64,000 nucleotides of DNA from Caldisericia bacterium. GTDB lineage: Bacteria; Caldisericota; Caldisericia; JAAYUI01. A program made the position numbers and the translations under genes. Within the stretch, counting starts at the first letter, position 1; each line of letters begins with the position of its first letter. Positions 1 to 64,000 of this stretch are shown piece by piece. The notes under the pieces were generated by a model. It searched no databases, was not told the DNA's origin, and saw only the letters and a program-made list of their open reading frames with translations. Location of the stretch: contig OY771555.1 of assembly GCA_963674785.1 (NCBI GenBank), positions 544,001 through 608,000 on the forward strand, read 5' to 3'.

Positions 1-692
1 GGAAGATAAAAACCGAGACAGTCAAAGAAAACGAATTTCTCGATCTGAAAGTTGAAAAAACTGATTGGAGTAACGTTGAAGCTGACCCGAGAATAGAGAT
101 TGAGATTTCAGATAAACTCATAATCACATTGTCAGGCTTTGGGCTTACAAGCATGCACGATGCCACATTTTTCAATGCCTGCAATTGGCTCTGGGTTTTC
201 ATGCACAGAATAACCGAAAACCTTGGTGGTGACCCAGAAAAATGTCTCGAGCTTCACACAGAGATAGTCTGCTCAAAAGAGATTGAAGGTTCACCGGAAG
301 TAATCAGGGATTTGATTTTGACCCCAGAAAAAGCTGTCACATGGCTAGCAGAAGAGGTCAGCATTGAGACACGTGAGGGTGGAAAGTTTCGGCTCAGATG
401 GGAACGAAACTGGGGAGAGTTTGCCCTCAGGGGAACACTAACCAGATTTGGAGCCGATGAACTCTTCATCAACATCAAAGAGAATCCATTTGATAACAAG
501 AAGAACATGACCATCAGGTTTGGAATCATACAAACAAACGAAGCAAATACTGAGCTTGAGATCTCGGTTACTGGCATCCCCTTTGATGCGAATTCAACCT
601 TTGCAATCCTGCTTGTTTCAGACCTTCTGCTCCAAGCCCTTCTGAGTATTTCGATTGTTGGAGCTGAGATAAAGAAAAATACTGAACATTAG
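1..692 (+). CDS. Partial (5'-truncated) SRPBCC/AHSA1-like domain protein
   Basis: The frame of ORF 129..692 stays open to the window edge. The C-terminal half has an SRPBCC-like pattern (EIEGSPEVI..L.TPE...W..EEVSIETREGGKFRLRW). Confidence 0.5.
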   Translation, partial: KIKTETVKENEFLDLKVEKTDWSNVEADPRIEIEISDKLIITLSGFGLTSMHDATFFNACNWLWVFMHRITENLGGDPEKCLELHTEIVCSKEIEGSPEVIRDLILTPEKAVTWLAEEVSIETREGGKFRLRWERNWGEFALRGTLTRFGADELFINIKENPFDNKKNMTIRFGIIQTNEANTELEISVTGIPFDANSTFAILLVSDLLLQALLSISIVGAEIKKNTEH

Positions 693-719
693 CAAGATGT
701 GATATTTTCTCTTCTTGAC

Positions 720-747
720 TTGACATTTTGATATTCATTGCTAAAAT
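720..747 (+). promoter_or_regulatory. sigma70-type promoter TTGACA-N16-TAAAAT (extended -10 TG)
   Basis: Read directly upstream of the AAA_21 gene. Confidence 0.7.
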
Positions 748-801
748 TTCTTTTATTAAAGAGAAAAGTTCTCATGAATAAAAATGCAAGGATGTGGAGA
801 G

Positions 802-2103
802 ATGTTGATAAATTTCACTGTTAAAAACTGGAAATCTTTTAAAAATGTAACTTCTCTTTCAATGATCAAAACACGGGAGCAGCAGCACAAAAATCGAATT
901 CCTGAGTCAAAAAACGCAGGTTTAAAGATTTTACCAGCAGCAGCAATTTATGGTGCAAATGCTTCCGGAAAATCGAATCTTTTCGAGGCAATAAGGTTCT
1001 CGAGAAAACATATTATTGATGGGGTGGGTGTGGATGAAGAAATAGAGAACAATCCTTTCAAACTCGATAATAAAATGAAAGCTAGCCCAACAGAATTCGA
1101 GTATAACGTTCTTATTAACGAGAGACATATTAAATATTTCTTTGCGCTCAATTCAAAAGAAGTTGTTGAAGAGAAATTATCTGAATTCAATTCATCGGGA
1201 ACGGAAATAGTTTTTTTTCATCGATCAAAACTAAACCAGGGAATTCTTGTTAATGATAAATTTGAAGATAAAAAAGCTTTGGAAAATACATTCGATAGAA
1301 CAAGGCCACAGATTCTCTTCTTAACAAGAACTATTGAGGATAATTTCAATGAATTCAGATTTTTATATGACTGGTTCAGATACAATCTTTCTATCATATC
1401 AGATGATCAAAAATTCAATTTCAAAAGGCTAGAGGATAAAAAATCAAAATCCTTGTTAGAAAAAGTTGGGAAGATACTAAAATTAGCTGATACAGGAATA
1501 TCAAGTATTGAAATAGTAGAGAAGGATTTGCCAGAGAATCTTGTTGACGATCTAAAAGAAAACTTTAAGAATAGGATCTGGCTTGATCGAATTTTGAATG
1601 ACTTCCGAAAAGATATTGTAATATATCACACGGATGGTCGAGGTTCTAATATTGGATTTTTTGAAAATGAGGAATCAAAAGGCACAATCAGACTAATGCA
1701 TTTGTTACCATCAATTCTCAATCTTCAGGAACTAGAAATCTCTACTGGCAAAACAACAATTATTGATGAGATCGATACAAGTCTTCACTCACTCTTAGTA
1801 AAAAAACTCATTGAAACATTCTTTGAAAGCAGCGGTGCTGATTCAAGAAACCAGTTAATTTTTACTTCCCACGACAGCTCTCTGCTTGACCAAGATTTGT
1901 TCAGAAGAGATGAAATGTGGTTTACGAAGAAGAATGAGTTTGGAGAATCTGAACTATATTCATTAGCTGAGTATGAAGGCGTTAGATATGACATGGATAT
2001 TAGAAGGAATTACCTAATCGGGAGGTTTGATGGGATTCCAAAGTTTGGTGACATATCAGGTGAAATTGAAAAAATGAAGGAAGAGACGTTGTTCAACCAA
2101 TAA
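802..2103 (+). CDS. AAA_21 (AbiEii/RloA-like) ATPase
   Basis: N-terminal MLINFTVKNWKSF, Walker A IYGANASGKSN, ESKGT signature, Walker B IIDEIDTSLH, QLIFTSHD, FRRDEMWF, YLIGRFDGIP. Confidence 0.9.
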   Translation: MLINFTVKNWKSFKNVTSLSMIKTREQQHKNRIPESKNAGLKILPAAAIYGANASGKSNLFEAIRFSRKHIIDGVGVDEEIENNPFKLDNKMKASPTEFEYNVLINERHIKYFFALNSKEVVEEKLSEFNSSGTEIVFFHRSKLNQGILVNDKFEDKKALENTFDRTRPQILFLTRTIEDNFNEFRFLYDWFRYNLSIISDDQKFNFKRLEDKKSKSLLEKVGKILKLADTGISSIEIVEKDLPENLVDDLKENFKNRIWLDRILNDFRKDIVIYHTDGRGSNIGFFENEESKGTIRLMHLLPSILNLQELEISTGKTTIIDEIDTSLHSLLVKKLIETFFESSGADSRNQLIFTSHDSSLLDQDLFRRDEMWFTKKNEFGESELYSLAEYEGVRYDMDIRRNYLIGRFDGIPKFGDISGEIEKMKEETLFNQ

Positions 2104-2738
2104 TGAATGAATCTCTAAAAAGAAAGACAAAAACCCGGAAGCTTAAAAAGGTTTTTGTAATTGCGACCGAGGGTGAAAAAACTGAAAAGTGCTATTTTGA
2201 GCATGTTCAATCAATAATCCCTTCAAACAATCCAGACATAATTATTGATGTAAAGCCTTCACCAAACGGGTTATCGGCTCCAAATCATGTTCTTGAAAGA
2301 ATACAAAAATTTCTTACAGATCAAGAAAACAAGACTCTGACAAAAGGAGATGAAGCTTGGATTGTTATTGATAGAGACAAATGGAGAGATGATCAAATCA
2401 AACCATGCTATGATTGGTCAAAACTGAGCAAGGAATATGGATTTGCCCTTAGTAATCCCTTGTTTGAATTCTGGCTACTTTTACATTTCTTTTTGCTTGA
2501 CTATACAAACCCAACAAGTGATGGAGTTCTGCAGGAACTCAAGAAACATATTCCTGGATATAACAAAAATCTTAAGAGATGTTGCTTAGTCAGTCTTTCA
2601 AAAGAGAGAATTCAGATTGCTATTGATAACGCTAAAAAACTAGACACTCCACCCTGTAAAGATTGGCCAAAGAAACCTGGTTCAACCATCTACCACCTTG
2701 TAGAAAATATTTTGAATTCTGCACAAATCACCGAATAA
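2103..2738 (+). CDS. RloB family protein (TOPRIM-like), partner of the upstream ATPase
   Basis: IATEGEKTEKCYF, WIVIDRD and SNPLFEFWLLLHF motifs. The start overlaps the ATPase stop (TAATG). Confidence 0.9.
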   Translation: MNESLKRKTKTRKLKKVFVIATEGEKTEKCYFEHVQSIIPSNNPDIIIDVKPSPNGLSAPNHVLERIQKFLTDQENKTLTKGDEAWIVIDRDKWRDDQIKPCYDWSKLSKEYGFALSNPLFEFWLLLHFFLLDYTNPTSDGVLQELKKHIPGYNKNLKRCCLVSLSKERIQIAIDNAKKLDTPPCKDWPKKPGSTIYHLVENILNSAQITE

Positions 2739-2826
2739 ATAAGAGCTCATCAGACTAATAAATACATATAAACAAGTAAACCCGATTAATTCAACATTTT
2801 TAACAATTATTTCTGCAAATCCAGAC

Positions 2827-2854
2827 TTGACAAAACTTGGATTTTGAGTAAAAT
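2827..2854 (+). promoter_or_regulatory. sigma70-type promoter TTGACA-N16-TAAAAT
   Basis: Located about 30 nt upstream of tldD. Confidence 0.7.
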
Positions 2855-2883
2855 TATGAAATCTCGTATATAAAGGATAACAA

Positions 2884-4257
2884 ATGAAAATAGATGTAAA
2901 AGAGTATCTAACTGGGAAATCCTGCGATTATATCGAAATCAGACTTGAAGACTCAATCAGGACTGAGATTCAAATTGCGGGAAAAGACATTGAAAAATCG
3001 ATCACAAAAAGAGAATATGGGGGAAATGTCAGAGCCTGCCACAATGGGGGGTGGAGTTTTGTTTCCTTTAATTCACTTGATGATCTTGAAAATCGTGTGA
3101 ATCTTGCCATCACACAAGCAAAAGAAATTGGCAACCGTTTGGGTGGAAAAACTCAGTTGGCACCAGCTGAGGCAATTGTTGATGATGTGCTGCTTGAGGC
3201 AAAAACCGATCTCAGAGAAATCAACATGAAAAAAAAGATGGACACATTACTCGGATACAACGACATCCTTCTTTCAATCTCACCAGAGATCAAAACTACA
3301 TCAGTCACATATCGCGACGCATACACAGAACTTCTGTTTGCAAACTCCGAAGGCACAAAAATCACACAGCAAAAAATGGACATGGGTTGTAATCTATACG
3401 CTATCGCAAACAAAGACGGTCAGACCAAGTATGGCGGAACATCAGTTGGTTCTTCAAATGACTGGGCAGATCTGCTTGGACTCGAAGAAAAGTTGAAAGA
3501 AAGAGGAGAACTTGCAGTAAAACTCCTCACTGCCCCACTTCCAAAGAGTGGAAAATACACAGTCATCCTTGACCCAAATCTTGCTGGAACATTTATCCAT
3601 GAAGCATTTGGTCATCTTTCGGAGGGTGATAATGTTTATGAAAACCCAGAACTCGCTAAAGTCATGACAATGGGTAGACAGTTTGGAAGACCACTACTCA
3701 ATGTTTACGACACAGGTCGTGACGAAGGTGTAAGAGGATACCTCAAGTATGATGATGAGGGAGTGCCAACCGAAAAAACATGGCTCATCCGTGAAGGAAA
3801 GCTTTCCGGAAGACTTCACAGCAGAGAAACTGCAGGCAAGATGGGTGAGCGAGCAACCGGTTCAGCTCGAGCAATCAATTACAAACATCCACCAATCCCA
3901 CGTATGAGAAACACATGTATCCAGAAGGGTGATACCAAACTTGACGACATGATTGCAGATATCAAAGATGGAATCCTTTGCATGAGTGTCTTTGGTGGTC
4001 AGACAAACGGTGAGATGTTCACATTCAAATCCGGATATGCTTATAGAATCAAGGACGGCAAAAAGACAGAGCTTCTCTCTGGCCCAATGCTTCAGGGTAA
4101 CGTCTTTGATACACTTGGCAATATCACAGCAATCGGTGATGACTACATCGATCCAGATTCGGCAGGCGGATGCGGAAAAGGTGGACAGATGCCACTTCCA
4201 ACAACACACGGCTCACCATCCATCACCATCCAAGACGTGATTGTTTCAGGAGACTAG
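2884..4257 (+). CDS. tldD: TldD metalloprotease
   Basis: FIHEAFGHLSEGD zinc motif, YDDEGVPT, PRMRNT, GGCGKGGQ. Confidence 0.93.
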   Translation: MKIDVKEYLTGKSCDYIEIRLEDSIRTEIQIAGKDIEKSITKREYGGNVRACHNGGWSFVSFNSLDDLENRVNLAITQAKEIGNRLGGKTQLAPAEAIVDDVLLEAKTDLREINMKKKMDTLLGYNDILLSISPEIKTTSVTYRDAYTELLFANSEGTKITQQKMDMGCNLYAIANKDGQTKYGGTSVGSSNDWADLLGLEEKLKERGELAVKLLTAPLPKSGKYTVILDPNLAGTFIHEAFGHLSEGDNVYENPELAKVMTMGRQFGRPLLNVYDTGRDEGVRGYLKYDDEGVPTEKTWLIREGKLSGRLHSRETAGKMGERATGSARAINYKHPPIPRMRNTCIQKGDTKLDDMIADIKDGILCMSVFGGQTNGEMFTFKSGYAYRIKDGKKTELLSGPMLQGNVFDTLGNITAIGDDYIDPDSAGGCGKGGQMPLPTTHGSPSITIQDVIVSGD

Positions 4258-4268
4258 GAGGAAATATC

Positions 4269-5612
4269 ATGATAGATAAAATAAAAGAACTCGCTTCAAA
4301 GAAATTTGACAGCTTCGAGATTGTCGAAATAAAAACTGAGTCAACTCCTGTCTCATACTCAGCAGGAAAACTTAAATCCGTCAACGCAACAGAAAAACAT
4401 GGTTTTGCGCTCCGTGCGATAAAAGACGGAAAAATCGCATTTTCATCAACAACAAAACCTGAGGATGCTGAAGGCTTAGTGAATCAGACACTGGCTGCAA
4501 TTCCATACTCCCCAAAAGCAGAGATTGAATTTGCAGGCGAAACAGGCGCACTTCCAAACCCCTCAATCGAAGACGACAAAATCAAAAAACTTGGAACCGA
4601 GGAGATGATTGAGATGGGTGGAATACTTGTCGAAAAACTCAAGCCTCTTCACGAAAAAGGTAAGATTGGTGGTGGAGTTTCAAAAGACAGCTCGACCATG
4701 AGAATCGTCACAAGTAATGGATTTGACAAGACTTACAGCAAAGATGAGATGGGAATGGGTGCAGCAATTGGTGTTGTTGATGGCGAGAACATGCTCTCCT
4801 GCTGGAATTCAATTGATGGTACAACATACAATGACGACACCAACAGCATCATCAAAAGAGTATCGACATTCTTCAACTGGGGAATGAAAAATGTTCCAGT
4901 GAAGTCTGGAAAATACAAAGTTCTCTTCACCCCAAATGCCGTTGGCGACATCATCGGAATCCTTAAGGCAAGCTGGATGGGAACAACAGTTTACAAAAAA
5001 GTCAGCCCATGGAAGGATAAAGTAGGACAAAAAATCGCAGACGAGAAACTTACGATATATGATGACGGCACAATCGATGGACTCGGTGTTTCATCACCAT
5101 TTGACTGCGAAGGAATCCCCTCTCAGAAAACTGCAATCATTGAAAAGGGTGTTTTGAAAGGTTTCATTGCCGACAAAGTTACAGCAAAAAGGCTTGGTAT
5201 CGATCCAACCGGAAACGGCTTCAAACGCGGTGGTGGATTTGATTCATCAAACAATATCGATGCAACCCCAATAACTGCATCATCAAACAATGTCATCTTG
5301 CCTGGAACAAAAAAATCAGACGATATTTTGGCAGGAATGGATGAAGGAATCCTTGTTGATTCACTTCTTGGCACCATGATGGGCAACGCACTTTCAGGGA
5401 TGCTCTCCGGTAATATCGGTCTCGGTTTCCATGTGAAAGATGGAAAGGTTCTCGGTCGTGTCAAAGACGCAATGCTTACCTTCAATCTCTTTGCAGCTAT
5501 TCAGGATTCAATTCTTGAGATAAGCTCAGATGTTGAAAACATCACAAGCTGGGCTGGCAACTGCCTCAATCCATGGATGCTCTTTGATAACGGTGTGCTT
5601 GCCACAAAGTAA
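4269..5612 (+). CDS. pmbA: TldE/PmbA family protein
   Basis: PFDCEGIP and PTGNG motifs, no HExxH, follows tldD. RBS AGGAGG precedes ATG 4269. Confidence 0.88.
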   Translation: MIDKIKELASKKFDSFEIVEIKTESTPVSYSAGKLKSVNATEKHGFALRAIKDGKIAFSSTTKPEDAEGLVNQTLAAIPYSPKAEIEFAGETGALPNPSIEDDKIKKLGTEEMIEMGGILVEKLKPLHEKGKIGGGVSKDSSTMRIVTSNGFDKTYSKDEMGMGAAIGVVDGENMLSCWNSIDGTTYNDDTNSIIKRVSTFFNWGMKNVPVKSGKYKVLFTPNAVGDIIGILKASWMGTTVYKKVSPWKDKVGQKIADEKLTIYDDGTIDGLGVSSPFDCEGIPSQKTAIIEKGVLKGFIADKVTAKRLGIDPTGNGFKRGGGFDSSNNIDATPITASSNNVILPGTKKSDDILAGMDEGILVDSLLGTMMGNALSGMLSGNIGLGFHVKDGKVLGRVKDAMLTFNLFAAIQDSILEISSDVENITSWAGNCLNPWMLFDNGVLATK

Positions 5613-5660
5613 GTAGTTTGTGATTTCTTAGATATGATATTTTCAAAATAGCGACCTGGT

Positions 5661-7142
5661 TCAGGCTGGGTCGCTATTTTTATTGATATCCATCTGTTTT
5701 GCAAATTCCCCAGCTTCCATTAATCCTATTGTGATCATCCCTTGAGCAAGTATTTCAACTGCAGCAGGAATAAAATGTGTCATCACACTCTGTATAAAAT
5801 CAACTTTGTTTGTTGTTTTTGTAGTGACCTTTGCGAATAGTAGATTATGTTTATGAGCGAATTTTATAAGATTTTCAATGTCTTCATAATGAGTTGCAAC
5901 TCTATCAGACCATTTAATCTCAGTTGCACTACTCACTTTAAAATCATAATCCCTGGTAACAATATCTATTTCTTTATTCCCATCACGCATATAATAAACT
6001 TGTTTTTTTGGATTATGAAAGTGTTGAGCAAAAAGGGCTGTTTCGATCATATTTGACATAAATGGATCATTTTCAGTAATTGGTTTATATTTGGCGGTTC
6101 TTACAGCTGAATTCGTAAGATATATCTTAAAATTGCTACGTCTCTGATAGTTTTTTGCGTCAAGATTTACCTTATCTACAATTTTTATTAAAAATGCAGC
6201 TTCAAGATACTCCAAATATTTCTTCACTTGTTGCTTGTCGATTTTTGTATCTTGTGATAGATTTTCATACGAAGTCTGCTCACCGGTTCTTATTGCAAGA
6301 CGTGTAAAAAAGCTATCAAGCTCAAGTGGATTTGATATTCCATAGATACTTGGAAGGTCTTTCATTAAAACCTTATCAACAGCATCTTGAAGAACCAATT
6401 TTATATCAGTCTCATTATCCTTGTCAATTGATATTGTTTGTGGAAAACCACCATAATTAATATAATCAACTAGGTGCTTGTTATAGTTTTTTTTGTGGTA
6501 TTTTTCTGGAAGCTGAACAAGTGCATTTTTACCTAGACTGGGGACAACCTTGAAAGGTTCAACCTCACCAATTAATAACAAATATTCATAAAATGAAAGG
6601 GGCGGAAGAAGAAAGTCTCTAAATCTCCCGGCACCAGATTCCTCACTTTTTCTTTTGAGAGCAGCAGCGGCAGAGCCTGATGCGACAATCTTCAACTTTG
6701 GATAATTGTCAACAAGCACCTTTATAAATCGTTCCCAATCTTTTAGGTACTGAATCTCGTCAAAAAAAGCAAATACTTTTTCTTTTCTATAATCAATCCC
6801 TGTAACTTCTTTATAATATTCAAGAATAACATCTGGAGGCAAAAAGCTTAAATAAGGATTATCATGTGATGCGTAGAGAATATTTTTGGGATTAACCCCA
6901 TCATCAATCAGCTTTTGAATGGTATGATTAATCAACCATGTTTTGCCGACCCTTCTTGGCCCCATAAGTATTACTGCAAAATTATTATTTTTTATATCTG
7001 ATACAACATGTGGGTAAAACAAGTTCAGATAAGGTCTCGGCTCCACATCAAGCATTCTATTTTGAATTCTGTACGGAGCTCTCCACCATGGATTTATTTC
7101 TGACAACTGAAATAGAATATATTCTTTCTCATCGATAACCAT
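5661..7142 (-). CDS. AAA_14 ATPase with DUF4143 domain
   Basis: GPRRVGKT, FFDEIQY, SGS, ESGAGR, YINYGGFP, YLEYLEAAFLI, EIDIV. Confidence 0.9.
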   Translation of the reverse strand: MVIDEKEYILFQLSEINPWWRAPYRIQNRMLDVEPRPYLNLFYPHVVSDIKNNNFAVILMGPRRVGKTWLINHTIQKLIDDGVNPKNILYASHDNPYLSFLPPDVILEYYKEVTGIDYRKEKVFAFFDEIQYLKDWERFIKVLVDNYPKLKIVASGSAAAALKRKSEESGAGRFRDFLLPPLSFYEYLLLIGEVEPFKVVPSLGKNALVQLPEKYHKKNYNKHLVDYINYGGFPQTISIDKDNETDIKLVLQDAVDKVLMKDLPSIYGISNPLELDSFFTRLAIRTGEQTSYENLSQDTKIDKQQVKKYLEYLEAAFLIKIVDKVNLDAKNYQRRSNFKIYLTNSAVRTAKYKPITENDPFMSNMIETALFAQHFHNPKKQVYYMRDGNKEIDIVTRDYDFKVSSATEIKWSDRVATHYEDIENLIKFAHKHNLLFAKVTTKTTNKVDFIQSVMTHFIPAAVEILAQGMITIGLMEAGEFAKQMDINKNSDPA

Positions 7143-7172
7143 AGAACTCCTTTCAACATATTGAATACTACT

Positions 7173-7200
7173 ATTATATTAAGAATCAGATTAGAGTCAA
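7173..7200 (-). promoter_or_regulatory. sigma70-type promoter TTGACT-N16-TATAAT
   Basis: Read on the minus strand upstream of the AAA_14 gene. Confidence 0.7.
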
Positions 7201-7266
7201 TATGAACTATCTAATAGCACATTTTTCTATTAGATATATAGTAGTAAATCTATAATAAAGTCTATA

Positions 7267-7295
7267 AAAAACCCAGATTTCTCCGGGTTTTTTTT
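7267..7295 (-). terminator. Rho-independent terminator (possibly bidirectional)
   Basis: Minus strand CCCGGA-GAAA-TCTGGG followed by a T-run, downstream of gene 7333..8493. Confidence 0.7.
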
Positions 7296-7332
7296 GGTCA
7301 TACTAGATAGTAAAAAATGTCAGTGCGTTTGA

Positions 7333-8493
7333 CTACTTTACCTCACTGACAAAAACGTCGCTTTTGAATCCGTTTGGTGTCCATGACTTTTCGTACCAGG
7401 CAACAGTCTTATCATGAATCATGAGACCCAATGGGTAGGTATTTTGATCGGCAATTCCCTTGACCATTGTCTCCTGACCGGTTTCAAGATTTCTTTTCAT
7501 GATGAACTTGAAGGAATTGACAAGTTTGACATAAACAAGGTTTTTGCCATATGTGCAATTGTCAGTAATCTTTGTGCCGCGTGCAATTGTTATAATCTCT
7601 TTTGGAGCTTTTTCACCTGGCATGTAAGAGTAAAGCTTGCTTCCACCAGTTCCCCATGCTTCAAAGAGGAGATAATCAGAATCGGGGTTTGAGATAAGTG
7701 GATAAACCTCAGAAGTACTTGCTTCCTTGATAATCTTTTTTACAAATCCATCAAGACTCAATGAACAAATATTTGAAAGTCCATCAACATAGAAGATATA
7801 CTCAGAATTCATTACAACATTTGAGTTTGTCTCGTGTGCGTCACTGCAAGCGACAGAAACAGAACCCTGGTTCAAATCATAATATTTGATCTGACTTGCG
7901 TTTGTCCAGACAGCTTTACCATGGAAGAACTGAAGGTTTGCAAATCCATTCTGACCATCATCTGCCTCAAGAAGTTTTGTCGAGCCGACATCTGTCAAAT
8001 CACAAAAGTATAGACCAGAAGTATTTCCGCTACCTTCAAAAAACTGTGTGAAGACAGCGTAGTTTTTCCAGACACAAACATCAAAACAATCCAGTGCGGC
8101 GGGATCACTCACAAGGAATTCATCTCCACCAGATGTTTCACAAGCATAAATCTGTCTAAAGGAATTTCCACCATTGCTGATGCTTCTCTCATCAAACCAG
8201 AGAACAAACTCATCGCTCATCCAGTTGCAGTTGAGATATGTCGCGTTTACACTTCCTTCAGAATTGAGGGTTACTTTTTCCTCTGTTTTCCTATCCATTG
8301 AGATTATCTTGCTATTTCCACCGTTTGTTCTCCAAATAGCATAGCTATCTGTCAAAACTGGGAAATATGAGCTGTCGATTGAATTTGATAACTGGGAAAT
8401 TGCAGTCTCAGCGGGAACCTGACTGCTTGCATAAACGGGTGTAAAAACTGAGACAACCATCAAAAACACTATAGCAAATCTAAGGAGTTTCAT
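7333..8493 (-). CDS. Secreted beta-propeller (TolB-like) protein
   Basis: Signal peptide MKLLRFAIVFLMVVSVFTPVYA and repeated ~40-aa blades with VW/VF/IFY. RBS AGGAGG. Confidence 0.7.
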   Translation of the reverse strand: MKLLRFAIVFLMVVSVFTPVYASSQVPAETAISQLSNSIDSSYFPVLTDSYAIWRTNGGNSKIISMDRKTEEKVTLNSEGSVNATYLNCNWMSDEFVLWFDERSISNGGNSFRQIYACETSGGDEFLVSDPAALDCFDVCVWKNYAVFTQFFEGSGNTSGLYFCDLTDVGSTKLLEADDGQNGFANLQFFHGKAVWTNASQIKYYDLNQGSVSVACSDAHETNSNVVMNSEYIFYVDGLSNICSLSLDGFVKKIIKEASTSEVYPLISNPDSDYLLFEAWGTGGSKLYSYMPGEKAPKEIITIARGTKITDNCTYGKNLVYVKLVNSFKFIMKRNLETGQETMVKGIADQNTYPLGLMIHDKTVAWYEKSWTPNGFKSDVFVSEVK

Positions 8494-8628
8494 ATTTTTC
8501 AACCCCTCCTTTGTTTCTAATTTTTTCATGAACCACATTTGCTAAGTGATGTTATAGGAAAAACCTGATTATTCAAGTATGATTTTAGGTTTTGGAGTGG
8601 AGAAATCCTCTCCACTCCGTTATGTAAG

Positions 8629-9354
8629 TTAACTTGGGTTGATCTTTGCCGAAAATACTTTCGCAAGAAACCATACCAGAATCAGCTGAAAAACAAATCC
8701 CACAGTGATATAAAGCCACAGTCTAGGGTCACCTTTTATACAAAAATCAAAGGCAAACATTGACCAATAGGTTGGAACGATGGCAAAAGCATAGTGCCAT
8801 AAATTAGTGATAAAAAACGCCGCAACTGGTGCCATCGTAAAAAACCCTGATGCCTTCATCATCGCGAATCCTTCAACCTTGTTGCCTGCAAATGATGCTA
8901 TAAACAGAGCAGTAAAAGGCATGAGAAGTGATGTCATCAAAACGGTGGGGATCATGGAAAGGGAGAATGGCACAAGCCCACACACCGGAATTGCAAGAAG
9001 TACAACAACAAATGAGAGCAGGGTGAGGAATGTGAGTCTGAACACAAGATAGGTGCTTGTCTTAAGAGGGGTAACCTTCAATGTTTTAAGAATTCCCTGG
9101 TCTCTGTCATCAAGAATGAGAAATCCTCCAGCAGTACCCATCAACATCGGTGACACTATGATTAACATCAAACTCATCAAAAGACCGTATTCAGCTGAAA
9201 GTCCACCTGGAACACCCATGTTTTTTTCGATGAAATAAACCATCACACGGAGGATAAGTGCCATGAAAAAAGGACTCACCAACCCAAAGATCACAAACGA
9301 TTCTCTCCAGATTGTTTTGATGTCCCTCCTAAAAAGTGTCCAAATCATGTTCAT
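8629..9354 (-). CDS. ABC-2 type exporter permease (fluoroquinolone-export-like)
   Basis: Six TM helices, ILDDRDQGILKTLKVTPL, NKVEGFA. Confidence 0.85.
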   Translation of the reverse strand: MNMIWTLFRRDIKTIWRESFVIFGLVSPFFMALILRVMVYFIEKNMGVPGGLSAEYGLLMSLMLIIVSPMLMGTAGGFLILDDRDQGILKTLKVTPLKTSTYLVFRLTFLTLLSFVVVLLAIPVCGLVPFSLSMIPTVLMTSLLMPFTALFIASFAGNKVEGFAMMKASGFFTMAPVAAFFITNLWHYAFAIVPTYWSMFAFDFCIKGDPRLWLYITVGFVFQLILVWFLAKVFSAKINPS

Positions 9355-10073
9355 GACGATACCCCCCTTCTGACCATATAGGTCTCATATGTTTTTTTGG
9401 CAAACAAGAATGCAATAGTTATGGAAATAGCGATGTAACCGAGGCTATACAGTATCTGCCAGGTTTCAATCCCCACAAATGGAGCTTGCATCAGCAGCGC
9501 AAATGGCCACACCGGATGAAGGTATATTGTAAATCCTTTCCAGACATCATATATTCCAAGTATTGGTAGATTGAAAAACACAAAATAGAGTGAACCAACA
9601 AAGAGATACTTTGTGATATTGTCAATCTTTGCAACACTTATGAACCCAACAAGTGAATAAAAAACAGCTATCAGGAAAAGCCCAACAACTGCCCAGAACA
9701 TATTTATCCCTCGCCCCCAGACAGAAACAATTGCAATCACTCCACCAGATAGAGCAGTAAGCAAACCCATCGATACTACCTTTGACCAGATATACTCACT
9801 TGATTTCAAAGGCGAGACAACAAGTCCTGAAATGACGTTCTGATCTTTTTCAAACAAAACCATTCCGGCCAAGAAGTAGAAACCCATTGTTGATGTATCG
9901 GTCAGAAGTATAACGGGCAAAATGTATTCAAGCACGTATTTGTCAGGGAATGATGCAAGTGCAAGTATGAACAAAACCCCCCAGAACACAGTCATGAAAA
10001 CTGTTGCATTTACAAGGTTGTGCCTGACAAGAAGCCTGAAGTCATTCTTCAGTTGAACAAGTAGTCTGCTCAT
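9351..10073 (-). CDS. ABC-2 type exporter permease
   Basis: Six TM helices, VLFEKDQNVISGLVVSPL...YIWSK. ATGA overlaps with neighbours. Confidence 0.85.
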   Translation of the reverse strand: MSRLLVQLKNDFRLLVRHNLVNATVFMTVFWGVLFILALASFPDKYVLEYILPVILLTDTSTMGFYFLAGMVLFEKDQNVISGLVVSPLKSSEYIWSKVVSMGLLTALSGGVIAIVSVWGRGINMFWAVVGLFLIAVFYSLVGFISVAKIDNITKYLFVGSLYFVFFNLPILGIYDVWKGFTIYLHPVWPFALLMQAPFVGIETWQILYSLGYIAISITIAFLFAKKTYETYMVRRGVSS

Positions 10074-10960
10074 ATCAAACCTCTGCCGGTGACTTTGATG
10101 AACACCTCCTCGAGAGTTGGTTCAAGACTATGAATAGTCTGGATGTCACCTTTGATAATCTTCATGAAATCGGAATTGTTACCAAGCCCATCAAGATCAA
10201 ACTCTTTTGTTTCAGTTTTTGTCTCAACACGGACTCTTCTTTTTCCATACTGAAGCTTCAGGTCGTGTGGAGTGTCTACAACTTTCAACTTACCATCATG
10301 GATGAGTCCGATTCTATCACAAAGCTCATCTGCAACATTCATGTTGTGTGTTGTAAGGAAAATTGTCTTGCCTTCATTTTTCTTCTGTAGGATGATGTCC
10401 TTTATGAGCCTTGCATTGATTGGGTCAAGCCCAATTGTTGGCTCATCAAGAAAGAAAATCTCAGGATCGTGAAGAAGAGTTCTTGCAAAATTCAACCTCA
10501 TCTTCATTCCCTTAGAAAAATCTGAAACTTTCTTGTCTGCATCTGCAGCAAGCCCCACCATATCAAGTGCCTCAAGTGGTTTGACCTTCTTTTCTTTGTA
10601 GAGACTTGAGAAGAAATCAAGATTTTCCTTTGCCGTCATCCTTAAATAATGTGATGGAAGCTCAAAGCTGACTCCAATATTTTCGAAGTAGTTATTGTCA
10701 ATCTCTGATAAATCCTTACCCATCACATGCACGCTTCCGGCATAGTTTTTCAGGAGACCGATGAGGATTGAAACAGTTGTTGTTTTTCCAGCACCAGATG
10801 GCCCCAAAAAACCGAAGATCTCACCTTTTGAAATCTCAAAAGATACGTCATCAACAGCACGCTTGATGGCAAATGCTTCTGTGACTCCGGGTGGGAGATC
10901 GGAAACCGCTACCTTTTTAGCATTTTTGTACGCAAAACCGAGATTCTTTACTTCAATCAT
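10070..10960 (-). CDS. ABC transporter ATP-binding protein
   Basis: GPSGAGKTT, FSKGMK signature, FLDEPT, TTH. Confidence 0.95.
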   Translation of the reverse strand: MIEVKNLGFAYKNAKKVAVSDLPPGVTEAFAIKRAVDDVSFEISKGEIFGFLGPSGAGKTTTVSILIGLLKNYAGSVHVMGKDLSEIDNNYFENIGVSFELPSHYLRMTAKENLDFFSSLYKEKKVKPLEALDMVGLAADADKKVSDFSKGMKMRLNFARTLLHDPEIFFLDEPTIGLDPINARLIKDIILQKKNEGKTIFLTTHNMNVADELCDRIGLIHDGKLKVVDTPHDLKLQYGKRRVRVETKTETKEFDLDGLGNNSDFMKIIKGDIQTIHSLEPTLEEVFIKVTGRGLI

Positions 10961-11078
10961 TTCACCGCTCCTTTTTTTAGTGATACAGATATGACACTCG
11001 ATGTTTGATTTTGTTTATGTTTTGAATTAATTATATAGTTTTTGTTCATAATTTTCAATATCTGCAATCACCCTCCTC

Positions 11079-11390
11079 CGTCATTCCCGGCTTGACCGGG
11101 AATCCAGGTCATACGAAACGTTTGCTGAGTTCGGTTTATCCTGTGCAAGTCTTCGGGTCAAAGCATGATTGGCTTCCCCTCTTCGTCATTCCCGGCTTGA
11201 CCGGGAATCCAGGATCATTGATGGTTCGAAAGTTTTCATTTTATTAATTCTTTTTGATGGACGGGCAATGTCACCTAACAAAAAAAACGCATTTTTGTCC
11301 CCTGGTTTCCAGCAGAAGCTGTGAAAGACAATCCATTACTACGTCATTCCCGTCCCGCATCAAGTGCGGGATGACGGATCGGGAATCTCC
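11079..11390. repeat. CGTC-type REP cluster with a ~146-bp REP doublet (11184-11329) and a nested REP (11342-11390)
   Basis: CGTCATTCCCGGCTTGACCGGGAATCCAGG at 11079 and 11184. The spacer is homologous to other copies. Confidence 0.85.
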
Positions 11391-11488
11391 GATGCTTGGA
11401 GTTGAAATCCTTTTTTTCTTGCAAAGCTAATTGAACAAACGCAAAAAAATGATAAGCTGGGAGAGATGCTTTATTTGGGGAGACAGAT

Positions 11489-12952
11489 ATGAAAAAGTGG
11501 ATAGTTATTTCCAGTGTCGTTGTGCTTCTTGGTGGTTTGTTTTTCTTTTTTACATTCAGGCTTGCACCCGGTAGCTATTACACATTTCTTTCATCGAAGA
11601 AATCAACCATTCCACAGAAAACTTATGAATTATGCAAAGAATTCAACTATCCGGAAGGTTCCATCTATAAACCAACAGATGATTTTGAATTGATTACCGA
11701 GGATTTGCCAAAACCAATAATCAAAAGGGACTATGACCCAGATTTTGAGTTTGAGAAATGGGAAAACACTGGGTATGAAGAATCTGGAAGGCTTCAGAGG
11801 GTTTGGGGCTTTGATGCCGCCAAAGAAGGTTTTGAGCTGAATGATGTATACAAATCTTCATCGATTCCTGGCAATATTTGGATGTTTCCAACCACAGATA
11901 GGGATAAGAAAAGTTTTAGAATCAAAGATATTTTTTTTGATCCAATAAGTGGGACTTACATGGATAACTACAAACCACCATACTTTATTGATAATTATTG
12001 GTACCATCCACGCTCTGGGTTTTGTGATAGAAACGCAGAACTACATCTCGACAACCTAAACAACATGGTCTCCTTAAAAGACAAAAATGGAAGGATTTTT
12101 TGGCTTCATAGGTTCAAAAAGGTAAGTGGTGTAAACGATTATAGTCCGCATATTGTCGAAATCATAGAGGAGAAGGCGATTGTTCATTGGCACGACAAAT
12201 TTTACTGTATAGATATTTCAAGTGGAGATATAAACTGGATTCTCAAGAACAAAATAAAAGATGTTTATAATGGATCAAAAAAAGCTAGTGGATACCTTTG
12301 GATATATATGTCAAATGCATTTTATGAAGGAGTAAGTGTTAAACCGATCCCCGCCAGTAAACAATACAGAATTGTTTGTTATAGGATTAGTTTATCAAAT
12401 CTTGAAGTTATAAAAATTGGAATCGATCCAATTTATTATTCAGATAAATTTGACTTTTTTGGGGACAGTCTCTATTTCAGAGAAAATGATTCCATAATGG
12501 AACATGATATAAAGACAGGACTGAATATAAGAATAATAGATGATAAGGACTATGATATTGGTTCTTTAAGCAAAGTCTTTTCAAATGGATCACCATATAT
12601 CCAATATCGCTCGGAATTATCAAAAGAAGGGGATTATTTAAGAGAAAAATACATCTATACAGATGATGAGTTCCAAGAGAGGTGGGTAATTGCAAAACGT
12701 ATCAGAAGCATAGAATCTGAGGATGAAAATGTCACAGCTGACGCCAAACTATTTGGGAAAATCAGATTCAGCTCGTACTCTGGTGTAGGGTTTGATGATG
12801 ATACCGTCTTCGGCATTGACACCACCACAGGTCAAAAAACCTGGTGGATAGATAGATCAGAATTATCTGATGATGCCCTGATTCAGATTGTTGATAGAAA
12901 TGGAGTTTGTATCTCTGAAGGGTCTGTGATTAGTTGTTATAGGAAACCGTAA
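11489..12952 (+). CDS. Membrane-anchored PQQ-like beta-propeller protein (paralog of 46624..47937)
   Basis: N-terminal TM helix, CIDISSGDINW and GIDTTTGQKTWW blades. Shares N- and C-terminal blocks with the 46624 gene. Confidence 0.75.
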   Translation: MKKWIVISSVVVLLGGLFFFFTFRLAPGSYYTFLSSKKSTIPQKTYELCKEFNYPEGSIYKPTDDFELITEDLPKPIIKRDYDPDFEFEKWENTGYEESGRLQRVWGFDAAKEGFELNDVYKSSSIPGNIWMFPTTDRDKKSFRIKDIFFDPISGTYMDNYKPPYFIDNYWYHPRSGFCDRNAELHLDNLNNMVSLKDKNGRIFWLHRFKKVSGVNDYSPHIVEIIEEKAIVHWHDKFYCIDISSGDINWILKNKIKDVYNGSKKASGYLWIYMSNAFYEGVSVKPIPASKQYRIVCYRISLSNLEVIKIGIDPIYYSDKFDFFGDSLYFRENDSIMEHDIKTGLNIRIIDDKDYDIGSLSKVFSNGSPYIQYRSELSKEGDYLREKYIYTDDEFQERWVIAKRIRSIESEDENVTADAKLFGKIRFSSYSGVGFDDDTVFGIDTTTGQKTWWIDRSELSDDALIQIVDRNGVCISEGSVISCYRKP

Positions 12953-13284
12953 CCTCCGTCATTTTCAACCTGATTGGGAATCTGAAATAACAGATCATAG
13001 CAGGACAGATAATCCAATAGCATCGATACAAGATGAATTCGTCATCATCAATCAAAGATTTGGCGCTAATAATCTGTTAACATTGAAGAAGATAATAAAA
13101 TTGTAAAAATAATAACAGGTGTTAGACTTGGAAAGTGATGGACAGAATGAGTAGAAAAATTTCTTACATATGCATCTTTTCACTTCTTTTTGGGTTGGCT
13201 TTTTTAATTACTCGCGAACAGACATCCACCTCTATTCTCAGAGATATGGATGGTTCAATCAGCTCACTTTAAACAGACTTTTTA

Positions 13285-13665
13285 TTATTCCCTGATCTGA
13301 TCAACAAAAAGCGGTGCAACGAAAAGAAAAACGACATAGATTGCCATCCATGGTTGGAATGACCAAAAATACCAGCTTAATGAGAACCCTGCAATGGCAA
13401 CATATGAAACTATATCAAAAATCACAAAAAGTGGAGTCCAGATAAGTGTGATTCTCCTTGCTTCACGTTTTCCATGTTCCATCGAATAGTATTTGAGTGT
13501 GAATAAAAAAGAAAAAACGGGCGATATTACCAACTTTACAACCCAGTGTGCAAGCTCCGAACCCGTAAGCAGAAGTATTATGATTGCAATCATGGATGAG
13601 AGAACATAGCTTAGAAAAAAGCATTCAATGAGTGTCCACCAGTTTGTGATAAATTTTTTTGCCAT
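13285..13665 (-). CDS. Small 4-TM membrane protein, unknown function
   Basis: Four hydrophobic segments. Start uncertain (13665 or 13701). Confidence 0.6.
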   Translation of the reverse strand: MAKKFITNWWTLIECFFLSYVLSSMIAIIILLLTGSELAHWVVKLVISPVFSFLFTLKYYSMEHGKREARRITLIWTPLFVIFDIVSYVAIAGFSLSWYFWSFQPWMAIYVVFLFVAPLFVDQIRE

Positions 13666-13742
13666 GACTTTTATGATGGTTATTTGGATGATTGTTGTCA
13701 AGTGAGATAACTCCCATTTTTACGAAGTGAAAATACGGAGGT

Positions 13743-14048
13743 ATGCCATCCTCGCGAACGCGGGGATCTAGGTCGATATTCGAATTCTCCAGAGGAGAAT
13801 TTCTGGAGAACGTCATTCCGGGCTTGACCCGGGGTCTAGCGCTTTTGGTCGCATAAATTTGTGTTATAGAAATTTGATAGTATCTCGTCCCCGGCCCTTC
13901 CGTCATTCCGCACTTGATGCGGAATCTAGGGTTATGTTTGTTTCAATAGACATCACTCAACGTTTCTTAGTACCGGACAATTGATTTCTCCAGACAAAAA
14001 CACATGCAATGTTTTATGCCCTAGATTCCCGTTTTCACTGGAATGACG
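13743..14048. repeat. REP cluster with a 148-bp REP doublet (13901-14048)
   Basis: Palindromes at 13743, 13810, 13901 and 14020. The doublet ends CGTCATTCC...GGAATGACG. Confidence 0.85.
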
Positions 14049-14141
14049 TAGAAAAAACAGAAGAAACGCAGAGATAATCCTACATCACTATTTTTGATGG
14101 TCACGGAACCAGTCAAAGCATCGCTGGAATGAAGTGGAAAC

Positions 14142-16646
14142 CTACCCCTCCAAACTCACACAAACAACCATACCACCATCCATATCAAGGAAGTAGTATT
14201 TTCCTGTTGTTTCGCTGTAGCGTTGCAGGTGGTAAGTATTTGGTAGGTCGATGTATTCACCCGAGGGAACTTTGAAGAAGTATCCACCCATTTCGAGGAT
14301 TTCAGATCGAGTATTATAATACAGCCTTGTATCTCCGCTATAATATAAACCATTTTTAGAAACCTGATTTTTTAGAATATTGATATCACCTGTCAAAGGT
14401 TGACCAAAAATTGATGCAACCTGTTCTCCCGATTTTGCATTGTGTACAATCATACCAGTATCCCAAACAGCTTCATCTCCACATTTTCCATTAATAATAT
14501 ACAACCCATTTCTTGACAAATACCCGTCAAAAGATTCATAAATTGAGAAAATTACTTGGTTCAAACCGGTACATATTTCATTTAATTGATGGTCTTTATT
14601 GTTGATATAATCATTTGACACAGGCCTAAGTGGTTTATCAAAAAGAGAGGTATTTAAATAATTCTCAACTCTTTTTGGAGGATTATCTGCAGTAAAAACA
14701 CCCTTATAAAATGATCCACCAGGTGGATCATAGTGCCCAGAAAAATATGCATATTCATTATTTGAAAAGGAAAAATTCTCAAAATCTAGACACTCTGCCC
14801 AGACAACTTCGCCTGTTGAAATCTTTCTGCATTCATAATACCTGCAAAATTCGTGAGAGTAATATGTCTCACCATTATCTGTTCCTGCAATAAGGCATTT
14901 ATCAGTATCACCAAAAACAGATAAGAAATGAAATGATTCAGTTCTCCAGTCTTCAAGTCCAGTTTCTCCATCCAAACAGCAGAATATATTTTCATTTGTG
15001 TCAGAAAATAATTCTAATGGATTCTTTTTGTATTGAACAAACACTTTATCAAAGCTAGTTGAAGCATCTTTCAATTGAAGAGTTTTTATGATTTTATCAT
15101 AATCAGGATCACCTTTTTTTGGATATTCCCACAAACACAATCCACTTTCAAGATCATAACATTCCAATTTCCTGTTACCCAAATCATCACTTACTAATGC
15201 AAAAAGATGATTCCTGGAGTATTGCGTGAAAATACAGTTTTTTGAAGCTTTCCAGTCTATGGATGTTTTGATATTACTTTTGGGTTTCTTGATGATTTCT
15301 TTGACTTTCAGATCAGAATTATCAACAAAAGAATCAAAACTCTCGTAAATCTTTGGTTCAAAGCTTTTGATCAACACAGGCAACACTCCGGTTTCACCAA
15401 TCGCAAGTTCACCTCTTGAGCTTCCAATAAATATGGGCATATCCATTTTGTTTATCACTTTAACGTTTTTTTTAACATACTCATACGGATATCTCTCAAT
15501 TGTTACAGTATCAGTGCCTGTCTCTTCCCACACGATTTCTAGATATGATTTCTTCCTGACTATGTCAAGTTTCAAGGTTTTTTGTTCTTCCGATTCCTGA
15601 ACCATCTCAATCTGAGAATCATCATTTTCATCTTTGAGTCTTTTTGCAGAAATTGTGATTTCCTCATGAACCATCGAGTCTTCATCTTTTTTTTCAACAT
15701 CCCCAAGTCTCGCCCAGATGAGAAATGATTCTGATTTTCCAGGTTTCACAGATAGTGGCTTGATGGCATCTATTGTGATACTTGTGTTTGAAACCTCAAA
15801 TTCAAAATCGGCCTCTTCTTTTGAATTGTTTTTTACCAACATCTCAAGCTGCTTTGGTTTGTTTTCATAAAGATTCACAACCAAACTATCACTCCCGCTG
15901 GCGACCCAACTCACACTCCACCAATCGGCTTCGGTGATGTGAATGGTTAGGGTCTGGAGTTCTCCCTTTGACGGGGTGATTTTGATTTCTGCATCAACCG
16001 GGAATTCAACTTCTTCAGGCAGTTTGATGGTCACAGGAACATTGACTGCATCATCTAAGTTTCTGATAAAATCAGATGTGATGGTTGTCATGTCTGAGCG
16101 AACCCAACCGGTTCTTCCGTCTTCAAGCTCAATCTCAATCCAGGTTTTATCATCTTCTTCACCTGGGGCTTGAGAAATATAGGTATATTCCTTTTGTTCA
16201 GTTGTATTGAGTAATATTTCTGAACTTGTTGTTGGTTTTTTTCTGATGTTTACAAGCACACCAACCATTACAGTGATATTGTGTTCATCTTCTGCTGAGA
16301 CTATTTCAATTCGGCTGTTTGGAAATGATATGAAATCTGAGTCGGATGTGAGTTTGAAGGTGGACTTTATTCCGGGTGTTTTGTGTTTGTTCCAGATTGT
16401 GAAATCCACGGTTTTTTCTTCACCAGGGGACATTTCAAGGGACAGGGTGTTTAGAGGATTTATGTCATCGGTATTATTTATGACTCCCTCAATCTCATGC
16501 AGCATATATGAGTTCTCAGAATCTGAGTTATCCCAAAAAACGGAGTAGTCTGCTTTCTCTTCTCCACAGCCAGCCATAAGAAACACTGGGGTAATAAGCA
16601 ACACACAAACACAGAAAGCAACAATCTTTTTTAGTGGCTTACCCAT
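14142..16646 (-). CDS. Lipoprotein with SH3b, Ig-like and PQQ-like propeller regions
   Basis: Lipobox LMAGC, SH3b (VNIRKKPTTSSEIL..WIEIELEDGRTGWVRSD), CYDLESGLCLW blades. RBS GGAGG. Confidence 0.8.
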   Translation of the reverse strand: MGKPLKKIVAFCVCVLLITPVFLMAGCGEEKADYSVFWDNSDSENSYMLHEIEGVINNTDDINPLNTLSLEMSPGEEKTVDFTIWNKHKTPGIKSTFKLTSDSDFISFPNSRIEIVSAEDEHNITVMVGVLVNIRKKPTTSSEILLNTTEQKEYTYISQAPGEEDDKTWIEIELEDGRTGWVRSDMTTITSDFIRNLDDAVNVPVTIKLPEEVEFPVDAEIKITPSKGELQTLTIHITEADWWSVSWVASGSDSLVVNLYENKPKQLEMLVKNNSKEEADFEFEVSNTSITIDAIKPLSVKPGKSESFLIWARLGDVEKKDEDSMVHEEITISAKRLKDENDDSQIEMVQESEEQKTLKLDIVRKKSYLEIVWEETGTDTVTIERYPYEYVKKNVKVINKMDMPIFIGSSRGELAIGETGVLPVLIKSFEPKIYESFDSFVDNSDLKVKEIIKKPKSNIKTSIDWKASKNCIFTQYSRNHLFALVSDDLGNRKLECYDLESGLCLWEYPKKGDPDYDKIIKTLQLKDASTSFDKVFVQYKKNPLELFSDTNENIFCCLDGETGLEDWRTESFHFLSVFGDTDKCLIAGTDNGETYYSHEFCRYYECRKISTGEVVWAECLDFENFSFSNNEYAYFSGHYDPPGGSFYKGVFTADNPPKRVENYLNTSLFDKPLRPVSNDYINNKDHQLNEICTGLNQVIFSIYESFDGYLSRNGLYIINGKCGDEAVWDTGMIVHNAKSGEQVASIFGQPLTGDINILKNQVSKNGLYYSGDTRLYYNTRSEILEMGGYFFKVPSGEYIDLPNTYHLQRYSETTGKYYFLDMDGGMVVCVSLEG

Positions 16647-16798
16647 CATCGACCTCCTAAAAGCTTCACAATAAGTATAGTGATTACAGCATAAAATCAA
16701 AATATCACACATCTAGCAGAGTCTTGATATGCATTTTTCTGGGATTTATCGAGAGGTTTAAAACTCAAGCCAGAGGGCAGAAATAGAAAACAAGTTTT

Positions 16799-19252
16799 CT
16801 ATTTCTGCAAACTCACACAAACAACCTGTCCACCATCCATATCAAGGAAATAGTATTTTCCTGTTGTTTCGCTGTAGTGTTGCAGGTGGTAAGTATTTGG
16901 AAGGTCGATGTATTCTTTTTCTGGGAGCTTGAAGAAATATCCACCCATTTCGAGGATTTCTCCTTCGATGTTGTAGTAGGAAACATTTTTATTGTAATAA
17001 TAGTTGGATTCCCATTCTCTAAAACTTCCCTCACCAAAATCTATGTCACCATTTTTTGGCATATTTCCAAATGCAGCAATTGTTTCACCGCTATCTTTAT
17101 CAAAAAGAAACATTTCTGTAGAATAGTAATCACTGATAGCAACAACTAATCCATTTTCTGTAACAAATGTTTGATGTTCAGTTGCAGAACCAAAAAAAGA
17201 TTCTATGAGTTTATCAAATTCTTTTTTAGACTCCTCAGGCCACTTCATAGTGGTTTCATTCGCAGAAGACACCCAGGGAAATTCACTATGCAGATAAGAA
17301 CCAGGCCAATAGAGACATGTTTCATGTGTTATTTCTGGTGGAGTATCTGCTGTGATTCTGCCTCCTTTTGTTCCCTCTTCGGAGCTGAAGAAATAGGCAT
17401 AATCGTTGTCTGCATAACCAAAACTCTCAAGTTCGCTATAGTTTTTTTCCCAAAGAACTTCATTTGTTGTTAATTTTCTACATTCAAAATGTTTGCATTG
17501 GTTACCACATTCATCTCTGTACCCACAATCAACGACAAACCTATCAGTGCTCCCAAAAACTGATAAAAAATTATTACCTTTCAAATACCAATCCATCTCT
17601 CCGTTTTTCACATCAAGACAAACCGAAACATTTTTTTCAATTTCAGGATACTTGCTCTCTTCAAGATTATATTGCACAATAACTTTGTCAAATGCAGTCG
17701 AAACATCTTTCAAAAGCAGAGTTTTAGAAATTATATCATACTCAGGGTGATCTTTCTTTGGGTATACCCACAAGAGTTCACCAGAGATGATATCAAAACA
17801 TTCGATTTTCCTGTTCCCCATATTATCATTTATAAGTGTGAATAGATTTTTATCAGAATATTGTGTAAAAATACAATTTTTAGATATCTTCCGGTCAGTT
17901 TTTGATTTTACATTGCTAACAGGTTTTTTGATGACGTGATTTATCTTTAGAGGAAAACTTCTTCCTGAAATCTCAACTTGTGTTTCTGACTTTGAATTCA
18001 GAATTAAGGTTGGAATCAAAAGTGTTTGACTAGCTTCTAACCATTTTGAATTTCCAACATCAATTGTTTGATCAGTATGATTTACAATTTTGATGTTTTT
18101 CAAAACAAATTCATATGGAAGAAGCTCAACAGTTATCGTATCTGTTCCAGTCTCATCCCAAAAAACATCCACATCAAGCTTTTTATGTATGGCACTCAGG
18201 TGTATCTTTTTAAAATCAGAAGTTTGTTCCTCTTCATCATCCTTGTAATTATCAATTCCTTTGATTGTTATAGTCTCTTTGAATTTTGTGTTTTCATCAA
18301 TTCCATCCTTATGCAAAGTATATATCGTGGCACAGACTTTAGTCTTTTTTCCTGCTGAAACCTTCACCTTATCTCGGGTATCAATACGTAAGCTTTTATC
18401 ACTTGTAAAAATATGGAACATTGAAGTTGTGTCTGAATGATTTGTTATTTCAAATTCCACACCAGTACGTTTCCATTCATATAGATCGATCTCTTGTCTA
18501 ACAGTTCCACTGGCAACCCAATTCACACTCCACCAGTCAGCTTCGGTAATCATAAGATTTAAAATCTGCGATTCTCCGTTTGATGGAGTGATTTTAACTT
18601 TTACTTCAACAGGAAGAGTAATTTCTTTTGGAAGCTTGATATTCACTGGGATATCTACAGTATTATCGTCATCTAAATCAAAATCTAGATTTAGTGTTGC
18701 TAGATCTGATCGAACCCAACCAGTTCCTCCATCTTCAAGCTCAATCTCAATCCATGTTCTGCTATCATGATCACTAACTTTTTGTGATCTGATCAAAAAA
18801 CCATAACTTTCAATAGTTTTATATAGTATCTCAGACTCGGTTGTTGGGTTTGATCTTATGTTTACTCCAGATTCAACATATGCAATTCCCGGTTTCCTTT
18901 TTTTAGAGATTGTTTCTATTTTGTCTTTTGGAAATGTAACATATTCTGAGTTTGAAGAGATTCTATAAGTTGTCTTTATTCCAGGTGTTTCATGCCTATT
19001 CCAGATTTTGAGTATAATTGTTTTTTCAGAATCTGGAGCCACCTCTACATAAGAGTTTTTAAGGAGATTACCGGTTCCTTGGTTTTGATATAAGTTCAAG
19101 ATCTTATGTGCTTTATGTGGTCCAGGTGACTCTAGCTCCCAAAACGCTAAGTATTCTGCTTTCTCCTCTCCACAACCAGTGACAAAAATTACGGGACATA
19201 CAAGAATAAAACAGATAACAACTGTTAGAAGCTTTTTTACAGATAAACCCAT
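16799..19252 (-). CDS. Tandem paralog lipoprotein (SH3b, Ig-like, PQQ-like propeller)
   Basis: Lipobox FVTGC, SH3b motif WIEIELEDGGTGWVRSD, C-terminus near-identical to the 14142 gene. Confidence 0.8.
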   Translation of the reverse strand: MGLSVKKLLTVVICFILVCPVIFVTGCGEEKAEYLAFWELESPGPHKAHKILNLYQNQGTGNLLKNSYVEVAPDSEKTIILKIWNRHETPGIKTTYRISSNSEYVTFPKDKIETISKKRKPGIAYVESGVNIRSNPTTESEILYKTIESYGFLIRSQKVSDHDSRTWIEIELEDGGTGWVRSDLATLNLDFDLDDDNTVDIPVNIKLPKEITLPVEVKVKITPSNGESQILNLMITEADWWSVNWVASGTVRQEIDLYEWKRTGVEFEITNHSDTTSMFHIFTSDKSLRIDTRDKVKVSAGKKTKVCATIYTLHKDGIDENTKFKETITIKGIDNYKDDEEEQTSDFKKIHLSAIHKKLDVDVFWDETGTDTITVELLPYEFVLKNIKIVNHTDQTIDVGNSKWLEASQTLLIPTLILNSKSETQVEISGRSFPLKINHVIKKPVSNVKSKTDRKISKNCIFTQYSDKNLFTLINDNMGNRKIECFDIISGELLWVYPKKDHPEYDIISKTLLLKDVSTAFDKVIVQYNLEESKYPEIEKNVSVCLDVKNGEMDWYLKGNNFLSVFGSTDRFVVDCGYRDECGNQCKHFECRKLTTNEVLWEKNYSELESFGYADNDYAYFFSSEEGTKGGRITADTPPEITHETCLYWPGSYLHSEFPWVSSANETTMKWPEESKKEFDKLIESFFGSATEHQTFVTENGLVVAISDYYSTEMFLFDKDSGETIAAFGNMPKNGDIDFGEGSFREWESNYYYNKNVSYYNIEGEILEMGGYFFKLPEKEYIDLPNTYHLQHYSETTGKYYFLDMDGGQVVCVSLQK

Positions 19253-19379
19253 CACACACCTCCAAAGAAACTAAAGACAAGTGTAATGAAATGAGATGAA
19301 AATTGCAAAGGGCTATTTTTGAGATGTTCGATGGATACTGAGCCTATCAAAGCATCAATGGAAAGTCGATCTTTCACTA

Positions 19380-19600
19380 CGTCATTCCCGGCGATCCCCT
19401 CGTCGTTCCGGGCTTGACCCGGAATCCAGGGTTACTTTTGATTCATGAATTCTCTATTTTAATAATTCTTGATGTTGGAAATGCAGTTTCACCCGATAAA
19501 AAAGCACGCCTTTTTATGCCCTGGTTTCCAGCGTTCGCTGGAAAGACAATCTATTACTACGTTGCTAAGCTTGTCGAAGTATGACCGAGAATCTCTAGTT
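19380..19600. repeat. REP cluster with a ~147-bp REP doublet (19401-19547)
   Basis: CGTCGTTCCGGGCTTGACCCGGAATCCAGG + conserved spacer + CCTGGTTTCCAGCGTTCGCTGGAAAGAC. Confidence 0.85.
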
Positions 19601-19664
19601 TTTCAATATATGAGAATTAGGCTGATTCATAAACACAGGAACAACCGAGGTTCGAAACTTCCTG

Positions 19665-20606
19665 CTACTCATCAAGTGGCTTTTTAATAAGCTCAAGGTT
19701 GTACCTGTTTTCATCCTTAAGTGAGGTATCTGAATGGTTCCAACCGTGAGAATCTCTTATCTGTTCTGCTTTCAGGTCGAGACCAAAATAATACCAGATG
19801 TCATCACATACGCCAAACGCATGTGTAAAATTGTCCCGCCAAAACTGTCCATGTCGGCACTGCTCAAACCCTGTTCCCTCACGACAGCTTGGATTATAAA
19901 GATACAAGGCAATCGCAAGGTCTCGAAGTTTCAGTTTTTCATCAGGATGGACAAAGCTGCTTTTGACCTGTGACAAAAGCACAGAAACCCAGGAAACACC
20001 AACCCCAAGACCTTCAAAGTTTCCGAGCCTCTGTTTGTCAAAGCTGAATCCTAAATCATCATTCATAAAATCGATGTGGTAGGAAAACACATCCATCGCA
20101 TTATTCTGCGGGAGGGATTTTGCGTCCTTTGATGCAGGAGTTCCATTTGTTCGACCTTCACGGCTCTCCCAAATCCAGATTCCAAGTGAGGTGAGAGCAA
20201 CATCAGACAAAGAAACCTCTTTTTCCCAGAAGCCAGGTTTGGTTTTAATTGGTAAATCCAGGCTTAGTTTGCTACTGGCAACCGATGCCCAAAATCCTGC
20301 AACCATGGTGAAATCATCAGGATTGTATTCAAAGCCATCATTCCAATTCGCATTGAATCTTTGTGTCATCTCATCTGTTACCGGATTTCGGTCGAGGTTT
20401 TTGATATTTTCAGAAACCGCGATTCCTCTGATGACATGGAAGATAAAACCTGGGATTTCAAGGGCTTCGGCAAAAGATGCGGAGAAGGGTTTGATTGTGG
20501 AGAGTTCGGTATCTACTAATTCAGTCTGTCCCCTACAACCAAGACACAATAAAATAAGGCAAATACAAACTATAGTTATTCTTTTAAATTGTGACCAATG
20601 TATCAC
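19665..20606 (-). CDS. Lipoprotein, possibly a divergent lytic-transglycosylase-like fold
   Basis: Lipobox LCLGC. IWIWESREG and ALYLYNP resemble SLT motifs. GTGA overlap with the upstream gene. Confidence 0.55.
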   Translation of the reverse strand: MIHWSQFKRITIVCICLILLCLGCRGQTELVDTELSTIKPFSASFAEALEIPGFIFHVIRGIAVSENIKNLDRNPVTDEMTQRFNANWNDGFEYNPDDFTMVAGFWASVASSKLSLDLPIKTKPGFWEKEVSLSDVALTSLGIWIWESREGRTNGTPASKDAKSLPQNNAMDVFSYHIDFMNDDLGFSFDKQRLGNFEGLGVGVSWVSVLLSQVKSSFVHPDEKLKLRDLAIALYLYNPSCREGTGFEQCRHGQFWRDNFTHAFGVCDDIWYYFGLDLKAEQIRDSHGWNHSDTSLKDENRYNLELIKKPLDE

Positions 20607-21922
20607 AACGCCTTATACTCTATACCCTTGCCCTCAACCTTGGTTTTTTCAAACAGGAATCTTGTATCAATGAGGAGCGATTTGTCCTTCATTCCCTTAA
20701 GGATTTCAACATCATTGAAGGTTCCAGGAAGAAGTGGGTCTTGCCTTGCACCAGTGATGACAATAAAGGCATTTTTCACTGCTTCATCAATTGATTCAAT
20801 ATAATTGAGCTCTACACCAACATGTTTACGATCAACATTATTGTCCCAGACCACAAGCTCTCCGTCATGGTTCTCTTTCAGGTATTTTGCAATTGCAGCT
20901 GCCGGTGACCATCTGGCATCGGTGCTATAGTCTTTCATGGCAATGCCGATGATTGCGATTTTTCCATGCTTTATATTATTCTCAGATAACCAATCCACCG
21001 CTAGTTTTGCGATGTGTTCTGGTTGATAGAAGTTTGCTTTTCTTGAGGTTTCAATAATTGGGAGGCTAGCCCCGACCTCATCTGCTGCTGGTTTTAGGTA
21101 GTACATGGCTTGCGGTAGACAGTGACCACCAACACCTGGACCCGGATGATGAAGGAAACCCACACGCTTGTGTGTGCGAACAAGGTCAAGTACTTCCTTG
21201 GTATCGAGGTTGTATGCGGTGCAGAAATTTGCATATTCATTGGCAAGCGCGATGTTTACATCTCGGGCGATGTTTTCAAAAACCTTTGCAGTTTCTACTG
21301 CCTCAGGGCAGCTTGCACGGACAACATTACTGACACCCATCTGCTCAAGAAGTGACGCTGCTTTTTCTGTTGCCACGGGTGTGAGTCCAGCAACAGGAGT
21401 TGTCATTCCGGTAAGTTCAGCAAATGCTGCACCCTCGGCCATTCGCTCTGATGAGAATGCAAGGTCAAAATCATCGGGCACCTTAAGCCCTGAATATTTT
21501 TCAAGTCTTGGTGCAATGAAGTTTCTGGTTTGCCCAACAATGAGTGTCGACCTTGCGATGACCAAAGCACCTTTTTTCAGTCTTGTTCCAAGAGTCTCGA
21601 GTGCTGATGAAAGGTCAGCCGGGTCAGCTCTATTGTCAACAAGTGGAATTCCCACTGTAAGAATTATTTTCTGATCATCATAACCCAAGGCTTCATCAGG
21701 ATTTGTTGTTGGATGATATCTGCCAGTGTCCATTGCTTTTTTCAAGATGCTCTGGATTGATTCACCATCTTTTTCTTCAAACATGGTGACTGTGCCAGAC
21801 TTGACCTGCTCGATGTAATCTGCTCTAACATCAAGCCCAAACACCTCGAACCCCGCATCAAGAAGGGTGAGTGAGAGCGGTAAACCAACGTATCCAAGAC
21901 CAATGACTGTTACTTTGTCCAT
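20603..21922 (-). CDS. Nucleotide-sugar dehydrogenase (UDP-glucose/GDP-mannose DH family, WecC/WbpA-like)
   Basis: GLGYVGLP Rossmann motif, ETAKVFENIARDVNIALANE, GPGVGGHCLP, GIAMK, DARWSP. Confidence 0.93.
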   Translation of the reverse strand: MDKVTVIGLGYVGLPLSLTLLDAGFEVFGLDVRADYIEQVKSGTVTMFEEKDGESIQSILKKAMDTGRYHPTTNPDEALGYDDQKIILTVGIPLVDNRADPADLSSALETLGTRLKKGALVIARSTLIVGQTRNFIAPRLEKYSGLKVPDDFDLAFSSERMAEGAAFAELTGMTTPVAGLTPVATEKAASLLEQMGVSNVVRASCPEAVETAKVFENIARDVNIALANEYANFCTAYNLDTKEVLDLVRTHKRVGFLHHPGPGVGGHCLPQAMYYLKPAADEVGASLPIIETSRKANFYQPEHIAKLAVDWLSENNIKHGKIAIIGIAMKDYSTDARWSPAAAIAKYLKENHDGELVVWDNNVDRKHVGVELNYIESIDEAVKNAFIVITGARQDPLLPGTFNDVEILKGMKDKSLLIDTRFLFEKTKVEGKGIEYKAL

Positions 21923-21929
21923 GGGTGGG

Positions 21930-21957
21930 ATTGTAACGCTGTGGGTTTGTTATTCAA
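21930..21957 (-). promoter_or_regulatory. Promoter TTGAAT-N16-TACAAT, predicted leaderless transcript
   Basis: The -10 ends 7 nt before ATG 21922 and there is no Shine-Dalgarno. Confidence 0.65.
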
Positions 21958-22130
21958 GAATGGTTATACTGAAAAAATGTTCATTATAAAAATTGGTGAT
22001 TTTTTATAATGCAGGCACCTGCGTTATAAAAAGTTTTGCACAATAACGAATATCTTGCTGGTTTATTCTATGTCACTTCAATATAATAGAACTAGATATT
22101 ATAGTAAATAACAATAATATATAATACTTC

Positions 22131-23321
22131 CTACTGACTCTCCATTAATCTAATCACATCTAAACAACAGAAAATTTTAGTGTTTCTGATACTTTCAATT
22201 TCAGAAACGATTCCCAAATCAAGTAACTTTTTGACAATAATCCTTGTTGTTTGGTAACTCACTTTCGACTCTTCCGATAGATTTTTCCATGAAAAGAAAG
22301 GAAGCCCAAGAATAACATTGATTATATCACGATAATTGTTATTAATCTTTACATCATTCTGTTCAAGAAGATTCATCCATTTCAACTTGAGCTCCAAAAG
22401 GTTGAAAAGTAACAACATTGATTCATTTGTTTGTAAAGAAACACCTTCAAGAAAAAACTTTATCCATGGTGATAATTCAGATGTTTTTGATGTATGAAGC
22501 AATAAATCATAATATTCTTGTCTGTTCTTCTCAAAATAAGATGCAAGGTTTATTTGATATTTAGAACCCAGGAATTCCTGAGAAATCAGCTTTTGGATAA
22601 TCATCCTTCCGATTCTTCCATTACCATCTCCGAAAGGATGGATTGTCTCAAACTGATAATGTGAGATTGCAATCTTAATAAGCATTGGGGTTCTATCATC
22701 AACAATATAATTCAACAGATTATCCATTAACTCATCAATATGTATGAATCTAACTGGAATAAACCGAGCATCTTTCGCTTGGCCACCTCTTTTTCCGATC
22801 CAAACATCATGATCCCTGAACTTGCCAGGGTTTTTTTCTACATTTTTTGATGAACTGCACATCAGAATCTCATGGGAATCGAGAATCGATTTTTTACAAA
22901 GATCAACATTCAAAAGAAAACTTGAAGCCTGGATATTATCAAATGCTTCCCTGACAGAATCCATTGTTGTTTTTCCTGTAATTACTCCCATAAACTCTGA
23001 GTCATCAAGTAAACCCCTTAGATAAATATCTTTTAATGTAACGAAGTTGTTTTCTATTCTCTGGGAACTTGTCACCTCAGCATTAAGAATTGCTCTGGAG
23101 GTGAGTGCTAATGACAATTTTGGGAGCTCAGTTCCCTTAAAAAAATAGAGCTCCTTGAGTTTTTGCAAAGCAGTAAGCGCGGAAGTATAGATACTGAGCA
23201 AATCAACATCCATTTCAAATGGAATTGGAAGCATTGAAGGCTTAAAAGAATCAAAAAATTCGCCTTGCAATAAAACTTCCTCGAACTCTCCAAGTGGATT
23301 CGTAAATTCATTAATATCCAT
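22131..23321 (-). CDS. Fic family protein (Fic/DOC N-terminal domain, C-terminal HTH)
   Basis: Canonical HPFGDGNGRIGR motif and SSQRIEN inhibitory-type motif. Confidence 0.93.
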   Translation of the reverse strand: MDINEFTNPLGEFEEVLLQGEFFDSFKPSMLPIPFEMDVDLLSIYTSALTALQKLKELYFFKGTELPKLSLALTSRAILNAEVTSSQRIENNFVTLKDIYLRGLLDDSEFMGVITGKTTMDSVREAFDNIQASSFLLNVDLCKKSILDSHEILMCSSSKNVEKNPGKFRDHDVWIGKRGGQAKDARFIPVRFIHIDELMDNLLNYIVDDRTPMLIKIAISHYQFETIHPFGDGNGRIGRMIIQKLISQEFLGSKYQINLASYFEKNRQEYYDLLLHTSKTSELSPWIKFFLEGVSLQTNESMLLLFNLLELKLKWMNLLEQNDVKINNNYRDIINVILGLPFFSWKNLSEESKVSYQTTRIIVKKLLDLGIVSEIESIRNTKIFCCLDVIRLMESQ

Positions 23322-23454
23322 CAGCGCAATAATAAACCATCATGAAACCAATAGCAAGCATAGGTGATGATTTCTTGATCAAAAATAAGCATGATTGCCA
23401 CAAACCTCTATCAATCTATAAATAACTAGATAGAAAAATTAGAACATCCTTTCA

Positions 23455-23730
23455 TTATCTTGGGACAAAATCTAGAGCATCATAAAGCTCATTAGCTGAG
23501 CTGAGTACATCAATATTTTTCTCAAGTGTTCTGGCTTGTTGCTCTAACATTTCAATATGTTTTTCTATTGGTGTCGCCAGATCAACCCCAATATCTAAAT
23601 TTCTGAGTTTTGGTAGAACACTCTTTAGTCCATCAGCATTCTCCCTGTCAGCCTTGATACACCCTCGCATATTTTTTTCAAGATATGTGGAAATCTCTTT
23701 CAGTTTCTCTCTTACCAATTCAGAACTCAT
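23455..23730 (-). CDS. Small coiled-coil hypothetical protein, last gene of the cluster
   Basis: 91-aa ORF with RBS GAGGGG. Confidence 0.65.
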   Translation of the reverse strand: MSSELVREKLKEISTYLEKNMRGCIKADRENADGLKSVLPKLRNLDIGVDLATPIEKHIEMLEQQARTLEKNIDVLSSANELYDALDFVPR

Positions 23731-23762
23731 AACACCCCCTCACAAGTAATAATAACATATTT

Positions 23763-24095
23763 CTATGAATTGCAAATTTCTTTTGAGCTTATGTTACTCC
23801 TCCCAAACACAATCTTACTCTTCGTATTCTCCTTCACACCTTTCAGAAGCTCCAGTACATCATGGAGTGCTCCTGATGGCAGGCTGACCAAAGCACCGGC
23901 GACAAAACACGAAACAAGGTTCAAGTCACCATGTAGCCACCAGAGGAGTGGGGCAAGGGCAAGCCCCGAGAGTGTCGCAAGGATTCTCCTGTCGACATTT
24001 GGTAAAAGCCCTTTTACAAGCTCAACAACTCTTTCAGAAATTGGTGTCATAAGTCCAACTACAAGCAAAATTTCACTGATCATTTTTTCCTCCAA
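23763..24095 (-). CDS. Putative holin
   Basis: 110 aa with 2-3 hydrophobic helices (ERVVELVKGL..., GALVSLPSGALHDVL) and a basic tail. Lies next to the lysin-like gene. Confidence 0.65.
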   Translation of the reverse strand: MEEKMISEILLVVGLMTPISERVVELVKGLLPNVDRRILATLSGLALAPLLWWLHGDLNLVSCFVAGALVSLPSGALHDVLELLKGVKENTKSKIVFGRSNISSKEICNS

Positions 24096-24589
24096 AATTT
24101 CAAATAATTGTCTTTTTCGTAATTTTCAAATCCCAAAACATTCATCAGCCAGAAAAGTGGTGCAAAAAGGATCCCTTTCCTTTCAATCATCATCTCTGGT
24201 AGTTTTCTTGGTTTATCATCTACATGTGCTACATCAGAATCTTTCCAAAACTCAATTTGTCTTGAATCAATTGATGTATAAACATTTGCCAAAGTTTGAT
24301 GATTATGCCCATCATTTTCAAAAGAAATAACCTGCGAATTGAGGTTATGTCTTGTGCTCAAAATCCTGATAAGTTCAGAAAGTCCGGAATCTTGTGCTCC
24401 ACAGAAAAGCTCCCCTTGATTATTTCTGACACAACCAATGATGATTTTTTCAGTTTCCTTATCGTCCAAGAATTGAATCCAAGAACCATCAGGTCTTATG
24501 ACATAATGAAAATGGTTCTTCACAAAATCCTTTTTTGAAGTAAGGTCGCTATTGTTCAGATATTTCAGTACAATTTTTTTCTCAGACAT
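24080..24589 (-). CDS. Degenerate Amidase_2-like protein with a short stalk/Cu-amine-oxidase-N-like tail
   Basis: HYVIRPDGSWIQ and AQDSGLSELIRILSTRHNL match the amidase scaffold, but the Zn-ligand motifs are not evident. C-terminal IERKGILFAPLFWLMNVLG. Confidence 0.5.
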   Translation of the reverse strand: MSEKKIVLKYLNNSDLTSKKDFVKNHFHYVIRPDGSWIQFLDDKETEKIIIGCVRNNQGELFCGAQDSGLSELIRILSTRHNLNSQVISFENDGHNHQTLANVYTSIDSRQIEFWKDSDVAHVDDKPRKLPEMMIERKGILFAPLFWLMNVLGFENYEKDNYLKFWRKK

Positions 24590-24594
24590 AAAAA

Positions 24595-24876
24595 TTAACC
24601 CAATCCAAACTTTAACAGAATCCAAGAAACAAGTACGGAACCAGCAATTGTAAGGGTTGATTTAAGTATCTCCATAATAAATTCCCATCTTCTTTTACCT
24701 GCAGTTTTTCCTCTTTCATCCAGACATTTTTCAATTTTTGACATTCTTTTGCTGCAGTCTTCAGGGTTATGCAAAGTTTTTCTGATCTGCCTAAACTCAG
24801 CTTGAATTGATTTGCCCATCTGCTCAATCCGATCGGACAAATCAGACATCCACATCCTTAAAGTCTCATCACTCAT
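24595..24876 (-). CDS. XhlA-like membrane protein (coiled coil plus C-terminal TM)
   Basis: 93 aa, RMSKIEK coiled coil, one C-terminal TM helix, lysis-cassette position. Confidence 0.55.
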   Translation of the reverse strand: MSDETLRMWMSDLSDRIEQMGKSIQAEFRQIRKTLHNPEDCSKRMSKIEKCLDERGKTAGKRRWEFIMEILKSTLTIAGSVLVSWILLKFGLG

Positions 24877-25388
24877 TTGACCACATCCAGAATGTTTTTT
24901 GGAATATCTGATAACTCAGGCCAGCTTTTATTTTTCTCAAATGAAATTGCTAAATCTCTCATATGGATATAACCCTCCTCCCACCTGTGAAACCAGCAGT
25001 CAGAGTATTTTGAGGTTTCAGTGTAGAGGCAGGCTACATCAATGTTGAACGCTGAAATCGGTGGCTGGTGGTATGTCCTCCAGATAGTGGTCGCAATCAC
25101 CGGCACAAGGGCAAAATCTTCATGATTCCACGAATCAACATAAATCCAAACTGTTTCTCTATTGATCTGATTATTTCCTGGAATCTCAGGGTCAAGCACA
25201 TCAAGAGTGTCCCTCACAGATTTCAGTTTTGTTACCTTTCCATCGGTGATTTTTATGTGCGCAGGATACTTATCACAGACATGCACATATACGCGTCTGA
25301 TGAGCCTTGGTCTTGCAAACACAAAACCAGAGCAGACAATCAAAACAGCAGCCGTAAACAAAAGTATTATTCTTCTCCCAATTTTCAT
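24873..25388 (-). CDS. Hypothetical exported protein inside the virion operon
   Basis: RBS GGAGG before ATG 25388 and a signal peptide MKIGRRIILLFTAAVLIVCSGFVFA. Confidence 0.7.
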   Translation of the reverse strand: MKIGRRIILLFTAAVLIVCSGFVFARPRLIRRVYVHVCDKYPAHIKITDGKVTKLKSVRDTLDVLDPEIPGNNQINRETVWIYVDSWNHEDFALVPVIATTIWRTYHQPPISAFNIDVACLYTETSKYSDCWFHRWEEGYIHMRDLAISFEKNKSWPELSDIPKNILDVVK

Positions 25389-25407
25389 TCTTCCCCTCCA
25401 AAAAAAA

Positions 25408-26112
25408 TTATGGTGCAGTAATGAGTTGAACAGATAAACTCGGTGTTGATAGAGAGTTCCAGAAACACCACACTCCGATGCCAACAGATGGGACAATATG
25501 TTTTGCAATCGGAATATTGACACTCCAAATCTCTGTTTCAAGCTGGTTTGGTGATACATAAGTATCTAACCCAAGCTGCCAGGGAGATGCCATCGGTGTT
25601 ACTGGTTTATCAGACCACCCGTACCAATTTGTATGTGTAAAATCAAACCTGGGTGCGCCAATATCTGTCACAGAATAATATGGTTGATCGGGTTCATACA
25701 TGGCTGTTGTTAAAACAACAGAACCCATAATTCCAGGATCAGAAGTCGGAGGAACAGGTGGTGTGATTGGGTCTGGCATTGAGGTGATTGAAATTCCATA
25801 TATCTGAGCGAAACCCATAATTGAGATCACTTTCTGCCACTGCTGACAGATTGTTGTGTTACCCGAGACATTTGGTGTTGGTACATACTCAATTCCATCT
25901 ACACCAGAGTTTGTACCTTCAATAAAAACTTCTGTCATTTGCTCAACTGAGTTTTTGACCGTTCCTTTTACATTTTGCACCCATGTTGTTGCATGTTCTT
26001 CTGCTCCTGCAAATGTTGCAAGCGATAGGTCTTCGACAAATCCAACAAAGTTTTTCAGTTCACCATTTGCAGCTCTGCACTGGGACCACGCCACTATCTC
26101 CTGTCCACGCAT
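25408..26112 (-). CDS. Hypothetical protein (tail-tip region)
   Basis: 234-aa ORF with a Pro-rich linker, coupled to the upstream stop (TAATG). Confidence 0.7.
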   Translation of the reverse strand: MRGQEIVAWSQCRAANGELKNFVGFVEDLSLATFAGAEEHATTWVQNVKGTVKNSVEQMTEVFIEGTNSGVDGIEYVPTPNVSGNTTICQQWQKVISIMGFAQIYGISITSMPDPITPPVPPTSDPGIMGSVVLTTAMYEPDQPYYSVTDIGAPRFDFTHTNWYGWSDKPVTPMASPWQLGLDTYVSPNQLETEIWSVNIPIAKHIVPSVGIGVWCFWNSLSTPSLSVQLITAP

Positions 26113-26843
26113 TATGATTGCCCCTTTTCAAATGAAATTGACTCATGTGGAGTATTTGATTCCCATGCGATTGCGGTTGAATGGAAGATATCTGAGGGTT
26201 CTCCCTTCACAAGAAACTGCAATCTTTTTGAGTTTTCCGTGTAACCGTATCTTTCAAAATAGTAGAATTTTCCTGTGGCATGAGATGCCCTTTTGATATC
26301 TGTTAAATCAGAGAAAAAATTGTAGGCCTGCCAGAATGGGAATCCGTTTGTGTAAATCATTCCTGGGTTTCCGCTGTGGGCAATCGGCAGGGAATAAAGT
26401 GTTTTGTCTCTTGTCTCGATATATTCATTCGTATACATCTTCAACTTCATATCAAGACTCTGGAAATGGTATGAGCCTGATAATCCAATGCAATGTATAC
26501 GACCTTTATCCTGAAAATACCCTTCGTACGAAAGCTGATTCAACTGATTCGGATGGACTACCTGCCAATCTGCGTTTGATCTCCTGGGAACAGATGCCTG
26601 GATATGCAAATACATCGGACTAAAATTTGTATCTGATAGCCCACTTATCTCAGAAACATAGTTATCAATGGCACTTTGAAGTTCATCTAAAAGATCAATC
26701 ATTTTTAATCCAAAGGCTTGATAGGCATCAGTCATCTTCCATGAGAGGCTGTCTTCATCGGATAAATCAGTGTTTTTCATGCACTCATAATAAAGCCTGT
26801 TTGCCTCAGCAAGAATTGCAGAAACCACTGGTGGCATAGACAT
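26112..26843 (-). CDS. Hypothetical protein (tail-tip region)
   Basis: 243-aa ORF, N-terminal helical and C-terminal aromatic-rich, translationally coupled. Confidence 0.7.
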   Translation of the reverse strand: MSMPPVVSAILAEANRLYYECMKNTDLSDEDSLSWKMTDAYQAFGLKMIDLLDELQSAIDNYVSEISGLSDTNFSPMYLHIQASVPRRSNADWQVVHPNQLNQLSYEGYFQDKGRIHCIGLSGSYHFQSLDMKLKMYTNEYIETRDKTLYSLPIAHSGNPGMIYTNGFPFWQAYNFFSDLTDIKRASHATGKFYYFERYGYTENSKRLQFLVKGEPSDIFHSTAIAWESNTPHESISFEKGQS

Positions 26844-27133
26844 CAGACCAACCTGCTTTCAATTTCTGTATTTGCGTCAATGACGGTCAAATCTTCAAGA
26901 ATTACTCTTTCAGATTTTGGTTTACCATCAAGATCAAGCCAGGTCTCAGTTGTCATCACCTTCCAACCAGTAACTGTATCAAACCAGATCTGAATATTTT
27001 TTTGTCCCTCATTTTTGTCTGATACCCCAGAAAGATTCAAAAGTTGTGTTACTTGTGGCCAACCGTAATCAGGAATTGTTGAAAGTATCATTGCGGCTGA
27101 TTCATAAGCTTGAAGTTTTTCTAAAATTGTCAT
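26843..27133 (-). CDS. Small hypothetical protein (tail region)
   Basis: 96-aa ORF with RBS AAGGGG and TGATG coupling. Confidence 0.7.
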   Translation of the reverse strand: MTILEKLQAYESAAMILSTIPDYGWPQVTQLLNLSGVSDKNEGQKNIQIWFDTVTGWKVMTTETWLDLDGKPKSERVILEDLTVIDANTEIESRLV

Positions 27134-27155
27134 GTTATCCCCTTATTAATTCTAA

Positions 27156-28472
27156 TTAAAGTTGCACAAGCGACGCCCCATCAAACATCGCCACCCCACC
27201 ATCGGTTGAGTTGATCTGTCCATAAAGTCTCACTTCAATTGGGTTTACTCCACTTGCTGTAACAACAGATACCCTAACCCATTTATTTTTGAATGATGTC
27301 ATGCAAGAGGAGGCACAATCGAGTGTTGTTGTCACAGATGAGTATCCAGTTGGGATTATCTCAATCATCGCTTTGCTGTCTGTTTTTACCCAACATGAAA
27401 ATTCAACATATCCACTTGACACACCGGTATATGTCTGTGAATAATAACTCCAATTTGTATCGGGAGTGGTTTCAAGTTGAAGACATGAATCACCGAGAAT
27501 CCCGCTTCCCTCTGTGGTAACTGATGTACCATCTCCACCTTTTGTCCATCCCTCTGGTTCGCCATTATTCCAGTTGGAAAAAATCGGATTTTTAAGCCTC
27601 AGTATACCAGAGCTTTCATCCCTCCTCTCTGAGTAATCGCAAAAACTCGCGGGGAGTAGTGGGGGTTGAGGATTCGAGTTTGCAGGCAAAAACTCATATT
27701 TGCTTATGTGCTGTTCAATGTACCTGTATGTGGCTTTTACAACAGGAGAGTTTTCAACAACTATTGCCCCTGCTGTATGTGAATACTCAAGCGATGAAGA
27801 CAATGTAACTGATCCTGTTGAAACCGATGATACTGTTTTTATTTCATCTTCAAGTGAAGTGTCCCCGGCAACAACAATCAAATCACCCTCTTCAAACCCA
27901 GTTTCAGAAACAACAGATATTGTTGATGCTCCGGCTGAAATATCAGATGAAAGTGTCGTATCCCCCTTGATCACTTCATTGAAAACCACCTTGCCATTTA
28001 CATAATCAATGTAGTAATCGGCAGCAAGGGTTTTCTCCTCACCGTTTACTGTCACATATGGTTCAGGGTCCCTGAGCCAGTCCCCAGTACTTAAACCGTG
28101 GCTCCCGTGCACAGACTGGTAGTTTTTGAAATCTGCAGTTTCAAGTATCTCATCCTCAACAAGAAAGGCGTAATAAACATCACTCACAAACTTTGTCTGT
28201 TGAGGAAGATATGGGTCAAGCCCATCAAAGATATTGCCTGTTGCAAAACATGTGTTTGGTCCAGTCGATGATTCAATTTTGCCAAATATGTCATAATACC
28301 TTATCGTTTCACCCGTCTCTTCATTTGTGATTGAGGTGTCCTGGTAGACATAGGCACCCTCCTCGGATGGCAGGAAGTTTTGAGAGATTATCCCATTGCC
28401 CCATCCGCTTGTTATCTGATCTCTTCCAGCTCCACCCTTAACAGGCTGGATTTTTGGTTTTGATGGTAACAT
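27156..28472 (-). CDS. Putative receptor-binding/tail-tip protein with a C-terminal carbohydrate-binding-like (CBM4/9-type) domain
   Basis: YYIDYVNGKVVF, an inserted beta domain, and C-terminal NPIFSNW..PEGW..FSCWVKT..WVRVSV..FDGASL. Confidence 0.65.
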   Translation of the reverse strand: MLPSKPKIQPVKGGAGRDQITSGWGNGIISQNFLPSEEGAYVYQDTSITNEETGETIRYYDIFGKIESSTGPNTCFATGNIFDGLDPYLPQQTKFVSDVYYAFLVEDEILETADFKNYQSVHGSHGLSTGDWLRDPEPYVTVNGEEKTLAADYYIDYVNGKVVFNEVIKGDTTLSSDISAGASTISVVSETGFEEGDLIVVAGDTSLEDEIKTVSSVSTGSVTLSSSLEYSHTAGAIVVENSPVVKATYRYIEQHISKYEFLPANSNPQPPLLPASFCDYSERRDESSGILRLKNPIFSNWNNGEPEGWTKGGDGTSVTTEGSGILGDSCLQLETTPDTNWSYYSQTYTGVSSGYVEFSCWVKTDSKAMIEIIPTGYSSVTTTLDCASSCMTSFKNKWVRVSVVTASGVNPIEVRLYGQINSTDGGVAMFDGASLVQL

Positions 28473-28486
28473 TTTTCTTATCCTCC

Positions 28487-28993
28487 TTATTCCCAGACAA
28501 TTTCCCAACAAACAGTTTTTGATACTTCATTTGTTTTTGGTTCATTACATTGTGCAATAGAAAAAAGTGTTCCATCTGAAAGGAACAATCCCACTTTTCT
28601 CCAGTTAAAATTCATCTCGGGTGTACCCACAAAATTTGTTATAATCAATTTATCACCAACAGGGTCAACCTGCTCAATCACTCTTTTTGATGTGGTTCTT
28701 CCAAGCGATGTGTCAAATTGTGTTGGAGTTTCTGTTGATGTTGATGCCCCAAATTTCAAAATCTTGAACCTTGGAACAATGCTTCCATTATGGTTTTTCT
28801 GCGGATTTGAGAGAGCAGAAATCACAGCCCTTCTTCCTGCAGATGTTATCAAATTCCTGGTTTCAAAATCATCAATTATCACCTTCCCAAAAAGATGATC
28901 TTTGATGAACATATCCATCTGGGTTTCATTCATCCCCTCAGGAATCTTTCCTTTTATCATCATAAGCCAATTCTTCATCAGTTTCCCTCCCAT
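28487..28993 (-). CDS. Tail collar/fibre-anchor-like protein (DUF3751-like)
   Basis: NLITSAGRRA..., EMNFNWRKVGLF..GTLFS..PKT pattern. Confidence 0.65.
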   Translation of the reverse strand: MGGKLMKNWLMMIKGKIPEGMNETQMDMFIKDHLFGKVIIDDFETRNLITSAGRRAVISALSNPQKNHNGSIVPRFKILKFGASTSTETPTQFDTSLGRTTSKRVIEQVDPVGDKLIITNFVGTPEMNFNWRKVGLFLSDGTLFSIAQCNEPKTNEVSKTVCWEIVWE

Positions 28994-30696
28994 TCGCTTG
29001 CACCAAAAAAACTCAAGCTGAATCCATAGTCTTCATCCGGATTGAGATTTCCAATCTCAGCAACTCCATCGCTTACACCCAGACTCGAACTGATTGTTGA
29101 TATTGAATTTACAAGGTCTCCACCATTGTCTGTATTTTCAAGTTGATGAATCCTCCTCATCACATCTGCCATTAGTGATGAATACAAGTATGGATCGAGT
29201 GTAGAATCAGCAAGGATTCTCCAGGATTCAGGTGTTATTTCGTGAGTAACTTTTGTCAGTTTGACATTATTATGTGTGCCAAATCTGCTCAAGTTTATAT
29301 CAACAAGTTGTCCTGATTTCAGATTTGTACTGTAAACCTCATCACCATTTTTGAACCTATAGACTGTGACCTTGCCCTTAAGTGGTGGATTTTTGTGTTT
29401 TTCCAGAAGGTAGTCAGCATATTTATAAAGCACACTCCAGTCAGTGATAGAAGGCCTATTAACCTTCGGAAGGTCAATCTGCACCCCATATTCAGAAACG
29501 GATTCTTCAGATACCTCTGTTATATAGGATATCTGCATCTTCCTTTTATATCTTATCATGTAACCAAGAAGGACATCCTCCACTGTGGGTGATTCATCTG
29601 GGTCAACCTGATTTCTGAGTCTGTTGCCAATAAACCCGGCATTGGAAGCTACAGCCTGAGATTTCACATAGACATATCCACCATCAGAAAGGTCGTCTGC
29701 TTCATCAACATAGATGGCATCAAAATCTGTTATTATGTTGTGACTTGTGATGGCAAGAGTTTTTGACCCAAGGGTTACCCCAGAACTGGTTCCAACTGTG
29801 GCTGCTAGACTTTCAGTAGATGAAGCCGCCATCCATACACTCTGCCCTGCAATGTCTTCGCTTTTTCCACAGTCGACCTGAACAATACGACCGTTTTCTA
29901 AAACCCCATCACCTCTATCAAAAACCTTGAAAACTTTGACACCATCATTTTTATACCAAATAGGTATCTGCAGTGGATAGTTATCAGAGAAAAACAGCTG
30001 CGTTGTTTCTTCAAGATCATCAACTGAAACATACTGCTCTGTGAAATTCTTGGCATCACCGACCCCACCTTCAACCCAGACTCTATTTGCAAGAGTTGTA
30101 TAGTCCCTTGCAAACGCTGTTGTTTTGCCCTTTGAAGTATCAACCACATCATCCGTGATATCTTCCATGACTTTCTCAATGAAAACCGGGCCAAAATAGT
30201 GGTCTCGTTCCGAAGAAACACTCCATGACCAGCCCATTAAATCAGCAAGCGTTGATAGACACTGATTCAAACTTGTTCCATTGAATCTGAGTGTTGCTGT
30301 TTCTGTAGTTTCTGTAACTGCATTTACTGTATGTTCTGGCAAATATTTCTGAATAAGCGATTTGTAGATTTCTGAAATCTGCCAGTCTTTGAAATGTTCT
30401 TTTACTTGCCTGTATCCGCATTCTATTGACCAATCACGGGCAATGATTTTTTGGCTTGTTCCAGTGAGTTCCTCAGTGTTACCGGGATAACCCTCAACCC
30501 TCCCGCCAAAAATCAAAGCGTCTTCCACATCCCTTATCTCAACAACCTCAAAGGCTGGAATCTCAAGTTTTTCACCGACCTTTAAAAAAAGCTGAGCTGT
30601 TGTTGCCTCAGAAATCGCATCAATAATCATCACACGCTCAACCCTTGCTGTAACATCAACAGAACCGAGGGTAATGCTTCCTAGTCCGCAAAACAT
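28978..30696 (-). CDS. Tail hub/Tal-like baseplate protein
   Basis: Follows the TMP. LIFGGRVE, L..LADLMGWSW.V, ANRVWVEG, SVSEYG, LKSGQLV.I motifs. Confidence 0.75.
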   Translation of the reverse strand: MFCGLGSITLGSVDVTARVERVMIIDAISEATTAQLFLKVGEKLEIPAFEVVEIRDVEDALIFGGRVEGYPGNTEELTGTSQKIIARDWSIECGYRQVKEHFKDWQISEIYKSLIQKYLPEHTVNAVTETTETATLRFNGTSLNQCLSTLADLMGWSWSVSSERDHYFGPVFIEKVMEDITDDVVDTSKGKTTAFARDYTTLANRVWVEGGVGDAKNFTEQYVSVDDLEETTQLFFSDNYPLQIPIWYKNDGVKVFKVFDRGDGVLENGRIVQVDCGKSEDIAGQSVWMAASSTESLAATVGTSSGVTLGSKTLAITSHNIITDFDAIYVDEADDLSDGGYVYVKSQAVASNAGFIGNRLRNQVDPDESPTVEDVLLGYMIRYKRKMQISYITEVSEESVSEYGVQIDLPKVNRPSITDWSVLYKYADYLLEKHKNPPLKGKVTVYRFKNGDEVYSTNLKSGQLVDINLSRFGTHNNVKLTKVTHEITPESWRILADSTLDPYLYSSLMADVMRRIHQLENTDNGGDLVNSISTISSSLGVSDGVAEIGNLNPDEDYGFSLSFFGASEWEGN

Positions 30697-30701
30697 CAGT
30701 C

Positions 30702-33317
30702 CTAAACTCCCCTGAATTCTACAAGCTCAAGAATGGCTTTCTGTGCTTCGATGGCTGCATCCTGGGCAAGTGTGGAAACCAGCTCCTGAATTGAGCCATT
30801 GTATCCACCAAGGTCAAGATTGAATGTTTGATTTACTTGGACAGCACCAACCGAGAGACTTGTTGAATCTCCGCCCGAAGTGGTTGGAATTTTATCAGCC
30901 CATTTGTTGCTTGAAGCTGGAAGACCCATGCTTGACCTGTCGTATCCCCAATCAGACATCCTCTGTTTTTGTTGGGCAAGCACCGCACTTGTTGGGTCTG
31001 TTTCAATCCAGTTTTCATTTTCAGACCTCATCGCATCAGCCATCTCCTGTGGCATGTAGAGGTCATTTCCATACTGGTCTCTTCCGTGGAAGTATTCATA
31101 TGGACTTTTGTATGTTGAGCTACTTCCCGATGCTCCGGCAAATGTCTGACTGAAACCAAACATTGTGGGTGATGAGAAAGTTGAATTTTCAATCCCACCT
31201 GTTCCACCTGAAAATGTTTGTGAAAATCCACTTGACCAATAATTGCTGCTACCTGATAAAATACCACTAGCATAATCACTTGAAAAAGAATCGGTCATTC
31301 TAGAAAGAAGACTCACCAAAAGCTTTGCAGACTCATCCTCAGAACTCTGTGTCCACGCTGAATTTGCAAGCTTCCAGGTATCGTAATCTCCACCCTGAAT
31401 ATCTGAAAGTCGCTGTTTTTTCCACTCATCAGCTATTGTTTTTGCGAGAGTTTCAGCTGACTCTTCCTCGCTTCCATTTGTTGTGTTTATAACGGTTTCG
31501 AGTCTTTCAAGTAGGCTGAGGTCGAGTTTATCCCAATCTCCGCCCTCCCATGATGCAGCATATCTCTGGTAACCAACCCCTCCACCTTCAGTGAAGGATA
31601 CACCCAAAACATCGGCAATTTTTGTCAGATGCTCATTTATGTCGTTACCAAACCACCCTCTTGTCTGCCCACCTGAAAATGCTATCTCTTCACCTTGAAG
31701 TGATTTTGTAAGATTGAAAATCTTGCCGAAAATATTACCAGCAGAATCGTCATCATCAGCACTATCAAGCATCTTTATTGCTGATTCAATATCCCATTGC
31801 CCGGAAAGACCAAGCCTTTCTTGCCAGCTTTCGGGCAGGTCTTCAATACCCATATTTGCAGGAAGATGACCAAAACCAAGTTTTTCAGCACTCTCGATAC
31901 TCCCCTGTTTTCTAACAAAGGCATCCCACCATTCCGTGTTTACAAGGTCGACAGGAAGCCCTGTTTCTGAATCAATCTCTGAGTCTCTAAGGTTTTGTGC
32001 AAGCTCAGTATCTGAATATTGATCAAGGATTTTATTAAGATTTCCCCGATCAACACCATTTGTCCATCCTTCGGGAGATTCCTCTTTGACATAATCAATG
32101 TACTGTTTTACAAGCTCTTCAAGATTGTTCCAGTCTCTAAACTCTGATACATTCGACGCCCTTGCATAATCACTCGTTCCCTTGTTGTGACTTTTGAGCC
32201 AATTGTCATATTTATCATTTAAAAACTCATCCCAGCTATCGACACCCTCTGCAACATCTGGAGACTGAGACACAGGAATCTCTTTGTTCAACGCTTTCCA
32301 GGTACCCTTGTCCTCATTGTATTCCCAGTTTTTTCTCTGGTTGGGATTTTCCTTCAACCACTGTGAGAATTTCTGTGGGTCATTTTCTGCCATACTGTAA
32401 ACTGACCCCTGGGCAAGCCCAATTCCCGTGTACCACTCCTCAAGATAGCTACTGTAATCAGTGCCTCCAGCAAAAGCTGAATGCACACCACTACCCTCAT
32501 TTGCTGGTTTTGATTTTGTCATGATGTCTCTGAAAAGCTTGAACTCATCAGCAAGCTTAGAGTCATCCGCCATCTTCAAAATGTTTTCGGACTCCCTATA
32601 ATCGACTCCAGTGGAACTGTAAAGAGATGAGATTGACCCATCCGCTGTGGTTGGAATTTTCCTGAAAGTTTCAGAGAATCTCTCTGTAACAGATTCAATG
32701 TAACTTGTCATTTGTGAGGTATCAGAGATGTCAAACGCTGATACCATCATATTTGATATCTTTGTGAGTTTTTCAGATAATACATCTTCAGCAGATACCA
32801 ATCCCGATGCAAGCAATGTTACAAGTCTTTTTGTCCAGAGCTGTGGGTCTTCTTTTGATAGTGGTCCCAATCTTGCAGGTGAGTGAAGCTCAAAATATCC
32901 TGCCAGAATATCTGAAATCCTGTAAGCAGCTGACTCAATCTCACTTGAACCTTGGGTTAGTCCACTTGCAAACATCGATGCCGCTGTCACTCCCCAGTTG
33001 AACATCAAGTCGGGAAGTTCAGTCAGTGATTTGTTTATGGATGATGTGAGTGATGACCCAAAATCAGTTCCAATCTCACTTGCCATCTCTCTCATTTTCA
33101 GAGCCGAAAGCTGCAGTGATTTTGTGGTTTCATCAAGTTTTGTTTTGAGCTTTGTTGCTCCGTTTTCAGCAATCTTCCAGGAGGAAACAAGAGTCTTTAT
33201 TGCGGAAGAATTCTTTTCAATTCCAGCTGATAATTCAGCTACTCCGCTTTCTACCTCTGAAATAATCGCTGTTGCGTTATCTTTTGCTTCGATTTCTATT
33301 GATAGTTTTTCTGTCAA
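30702..33317 (-). CDS. Tape-measure-like protein with a large atypical central region
   Basis: TMP-type N-terminus (LSIEIEAKDNATAII), HSPARLGPLS motif and TMP-type C-terminus (VQVNQTFNL). TTG start with RBS AGGAGG. Confidence 0.75.
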   Translation of the reverse strand: MTEKLSIEIEAKDNATAIISEVESGVAELSAGIEKNSSAIKTLVSSWKIAENGATKLKTKLDETTKSLQLSALKMREMASEIGTDFGSSLTSSINKSLTELPDLMFNWGVTAASMFASGLTQGSSEIESAAYRISDILAGYFELHSPARLGPLSKEDPQLWTKRLVTLLASGLVSAEDVLSEKLTKISNMMVSAFDISDTSQMTSYIESVTERFSETFRKIPTTADGSISSLYSSTGVDYRESENILKMADDSKLADEFKLFRDIMTKSKPANEGSGVHSAFAGGTDYSSYLEEWYTGIGLAQGSVYSMAENDPQKFSQWLKENPNQRKNWEYNEDKGTWKALNKEIPVSQSPDVAEGVDSWDEFLNDKYDNWLKSHNKGTSDYARASNVSEFRDWNNLEELVKQYIDYVKEESPEGWTNGVDRGNLNKILDQYSDTELAQNLRDSEIDSETGLPVDLVNTEWWDAFVRKQGSIESAEKLGFGHLPANMGIEDLPESWQERLGLSGQWDIESAIKMLDSADDDDSAGNIFGKIFNLTKSLQGEEIAFSGGQTRGWFGNDINEHLTKIADVLGVSFTEGGGVGYQRYAASWEGGDWDKLDLSLLERLETVINTTNGSEEESAETLAKTIADEWKKQRLSDIQGGDYDTWKLANSAWTQSSEDESAKLLVSLLSRMTDSFSSDYASGILSGSSNYWSSGFSQTFSGGTGGIENSTFSSPTMFGFSQTFAGASGSSSTYKSPYEYFHGRDQYGNDLYMPQEMADAMRSENENWIETDPTSAVLAQQKQRMSDWGYDRSSMGLPASSNKWADKIPTTSGGDSTSLSVGAVQVNQTFNLDLGGYNGSIQELVSTLAQDAAIEAQKAILELVEFRGV

Positions 33318-33399
33318 TTTTTCCTCCTGTATTCAATTACGTAAATTCCTTTTTCAAGGGAGTGACCACCAGTGGTATAGGCGCATCCTATCATTTCTT

Positions 33400-33714
33400 C
33401 ATCATTCCCTCGCAGGCGGGAATAAAGGGGATGAAAAAATACATCCTTTTTGTTTGGTTAGATGATTTGACCATCATCAATAATTCCCCACAAAATATTT
33501 TGTGAATCAAAAGTAACCCTGGATGCCAGATCAAGTCTGGCATGACGAGGTATTCATCCTGAACTTGATTCAGGATCTGGCAGAAAGAATCGCATCTGAT
33601 TAGGGTTGAGATTCCCGGTCATAGCCGGGAATGACGTGAAAGTAGGCTGGAATAACGGGTTTTAAATGCCCTCCCTGAAGAGGGAGGGAGATGCCATTGA
33701 CATCCGGGAGGGTT
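33400..33714. repeat. Composite REP cluster (doublet 33400-33547, extra REPs, CCCTCCC-type hairpin)
   Basis: Palindromes at 33402, 33518, 33553, 33609 and 33669. Confidence 0.85.
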
Positions 33715-33723
33715 TTCTCCATT

Positions 33724-33752
33724 AAAAAAGGCCTCCGGTCACCGGAGGCCTT
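33724..33752 (-). terminator. Rho-independent terminator after menA
   Basis: AAGGCCTCCGG-TGA-CCGGAGGCCTTTTTT on the minus strand. Confidence 0.85.
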
Positions 33753-33777
33753 GATGTTTTTAAGATATCTTGTGTGC

Positions 33778-34695
33778 TTAGATTATAAATCCAATCGCGA
33801 TAAGAAGCGACATGGCAACATGCCCCATGACTGTCATTGCACAAGCACCTGTTAGCTTTGATGGTTCTTTGTAGTTTGCCCGAAGCTCAACATTTGATTT
33901 CACAAGTATCGGCAGTGCCAAAAATCCAAGTGACGTCCAAGGTGGCATATGAGTAAAAATAAGCCCACAGCCAAGTGCAATAAATGGTGTGAGGATAAGG
34001 AAGAAGTGAAGTCTTGCTGCAACGTCTGCACCGAGTCTTACGATCAAATGACGTTTACCTGTAGCTTCATCTGCCACCCTATCTGGGAATTCATTCACAT
34101 AGAGAATAAGCCCAACAAGGATCGTCATTGGAAGTGTCACAATCACAGGAACCCACGAGAGCATCCCTGTTTGTATGTAGAATGTTGCAAGTGCGACAAG
34201 CGCTCCGCATGTGATACCGGTTATCAGTTCACCAAAACCTGTTGAACCAAGCTCAATTGGTTTTGCTGTGTAGAAGTATCCAATCAAAATTCCAAGAGCT
34301 CCGATAATAAGTGTCCATATTCCCGAAACAAGATAGAGGTATACACCAATTGCAGCAGAAATAGTAAAGAGGAAGATCGCAAATCTAAGTGCACCCTTTG
34401 GGCTGATTGCTCCACTTTGAATGAGTCTGCTTCCACCAGTAAATGGTCTTACTGGAGTTTCATTTTTTTCATCGCAACCGGAGACATGATCCCAATAATC
34501 ATTTGCAGCATTTGTTGCAAAATTTGCAGTCACAGTTGCAAGAACTGTCAAAATGGCATTTAGCCAATTGAGAGTTCCAAATACACTCCAGATCATGGCA
34601 CATGTGACGATTACAGTCATTGCTGTTGCTGTGAAAAATTCTGGTCTCATCTCAGCAATCCAAACACCAAATGGTACTTTTTTCTTTTCGGTCAT
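33778..34695 (-). CDS. menA: 1,4-dihydroxy-2-naphthoate polyprenyltransferase (UbiA family)
   Basis: W...RP, NAANDYWD...G.D, PFTGGSR, FYTAKP, GFGE, NEFPD..AD..GKR motifs and multiple TM helices. Confidence 0.88.
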   Translation of the reverse strand: MTEKKKVPFGVWIAEMRPEFFTATAMTVIVTCAMIWSVFGTLNWLNAILTVLATVTANFATNAANDYWDHVSGCDEKNETPVRPFTGGSRLIQSGAISPKGALRFAIFLFTISAAIGVYLYLVSGIWTLIIGALGILIGYFYTAKPIELGSTGFGELITGITCGALVALATFYIQTGMLSWVPVIVTLPMTILVGLILYVNEFPDRVADEATGKRHLIVRLGADVAARLHFFLILTPFIALGCGLIFTHMPPWTSLGFLALPILVKSNVELRANYKEPSKLTGACAMTVMGHVAMSLLIAIGFII

Positions 34696-34758
34696 ACTAC
34701 TTTCACCTCGAAGGTTATTTTCAGTTACACATGATAAAAACAACTTCATTAAAAGGAA

Positions 34759-34995
34759 TCAAGATACCCTATGGGAGTTTCCACTCATCTTTTTGACTTG
34801 CAAAAGTTTCTGTTTTTTTCTGACATCAGACACAACTTCTGAAACCTTCACGAGCAGATAATCTTGAACCAGAAGTCCTCCAGAGTTTGTCCACAGACCA
34901 AGTTTGTTTACACTTTCAATCCACGATAAAACAATTTGAAATTTACGAGGCACGCTTTGAGATATTCCAAAGAGTGCCTCCTCGATTAGTTTTTT
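34759..34995 (-). CDS. Tail assembly chaperone frameshift extension (gpT-like part of G-T)
   Basis: Open -1 frame starting at slippery A AAA AAC (34995-34989). Contains LWTNSGGLLVQD. Confidence 0.75.
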   Translation of the reverse strand, partial: KKLIEEALFGISQSVPRKFQIVLSWIESVNKLGLWTNSGGLLVQDYLLVKVSEVVSDVRKKQKLLQVKKMSGNSHRVS

Positions 34996-35321
34996 TCCGA
35001 ATTTGTGAAGCTATGAAACTCCATTACCTCGGCCAATAACAAATTGAAATATAGAGCATCAAGTCCGGCAAGAGCTTCCTTTGATACCGACATTTTTTCA
35101 CCACCCACAGTCAAGCTGTGTGTAGCAAGAGTGACCATCTCAAGGTTTGCATCGTTACCCGACTTAAAACTCTCTGATGAGTTTTCATCACCCTCAATCA
35201 AAATCTCCTGGATACGCCTGAAGTCTCCCATGGAGACCCCATGAATTTCAGCTTTATCACCCTTACAACATCTTGAATCAAGGGCGTGAAAATCAATCTT
35301 TTTTGATCTGATGTAACTCAT
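34986..35321 (-). CDS. Tail assembly chaperone (gpG-like)
   Basis: Directly after the tube gene. Ends GAA AAA AAC TAA (EKN*). Confidence 0.8.
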   Translation of the reverse strand: MSYIRSKKIDFHALDSRCCKGDKAEIHGVSMGDFRRIQEILIEGDENSSESFKSGNDANLEMVTLATHSLTVGGEKMSVSKEALAGLDALYFNLLLAEVMEFHSFTNSEKN

Positions 35322-36554
35322 CTAGTAGCTCCCATTTACGAGTTCTACTTTGAGTGCAAAACCTTCCTCATCATCATAAACAGCCATTGCATTCCATGAT
35401 TGAGCAATTCTTCTGCCTATTTCTACTGGCACTGAACATTTTGTCATGTATACATTAGGCATAATAAGTTTTAATGAGTAATTATTCAATTCAGAATTAC
35501 CAATTGTCTCTCCAGTAGTTGTGATTGTGGCTGCAAATGGGGTTGTTGTCTGTTTGACATCATATTCAGAACCGCTTGCTCCAAGGAATCTCTGAAGGTC
35601 TGTGTCTGAATCAAAGATAGCCTCAGCTGAAAAATTCGCAGAAACTCCACCTGGGCTTCCCTTTGTGGTAAAGATTCCTGATTCGAGAGTTCGGTCTGCT
35701 CCCTCAAGACCATTTGAGATGTCGATTTTGAGAGACTTTACGATTCCAGTTTTGTTTGTGCTATCAAACTCAACTACGGTGTCTCTTGTGAAAAGAGGCT
35801 CAAGGTCTGTGTAGCTTGGAGTGGAATTTGTATTGTGTATGCTCATTTTTGAACCGATGAAACTTGTTGTGGTCATGATGGGTTCCATAGCCTGGTAATC
35901 AAGATTCACGGATTTTGCGGTCATTCCTGAGAATTTTGCGGTGCTACTACCTTCTGGTGTTCCAAGGTCGAGTTCCCAAGTGTAGCTTGGAAGTTCACTT
36001 GTATCGCTGAAAGTGTGTTTATAGGCAGGTGTTGTGTTTTCATCCACTGCATCACCAAGGTCATGGTCAAACAAAAGTCCATTCCCACTGCCTTCTGCTT
36101 CAATCATGAGAGTATTTGTAGAGATGTTTGTGATTTTTGCAAACTCACAGGTTGACCCTGTATCGATTGCGATATAATCACCAACCACAAGTCCTGTGGC
36201 ATCTGTTACATCAAATACTGTATCTCCTGCGATCACTGCTTCTGCAAGTGTTGTTTGCACGCCACCTGTTGGTCTCTCAGGAAGTGCCGTTGTTGTTTTT
36301 GCCCCGAACAACCCATACAGAAGTTCACAGGTTGCATCGGGGTCTGCTTCCATCTTCAGTGAACCACTCTGATTCCAACCACGCTGGACGACCTCTGATG
36401 ATTGAGCTGATCCACCGATTCTAAATCTTCTTTGCATCTCACGGCCCCAGTCCATGGAGCATGAGAGTACCTTCCAAAAATTATCAGCCGATACTTCGGT
36501 TCCGTATGTTGATTCTCTTCCGAAACCAAAATAGCTAGATTCTCCTTTTGGCAT
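35322..36554 (-). CDS. Major tail tube protein (non-contractile, phage_tube_2-like) with an inserted domain
   Basis: GFGRESTYGT N-terminus, LLYGLFG, YKHTF..LPSYTWE, IDISNGL motifs. Confidence 0.85.
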   Translation of the reverse strand: MPKGESSYFGFGRESTYGTEVSADNFWKVLSCSMDWGREMQRRFRIGGSAQSSEVVQRGWNQSGSLKMEADPDATCELLYGLFGAKTTTALPERPTGGVQTTLAEAVIAGDTVFDVTDATGLVVGDYIAIDTGSTCEFAKITNISTNTLMIEAEGSGNGLLFDHDLGDAVDENTTPAYKHTFSDTSELPSYTWELDLGTPEGSSTAKFSGMTAKSVNLDYQAMEPIMTTTSFIGSKMSIHNTNSTPSYTDLEPLFTRDTVVEFDSTNKTGIVKSLKIDISNGLEGADRTLESGIFTTKGSPGGVSANFSAEAIFDSDTDLQRFLGASGSEYDVKQTTTPFAATITTTGETIGNSELNNYSLKLIMPNVYMTKCSVPVEIGRRIAQSWNAMAVYDDEEGFALKVELVNGSY

Positions 36555-36661
36555 AATTATTTCTCCTTTAGTGATTATGAAACTTGAAAACCATCCTTAT
36601 CTCGAATGGTTTCGATTAAAACCTATATCAAATTTCCTCTTATCTCTCCTGCATTTCTCTA

Positions 36662-36871
36662 CGTCATTCCCGCGCAGGCGGGAATCTAGGGCATAAAAAA
36701 ACGCACATGTTTTTCTGGCCAGATTATTTGACCGACACAATGAATTCCTCAATAGAAAACTCATGTTTCAAATTAACCCTGGATGCCGTGTCAAGCACGG
36801 CATGACGTGGTGGGATTACAAGACGATTGTTTTCCCCACTCCTTTCTGAGGAGAGGGGTTAGGGGTGAGGA
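36662..36871. repeat. 146-bp REP doublet (36662-36807) plus a CCCC..GAGAGGGGTTAGGGGTGAGG-type repeat
   Basis: CGTCATTCCCGCGCAGGCGGGAATCTAGG ... CCTGGATGCCGTGTCAAGCACGGCATGACG. Confidence 0.85.
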
Positions 36872-36874
36872 GTA

Positions 36875-37279
36875 CTATATCTTCACCTCAACCACGACCA
36901 TCAGTTGTGACTGTAAAATAAAGCTGTTTTCTGAAAAGATCGGGTTTCCGATAAACTCTGTGGTCACCAAAGATGATGGATTTGAGAGGAAATTTTTGTT
37001 CCTTACAACACTTTCAATCTCTGCTGTCAGCTCTGAGAGTTTCAGATAACCATCCTCTTTTCCTGTTAATCCCTGAACCATCACTGTTAAGACAAGAGGA
37101 ATGAGTATATTTTTCCCACCTGCAAATGTCTCTGGTTTTTCTGTTGTCTTTGCAAGATGCAAACAACATGCGGGATATTTTGGCACAGCTTGCTTGAGGC
37201 CAATGAATATGAGCACATCATCCAAAGCTTCAGCCAAATTTGTTTTTGCTTCAAGCAATAACTCTTTATATGGTGTCAT
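36875..37279 (-). CDS. Tail terminator/completion-like protein
   Basis: 134 aa, lies between the neck genes and the tube. KYPACCL motif. Confidence 0.65.
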   Translation of the reverse strand: MTPYKELLLEAKTNLAEALDDVLIFIGLKQAVPKYPACCLHLAKTTEKPETFAGGKNILIPLVLTVMVQGLTGKEDGYLKLSELTAEIESVVRNKNFLSNPSSLVTTEFIGNPIFSENSFILQSQLMVVVEVKI

Positions 37280-37655
37280 TTTCTCCCCCCATCAAAAACC
37301 TCAGTAGTATCTCCTTCACCTTATCAACCCATCCTGGAGGCATGTTCATGAATGACCTTTTTGGAATTGTTTTTGAGCCAAACTCGTGGACAGCCGCATA
37401 TGGGAGCTCAGAAAGTCCTGTGCCAATCTCTGCCCTGTTTCCAGCAATAGTAACTGAGGTTGCTGCATTTTTGAGACTACCAGATTTATGCAAGTTTTTT
37501 CCACCAGTCCATTTTGGTCTTCCTCCTGATGTGAAGTTTTGATTGATTTCACTTACCACAAACGCTGATGAATCCTTCAAAGCATCATAAGGATTTGTGA
37601 TCTTCTCCTTTAAATCCGTGAGGATTTTTGTTACAGAAAATGTTATGCCTAACAT
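37266..37655 (-). CDS. Phage virion morphogenesis protein (Mu gpG/P2 gpS-like)
   Basis: NFTSGGRPKW, LHKSGSLKN, PYAAVHEFG, IPKRSFM. Confidence 0.85.
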   Translation of the reverse strand: MLGITFSVTKILTDLKEKITNPYDALKDSSAFVVSEINQNFTSGGRPKWTGGKNLHKSGSLKNAATSVTIAGNRAEIGTGLSELPYAAVHEFGSKTIPKRSFMNMPPGWVDKVKEILLRFLMGGENDTI

Positions 37656-38017
37656 ATCCAAAGCTCTCCCCATGTCTCTTTTTTTGTGAGTCCTGATTCT
37701 ATTGTTCCACCCACTATACCCTTCAGAGTTTCAAGACAGCGTTTATATTTTCTGTTTGCTGTCTCAAAAAATCCCCCGTTTTCTTCACTGTAGAGAAACT
37801 CCAGAATCAATGAGACAGCAAGTTCAGTGGAAAGTTCATTAATCAAATCGGGTACAGGTTCAGTGATTATGAATGTTTCAGATAGATTTGCATCGATTAT
37901 ACGGTCTGCTTTTGTGATGGCATGTTCAACCGAAAATTCGGTTTCGGATTGATCAGGCACAACCGACGAGTCGATTCCTTTCAATGATTTTCGTACATCA
38001 AGAATAGTTGTATACAT
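37649..38017 (-). CDS. Head-tail connector (Mu gp36/DUF1320-like)
   Basis: MYTTILDV, AI..AD.IIDANL, VPDLI..LS.ELA, Y...L..LK.I..G motifs. Confidence 0.8.
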   Translation of the reverse strand: MYTTILDVRKSLKGIDSSVVPDQSETEFSVEHAITKADRIIDANLSETFIITEPVPDLINELSTELAVSLILEFLYSEENGGFFETANRKYKRCLETLKGIVGGTIESGLTKKETWGELWIC

Positions 38018-38059
38018 TGTTACTCCTTTGTTTCTCTGCTTGAATCACATGTTTTCTTT

Positions 38060-38204
38060 CGACTTTCCAACGAAAGCTGCAATCCAGGATTATTCATGAT
38101 TCAGGCATTTCTACGGGATAATCTTTGATAAAAGAACAATAGTCTCACCAAACAAAAAGAAGACGATTTTCTTTGCCCTGGTTACCCGTTTTCACGGGAA
38201 GACG
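38060..38204. repeat. Diverged ~145-bp REP doublet
   Basis: ...AATCCAGGATTA + spacer + TTTGCCCTGGTTACCCGTTTTCACGGGAAGACG. Confidence 0.7.
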
Positions 38205-38248
38205 TAGTAGGGAATATGAGAGTTAGCATTAATTAACGCTGAATTCCT

Positions 38249-38407
38249 CTACTTCTTCCTCTTCTTTTTGAAGATTTTGAAATCAGGATTTCTTTTCAGA
38301 TATTCAATTTCATCTGCAGAATTTGTTGAAAACGGAATCCCATTTTCAGCTCTTCTCCACCTTGTTACAACTGATTTTTTACTGCCAGAAAGTACATATC
38401 TCGGCAT
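38249..38407 (-). CDS. Small basic YqbF-like protein after the capsid gene (absent from the ORF track)
   Basis: 52 aa MPRYVLSGSKKSVVTRWRRAENGIPFSTNSADEIEYLKRNPDFKIFKKKRKK. ATG lies 2 nt after the capsid stop. EYL..NP.F recalls skin-element YqbF. Confidence 0.6.
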   Translation of the reverse strand: MPRYVLSGSKKSVVTRWRRAENGIPFSTNSADEIEYLKRNPDFKIFKKKRKK

Positions 38408-38409
38408 GA

Positions 38410-39585
38410 CTACTTGACCTTCAAGCTATCAAGCACAACAACAGCATCTGGGTTTTCAAGTGCACAATCACATCTGAGAGTAACAACAAAGTATGTAACA
38501 CCTTCTGTCGCACGGCGTTCGGTTTCAATGTTGATGTCTTGCTGGATTCCAAGGATGAGGTTATTGTAGTCACAAAGCATGGAGAATGTTCCATCAAGTG
38601 TGACTTCAACAACTGCTTCACTTGAGTCGTGATCATATTCAAGTGCAGTTTTTAGTGTGAGGTCATTACTTGATTTTGAATCAATCTCTCTTACCTCACG
38701 TTTTGCACCAGACCCAATTGTGATTTTGTCACCTGCTGTGAAGTTTGTGCCATCGGCGACAGTGATTACTGTATCAGTTGCACTTGCCGAAGAGCCAAGG
38801 GTTGATGTTGCACCAGAGGCAACCGCAACTGGAAGGTCGTTTGGTAGAAGCGCACATGGAGCAAGCGGAATCCTTCCAAATGAAAGTAGTGAACTTCCTG
38901 TGATTGCACTATCTCCAAGTGGTGTTGTTCTTGTGCCAATTACCTCTACAAAATCCTGATAAAGATCATCAGAAAGGATGAATCTGAGATTTTCACGATT
39001 TCCGCGATATTTGCTTGCAAGTGTTTTGATTGCTCTTGAAAGCTTTTCTTCATCGATGTTTCTATCATCAAATGATGTGCAATCGACAACGTGACCATTT
39101 GAAATGGCATCAGTATACCAGCCATCAATCTGCTCCCAGATATGGTTTTTTGTTTCATCACCGGTGTCTTCGCCCATGAGGTAGGCATACTCGAGCTGAT
39201 TACCAATCTGGTTTGCGACCATCCTCATGAGATGATCTGCAAATGCCTCTCCCTCAATGTTGTCCATCATCGCATCATCTGCAATTGGCACAACAGCCTT
39301 CATTGTTTTTGAGGTGAGTGTAATCTGGTCTGTTGTCACACTAACAGAGTTGTCCTGAGTGGAACCATATGTTCCGGGTCTCAAAACCTCTTCACCGATG
39401 CCGAGCCTTACAAGCTTTTTGGTATTGCTCCTCATCTTTTCAATTCTTGCGTTGTCTTTGAGGAATGATGCATCGATGATGTAATCGATGAATCTATCTG
39501 CATCCTCTGTTGAAAGCCCTATTCGAGTTGCAAAAGTGCTTGATGTTATTGCTGATTTTGAAAGTAATTCTTCGTTTGTTATCAT
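38410..39585 (-). CDS. Major capsid protein (HK97 fold, PBSX XkdG-like) with an inserted domain
   Basis: LSTEDADRFIDYI, DNIEGEAFADHLM, QLE..L.GEDT, QIDGW, NLILGIQQDINIE, LRCD..E..DAVV. Confidence 0.9.
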   Translation of the reverse strand: MITNEELLSKSAITSSTFATRIGLSTEDADRFIDYIIDASFLKDNARIEKMRSNTKKLVRLGIGEEVLRPGTYGSTQDNSVSVTTDQITLTSKTMKAVVPIADDAMMDNIEGEAFADHLMRMVANQIGNQLEYAYLMGEDTGDETKNHIWEQIDGWYTDAISNGHVVDCTSFDDRNIDEEKLSRAIKTLASKYRGNRENLRFILSDDLYQDFVEVIGTRTTPLGDSAITGSSLLSFGRIPLAPCALLPNDLPVAVASGATSTLGSSASATDTVITVADGTNFTAGDKITIGSGAKREVREIDSKSSNDLTLKTALEYDHDSSEAVVEVTLDGTFSMLCDYNNLILGIQQDINIETERRATEGVTYFVVTLRCDCALENPDAVVVLDSLKVK

Positions 39586-39605
39586 ATTTTTTCTCCCAAT
39601 TATTT

Positions 39606-40334
39606 TTATGAGATGAGTCTCTGAATTGATTCCCATTTCATGGTTTTCTTGCCCCCAGCCTGACCTTCGACTGATTTTTTGGCTGTCAGTTTTGATTCAA
39701 TCCCTGCTAACCTTTCTTTCAATGATTCAAAGTTATCATTGAATTTCTCAAAAATCTCGAGAAGGCTTTCAATTGCTCCCTCATTTTTTTTGACTTTTTC
39801 TGTAAGCTCCAGTAAAAGCTCCTCAGGAAGCTTATCCTTCTCTTTTTCTTCTTCTGGTTTCATGACTTTTCCTAACCATTTTTCGAACAATTCACTTTCC
39901 TCCTTTTTTGTATTTTCTACCCAAATAAATTCAGCTTCGTTGTTTGCGGGTTGGTCAACAACAGAGATTTCTGCAATCGTCATTTTTGTGACAACATTCG
40001 CCATCCTGCCATTTACAAATCTGCGGGTTCTGTCATGCACAATTCCACCGATTGAAAATGCTCTGTAATGACGATTTCTAATCATTTCAAGACAGTTTTT
40101 ATCGGTGATTTCGGCACCCACAAGAAGTCCTCGTCCTGGAATTACAAACAGATACTTTGCTATTCCGACGGTTTTTTGGTGATGCATCTCACGGATATTT
40201 CGCCATTTTTTGTAATCACCGATTGCACGACTTACTGCTACTTCAGAGATGATGTCGCCCTCTTTATCGAGTGCATCTGTTGTTGCAAAACCCCAAACAA
40301 GACTACTTTTTACATCTGTTTTTTTGACTTCAAT
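39606..40334 (-). CDS. Prohead protease/scaffold (XkdF-like), start probably ATT at 40334
   Basis: The frame stays open and protease-like upstream of the listed ATG (LVWGFATTDALDKEGDII..IREMH). Also FSIGG, EISVVDQPAN and a coiled-coil C-terminus. Confidence 0.8.
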   Translation of the reverse strand: MEVKKTDVKSSLVWGFATTDALDKEGDIISEVAVSRAIGDYKKWRNIREMHHQKTVGIAKYLFVIPGRGLLVGAEITDKNCLEMIRNRHYRAFSIGGIVHDRTRRFVNGRMANVVTKMTIAEISVVDQPANNEAEFIWVENTKKEESELFEKWLGKVMKPEEEKEKDKLPEELLLELTEKVKKNEGAIESLLEIFEKFNDNFESLKERLAGIESKLTAKKSVEGQAGGKKTMKWESIQRLIS

Positions 40335-40420
40335 ATTTACCTCCCAGTTTTTTTAATATTGTCATTTACTACAATTTTTCGCCACTCCCAGTCTCTCTTT
40401 GCTTTTCCAGTTGCCCTGCA

Positions 40421-40670
40421 GTCACCCCGGGCGAAGACCCGGGGTCTATAGCATAAAAAGGCGTGCTCTTTTTTATCAGGTAAAATTGCCCATCCAATAT
40501 CAAGAATTATAAAAATAGAGAATCCATGCATCAAAAGTAACGCTAGATGCCCGATCTGTCATCCCGCACTTGATGCGGGACGGGCATGACGGGTGGAATA
40601 GCCCGGAATGAAGAGTCTAAAAAGCCCTCCCTCATCAGGGAGGGATGGTGACGAAGTCACCAGGGAGGGT
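40421..40670. repeat. Composite REP element between portal and protease (doublet, nested REP, CCCTCCC hairpin)
   Basis: The spacer 40450-40541 is the reverse complement of the 19431-19520 spacer with few mismatches. Confidence 0.88.
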
Positions 40671-41857
40671 TACTCCAAACCCATCCTCTTCCTGACCTCA
40701 TCAGCCGAAATAACCCCTGCATCAATCAATATCTTGTCAATCTGTGCGAGTCTGAGTTCATCCTCAACATCAAGCTCATTGAAAACAAATCTGACAGATT
40801 TTACACCCAAACCCTGATTTATGATGAGTCTTGTGATTCTTTCAGAGAGAAATCTTTGACGTGGTGAGATTATGAGATTTTTGAAGTTTGTAAGTTGTGT
40901 TTCACCTGTTCCACCACCAAGATTTCCACTCTCGATTATCCCAAGCAGGTGTGGTGGGACACCATGTGCAACAACCATCAAATCACGATTCATCATTCTA
41001 TAATCAGCAAATGATGCGTCTTTTGGACTAGCAGAAATTGGTTTCAGTTCGCCCGTTATCCCTTGAGGAAACTGCAAAACCATCGTCTTGTGTGGGTTTC
41101 CTTTGAGGTCAGACAGATATCTTGTAAGTTCCTCTTTGTCCTTTGTTGATAAGGTACCACCAGAAATCATGAGGCAATACTGCGGTGTGGCGTTGTTGTC
41201 AAAAAAATTCACATTGTAGTCACGTGCCATAAGATCACCCATCAAAGCACCAATTGCAGGAACAGAATCTGGCATCCCGTAAAATGAGGATGCGGGATTA
41301 TATTTTGCAAGGTGGATGATTTCAGACATCGGGAGATTTGTTGTCTCATCAATTTCAATTGTTTCTGCGCCAAACCTTGCGAACTCTCTTTTTTTACCAT
41401 TCCTAATCTGCAAAAATCCACCATCCCTCTTCACTCTCACTGTTTGTGCTGGGATGTGGAAAAGCCGACTTATTCTTCCAAGAGAATCACGTGTGACTTC
41501 AAGATAGCTGTTGCCAAGACATTCAAGGTCGATCATCACAGAACTTAATAGCTCAGAGAATGAAAGCTCCGGGTTACAAGAACCTAAAAATTCAGAAACC
41601 CTTTCTCTATCGATGGGATTTGGTGTAGACCCATTATCAACAAGCCTCCATCCAAGACCAACAGTGTATTGAGCCTTGATGTTTACGGCACGATAATATA
41701 TCTCACTGCTTCTGTAAAGCTCTAGAAGCCTTTCAAAATCAAGGTACTCTGGTGGGCTTATCACCCCATCAATCCCAGCGAAGGAATCTTCAATCTGTCT
41801 TGAATTATCAACCGTCAACTTGTCTATAAAATCCAGTTTTGCTGTTTTAATCATCAC
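40670..41857 (-). CDS. Portal protein (PBSX/HK97 family)
   Basis: DLECLGNSYLEV.RD, LFHIPAQTVR, EIIHL.KYNP...YGMPD, FFDNNATP, AHGVPPHLLGI, EVRKRMGL. Confidence 0.93.
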   Translation of the reverse strand: MMIKTAKLDFIDKLTVDNSRQIEDSFAGIDGVISPPEYLDFERLLELYRSSEIYYRAVNIKAQYTVGLGWRLVDNGSTPNPIDRERVSEFLGSCNPELSFSELLSSVMIDLECLGNSYLEVTRDSLGRISRLFHIPAQTVRVKRDGGFLQIRNGKKREFARFGAETIEIDETTNLPMSEIIHLAKYNPASSFYGMPDSVPAIGALMGDLMARDYNVNFFDNNATPQYCLMISGGTLSTKDKEELTRYLSDLKGNPHKTMVLQFPQGITGELKPISASPKDASFADYRMMNRDLMVVAHGVPPHLLGIIESGNLGGGTGETQLTNFKNLIISPRQRFLSERITRLIINQGLGVKSVRFVFNELDVEDELRLAQIDKILIDAGVISADEVRKRMGLE

Positions 41858-41871
41858 CTAGCCCCTTTCTC

Positions 41872-43263
41872 TTAGAAAAAATCAACCCTTGCGCATCTAT
41901 TCAAACTTGTACCAAGTCTCACAGCCATCTCGAAAGCATCAATCCTGTCATCATGACTTCCTTTTGGAAACTCCAGAAGCTCATCCCTGAATGCCTTATG
42001 ACCTTTGCCGATAAAGACTTTACCTTCCTCAAACAAAGGTTGCAAAGTCCTTATTCTTGCTTGCTTTGATACCTTAGTGTGCGAAATTGGCACAATTGGA
42101 GTTTCAATCTGTTCTCTCAGTCTTTCAATCATCACTCGCTGATAACCAACATCCTCTATTCCGAGTTTTTCCGGATTCCATTCATTTACTTTCCTGATTA
42201 TCAATTCTTGTTGAGTCAAAAATGTGAATCTGCCAGAAACCTCATCTAAAAGAAACCAGTTTCCAGCACTGTTCACACCAACCACAACAAGCGAAAAAAG
42301 GTCGGCATTTTCAGAATCAGATATTGCAAGATCGCACGCCATATAGACATTCATGTCAGCCCTTTCAGGCTGGTTCATCCAGTGTTTTATCCATTTCTCC
42401 TGAAAGATATTCCCGGTCATCCCGGCAGTATCATTCTGCTTTTCTCGGTCAAACATGAGTGATCCTGAAAGCAATCTGTCAACAAGCAACCTGTTTATGT
42501 TCCATTCTTTTCCCCAAAGGGTTTTCCATGTACCGGTTTTATCAACTGAAAGTAGCTTCCCTTCAGGTGAAAAGTGAAAGAATCTTTCTATCGGTTCGCC
42601 ATTTTCAATTGCCTTTTCGAAATTATCTGGGTAGTTGATAATCGCACGCTCAACCTGAACACTCCAAGCGGGATTACCGATAAATTCAGAGGAAACATCC
42701 TCAGGATGTTTCCTCGTGCCGAGAACAAGAAGCCTTGTTTTTGGCAATGCAAGCTGAAGTAGCGACCCTTTAAACCATTCAGAAATTTTTGCTCGAGAGG
42801 TTTTTGTGCTACTGTTCATCTCATCGATGATGTCATCACAGAGGATAAAGTCGTAGTGCATTCCAGTTATCGATCCACCAACCCCACATGCTGTAATTGA
42901 TGGCTCTTTGCATATATTTGCCAAAAGCCGCAATTCGGTTTTATTCTTTGGTTTGCCGATTTCAAATTCAGGGTAAGAAGAAAGCTTTGTCTCAATCGTG
43001 TTTTTAATCTGGGTAAGAAGTCTTGCTGCAAGTGTTTCTGTTTTTGAGACTATCAAAACCCTTGTTTCCGGATTCATCTTCAGAATCGAAATGATTCCAA
43101 GCAGTCCCCATATTGTTGTTTTACCATGTCCACGAGGGGAAAGCTGAAGCCTTCGATCCCAATTGCCATTATACGCTTCAAGCCATTTTTTGTGATGTGC
43201 TGCAAGTCGAATATCAAGAATTTCGGCAATCTCAAGTGATGTATCCAAAAGGGAGCAACCCAT
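41872..43263 (-). CDS. Terminase large subunit
   Basis: Walker A PRGHGKTT, Walker B ITGMHYDFILCDDII, GTRKHPED, nuclease CDLAIS...D and HDDRIDA. Confidence 0.93.
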   Translation of the reverse strand: MGCSLLDTSLEIAEILDIRLAAHHKKWLEAYNGNWDRRLQLSPRGHGKTTIWGLLGIISILKMNPETRVLIVSKTETLAARLLTQIKNTIETKLSSYPEFEIGKPKNKTELRLLANICKEPSITACGVGGSITGMHYDFILCDDIIDEMNSSTKTSRAKISEWFKGSLLQLALPKTRLLVLGTRKHPEDVSSEFIGNPAWSVQVERAIINYPDNFEKAIENGEPIERFFHFSPEGKLLSVDKTGTWKTLWGKEWNINRLLVDRLLSGSLMFDREKQNDTAGMTGNIFQEKWIKHWMNQPERADMNVYMACDLAISDSENADLFSLVVVGVNSAGNWFLLDEVSGRFTFLTQQELIIRKVNEWNPEKLGIEDVGYQRVMIERLREQIETPIVPISHTKVSKQARIRTLQPLFEEGKVFIGKGHKAFRDELLEFPKGSHDDRIDAFEMAVRLGTSLNRCARVDFF

Positions 43264-43305
43264 TTCTCGCCCCCTTTTCATTGATATAGTTTTTTGACAT
43301 ATCAT

Positions 43306-43333
43306 ATAGTATCTATAATATATTCACTGTCAA
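43306..43333 (-). promoter_or_regulatory. Promoter TTGACA-N16-TACTAT driving terL
   Basis: About 40 nt upstream of ATG 43263. Overlaps the inverted repeat TTGACA(43294)...TGTCAA(43333). Confidence 0.65.
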
Positions 43334-43599
43334 ATCAAATAGTACAATTGCTATCCAAATAAGTCCCTAGATACCAGAATCAATTATTGTTATTATACAA
43401 TAATTTAGATGAGACACATGGTTTTGAAAATGGTGCAGGATGGACTCTAAAAAATGTCGTAAATACAAACAAACCCTTACCAAACATGAATTTTATAAAT
43501 CGTCGAAACAAGCAAAAATGTCGCTTTTTTCATATCTTGAAAAACATTGACCAAACATGAAAAAACAAGTAACATCATAGCCAAGGAGAATTTACCTAA

Positions 43600-46155
43600 A
43601 TGAGAAGATTTCTAATTTTATTTGTAGTTTGTTTGCTTATCGTCCCCACTGTTTTGCTTGCTGACATGAACCTTGAATTCACTGCAGTTGGTCACGGTCC
43701 TCTTAAAGGGGAGCTTGGTCTGCCAATAAAGATGTGTCCACTCCCAGATGGCAGATTTGCAGTGCTTGATGGAGCAACAAAGATGGTTTCTGTTTTTTCT
43801 GACTCTGGAGAGTTTGAAAAAAACATCAGCCTTCCAAAAACCTTCCAATATGAAGTAATCAAAAATGTTGAAAACTTCGATACAACATCACTCAACTTCT
43901 CTTTGACAAATCTCGATATGGTTTCAAATTCTCTTTCTGAAATCTTCTTTTTGACAGAAACAAACATCCTGAAACTGGGTTCTGATGGAACTGTGAAGGA
44001 CAGGATTGGAGATTTTGAAGTAAAAAGCTCTATGATCACAAAACCAGTCTCATTTGATATCGGCGATGACGGTAATTTCTATGTTCTTGATAAAAACAAC
44101 TGTGTTGTTGTGGTCGATACCAAAGGCAAACAGCTCAGGAAAATCGGTGAAATTGGCGAGGGAAAACAGAAGGTTTTAAATCCTCTGATGGTTTGGGTTG
44201 AAGACGATCTTGTAATCGTGCTTGACGACTCTGGTAAACTGACCGCAAGCCCACAAACAGACGATAATGCGATAACAGTCTGGAAACGTGATGGGACATT
44301 TGTCAGAGAGTTTGCTGCATTTTGCGATAGATTCGAACCAGAAGACCATCAGATTTTCCACAGTGTGATCGGTGAGGTATCAGGTGAAGATATTTATCTT
44401 CTTGACCTGCACGCATCACTTGGTGGAATGTACTGGACAATCAAACACTTCCAGACAAATGGTGACTATATGAAGGTCATCAAATCACCTGTTGAAGATA
44501 TGCATCCAGTCGCATCTGTAATTTTTGATATCTATGCAAATGGTGACAAACTCTTCTTCTGTTATCCATTTTTATCAAAAATAGTTTCAGAAGACGGCAA
44601 AAATGAAATCGGAAAACCAACTGAAGAAACACTTACCTCACCATATTCTGCTTGTCCAATTTCTGATTCTGAAATGATTATCATGGAAAGCAATCCTCTC
44701 AGGCTTCACAAATATGATGAGGACGGCAATCACATCAAGGTCGCCACTCTAAACACAAAAACACACGGTCTTCCCGGACTCGAATACACAGTTGGTGTTG
44801 ATATTGATTTTGACGGTGAAAACATAATTGTTGCAACAATGGACTCAATTCTCATGGTTGACCCAAAAAACCTCGAGATTGAAGACAGCATAGAGCTTTC
44901 AAGAAACATCGACAACCTTGCTCTGACAAAAGCCATGGCAGAATCAAACGGAGTTATCCATGTTCTCGATACTCTCTCACAACTAACCAGCTTTACAAAG
45001 GGATTACCAATAACATTCGATTTGAGTGAGTCACTTCCTGATCACAAATTTGTTGACATCGCAACTGATCTGAATGAAAACATTCTTGTTTTATCAACAG
45101 AAAAACCAGGCATTGGATGGTTTTCAAAATCTGGTGATTACAGTAATTTTGTGAGTCTTCCAGATGTCAAATCACCTTCATCAATCTGTGTTACAGATAA
45201 GGGTTTGATTTTTGTAACATCTCTTGAAGAAAACAAAGTATACAACGTCTCAAAAACTGGAAGTGTCGTGTGGGAGGGTGGAGTATCCGAGTTCATAAGC
45301 AAATTTGATACAGCAGAAGATTATGCAGCAACCCCTGACTACATGGTGTACCCTGTAAAGATAAGAACATTTGATAATCAGATTGCAGTACTTGATTTTG
45401 GAAACTTCAGAGCTTTGAAACTATCCGAGAAAGAAGAAGCAGCACCAGAGAAAACCCCAGCAAAACTTGTTGTTACTCAGGACTTCATAGACTTTGGTGA
45501 AGAGATTTATTACCCCGAAAAAATCAAAAAAATCATCCAGATAAAAAATACCGGTGAATTACCACTTGAAGGAACAGCAAGCACAGATTCAAAATATCTT
45601 TCCGTAAGCCCAACCGCAATTGAAAACGATACCCTCATAATCTACGTCACTTGCGAGTTTTCAATTGATGACGCCTGGAAAACAATTTCAGACCAGACTA
45701 TCAAGATTGAGACAAACGGTGGGACAGAAATTGTTAAGATAAACCCAATGAATGTTGTTGGAAAGATCGTTTATATGGATATTGGTAATCCAATCTTCAG
45801 GGTAAAAACAGTTGGTGCCGACCGCGATTTTGAAACAAATCGTGCCCCGATAATTGAAAATAGCAGAACATATGTTCCACTTCGTGCACTTGGTGATGTG
45901 CTTGGTGCAAGCGTCGACTGGGATGGTGATGACCGCCGTGTTACATTCAAGCTTGACAGTAACACTGTTGAACTCTGGATTGGGAAAAATGTCGCAAGAG
46001 TCAACGGTGCTGAGGTTGAACTGACAGACCTTCCGATTATCGTGAATGATTCAACATATGTTCCCGTAAGGTTTGTCTCAGAGCGTCTTGGTGCGGGTGT
46101 TTCATGGATTGCCGCAACCAGGACGGTTGAGATTAAGTATCCGGTTGCTGAATAA
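43600..46155 (+). CDS. Secreted NHL-repeat beta-propeller protein with a C-terminal copper-amine-oxidase-N (stalk) domain
   Basis: Signal peptide, NHL-like blades, APIIENSRTYVPLRALGDVLGASVDWD and PIIVNDSTYVPVRFVSERLGA. Confidence 0.88.
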   Translation: MRRFLILFVVCLLIVPTVLLADMNLEFTAVGHGPLKGELGLPIKMCPLPDGRFAVLDGATKMVSVFSDSGEFEKNISLPKTFQYEVIKNVENFDTTSLNFSLTNLDMVSNSLSEIFFLTETNILKLGSDGTVKDRIGDFEVKSSMITKPVSFDIGDDGNFYVLDKNNCVVVVDTKGKQLRKIGEIGEGKQKVLNPLMVWVEDDLVIVLDDSGKLTASPQTDDNAITVWKRDGTFVREFAAFCDRFEPEDHQIFHSVIGEVSGEDIYLLDLHASLGGMYWTIKHFQTNGDYMKVIKSPVEDMHPVASVIFDIYANGDKLFFCYPFLSKIVSEDGKNEIGKPTEETLTSPYSACPISDSEMIIMESNPLRLHKYDEDGNHIKVATLNTKTHGLPGLEYTVGVDIDFDGENIIVATMDSILMVDPKNLEIEDSIELSRNIDNLALTKAMAESNGVIHVLDTLSQLTSFTKGLPITFDLSESLPDHKFVDIATDLNENILVLSTEKPGIGWFSKSGDYSNFVSLPDVKSPSSICVTDKGLIFVTSLEENKVYNVSKTGSVVWEGGVSEFISKFDTAEDYAATPDYMVYPVKIRTFDNQIAVLDFGNFRALKLSEKEEAAPEKTPAKLVVTQDFIDFGEEIYYPEKIKKIIQIKNTGELPLEGTASTDSKYLSVSPTAIENDTLIIYVTCEFSIDDAWKTISDQTIKIETNGGTEIVKINPMNVVGKIVYMDIGNPIFRVKTVGADRDFETNRAPIIENSRTYVPLRALGDVLGASVDWDGDDRRVTFKLDSNTVELWIGKNVARVNGAEVELTDLPIIVNDSTYVPVRFVSERLGAGVSWIAATRTVEIKYPVAE

Positions 46156-46162
46156 TTAGTTA

Positions 46163-46425
46163 ACCCTCCCTGATGGGGAGGGCATTTAAACCGGTTATTC
46201 TTGGCTACTTCCACGTCATTCCCGTCCCTCCGTCATTCCGGGCTTGACCCGGAATCCAGGATTACTTTTGATACATGAATTATTTATTCAGCGATTCTTG
46301 TTGTTTGAAAAATCATTTCACCCAATAAAACAAATACGCTTTTTAATGCCCTAGACCCAAGGTCTTCGCCCGGGGTGACGGAAAAGGGTGCGAAGGTATC
46401 ACCCACTAACACCTCTGGAATGACA
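46163..46425. repeat. Composite REP element (CCCTCCC hairpin plus 150-bp doublet 46231-46380)
   Basis: Reverse-complement counterpart of 33400-33714 and 40421-40670. Confidence 0.85.
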
Positions 46426-46623
46426 AAGAAAGAACAAGGATATTGTGAAGAGATTCTCAATCCTTCATTCCAAACTCCCTCTCCATTCATTTTGATAGGC
46501 TCCTGAGCCTGGTTTATCCAGAGCTTGTCGAAAGGCAAAGCATGATAGGAATTTAGATGTTTGTTTTGTTTATATGCAATATTATTTTTGCTAAAATCCC
46601 CTTAGTTGGTTTGGAGGAGATTC

Positions 46624-47937
46624 ATGAAAAAAGCGACCATTTTGAGTGTATCAATTCTTCTTGTTGTAGGCTTTGTGTTACTTTTTGCTTACAATTTTGT
46701 CGCCTATGGCGGAGATGAGAAACTCGCTGAGGGAAGCTACCGCACAAAAAACTTCTTCCTGCTTGATGTAAAAAACAAAACTCTTCCAAAAACCGAATAC
46801 AAACTCAAAACAGACTTTGATTATCCAGAAGATTCAATTTACAAACCAACCAATGATTTTGAGCTGATTACAAAAAATCTTCCAAGACCAAAATATACAA
46901 GGGATTATGATCCTGATAAGAAGTTTGAGCCTGTGTTTTTGAATGAATATCAGGGTGAGGGAGAACTTGAAGAGGTTTGGAGAATAAACTATGAAGAATT
47001 GATTTACAATCTGGATTGTTTTAAAAATGCAGCATCAAGAGTCTTCCTGTTTGACAATATTTTGGAAGTAAATATAAACGGTAACTATTTTGAAGGTTTT
47101 AGATTCACTTATTATTTTGATTTGCTGACTGGAAAAGGTGCTGATTTTAACGGTTTTAAATCTAAAATCTCTGAGTATCAAAGTAAAAATGTTTTTTCCA
47201 ATACTACTTTTTCTCCTTTTAAAAATGAGTACTTAAGATCAGATTACCCAAAACTTGAATTACTTGATAGATTCGGAAACATAATTTGGCGAATTGAATC
47301 TTATGACAATCCGTGTGATTTGTTTGGTGTATTTGATATGGATGGAAATAATTTTTTTTCAACAAAAGACAACGGAATAATATGCACTAACACCCAAACT
47401 GCCGAAACAAACTGGATTTTGCAGTGTTCTGATAAAAAAACAATTTTGGATTCTGTATACAAAAATGGATATTTATGGGTAAATACAATCGATATGCCAT
47501 TTGGTGGATACTTACAGGCCAATAATACTTCGAGGTTTTATCGAATTGATCTAGCAAGTTTAGAGGTTCTTGAGTTAGAAAATAAAGATTTTTATTCTCA
47601 TAGCTCATTTGCATTTGAAGGCTCAAAACTCGCCATGGAGTCAAAAAAAGGGACATATTTTTTTGAAATCGAGACAGGATCAGAGATCGAAGTAAAGCAT
47701 AAGCCTGATAGTTTAGATACTTACAACAGAACAGGATACTTCCAAAATTCAAAATTATCCAAGTGGGACAAAGACAGCTCAAGATTCATTGGTATATCAA
47801 AGCCAGATATGACACCTGACTGGCAAATAGACACAAGTAATCTTCCCACACATGAAAAGATTTTTGCTTCAGAGGATATTACTGGTGTATATATATCCGG
47901 TGAAAGCTTTGTGGCATGCTACAGAAAACCAGAATAA
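46624..47937 (+). CDS. Membrane-anchored PQQ-like propeller protein (paralog of 11489..12952)
   Basis: Shared block F.YPE.SIYKPT.DFELIT..LP.P...RDYDPD..FE and C-terminal CYRKP. Confidence 0.75.
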   Translation: MKKATILSVSILLVVGFVLLFAYNFVAYGGDEKLAEGSYRTKNFFLLDVKNKTLPKTEYKLKTDFDYPEDSIYKPTNDFELITKNLPRPKYTRDYDPDKKFEPVFLNEYQGEGELEEVWRINYEELIYNLDCFKNAASRVFLFDNILEVNINGNYFEGFRFTYYFDLLTGKGADFNGFKSKISEYQSKNVFSNTTFSPFKNEYLRSDYPKLELLDRFGNIIWRIESYDNPCDLFGVFDMDGNNFFSTKDNGIICTNTQTAETNWILQCSDKKTILDSVYKNGYLWVNTIDMPFGGYLQANNTSRFYRIDLASLEVLELENKDFYSHSSFAFEGSKLAMESKKGTYFFEIETGSEIEVKHKPDSLDTYNRTGYFQNSKLSKWDKDSSRFIGISKPDMTPDWQIDTSNLPTHEKIFASEDITGVYISGESFVACYRKPE

Positions 47938-47943
47938 AAATAG

Positions 47944-48624
47944 CTAACTTCTCTTCAACACCCCACAACCAGCAATAGCATTTGCAAGCTTTACATCCCC
48001 TTGATGTGTGATTTTGATGTTTGTTGTCTCACCCGGTACTGTAAGTACTGATATCCCAAACTCAGCCATGATATGTGCTGTGTCGCGGAAACCGCTCAGG
48101 TTTCCTTTTAACTTTTCATAAGCAAAACGGAGGGGTTTGAGATATGCAAACTGGGGGGTTTGGGTTACGTATAGACTATCTTTGATACTAGCTGAAACAC
48201 GCTGGTCGGCACGGATTTTTTTGACAGCACCGTTAATTGGCAAAATCGGCACAATACAACCGGCTTCAGTTTTTCTTGATAACATCAAATCAATCAGTTT
48301 TGATGTTGCAAATGGTCTTGCACCGTCATGCACAAAAACCGCATCATAATCATCGGGGATTTTCTGTAGTGCATTGTAAACAGTCTCAGCTCGGGACATC
48401 CCTGGCTCTGAAAACTCGATATTTGAGGCAGTAAAGCCCGAGATTTGCTTTTTTGAGTGTTTCTGGTCTGCTATAGCGACAACAACAAAATCGATGCTCT
48501 GATGGAGTGAAAGCAGAGAAACCGACCAAGCAAGTACGGACTTGCCAGAAAACTTCAGACCCAGTTTGTCAGAACCGAACCTGCTTGAGTTTCCACCTGC
48601 AGCAATTATCCCGGCTATTTTCAC
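47944..48624 (-). CDS. ispD: 2-C-methyl-D-erythritol 4-phosphate cytidylyltransferase
   Basis: AAGGNSSRFG.DK, R.ETV.NAL, VHDGARPF, QTPQ, NIKIT. Downstream of PIN/TRAM as in Firmicutes yacL-ispD. Confidence 0.85.
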   Translation of the reverse strand: MKIAGIIAAGGNSSRFGSDKLGLKFSGKSVLAWSVSLLSLHQSIDFVVVAIADQKHSKKQISGFTASNIEFSEPGMSRAETVYNALQKIPDDYDAVFVHDGARPFATSKLIDLMLSRKTEAGCIVPILPINGAVKKIRADQRVSASIKDSLYVTQTPQFAYLKPLRFAYEKLKGNLSGFRDTAHIMAEFGISVLTVPGETTNIKITHQGDVKLANAIAGCGVLKRS

Positions 48625-49691
48625 AGACTATTTATCCTGCCAAAAACGATCCTTCCCTGTGGGTTTTGTAACAGTGACGTGCATGTAATTGTGACAGTTT
48701 TTCCAATTGAATCCTTGCCATCCTCAACAACAACCATCGTCCCGTCATCAAGGAATCCGATTCCCTGTTCACGGTCTTTTCCTTCTTTGATGACTTTTAT
48801 TTCAATCTTTTCACCAGGGACAATTACGGTCTTTAAGGCTGATGCAAGTTCATTCAGGTTTATCACCATGCCACCCGCAGCACGGATTTCATCAGTGATC
48901 TCACGGTCGCAACTGATTATCTTTGCGCCTTCTTTTACAAAACCCATAAGAAGGTCTGTGTGTCTTCCTCTGTTTGGTGAAGGAAGCACCTCAAGTTTTT
49001 TTGGGAAAATCTCCTGGAGTTTTTCCATCGCCTTTGTTCCGCGTTTCCCACGATGTGCAAGGATTGGATCAGGTGAATCTGAAATCCTTTGAAGGTCTAC
49101 GAGTACAAAAGAGGGGACTGCAAATCTACCAGAAAGTGTGTTTGTTTCAAGAAACTCTGTTATTCTTCCATCAATCAGCGATGAACTATCGAGAATATAT
49201 TTTTCTTTGGTTCCTTTTCCACCACCAGATACACCGATGAAACCTCTGATTGCATCAGTTATTGCGTCCTTTTTTGCAACTCCAATCATCCAAAGAATTA
49301 TAAAAAGTGTTGGTGTGATCAGCATCGGAACTAGGTCTTTAAGTTTCGTATCATATGAAAGAGCATATCTAAGAATTGGCTCTAAAAAGAGGTAGATTAC
49401 GGTTGTCAAAATAAGGGCAAAAATCAGGATAATCATATCCGTGAGCGCCCACCTCTTCAAAACTTTTGAGAAAAATTTCTGCAACATCTTCATGAATTTT
49501 GTTATTTCAGGATAGATGATATAAAAGATAAAAGCACCAAGGATGCAAGCAAGGAGAATCCACATAAAGAATATGTTTCGATCATTACTTTGTCCAACCA
49601 AAGCCCTCAAAAACGAAGAACCTTTAAAGGTATATCCAGCAAGCAGTGCCCCTGCAAGGGAAAAAATCAATCTGTCTAGTATCATTCTCAT
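48621..49691 (-). CDS. Membrane PIN/TRAM domain protein (YacL-like)
   Basis: Four TM helices, ILDSSSLIDGRI, FVL.DLQ.ISDS.D, QGIGFLDDGTMVVVEDG. Confidence 0.9.
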   Translation of the reverse strand: MRMILDRLIFSLAGALLAGYTFKGSSFLRALVGQSNDRNIFFMWILLACILGAFIFYIIYPEITKFMKMLQKFFSKVLKRWALTDMIILIFALILTTVIYLFLEPILRYALSYDTKLKDLVPMLITPTLFIILWMIGVAKKDAITDAIRGFIGVSGGGKGTKEKYILDSSSLIDGRITEFLETNTLSGRFAVPSFVLVDLQRISDSPDPILAHRGKRGTKAMEKLQEIFPKKLEVLPSPNRGRHTDLLMGFVKEGAKIISCDREITDEIRAAGGMVINLNELASALKTVIVPGEKIEIKVIKEGKDREQGIGFLDDGTMVVVEDGKDSIGKTVTITCTSLLQNPQGRIVFGRINSL

Positions 49692-49715
49692 GTTAATAAA
49701 TCACCTCAACTAGCT

Positions 49716-49743
49716 ATTGTACTACAAATAATCATAAATTCAA
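49716..49743 (-). promoter_or_regulatory. Promoter TTGAAT-N16-TACAAT
   Basis: Upstream of the PIN/TRAM gene. Confidence 0.65.
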
Positions 49744-49757
49744 AAAAGGTAGCAAAT

Positions 49758-49787
49758 AAAAAAGGGCAACCCGAAGGCTGCCCTTTT
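49758..49787 (-). terminator. Rho-independent terminator of the giant surface-protein gene
   Basis: GGGCAGCC-TTCG-GGTTGCCC-TTTTTT (UUCG tetraloop). Confidence 0.9.
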
Positions 49788-49817
49788 CTTGGTAATCGAA
49801 CTTTGATTAAAAGCTGA

Positions 49818-52800
49818 TTATTGTTCTCTTGTGAGTGTTACCTCGTATGTTGCTTTGTTACCAGCCTGGTCAACAAACTCGAACATTACCTTAAGGGTAT
49901 CAAGGTTTGCATTCATGTTGACTTTTACTTCCCATTTGTCGTATGGGCATTTTGCTGGAGCACCGTTTGCGGTGACTGTTGAGAACTGCTCAACTCTACC
50001 GGTGATGATAACCTCTGTTTCGTCTGCAGGTACCATAAGTACACCGTCTTTTTCATCGTCAATGATGAAGGTTGGTTTTGTGGTGTCGAGTGTTGTGGCC
50101 ATTGTGTGGCTAACTCTATTTCCACCAGCGTCAACAGCAACAACATAGATTGCGTTTTCGCCTTCTGCAAGAGCGATTTTTGCACTGAATCTTCCGCTGC
50201 TTTCAACCTTGGCTGAAACACCGTTGACTGTGACTTTTGCACCTGGGTCTGTTTTACCAGTTACCTCAAGTGATGGCTCGTTTGTAAATTCTGGAGCTGG
50301 GTCAACTTCGAGGATTGGTGGGACTGTGTCTGTTCCGATTCCGATCCAGGTTTTTCCTGGGATGTATTCTTCATGTTCAACATTGATGAAGATTCTGCCG
50401 GATTCATTTGGCATGACAACAATCTTTGCCTCACCCTTGGCATTTGTTGTTTTTGGTGTTGCTTCGATTCCTGGTCCTTCAATGTAAACGGTTGCTTCTG
50501 CAACTGGAAGACCAGCACCAAGTTCTGTTACAACAATTGTAAGTTCTGTCTCTGTCATTGGTGCAAGGTCTGAGCTTACAACAACAACATCAAGTCCTTT
50601 GGCTGAATCAACGTGATAGATGTTTTTAAGTACATAGTACTCTGGGCTGATGAATTTGATATCCATATCGTCGCAGCAATTGATGTCTGGAACGTAGTAC
50701 ATGTTTTTCTGCATGTATGAAAGGTAAACAACTGACTGTCCGTCGCCATCTGGGGTGACGTGGAATGTTGTCTGCTGGACATCATCATCATTTGCGGTTG
50801 TTACACCATATGCAACCTGTTCTTCGATGCTACCTGAGACGAAGAGTTTACCATTGTCTCTAAGCTGGACATCGTCACGTGTTGCTGGATAAATCTTGGC
50901 AATAACGTGGTTTGGACTTCTGTAAACCATGTCATAGTTGTCAACATTGAGGAGGTCTTTTGTAAGTTCAAGACCGGTCTCGGCATCAAAGAGTTCAACT
51001 CTTGGATATGAAACTGGTGCAACTGTGAGTGGGATACCTTCCCAGTCAAGGTAGAATGTTGTGTCGTTTGTAACGCCACCACGGAATCTCTTCCATGTGT
51101 AACGTGGGTTTGTTTTGTCTGTGTATGGTGGGTAACCAACAAGGTCGCCTTCTGCTGGAACATTACAGTACTGGTTCTGTCCAACAAGTCCACCAACATA
51201 GTAGCAGTCTTCAGCAAACACATAGAAGCTTGTCTGTGCGTTTACGTCGAGTGCAAGTGAATCGTGATAGTCAAGTTTTCCGTCCTGATCAATATCTGTG
51301 AAGAGGAATCCACCCCAATATGGGTTGTTGTAGATTGCACCGAGTCCCCATCCCATGTTTCCTGGAGGTGGGAGCATAAGGTTGACCCACTCGACTGACA
51401 TTCCGGTTGTACCTTCGTTGATGATCTTCCATGTGTGGTCGTATGTGTAGAATTCGTTGATTGTGTTATAGAAGACTTCTCCGACTGCCTGTCTGTTCCA
51501 GCATGTGTTTGTGATTGGGCTCAAGTGGAATGAACCGGCTGAGTAGATCTCTTTGTTCTGCCATTCTGGCTGTTCGTTTGCATTGAAATCGAATGCAAAG
51601 TGTGGGTAGATAACCTGTGCACATGGAACGTCGTCGCAGGATTCCTGCATGAAGTCGAATGATGATGGTCTTGTTGTAAATGGTGTAAATCTTGCGGTAT
51701 TTTTGACACCGCCACCGCAAACGCTGACGCCTTTGCTAACACCTTTGACCAATACACCCTGTGCGTTGTAGACGGTTGCTGTAACTTTATAGATTCTGTT
51801 ATCAGCAGCTGTCATCAAGAAGTCTGGCTGTCCTGGAACTGTGAATACCTGAGAGTTTGGATCATCGTAGTTTACGATTTCATACTCAACTCTTGGGTTT
51901 TCAATCTTGACATCAACATATCCTCTGTGTCTTCTGTCTGGGGTGTAGACAAAGACTCTCATCTTGTGATCATCTTCCCAAGCATCTCTGTCTGGGTGAT
52001 CTTCATCTTTGAGCCAAACGTTGCTGTCGTTGGCACAGAATCCCTTGAAGTAGTATCTTCCGGCTTCGCCATCAGCACTAAATTCGATTGGTTCAAATGC
52101 GTGAGTGATTGTTTCTGTGCAATCATTGTCTTCGCTACGTGCTCTTGCACTGTAGAGTTCACGGTTATTTTCTTTGGTTGAGTCGTAGTTGTGAAGGTCG
52201 GTTCTGAGGAAGTAGTACTGTGGAAGTTTTGCTTCCTGACCATAGTAGTATGTATTGTCTGGATGTGGATCTTTGAAGAGGAAGTTCCACACATCATCTT
52301 CATCAACTGCAACCTCACCATACTGGTCTACAATACCTTCGAGGAGGTTTACTGGGTTTCCATCTTCATCTTTAACGATGAAGGTAAGAGGTGTGTTTAC
52401 GTCAACAAGTTCTGGTGTGATACCTGATGTAAGTGGGTTTGGAACGTATGTAACGATGAGGTCATCAAATGGCTCAATTGGAACTGCAATCTGACCTGCA
52501 AGATAAACCTCGTGTGAGTATCTTGTTCTGTCATATTCGTTCTGATCATCTGTTGTTGAGTAGTATGGATCGAAATCCCACCATGGGCTAAATGATCTGT
52601 CGTTATTGTCGTCACCATATTTGTATGCGGTTACATACACTGGGAATGTTTCATTGTCTGAGATGATATGATCTGGTTCGTCACATTCGCCGACCTCACC
52701 ACCAAAGTCGATTCCGACTTCGTCGACAACAGCGCCTGCTGCCTCAGTGAGTTCGAAGTCATATCTTCCACCGTTTCTCTGGAATGTTCTTGCATCAATA

Positions 52801-55800
52801 ATTCCTGAGATCCATGTGTTTGCGGCCATATCGTATGTTCCGAGGATTTCTGTTTCGAAATCGTTGAAGCTGATATAACCATCATCATTATAATCCTGAT
52901 CTGGTCTAAACTGTGTTGAGTAATTCTCTGCTCTTGATGATGTTGGTGAAGCTGTAATCCAACCATCACCGGCACCAACTCTAAGTCTTCCGTCTGGATC
53001 AGCAATATCTTTGATACCTCTGTCCTGCCAGCAGAACATTACAGCATCGTTACAGTATGATTCGACCTGGATTTCTTCATGCTCTTTAAGAGTGAATGCA
53101 AGGTGGTTGTCCTGATCAAGTGTGAGATATTCAACATAGTCGTATGTGTTATCTTCAACTGATGAGTCTGGTCCGTTGATCTGCTGAATTTCAAGTGCTC
53201 TTACATCGATACCGTCAACTGGTGGTGATGTACAGCAGTCCTGATACATCTTGAATGTTCCGTCCATGAGTGTGACGTAGATGAGGATCTTGCCATAGTT
53301 CCATGGGATAAGTTCATCAACAACAAAGACGTTATCAAGAGAACAGTAGTTGAGACGTTTTGTTCTCTTCATGTAAATGTTCTCATTTGAACCGAAATCA
53401 ACATTTCCAAGTGCTGACCAATTAAGGAAGTCTCCACCTGGATTGTGCTCAAACTGTGACCAGTTTGTTTCGTCAATTACAATCTTACCTGAGAAGTCAT
53501 ACTGAATTGGAACATTTCTAAGTCCGTTGTAGCAATATTTGTTTTCAACAGTATTTGTGAGAACGTCAACAATCTTTGGTCTTGCAAATGGACCTTCGAT
53601 GACGATCTGTTTAAGCTGTTTTTCAATATCATCTGATGTGAAGGAAAGGTGGTTGCCTTCACCATCTTTAAGGATGAAGTAAAGTCCATAGTCTGTAAGT
53701 GGGAAGAACTCTGTACCAAGCTTAAAGAATTTCTCTGCTTTTGTATCTCTCTGGGTTGTTTCACTCCAGATTGCTGGATATGCGTTCCATCCAAATGCTC
53801 CACCATTCTGGTTGAAGTTTGCACCATCAACTCTACCTGTGTGTGTCTGTCCACCAGGATAACATCTGAATCCACCGTGCGATGTTCTAAGAATTGGCCA
53901 GTATGGAACCTGAATCTGTGGTGCTGGTGGCTGAAGTGGTGAAAGTGGTGGGTTAGATGATGGGCCAGCTGTGTAGTTAACATTACTGTACTGGAGTGCC
54001 TTATCAACGATAAGCCATTCAGCAAAGTTTACATATGGGTCAGCCTGATAAACCTTAAGATCGATAAATCCGGCATAGTCAATTCCGTTAACAGTTTTTC
54101 CGAAGGAGAAGATGTTTGGATTTGTTGCCTCAACTCCGAGTGAGTTATCGAATCTAAAGTATGCTCCACCTGTAAATGGGTGAGCTGCTGTTGAGTTATA
54201 ATCAAAGATTGCGTTTGTAAGATAAACGTGAATCTTGACATGTGTTGAACCATCATTTGGAAGCAATGTGATAAGACATTCGCCGCCTTCGTCTGATTCA
54301 GTGATTTCACCATATGGTGTAACGTAGGTTGGAACACCATAGCTCAAAATCCAACCAAATCCACCATCAAAGAGACCGTAGTGGTCTGACTGAGTTGAAC
54401 CATTGTAATAACCTGTAACGTCACCGATTGGCTTCATACCTTCTGGCATATAGATGTCGCAATTTGCATAGTATCTCTGTGCTGAACAATCTGAATCTGT
54501 CCATGTGGAACGATCATCGACCTTGATTGCTTCACGGTTCAAACCGATTGGGCAGTCGTCTGAGAAGTCAGCCCACTGCTCACCAACAATCCAGTCATTA
54601 GGATCAATAGCGTTGTAAACCTGTGGTCCGAGTGCTGGGTCGGTGTTGTCTGGTTCATACCAATACCAGTAGTTATATGTACCATCTTCGTTTGCCTGGA
54701 AGATAATTTTTTCATGCCAAACGCTTGGATTTGCAAGCTGTGCTACACCAAGCCAGTCAATTCCGCCACCATGTGCGTTGTAAACAGCAACGAGTGGCTG
54801 TTCACCAGTCTGGAATGTCCAGTCTGTATTTTCTGGAACTGAGAATGGGATGTTGTAAGGATCGTTTACATCATTGGGGTTGTCCATGTTTCTAAGTTTA
54901 AGCTGGACATTTGGGAATCTCTGGTCAAGAGTTGTAATACAAGCAACACTTGCTTCGATCTCAAGTTCTTCTGGAGCAACTGCTGCGTAGGATTCACCAT
55001 AGCAATCATAATGATCTGAAAGGATTGCAGGGAATGGTGGTGAAGGCATAAGATCTCTGTACCATTTGCTCTCATCTGGAAGCGACATACCTGGAACTCT
55101 ATAACCGTATTCTCTCTGAGATTTATTCCAGTGTTTCCATAATGGATCTCTGTCATTGATAACTCTGTACCAATCACCTGACCACCACATGTCTCTGTAG
55201 TAATGTCTTGTTTCTTGTCTGTAGAGATATGGGTTATCAGCGGTTGGATCATAGTATCCTGGATGCTGGTCTGGTGGGACAACTCTTACATTTGTTCTTC
55301 CAGTTCTTCCAGCAAATGTATTAATTTCAGGATTCATCTTGAAGGCCTGTACTCTGTACTGTGCCTCTGTGTCTACACCAAGTACTCCTGGTGTTGGGTT
55401 ACATGAACCTCTGTACGGGGTAAGTGTAAATGTTGCCTCTGGTGCATTTGGAGTAAGAACCCTGTATGCTGAGTAGAGGTTAAGTGATGCGTCTGCGGTT
55501 GAACCATAGTCTACACCAACATTTTCTCTGACCATGACATAAATCTTCTCGTCTGGAATCCAGACTCTGTGATCACCGAGATCTCTCCAGTGTCCTGCTT
55601 TTGGTGGAGGATCAACAGAGATTGTGATGTCTGAGGTCTGCTCAACCTTAAGTGGCTTATTAAGCTCAACATTAAGATTGATGTTTCCTGGAATAACTTC
55701 CCAATCAAGGAATCTGTGGTCACAGTTAAGTCCAGCTGTGATTCCATATGGTGTTGATGGGAATGCCCAGAAGTCAAATGATGGAACAATTGAACCACAC

Positions 55801-58676
55801 TCATAATATGTGTCGCCAACGTATCCACCTGTAAGTCTTGTAAATCCAGCCTGGACATAAACTTCATCCAGTGTTGTTGGATTAGCAACAACAAAGTCTG
55901 CGGTTCCACCACTGAATGTGTCATAAATAATCTCGCCAATATCATATGTTCCATTTGGAGGAACAACCACGTTCGGATTATTTGGATCAACAACAAAATC
56001 ATCAAAGAACATTGGAAGATGCCACTGTCCCTGAGCAAACTGCTGATAGGTGAATATGTGAAGGTCATTGTTTGCACCAGCAAAGGCATTAACATCGACA
56101 TCACCATCGTTGACGATTGAAGCAGCTGCGTATTCAATAATGGCGCCGTTTCTGACAATTTTCATGTCATTAAGTCTGACATCACCGCGGCTGATTTCAT
56201 AATCATCATCCATGTCAACATAGATTGCTTCACCGCAACCATAATAGATACCGTCGCCTGGAGCACCACCCATTGCGGATGGAAGAGAAGAATCTCTAAA
56301 TCTAATTGGTGGGTCAACAGAGAAGAATGGTGTAAGTTTTCTTCCGACGTCCTTACCGACCATTGAAGCCATGTTGTAACCAGTGGCATAATCATTTGTA
56401 AGGACAACTGAATCTGTGAGGTTTGAGATCATGAACATTGGATCTGTTGCGCCAAGGAACATCTCACCAGTTTTTCCTGGTCTGTAATCGTCAGAAAGGT
56501 TGTTATAAAGAAGTCTTTCAGTATCAGGAAGAAGTTCGTCTTCATTTGTGTAGTGCTGAACACCAAGGTTGTTGTCAATTCCGTTGTCTACAAATATCTC
56601 AACACCCATGTACTGTCTTGATCCAATATAACAATCATGGAATGTTGTTGCAGGAACAGCGAAAGATGTTGGGGTTGGCCCAAGAACTGTTGACTTATTG
56701 ATTGTCTGAGTTCTCTGAACAACCTCACCAACCTGTGAACGAAGAGTTGCACTGCACTGTGCAGGAATCATTCCTTCCCAGAGGTCTGTTTCGACTGAAA
56801 GGTTATAGAAGTCATCATCGTTGCAAACAGCTGTCAATACTTCAGCAAGAACAAGTACATCACCAATCCACATTCCACCAAGAGCATTCTCATTTGTTCC
56901 TGTGTATTCTCTTACTGACCATGGGTGTGAGTTACTGTTTACGTTTGAAAGTCTGAGGTCACCGTATTCAACTGTGTCGCCATCGTTTGAAACTCTACCT
57001 GTTGTTGTGATTGCATAACCTTTTCTGTAGATGTGTTCATATGGGTCATAGATTGTTGAATTTGACTGTCCGACTGTTGCATTTGAAATATTGTCAGCGT
57101 GAAGCTCGTCATCCTCAGTTGGGTTTACACCTGGGTCTGGAACACCAAAGTTGAGGGCTGAGAGGTTAAATCTAATAAGTGGTCTTGGGTCAGGAAGTGG
57201 ATCTGGGTTTCCATCAGCATCAAGAAGATCCATGTTACCGATGTCATAGTCATCGCCTGGATCCCAGAAACCAATGCTGGTACCAGCAACACCACCAAGT
57301 CCTCTATCAATTGGAACTGTTCCTGGTGCATAGTTATATGTGAATCCACCCTGAAGTGATACTCCACCTGATCCTGCAGATGCAACTTTAATATGTACTG
57401 AAACAGGTGTAAGTCTAAGGTCACCATATGGCTCAAAGTCATAAACCACAAATGGGTCGTAACCGATAACCACATTGTCACCGCCAGCAATCTGAGAGTG
57501 TACCCAACCTGCTCTGTAGATCCATTCACCTGGATCATACTTGCCATTGTAGGAAAGGTTTTCTGCGTGCCACTCTTCTCCCCACTGGAGATCATTATCG
57601 TTTGCGTCCACCCAGAATGTTGCATCTGGTCCCTCTGGGTTTCCTGTACCAATACCATCTCTGAATCTGGCAAGTGGCATGTTGAAATCCCAGTCATCCC
57701 ATCTGTGCTGCCAGAAGTCATCTGCTGGAATTCCAAAACTTGAAGCCTGAGTTACCCAGGTCTCAGCTCTGTAACTACCACCAACGACTGTTGGCCAAAG
57801 AGCTCCATCAACTGATGGGTTATATGGATTGTCCTCATTTGAACCTGTAAGGTTAAGTGGGAAGTCTACTCTATCAACCCAACCAATGCGGAAAACTTTT
57901 TTGCCTTCTGAGGTGCTTGCTGGCATGAAGTACATTGGAGTTGAACCGAAACCAGTTCTATCAAATGTGCTACCATTTGTGTCGCCAACATTTGCCTGGA
58001 AGAAATCAATGTAACCTGGGTTTGGATCTCCAGCCTCAGTTGTTGGAAGGAATGGATATGGTCCCTGTGTGTTGTTTGAGCGGATTGGGTCGACGAGTGC
58101 TGATGGGTTTCTTGTGCAATGGTCGAATCTTGAATTGTCGTCCTGAGCATAGAGCATATCCTCTGGATCGGCATAAGCATAGTATCTGCTGTCATGGAAA
58201 TATCCGTCTGGGTCAAACCAGAGGTTTCCGCCAGAGTCGACAACAACAAACCAGTGATCATCTTCAGTTGATCTTCCACCCTCTGGCTTAACTGTGAGAT
58301 AAACCTCACACCAGAAACGTGGCTCAACCGATTCTGCAGCGGATGTTGCTGGGACATTATATAGACTTGTTCTTACACCCAATGGCTGCACAACCGCACC
58401 AGTTACAGGATCATCAGTGCAAGCTGGCATGAGATAACCTTCTCTACCAAATCCGGTGTAGGTTCCGCCAATCTCAAATGTTCGCTCACGATCTGGGTAA
58501 AGCTCCGTTCCAGACCATGAATAGCCAACAGGTGCGAACCTTGTGGCGATGTAAACGGCATTACGACCATCTACTGTAAAGTCATTTTCTGGCTCTTCAG
58601 CAAGTGCCACGCCGAAGCCAGCAAACATGGTCGCAACCATCATAATTGCAATTGCAAAGGTAAGTACTCTCTTCAT
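49818..58676 (-). CDS. Giant (~2,950 aa) secreted acidic surface/S-layer-like protein
   Basis: Signal peptide MKRVLTFAIAIMMVATMFAGFGVALA, RBS AAGGAG, Asp/Tyr/Pro-rich composition, EF-hand-like loops, C-terminal Ig-like domains. Confidence 0.85.
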   Translation of the reverse strand: MKRVLTFAIAIMMVATMFAGFGVALAEEPENDFTVDGRNAVYIATRFAPVGYSWSGTELYPDRERTFEIGGTYTGFGREGYLMPACTDDPVTGAVVQPLGVRTSLYNVPATSAAESVEPRFWCEVYLTVKPEGGRSTEDDHWFVVVDSGGNLWFDPDGYFHDSRYYAYADPEDMLYAQDDNSRFDHCTRNPSALVDPIRSNNTQGPYPFLPTTEAGDPNPGYIDFFQANVGDTNGSTFDRTGFGSTPMYFMPASTSEGKKVFRIGWVDRVDFPLNLTGSNEDNPYNPSVDGALWPTVVGGSYRAETWVTQASSFGIPADDFWQHRWDDWDFNMPLARFRDGIGTGNPEGPDATFWVDANDNDLQWGEEWHAENLSYNGKYDPGEWIYRAGWVHSQIAGGDNVVIGYDPFVVYDFEPYGDLRLTPVSVHIKVASAGSGGVSLQGGFTYNYAPGTVPIDRGLGGVAGTSIGFWDPGDDYDIGNMDLLDADGNPDPLPDPRPLIRFNLSALNFGVPDPGVNPTEDDELHADNISNATVGQSNSTIYDPYEHIYRKGYAITTTGRVSNDGDTVEYGDLRLSNVNSNSHPWSVREYTGTNENALGGMWIGDVLVLAEVLTAVCNDDDFYNLSVETDLWEGMIPAQCSATLRSQVGEVVQRTQTINKSTVLGPTPTSFAVPATTFHDCYIGSRQYMGVEIFVDNGIDNNLGVQHYTNEDELLPDTERLLYNNLSDDYRPGKTGEMFLGATDPMFMISNLTDSVVLTNDYATGYNMASMVGKDVGRKLTPFFSVDPPIRFRDSSLPSAMGGAPGDGIYYGCGEAIYVDMDDDYEISRGDVRLNDMKIVRNGAIIEYAAASIVNDGDVDVNAFAGANNDLHIFTYQQFAQGQWHLPMFFDDFVVDPNNPNVVVPPNGTYDIGEIIYDTFSGGTADFVVANPTTLDEVYVQAGFTRLTGGYVGDTYYECGSIVPSFDFWAFPSTPYGITAGLNCDHRFLDWEVIPGNINLNVELNKPLKVEQTSDITISVDPPPKAGHWRDLGDHRVWIPDEKIYVMVRENVGVDYGSTADASLNLYSAYRVLTPNAPEATFTLTPYRGSCNPTPGVLGVDTEAQYRVQAFKMNPEINTFAGRTGRTNVRVVPPDQHPGYYDPTADNPYLYRQETRHYYRDMWWSGDWYRVINDRDPLWKHWNKSQREYGYRVPGMSLPDESKWYRDLMPSPPFPAILSDHYDCYGESYAAVAPEELEIEASVACITTLDQRFPNVQLKLRNMDNPNDVNDPYNIPFSVPENTDWTFQTGEQPLVAVYNAHGGGIDWLGVAQLANPSVWHEKIIFQANEDGTYNYWYWYEPDNTDPALGPQVYNAIDPNDWIVGEQWADFSDDCPIGLNREAIKVDDRSTWTDSDCSAQRYYANCDIYMPEGMKPIGDVTGYYNGSTQSDHYGLFDGGFGWILSYGVPTYVTPYGEITESDEGGECLITLLPNDGSTHVKIHVYLTNAIFDYNSTAAHPFTGGAYFRFDNSLGVEATNPNIFSFGKTVNGIDYAGFIDLKVYQADPYVNFAEWLIVDKALQYSNVNYTAGPSSNPPLSPLQPPAPQIQVPYWPILRTSHGGFRCYPGGQTHTGRVDGANFNQNGGAFGWNAYPAIWSETTQRDTKAEKFFKLGTEFFPLTDYGLYFILKDGEGNHLSFTSDDIEKQLKQIVIEGPFARPKIVDVLTNTVENKYCYNGLRNVPIQYDFSGKIVIDETNWSQFEHNPGGDFLNWSALGNVDFGSNENIYMKRTKRLNYCSLDNVFVVDELIPWNYGKILIYVTLMDGTFKMYQDCCTSPPVDGIDVRALEIQQINGPDSSVEDNTYDYVEYLTLDQDNHLAFTLKEHEEIQVESYCNDAVMFCWQDRGIKDIADPDGRLRVGAGDGWITASPTSSRAENYSTQFRPDQDYNDDGYISFNDFETEILGTYDMAANTWISGIIDARTFQRNGGRYDFELTEAAGAVVDEVGIDFGGEVGECDEPDHIISDNETFPVYVTAYKYGDDNNDRSFSPWWDFDPYYSTTDDQNEYDRTRYSHEVYLAGQIAVPIEPFDDLIVTYVPNPLTSGITPELVDVNTPLTFIVKDEDGNPVNLLEGIVDQYGEVAVDEDDVWNFLFKDPHPDNTYYYGQEAKLPQYYFLRTDLHNYDSTKENNRELYSARARSEDNDCTETITHAFEPIEFSADGEAGRYYFKGFCANDSNVWLKDEDHPDRDAWEDDHKMRVFVYTPDRRHRGYVDVKIENPRVEYEIVNYDDPNSQVFTVPGQPDFLMTAADNRIYKVTATVYNAQGVLVKGVSKGVSVCGGGVKNTARFTPFTTRPSSFDFMQESCDDVPCAQVIYPHFAFDFNANEQPEWQNKEIYSAGSFHLSPITNTCWNRQAVGEVFYNTINEFYTYDHTWKIINEGTTGMSVEWVNLMLPPPGNMGWGLGAIYNNPYWGGFLFTDIDQDGKLDYHDSLALDVNAQTSFYVFAEDCYYVGGLVGQNQYCNVPAEGDLVGYPPYTDKTNPRYTWKRFRGGVTNDTTFYLDWEGIPLTVAPVSYPRVELFDAETGLELTKDLLNVDNYDMVYRSPNHVIAKIYPATRDDVQLRDNGKLFVSGSIEEQVAYGVTTANDDDVQQTTFHVTPDGDGQSVVYLSYMQKNMYYVPDINCCDDMDIKFISPEYYVLKNIYHVDSAKGLDVVVVSSDLAPMTETELTIVVTELGAGLPVAEATVYIEGPGIEATPKTTNAKGEAKIVVMPNESGRIFINVEHEEYIPGKTWIGIGTDTVPPILEVDPAPEFTNEPSLEVTGKTDPGAKVTVNGVSAKVESSGRFSAKIALAEGENAIYVVAVDAGGNRVSHTMATTLDTTKPTFIIDDEKDGVLMVPADETEVIITGRVEQFSTVTANGAPAKCPYDKWEVKVNMNANLDTLKVMFEFVDQAGNKATYEVTLTREQ

Positions 58677-59010
58677 GTACCCTTTCTCCTTTCGAGGTGC
58701 ATTTGGTCTCGAAGAACACATATCAAAACGAATGGTTCTACGACCCACCAAACGCTAGTATCTAGCAATGTCACCAGACCAAACCTCTTCATCGCTTGTT
58801 CCTGCTAAACGAATCTCTCAAATTATAAATAGCCCAAAATTACGGCTCAGACTTGATTCGACTCAAGTCATCCGAAACAGGGCAGAATAAAACTGTGCGC
58901 GTAAAAGAACCACGCTACACGCAACCACACTCCCTTTATGCAATTACTGTGCCATGGAATGAATGTTGCTTCCGCTCAAGGTTTTGTAGACATGTTTCTT
59001 TCATCCACTA

Positions 59011-59038
59011 ACTATAGCAAATAGATAAATGATGTCAA
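59011..59038 (-). promoter_or_regulatory. Promoter TTGACA-N16-TATAGT (extended -10) for the giant gene
   Basis: About 330 nt upstream of ATG 58676. Confidence 0.6.
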
Positions 59039-59114
59039 TATTGGGTCAACTGCACACGTGATGGAATAATATTTCACATACTACAAAAAATATATACAGA
59101 TATGTTACCTCATA

Positions 59115-59142
59115 TTGACATTTTCACGACTCAACCTAGAAT
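59115..59142 (+). promoter_or_regulatory. Promoter TTGACA-N16-TAGAAT for serS
   Basis: 20 nt upstream of ATG 59163, with RBS GAGGT in between. Confidence 0.7.
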
Positions 59143-59162
59143 GCACTCACAGCGAGGTAAAC

Positions 59163-60437
59163 ATGATAGATATAAAAAAATGGCGTGAGGATATAACAGG
59201 TCTAAGAAGTGCGATGGAATCAAGAGGACTCGACTCTTCTCCCGCAGATAGAATTGTAGAGCTAGACAAAAGAAGAAGAGATATACTTGTTCAAGTTGAG
59301 GATCTCAGATCAAAGAGAAACACTGTTTCAAAAAAGATCGGTGAGTTGATGAAAAAGGGTGAACCGGTTGATGAGATCAAAGCTGAAACAAAAAAGATTG
59401 GTGAAGATATAAAAGAGTTTGATGCAGAATTATCTGGAATCGAAGATGAACTCAATATCATCGCACTTTCAATACCCAATGTTCCGATGGAAGATGTTCC
59501 GCATGGATTATCTGAGGATGACAATGTAATCATAAAAACAGTTGGGGAGCCAAAAAAATTCACCTTCACACCAAAACCACACTGGGAGATCGGAACCGAT
59601 CTAGATATATTAGACAATGAACGTGCCGTGAAACTATCTGGTGCAAGGTTCAACATGTTCAAAGGTGATCTTGCAAAACTTCAGCGTTCTCTCATCTCAT
59701 ACATGATTGACACACATATAAAAAATGGATTTCAAGAAGTTTTTGCTCCAGTAATAGTTAATGCAGAAACAGCACTCGGAACAGGTCAACTTCCAAAATT
59801 TGCAGGCGATATGTACAAAATTGAGGGCGAAGATCAGTTTTTAATTTCAACAAATGAGATAACGCTCGTAAACTACCATTCAAATGAGACGATTCTCGCA
59901 GAAAGTCTTCCCGCAAGATACACAGGATACGCTCTCTGTTTCAGAAAGGAAGCGGGAGCCGCAGGAAGAGATACACGAGGACTCATAAGGGTTCATCAGT
60001 TTGAGAAGGTTGAAATGGTAAGCTTCTGCAAACCTGAGGATTCGGATTCAGAATTGAATGCACTAACTGAATATGCAGGGTTTCTACTTGAATCTCTTGG
60101 TTTGCCCTATCGAGTGTCACTTATGTGCACAGGTGATATGTCAGGATTTTCAGCAGCAAAATCATTTGACCTCGAAATGTGGTTACCAAGCTATGAAAAA
60201 TATGTTGAGGTCTCATCATGCAGCAACTGTACAGATTTCCAGGCGAGACGTGCAAGTATCAAATACAAAGAGACACAGGGAAAAAAATCAGAGTTTGTCC
60301 ATACACTTAATGGATCAGGTTTGGCAATTGGTAGAACAATGGCAGGCATTCTTGAAAATCACCAACTTGAGGATGGAACGGTCGCTGTACCAGAGGTTTT
60401 GGTTCCATATATGGGCAAAGAGGTTATCGGACAGTAG
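59163..60437 (+). CDS. serS: Serine--tRNA ligase
   Basis: N-terminal coiled arm, GTGQLPKF, CFRKEAGAAGRDTRGLIRVHQFEKVE, EVSSCSNCTDFQARR, HTLNGSGLAIGR. Confidence 0.98.
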   Translation: MIDIKKWREDITGLRSAMESRGLDSSPADRIVELDKRRRDILVQVEDLRSKRNTVSKKIGELMKKGEPVDEIKAETKKIGEDIKEFDAELSGIEDELNIIALSIPNVPMEDVPHGLSEDDNVIIKTVGEPKKFTFTPKPHWEIGTDLDILDNERAVKLSGARFNMFKGDLAKLQRSLISYMIDTHIKNGFQEVFAPVIVNAETALGTGQLPKFAGDMYKIEGEDQFLISTNEITLVNYHSNETILAESLPARYTGYALCFRKEAGAAGRDTRGLIRVHQFEKVEMVSFCKPEDSDSELNALTEYAGFLLESLGLPYRVSLMCTGDMSGFSAAKSFDLEMWLPSYEKYVEVSSCSNCTDFQARRASIKYKETQGKKSEFVHTLNGSGLAIGRTMAGILENHQLEDGTVAVPEVLVPYMGKEVIGQ

Positions 60438-60459
60438 AGGTTTAAGTTTCACAATCAAT

Positions 60460-60489
60460 AAAAAGGCACCGAAAATTGGTGCCTTTTTT
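60460..60489. terminator. Bidirectional terminator between serS and the kinase gene
   Basis: AAAAAGGCACCGA-AAA-TTGGTGCCTTTTTT. Confidence 0.85.
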
Positions 60490-60527
60490 AATATCAGAGA
60501 TAACCAAACAACTACTTATATATAATG

Positions 60528-62672
60528 CTAACTCCTAACAAGTGGGAAGGTCAGATAGAATGTTGCCCCTCCAAGCTCTCCTGGAGATGAGAGCCAGATA
60601 CTTCCCCCGATTGATTCGATATAGTTTTTAGAGAGATAAAGCCCCAATCCAGAACCACTCTCTTTGCTTGAAGCTCTTCCATATTTTGTAAAAATCTTTG
60701 TCTGGTCGCTTCGAGAAACGCCAGGCCCATCATCTGATACCGTAACTCTTACAAATCTTTCATTTAAAGCCTCAGATTTTAAAATCACAAGTCCGTCCTT
60801 ACCAGTGAATTTTGATGCATTTCCTAAAACATTGATCATTATCTGCTCAAGATTAGTTTTGTTTGCCATCACATCGAGTCTTTCATCAGTTAACTCGGTT
60901 CTAAATTCAATTTGAGTATTAAAGAAAATTGGTTTCATAAGGTTGGCAATATCTGATAAAAACTTCGAAATGTCGATATTTGTTTTCTTCGGGTCATCAA
61001 CTCCTGAATTGAGCATGGACGTATACCCGGTCAATTCCTCAATCAATCTATTCATAAGATCGGCAGATTTCTTTATTGAATCGATGGACTCCTTTTTTTC
61101 ATCCTCAGAAAGAATATCCATCTGTAAAAGCTCTGAAAAACCGATTATTGAAGTAAGAGGGGTTCTCAAGTCATGATTCACAGCTTCTAAAATATCCGAT
61201 CTGAATTGATTCAATTTCTCCAATCTCTTTGTTTTATGTTGAAGTTCAATACGGTTTTTCATCTCTCGAAGACCTATCTCAACAACTTTTTTTATATCTG
61301 AAACACTGAGTGCGATATCAGACTTCAGAGACTCAAATTGCAAATAAATCGCGTATAAGTCATGATAATCAAGAATAATTGGAATGATCATATCAGTCTC
61401 AAAATCACCAGATGAACTCGTAACCTTTATCTCATCAGACTCGCATGACTTTGCAAGAAGGTCAAACCGCAGATCATCAAGGTCATCATCTTGATGCTGA
61501 TTTTTGTTTGACCACACAATTTCGGGTTTTCCATCAACAATCTGAGCCAAATAAACATTTTTAGCAAAAAGCCCATGTGCAATATCTCCTGCAACAAGAA
61601 TCAGGGCTGAAAAGACATCAGTTGAGTGAACAAGATAACTCAATATAAGATTATAAAGACTCAAAATACGTTGATCAGATTCAAGTTCTTCGATTGCTTT
61701 TATGTATTCAGTAATCTTGATAGCAAATAAAACAACGGCAGGGGCATTATCAAGAGTGATTGTGTACCCCTGAACAGCAAAATCATCAACTTTAAAGTCT
61801 TTGTCTTTGATCTTGACCTTGTGATCAAACATCAGACCTTTACTTGTAGATACACTGTTTATGAGTTCTGTAATCCAGTTTTGATCATCCTTATCTGGAA
61901 ACACTGCCTCAATGTCGCTCGAAAAGCCAGAACCAAGAGCCAGTTGATTAATATTTGTTGTTGGGTTTGTGTAAACAATTCCATCCTTTGAGATAATAAG
62001 TGAGGACACGAGTTTCTCATCTAAACACTTAAAAATCCCATGACCATCAGGTGAGCTTTCAAACGAGTGGTGTATATCTATTCCTGTTACAAGAAAAAAT
62101 GGACTCCCATCAGCAGAATACTTCGTAACAGTCCACTTAATTGTACTCCCCTCACAAGGGCCAGAAGGAACAAGTGTGGTAAAGCTTTTAAGCTCGAAAA
62201 ACATGTTTTTTATTGAAGAACCTGTGAGTTCGACATTTTTTAGTGTATCAATGAGTCTGTCCCAACCATCTTTTATAAGAAATTCATTATCGGAAGCGTT
62301 AATAAGTCTTCTAAGTTTCTTTGTGCTCATCAGAAAGTCGCCATCATTTGAGGCAAAAAATGCGTACAAATCGACATCTCCAATAACATTACTTAAAAGA
62401 TGAACGTTATCATAAGGAGACGAAAAAATATAAAATGTTTTACCATCGATATCGATCTTTTTTGATAACTTAAGAGGCAAACCAGAGACATCTAGATACG
62501 GTTCAGAATTGGAACCAGCTTTAAGGTTGGAGAAAATATTAACTGCATCACTACCCAAAAGGGAATAACCAAAAAGACCATCCGAATAGTCATTTGAAAA
62601 GAATACTTTTCCATTCTCATCAACACCAATAATCGGTTTATCAATCTGTAGCAACAACTCTTTCCAGTTCAA
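60528..62672 (-). CDS. Cytoplasmic sensor histidine kinase (PAS/GAF-like inputs, HisKA, HATPase)
   Basis: NHDLRTPLTSIIGFSELL, NVLGNASKFT, VSDDGPG, GSGLGL. Confidence 0.92.
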   Translation of the reverse strand: MNWKELLLQIDKPIIGVDENGKVFFSNDYSDGLFGYSLLGSDAVNIFSNLKAGSNSEPYLDVSGLPLKLSKKIDIDGKTFYIFSSPYDNVHLLSNVIGDVDLYAFFASNDGDFLMSTKKLRRLINASDNEFLIKDGWDRLIDTLKNVELTGSSIKNMFFELKSFTTLVPSGPCEGSTIKWTVTKYSADGSPFFLVTGIDIHHSFESSPDGHGIFKCLDEKLVSSLIISKDGIVYTNPTTNINQLALGSGFSSDIEAVFPDKDDQNWITELINSVSTSKGLMFDHKVKIKDKDFKVDDFAVQGYTITLDNAPAVVLFAIKITEYIKAIEELESDQRILSLYNLILSYLVHSTDVFSALILVAGDIAHGLFAKNVYLAQIVDGKPEIVWSNKNQHQDDDLDDLRFDLLAKSCESDEIKVTSSSGDFETDMIIPIILDYHDLYAIYLQFESLKSDIALSVSDIKKVVEIGLREMKNRIELQHKTKRLEKLNQFRSDILEAVNHDLRTPLTSIIGFSELLQMDILSEDEKKESIDSIKKSADLMNRLIEELTGYTSMLNSGVDDPKKTNIDISKFLSDIANLMKPIFFNTQIEFRTELTDERLDVMANKTNLEQIMINVLGNASKFTGKDGLVILKSEALNERFVRVTVSDDGPGVSRSDQTKIFTKYGRASSKESGSGLGLYLSKNYIESIGGSIWLSSPGELGGATFYLTFPLVRS

Positions 62673-62750
62673 AAATCACCTCGAACACTAAGAATAATGT
62701 GAAATAAACGGGTCTTCAACATATAAAAATGAAATCAACAGTAAGAAATA

Positions 62751-62781
62751 AAAAAACAGGACACTTATGGTGTCCTGTTTT
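62751..62781 (-). terminator. Rho-independent terminator
   Basis: AAACAGGACAC-loop-GTGTCCTGTTTTTTT. Confidence 0.8.
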
Positions 62782-62810
62782 GGAGTGTCATATAGATAAA
62801 ACCAAGATAA

Positions 62811-63350
62811 CTACTCTTTTATCTCTGCAGAATTTAATATCTCCTGAACCTGCTCCATATATGCCATCATCGTCTTTGAACTTCCAACGATACTGATATG
62901 AAGCAATGTATCATCAGAAATCATGACCCTTAGGAGTCCCATAGCCACACCTTCATAATCAGAATGTCTTCCTGAAACAGAAACTCTTCTGTCATGAACA
63001 CCAAATTGGAGATTGTCATCTTTTGTGCTGTTTGTAATCTTTTCAAACTCATCCTGAAATGCAGTTTGTGCAGCTTCAAAATAATCATCCAAATCCTGTT
63101 CTAAGGCAAAAGGATGAAATCCGGAAACCATGACATCAACTCTTCCATTTTCGTCTTCAAGCTCAAGGGTTAAAAACTCGGAATCAGATGAGATAACGGA
63201 AAAAACGTCGGAGTCATAGGATAATTTGAAACCTTCATTATCCCATAATGTTGACATATCACCACAAGAAACAAATGTGAAGCCGACAATGATAAGAAAT
63301 AATAAACCCCACACCAAAAAGTGTGGGGTTTTATTTGAATACCTAAACAT
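62811..63350 (-). CDS. Lipoprotein, PsbP/DcrB-like fold (tentative)
   Basis: Lipobox FVSC, GFKLSY, C-terminal EILNSAEIK. Confidence 0.6.
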   Translation of the reverse strand: MFRYSNKTPHFLVWGLLFLIIVGFTFVSCGDMSTLWDNEGFKLSYDSDVFSVISSDSEFLTLELEDENGRVDVMVSGFHPFALEQDLDDYFEAAQTAFQDEFEKITNSTKDDNLQFGVHDRRVSVSGRHSDYEGVAMGLLRVMISDDTLLHISIVGSSKTMMAYMEQVQEILNSAEIKE

Positions 63351-63364
63351 AATTACTCAAACAA

Positions 63365-64000
63365 TTATGACATTGGCTGGGTTACCATGACTTCCTGGAA
63401 CATATAGTCAAGGTTTCCGTTTTCCCAAGCATCATTGAATACTTCTTCTTCGGCCTCTGCTGAAAGACAGATTCCGAATCCTGGTCCAAATTCTGTTTCG
63501 CTGATTCTGTTTCCGCGGATTGCATAGAACATCTTGCGTCCCATCATGCCATCTTTTTTATATGTCACCCAGAAACCTGTTGCCATTGATTCAGTATGTT
63601 TGAATTTACCTGTTTCAATAACTTCACCATCGACATAATCAGTAAGTTTATCTTCAAAGTAGTCAATATCATTCCATCCAAGTCCTTCAATCTCTTCATA
63701 TTTAACAACAAACTGAAGTTCTGGATTTTTTTCATACTCGAAAGTCTGAACGATTTCTGCATCCCAAGTCTCTTGAGTTCTTGGAACTTCTTTCCAACCC
63801 TCAAACATATTTCCAGTTACGTCGAGACCTTTGACCTCATAACATGTCCAGAACATTCTTGGGTGTGGTGGAACCTTAAGTTCGCCAACAAGTTCTTTTT
63901 CTTTAACAGGAGTAAGTGTGTTTTCTCTGTCACCAGGATCATTTGTTACAACAATACCCTCATTTGGATTCTTTTCTCCCCAGTCAACAACGGGCTGCCC
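63365..64000 (-). CDS. Partial (5'-truncated) hypothetical protein
   Basis: The frame of ORF 63365..63856 is open to the window edge (GQPVVDWGEKNPNEG...). Confidence 0.7.
   Translation of the reverse strand, partial: GQPVVDWGEKNPNEGIVVTNDPGDRENTLTPVKEKELVGELKVPPHPRMFWTCYEVKGLDVTGNMFEGWKEVPRTQETWDAEIVQTFEYEKNPELQFVVKYEEIEGLGWNDIDYFEDKLTDYVDGEVIETGKFKHTESMATGFWVTYKKDGMMGRKMFYAIRGNRISETEFGPGFGICLSAEAEEEVFNDAWENGNLDYMFQEVMVTQPMS

Follow-up and report, generated by a model that had tools for sequence, protein, structure and literature searches.

A phage-derived, structure-only gene cluster, probably inherited vertically, at a fixed locus in a family of Caldisericota

A 20-kb cluster of phage structural genes in the 2.23-Mb genome of a Caldisericota bacterium (G000) is probably a vertically inherited, domesticated particle locus of structure-only content, derived from a phage and fixed in the chromosome since before the host family (f1) split into at least three genera. 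That it is a domesticated particle locus maintained by its host we regard as highly likely; that it shows the behaviour of a genuine gene transfer agent (GTA), delivering random host DNA to recipients, we put at somewhat below an even chance. An initial annotation had proposed a host-maintained, GTA- or PBSX-like particle: vertical inheritance and purifying selection are borne out here, while gene transfer is a possible function. We compared the cluster with genomes of the same genus (G001, G002 and G003) and of two other genera of the family (g2 and g3).

Results

Gene content and genomic setting

The cluster occupies positions 23455-43333 of the window (the whole 64,000-nucleotide stretch that was analysed) and, as computed at these coordinates, lies entirely on the minus strand, which applies to the coordinates below unless another strand is given. 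By Pfam and PHROGs profiles, on which the family assignments rest, it encodes a large terminase (terL), portal, prohead protease, HK97-type capsid, neck proteins, tail tube, frameshifted chaperone, tape measure, hub, tail-tip proteins and a small lysis cassette. The set covers every part of a virion, and the same scans of the window ORFs returned no early genes; no integrase, repressor or replication family was found among the ORFs scanned, as first annotated. The earlier description of a head-neck-tail-lysis set of about 20 kb between host-type flanks likewise agrees with the profile assignments and with the flanking genes, which comprise, at one end, Fic, NDP-sugar dehydrogenase, SH3 proteins, an ABC transporter plus TldD/PmbA and, at the opposite end, a surface protein, ispD, serS and a histidine kinase. 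No tRNA lies within the window, and the whole G000 genome has a single tyrosine recombinase, 1.3 Mb from the cluster, and no large serine recombinase. A small terminase was not found with the Pfam families Terminase_2 and Terminase_4. The cluster, like its portal gene, is single-copy in G000; with a GC content of 41.2% (genome, 39.1%; 97.8th percentile of windows) and a tetranucleotide distance at the 92nd percentile, its composition is not fully host-like.

At the head end, terL (41872..43305; Terminase_6C, 1e-11; phrog_38, 3e-86) likely starts at its third ATG (~43263), after AGGGGG. Its Walker A motif (PRGHGKT/S) is conserved in the seven alignment rows covering that stretch, the Walker B motif (CDD) and the nuclease acidic residues are invariant in 8/8 rows, and its profile matches the solved large terminases 8dgc and 4bij; judged by these conserved motifs, the enzyme appears catalytically intact. 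The host-style promoter previously assigned to terL is present, a motif search placing a sigma-70-like box, TTGACA-16-TACTAT, directly upstream (43306..43333), but promoter-like sites of this kind are not above chance in the window (41 found, 41.9 expected from shuffles). Support for the box comes from conservation in relatives rather than from frequency within the window: TTGACA/TTGACT-16/17-TACAAT/TACTAT precedes terL in all eight loci that include the gene. Divergent from terL is p851 (43600..46155, plus strand), a host surface protein in which a domain scan found an NHL/beta-propeller and a C-terminal Cu_amine_oxidN1 anchor domain, the latter carried by ~90-118 proteins per genome; p851 is a conserved neighbour that marks the locus and not a particle gene.

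The portal gene (40670..41857; Phage_portal, 4.8e-39; phrog_12, 1.6e-60) is followed by that of an S78 prohead serine protease (39606..40334), to which Pfam/PHROGs profiles and alignment give a coiled, scaffold-like C-terminal tail. The annotated protease ORF covers 39606-40187, and ~50 conserved N-terminal codons continue in frame upstream of its ATG, to 40334. This copy has no ATG, GTG or TTG in frame before the conserved N-terminus; GGGAGG stands 5 nt upstream of an ATT that is in frame (40334), and a TTG at 40333 is out of frame, though one additional A in the A7 run behind it would bring it into frame. The ORFs had been described as intact, which, with a conserved protease N-terminus that lacks a canonical start codon, is not cleanly so for every one of them. 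The HK97-type major capsid protein (38410..39636; Phage_capsid, 2e-8; phrog_1623, 9e-66) is 68-84% identical across the family and carries an Ig-like domain, inserted at about residues 250-340, that in a profile search also matches the tube protein and g451. Directly 3' of its gene is a 52-aa basic ORF (38249..38407), with small ORFs at the same place in relatives, and the neck genes then encode a Mu gp36-like head-tail connector (37649..38017; PF07030, 5.4e-6), a Neck1 tail-completion protein (37266..37673; phrog_26, 1.8e-9) and g134 (36875..37279), a neck protein of unknown family that is conserved in eight relatives and has no Pfam or PHROGs match.

The 410-aa tail tube (35322..36554; Phage_tube_2, 8.4e-15; 50-78% identical in relatives) also has an Ig-like domain. 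Its gene is followed by a tail assembly chaperone pair (34759..35321), in which a G-like protein of 111 aa and a -1 frameshift product are recognised from a slippery heptamer and from conservation; the heptamer, A_AAA_AAC at 34989-34995, precedes 76 codons in the -1 frame, and heptamer and conserved extension (LIEEALFG...LGLWP..GGL) are found in 9/9 loci, in keeping with the initial view that the frameshift is preserved. The 871-aa tape measure protein (30702..33317), recognised by position and length in the absence of a Pfam or PHROGs match, has an N-terminus conserved in all relatives and ranges in length between 642 and 871 aa.

Between the chaperone and tape-measure genes lies a host gene, menA (33778..34749), for 1,4-dihydroxy-2-naphthoate prenyltransferase; a TIGR00751 score above cut-off and its position inside the cluster confirm what had been read from the sequence. 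It is the sole UbiA-family gene of G000; each of the four genomes in the genus has just one, and invariably here, surrounded by the cluster in three and next to p851 in the cluster-less G001. A strong terminator-like hairpin after menA (33728..33752; 11-bp stem and T run, hairpin search) stands between the head genes and those of the tail tip. A repeat-family analysis of 33300-40700, inside the cluster, identified dispersed, REP/MITE-like host repeats (no strand assigned) in the menA/tape-measure gap (33444..33550; 22 matches elsewhere in the genome), the g134/tube gap (36655..36813; 20 matches) and the portal/protease gap (40421..40669; 26 matches). Three of four originally reported REP doublets are thereby recovered, all intergenic; the fourth is not, the capsid-g122 gap having only one match elsewhere in the genome. 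Three host repeats confined to intergenic positions, together with an embedded sole UbiA-family gene, are signs of long residence.

Tail tip, lysis genes and particle function

The hub protein g572 (28978..30696) is assigned as baseplate hub or Tal-like from the families of its remote relatives: 924 of these match residues ~8-230 only, and seven of the ten scanned carry YQBQ-like, Phage_GPD or Prophage_tail domains, mostly below Pfam cut-offs, while full-length relatives occur in Caldisericota-labelled records only. The tail-tip genes comprise g168 (28487..28993), with weak tail-fibre N-terminal similarity (phrog_3737, 1.3e-5; PF12571 below cut-off); g451 (27156..28511), whose Ig-like domain gives its sole PDB profile match; g96 (26843..27133), a small tail protein conserved in G002, G007 and G009; g243 (26112..26843), conserved in seven relatives and matching no family; and g234 (25408..26112; 44-51% identity in seven relatives, no PDB match), with which the core conserved throughout the family ends. 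Beyond it are the genus-specific g228 (24873..25388; orthologues in G002 and G003 only), a secreted or membrane protein likely to start at an internal Met that precedes a predicted signal-anchor-like segment; g93 (24595..24876), a small protein with a C-terminal transmembrane helix by its sequence features; g181 (24080..24625), a putative amidase distantly related to the Amidase_2 endolysin of the cluster (E 3e-12 against the gene of genus g2, which encodes Amidase_2 and a cell-wall-binding domain); and g110 (23763..24095), holin-like, with two hydrophobic helices and a 65% identical orthologue in G002. The terminal 91-aa ORF, g91 (23455..23730), is specific to G000, with no orthologue in any relative, and is a doubtful member of the cluster.

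Such a tail tip and lysis cassette could also belong to a particle selected for a role other than gene transfer, whether PBSX-like killing of competitors or programmed lysis and DNA release, with the heads as a by-product, a reading that we consider rather unlikely but the strongest of the alternatives. Hub families of the YQBQ/XkdQ-like and gpD-like kinds occur in the hub's remote relatives, and the lineage-specific tail-tip proteins evolve faster (30-56% identity to relatives) than those of the head (64-82%), as expected for receptor-facing parts. Lysis genes lie inside the cluster, as they do in the PBSX and VSH-1 clusters. PBSX is moreover described in a preprint as packaging 13.4-kb host fragments yet acting as a tailocin (bioRxiv 10.1101/2024.11.15.623857). 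Against this, the present cluster differs from the PBSX architecture, Pfam/PHROGs scans finding no sheath or contractile-tail gene among its 22 ORFs, and its terminase and portal are under selection (dN/dS 0.04-0.06) as strong as that on the tail genes, which is hard to explain if DNA packaging is irrelevant.

A fixed locus within one family

A capsid profile matches 9/93 genomes of the phylum, all in family f1 (G000 and eight of the ten others), and none of the 82 in other families. Synteny across related genomes, a check that the initial annotation had proposed, was borne out: gene order from terL to g234 is identical in seven relatives across three genera, an eighth being partial, and in 7/7 relatives with terL that gene adjoins and diverges from p851. 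Orthologues of p851 also occur in the three genomes without detected terL, portal or hub, full-length in G001 and G005. Both flanks of the window are shared by G003, genera g2 and g3 have a further flank (F18-F19) in common, and the distance between gyrB and the cluster's tail end is 11-56 kb in G000, G002 and G007. In many metagenome-assembled genomes the cluster sits on chromosomal contigs of 100-220 kb, and no recombinase was found in or near any of eight loci. A contig of run X1 includes 4.1 kb of the left flank and extends into the cluster, with joints only at dispersed repeats (sides of 20-34 letters), and breaks at the 40421-40669 repeat; assemblies often break at or near the cluster borders (G003, G005, G009, the IMG/VR contig L084 and several 16-21-kb contigs). 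A comparison with virus databases, also proposed at the outset, found no close relatives beyond a single locus: no deposited phage capsid exceeds 30% identity, and 1/66 IMG/VR loci is the same element, the others having only portal and capsid in common, at 25-51% identity over the best segment. Separately, we observed a second lineage, ~30% identical and with the same tail gene order, on 18-21-kb contigs.

Selection, co-divergence and loss

We measured dN/dS in g2, the sole genus in which dS is not saturated, across four independent species. All 15 measurable cluster genes gave values of 0.01-0.17, and the flanking host genes p851, F18, F19 and F25 gave 0.04-0.09; dS in g2 pairs was 0.06-0.70 for the cluster, 0.34-0.89 for rpoB/gyrB and 0.11-0.81 for flanking genes, so the suggested test by dN/dS came out in favour of constraint, at a dS like that of host genes. 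Variants in contigs from other studies fall mostly at third codon positions. Congruence with the host tree held except inside one genus: the element tree (G002,(G000,G003)) equals that of rpoB+gyrB and the three genera are monophyletic in both, whereas within g2 the two trees conflict on short branches. Together with a cluster dS of 0.06-0.48 in the pair G004/G008, lower than their rpoB dS of 0.89, this conflict suggests exchange between close species.

The cluster is dispensable. Searches of G001 (96% complete) recovered neither terL nor portal, capsid or hub, the cluster having been deleted with menA kept beside p851; in G003 an IS3 element replaces the tape-measure gene to g234, and terL and portal were not found; and in G005 (96% complete), whose contig begins 85 nt before p851, no cluster gene was found. 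These absences, with the protease start and the slightly higher GC, are evidence against strict maintenance. A stop in the G009 tape-measure gene (in-frame TAG, codon 512), the hub gene of a near strain (95% identical) that loses frame after residue 357, and the protease start in the window may represent damage to individual copies. Patchy presence with relaxed dN/dS or pseudogenes had been named beforehand as signs against host maintenance; patchiness and disrupted genes are seen in part, in G001, G003, G005, G009 and the near-strain hub, and relaxed dN/dS is not seen in the g2 pairs.

Loss and damage of this kind, along with the GC offset and an operon interrupted by menA, its terminator and repeats, would also suit an old, functionless and slowly decaying prophage remnant, its selection signal a leftover or an artefact of few genomes. 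We judge this improbable, because neutral decay over the g2 distance should give dN/dS near 1 and many stops, unlike the constraint observed in four independent species. Moreover, the terL-to-g234 gene set is complete and collinear in seven relatives despite within-genus rpoB identities of 80-82%; the recoding signal and promoter box persist in every locus that could show them; and in a g2 hub sequence cluster of 34 members, ten of the 15 listed are 555 aa long, one is 554 aa and four are shorter or partial. That the element is still a mobile virus or satellite, taking integration, regulation and replication from a helper or from unannotated small ORFs and re-inserting at the p851 site, is very improbable: the assembly breaks (possible with variable context or copy number), the second lineage on short contigs, the IMG/VR classification of one copy as viral and the short-branch conflict can be cited for it, but against it stand the lack of recombinases at the eight loci, the lone and distant tyrosine recombinase, the lack of a tRNA in the window, a cluster dS no lower than host dS except in G004/G008, the X1 contig that crosses the left border, and the long chromosomal contigs.

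Discussion

The domesticated particle locus that we favour can be given a tentative working order, its first four steps drawn from gene content and the fifth from what is missing. Transcription would start at the housekeeping-type promoter in the terL-p851 intergenic region; heads would be built from the portal, the S78 protease with its scaffold-like tail and the HK97-type capsid protein; and neck proteins would couple them to a non-contractile tail, in which the 410-aa tube protein surrounds the 871-aa tape measure with the assistance of the frameshifted chaperone pair, and which is capped by a gp27/gpD-like hub with four or five tip proteins specific to the lineage. The holin-like protein and amidase would then free the particles. 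Since neither a cognate small terminase, as judged by two Pfam families, nor a replication module was found with it, the large terminase most probably loads heads with whatever DNA the cell contains, as GTAs do; we infer such GTA-like packaging from what the locus encodes and lacks.

Structure-only content, the same position in most members of the family and strong purifying selection make the cluster a good GTA-like candidate. The literature searched links no GTA to Caldisericota, in agreement with the earlier remark that no described GTA was known in the lineage. If this reading is true, the cluster would represent a GTA-like particle in a phylum without any described.

Structural and lysis genes

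Between positions 23455 and 43333 all sizeable open reading frames (ORFs) lie on the minus strand, with overlaps of a few bases common. Read from the large terminase gene, terL (41872-43305; Terminase_6C, 1e-11; phrog_38, 3e-86), the minus-strand genes encode a portal (40670-41857; Phage_portal, 5e-39), an S78 prohead protease (39606-40187; Peptidase_S78), an HK97-type capsid protein (38410-39636; phrog_1623, 9e-66), a Mu gp36-like connector (37649-38017; PF07030), a Neck1/tail-completion protein (37266-37673; phrog_26) and a 410-aa tail tube (35322-36554; Phage_tube_2, 8e-15). A 111-aa chaperone ORF lies 3′ of the tube gene and ends in the codons TCG GAA AAA AAC TAA, the -1 frame remaining open for 76 codons further; this is a predicted frameshift pair of the classical G/GT arrangement, and the slippery heptamer A_AAA_AAC recurs with a conserved -1 peptide in 9/9 loci. 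An 871-aa protein occupies the tape-measure position, followed by six proteins without a family hit. In an alignment of eight TerL orthologues, Walker A is conserved throughout the seven rows reaching that motif, and neither Walker B nor the acidic nuclease residues vary in any of the eight; judged by these residues the enzyme looks active.

The protein g572 is a putative baseplate hub (Tal-like), an indirect assignment made because its partial relatives carry matches to hub-type families. An exhaustive profile search gathered 924 proteins at E<=1e-3, of which only 6 are full-length relatives and the remainder cover residues ~8-230 only; 7 of 10 partial matches scanned bear YQBQ-like, Phage_GPD or Prophage_tail, mostly under Pfam cut-offs. 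Pfam and PHROGs recognised no tail sheath, baseplate-J or regulator family among 22 ORFs and, as there is no recognisable sheath gene, the tail is therefore read as non-contractile. Among the last cluster genes, g110 encodes a two-helix holin-like protein and g93 a protein with a C-terminal membrane helix, while g181 is a weak relative (E 3e-12) of a gene that genus g2 carries just past g234, a tail-tip gene; the g2 gene encodes an endolysin in which Amidase_2 is joined to the lineage's cell-wall-binding domain. In the window's genome Pfam recognises a single Amidase_2 gene (G000:C1:1365212-1365808), which lies 0.8 Mb from the cluster and shares 35-43% identity with the g2 cluster endolysin, to which g181 is 24-26% identical.

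Sequence-profile searches of the PDB, in which RcGTA (Rhodobacter capsulatus gene transfer agent) structures exist, returned no match for the hub, g234 or the capsid (threshold E<=0.01 for the capsid) and, for the tail protein g451, matched its Ig-like part only. An Ig-like domain is common to the capsid (residues ~250-340), the tube and g451, and is matched as well by giant host surface proteins of relatives (1485 and 3024 aa). Genus g2 has an additional 96-aa hydrophobic ORF between portal and protease (L024 4874-5164, with orthologues in G006, G008 and G010), and its protease ORF ends ahead of the coiled C-terminal part, which a separate 92-aa ORF encodes in G006 and G008.

The genes that would let such an element move or replicate were sought more widely. 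The window ORFs scanned include no integrase, repressor or replication protein, and the window holds no tRNA and no Rfam family; the whole 2.23-Mb single-contig genome has a single Phage_integrase-family gene (at 1.885 Mb) and lacks large serine recombinases. The cluster is single-copy: the genome has one portal, and none of the cluster proteins occurs twice. Integration, lysogeny and replication genes were found at none of 8 loci, the seven relatives sharing the content of the window's genome: the cluster is a set of structural genes without these functions, a property by which gene transfer agents (GTAs) are recognised. A search for the two small-terminase Pfam families Terminase_2 and Terminase_4 found neither, and in 8/8 loci there is no ORF between terL and its divergent neighbour.

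Distribution and chromosomal position

Records of related loci are titled as Caldisericia, Caldisericales or Caldisericota metagenome-assembled genomes (MAGs). A capsid profile matched 9 of 93 genomes of the phylum, all in the window's family (its own genome and 8 of the 10 others), and none of the 82 from six further families. For the hub, a word-based search across 5.8 billion proteins gave 13 clusters only, every named one labelled Caldisericota; the genus-g2 cluster has 34 member sequences on contigs of up to 220 kb and, among the 15 whose lengths are listed, 10 are of 555 aa, one is of 554 aa and four are shorter or partial. When every window protein was compared by tblastn, the order from terL to g234 proved identical in seven relatives (G002 of the window's genus; G007 and G009 of genus g3; G004, G006, G008 and G010 of genus g2), at identities from 82% for the capsid down to ~30% for the tape measure.

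The chromosomal position is equally constant. In 7/7 terL-bearing relatives terL is divergently adjacent to an orthologue of p851 (43600-46155, plus strand), a host-type envelope protein with an NHL/beta-propeller and a C-terminal Cu_amine_oxidN1 domain. We considered whether p851 belongs to the element and rejected this, since full-length orthologues with host flanks persist without the cluster in G001 and G005; p851 is therefore a marker of the site rather than cargo. The flanks of G003 match the window's on both sides (an NDP-sugar dehydrogenase; p851-ispD-TRAM protein-2977-aa protein-serS), a further flank of the host genes F18 (DUF4388) and F19 is common to genera g2 and g3, and gyrB lies 11-56 kb past the tail end in G000, G002 and G007. 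The p851 gene of G009 runs off its contig end with no stops. None of the contigs from sequencing runs joined across the cluster, the listed joints lying at dispersed repeats with sides of 20-34 letters.

Several further features of the neighbourhood were recorded. The Cu_amine_oxidN1 domain occurs in ~90-118 proteins or places per genome in the family, and the g2 cluster endolysin bears a piece of it; it seems to serve the lineage as a general anchor to the cell envelope. Assemblies commonly end at or near the terL-p851 border or inside p851 (the end of G003:C15, the start of G005:C18, G009:C31, L084 and several 16-21-kb contigs), and in one pair p851 has a dS above that of the cluster (0.81 vs 0.06-0.48); both may stem from strain heterogeneity at a hypervariable surface-protein gene. 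The 2977-aa protein (49818-58751) has one recognisable Ig-like/Glucodextran_B domain near its C-terminus and is 72-76% identical in G001 and G003. A Fic-domain gene (22131-23321) between the cluster and the NDP-sugar dehydrogenase is missing from the syntenic G003 flank and is probably a later insertion. The window also encodes, at 784-2738, an AAA_21 ATPase and RloB-like pair, a two-gene module of abortive-infection type, and genus g2 has an OLD-family AAA_15+TOPRIM nuclease just past the cluster endolysin.

Within the cluster itself, three intergenic gaps contain copies of host repeats that have 20-26 occurrences elsewhere in the genome, and menA stands between the chaperone and tape-measure genes in G000, G002 and G003. 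The genus's four genomes each contain no UbiA-family gene besides this menA; the UbiA genes of g2 and g3 lie on other contigs, and menA therefore entered the operon in the ancestor of the genus.

Co-divergence and selection

The initial annotation had called for conserved synteny and for congruence with the host tree, and both are seen at this conserved locus. A host tree of rpoB and gyrB and a tree of ten concatenated cluster proteins each recover the three genera and the arrangement (G002,(G000,G003)), an agreement that is a modest test, with three clades and few taxa; they conflict on very short branches within g2, where the element tree pairs G004 with G008 and the host tree groups G004, G006 and G010.

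Purifying selection, likewise anticipated, is evident among the four g2 species: all 15 measurable cluster genes have dN/dS of 0.01-0.17 at dS of 0.06-0.70, comparable to the host's own dS, with the flanking host genes p851, F18, F19 and F25 at dS 0.11-0.81 and dN/dS 0.04-0.09, and rpoB and gyrB at dS 0.34-0.89. Across genera, and between G000 and G002 or G003, dS is saturated and dN/dS unusable for many genes. Cluster dS between G004 and G008 is 0.06-0.48 vs 0.89 for rpoB, which suggests some exchange between close species. The cluster also appears, 90-99% identical, in contigs of two other studies, and most of the variants there are at third codon positions.

Upstream of terL, a TTGACA/TTGACT-16/17-TACAAT/TACTAT box of housekeeping-promoter type is present in 8/8 loci within sequence that is no longer alignable; the terL-p851 intergenic region aligns poorly across genera, and the box is its sole recognisable part. 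A promoter and terminator scan of the window was at chance (41 found vs 41.9 expected; 14 vs 15.3). Vertical inheritance under purifying selection, a second property by which GTAs are recognised, holds for the cluster, with losses in 2-3 of 11 genomes of the family.

Losses and possible damage

These losses, and possible lesions in some remaining copies, run against strict maintenance. In G001, menA directly adjoins p851, and searches of that genome gave no terL, portal, capsid or hub. In G003 an IS3-family transposase pair (HTH_Tnp_1 and rve; L068 7180-8663, G003:C42) exactly replaces the stretch from the tape-measure gene to g234, an IS-associated deletion of the tail-tip module; the contig begins within the repeat between portal and protease, and neither terL nor portal turned up in the assembly. 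The G005 contig begins 85 nt before p851, and no cluster genes were found in this 96%-complete, 120-contig MAG, in which absence is accordingly not proven.

The window's own copy has an irregular protease start. The first ~50 codons are conserved and lie in frame 5′ of the annotated ATG; once past the preceding stop, this part of the frame contains none of the start codons ATG, GTG and TTG. Five nucleotides ahead of an in-frame ATT is a GGGAGG box, and one further A in the A7 run would bring a TTG into frame. A Logan contig of sequencing run X1 has identical letters at this point. Possible explanations are a rare start codon, an error in the homopolymer and a true lesion. Elsewhere, the tape-measure gene of G009 has a TAG at codon 512, and a 95%-identical strain loses the hub frame after residue 357. 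A strong hairpin and T run lie 3′ of menA. The cluster's GC content is 41.2% vs 39.1% for the genome, in the 97.8th percentile of same-size windows, and its tetranucleotide distance is in the 92nd percentile.

The initial annotation read the cluster as a domesticated locus maintained by its host. Gene content, fixed position, co-divergence and selection uphold domestication; the losses or damage in G001, G003, G009 and the near strain, and the window's protease start, tell against unbroken maintenance.

Relatives beyond the family

The absence of close viral relatives, a further expectation for a captive element, was largely borne out. Among 50,697 deposited phage records the best capsid match reaches <=30% identity. 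IMG/VR yielded 66 loci. One of them, on a 15.7-kb contig, represents this element (capsid 72%, with every gene in its place); the remaining 65 match portal and/or capsid only, at 25-51% identity over the best segment, plus one short g451 match.

A second lineage was recovered on 18-21-kb contigs labelled Caldisericia. Its protein P0029 shares 30% identity with the hub along the full length, is absent from 93/93 phylum genomes and was not found in IMG/VR. A contig that carries it, L185, is a 20.8-kb activated-sludge contig of which the 16,004 of 20,806 nt past the first 4.8 kb were examined; in the tail-gene order of the window's cluster it encodes a tube, a chaperone, a 1931-aa tape measure, a hub, g168-like, g451-like and g234-like tail proteins and an M23 peptidase (P0175-P0181, alongside P0029). 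Either a free phage or another fixed element would fit this lineage.

Discussion

There is good support for reading the cluster as a domesticated particle locus. A virus captured before the family diversified would fit the data, its early genes lost and its remainder kept by selection acting on the host.

One of the closest known systems is the RcGTA type of Alphaproteobacteria (Rhodobacter capsulatus, Caulobacter and others); it has a structural operon, a non-contractile tail and vertical inheritance. The likeness extends to a 15-20-kb operon ordered terminase, portal, protease, HK97-type capsid, adaptors, tube, chaperones, tape measure, hub and tip, to the lack of integrase and replication genes, and to vertical inheritance over family-level or deeper divergence with purifying selection and scattered losses (traits described in part in bioRxiv 10.1101/2024.11.15.623857). 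The Caldisericota cluster differs in having no small-terminase gene ahead of terL, in including lysis genes, and in its embedded menA and host repeats. By homology it is not a member of the RcGTA-like family, since only the generic families Phage_portal, Phage_capsid, Terminase_6C and Peptidase_S78 are matched; the tape-measure, hub and tip proteins have no Pfam hit. If the cluster is a GTA, its Caldisericota host would make it an independent domestication.

Defective prophages of the Bacillus subtilis PBSX and skin-element type resemble it in being chromosomally fixed, non-replicating particle loci with their own lysis genes, and the hub's remote relatives carry the YqbQ/XkdQ-like family. PBSX is contractile, having both sheath and tube, and also encodes a repressor and a late regulator. 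We reject a PBSX-like contractile defective prophage, there being no sheath, baseplate-J or regulator family recognised among the 22 ORFs, and only the N-terminal domain of the hub being remotely YqbQ/gpD-like. PBSX packages host DNA fragments, according to bioRxiv 10.1101/2024.11.15.623857. Domesticated defective prophages in general are also remnants under purifying selection at a fixed locus, but here a full virion and lysis gene set, rather than isolated genes, has been kept across inter-genus divergence. An intact temperate prophage is contradicted by the lack of integrase, tRNA target, repressor and replication module (window; 8 loci), and a tailocin or phage-tail-like bacteriocin by the presence of strongly selected capsid, portal, protease and terminase genes.

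GTAs and GTA candidates elsewhere, namely VSH-1 (Brachyspira), BaGTA (Bartonella), Dd1 (Desulfovibrio), VTA (Methanococcus voltae) and those of Faecalibacterium, the last recognised as near-ubiquitous conserved structural operons, were each domesticated independently in their own lineage, the lineages being those listed in the same preprint (bioRxiv 10.1101/2024.11.15.623857). Production or packaging has been measured in those systems, whereas the Caldisericota particle is predicted from its genes. Our literature searches found no GTAs or such elements linked with Caldisericota.

In the mechanism that we propose, the cluster would produce particles, and these may package random host DNA, which is suggested because no small terminase of the Terminase_2 or Terminase_4 family was found and the single-copy element lacks self-replication. 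The particle may transfer genes, or it may instead serve killing or lysis. We therefore put forward, tentatively and as somewhat less probable than its negation, an independently evolved Caldisericota GTA: siphovirus-like, without a small terminase, resident next to a surface-protein gene from the family's origin onwards, driven by a conserved housekeeping-type promoter, packaging random host DNA and, in one genus, holding the host's only menaquinone prenyltransferase gene mid-operon.

To our knowledge only a handful of GTAs are known, almost all well-studied ones being alphaproteobacterial, and we know of a single cultured species of Caldisericota, a phylum common in anaerobic digesters and sediments. 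Each independent GTA case shows a virus becoming a host organ. The complete copies of three genera, the copy whose tail tip an IS element removed, the clean deletion sparing menA and the second, ~30%-identical lineage form a natural comparative series, which could be used to date the steps of domestication and loss. A family-wide particle system, if it is one, would be among the few handles on horizontal gene flow or cell-to-cell antagonism in the phylum.
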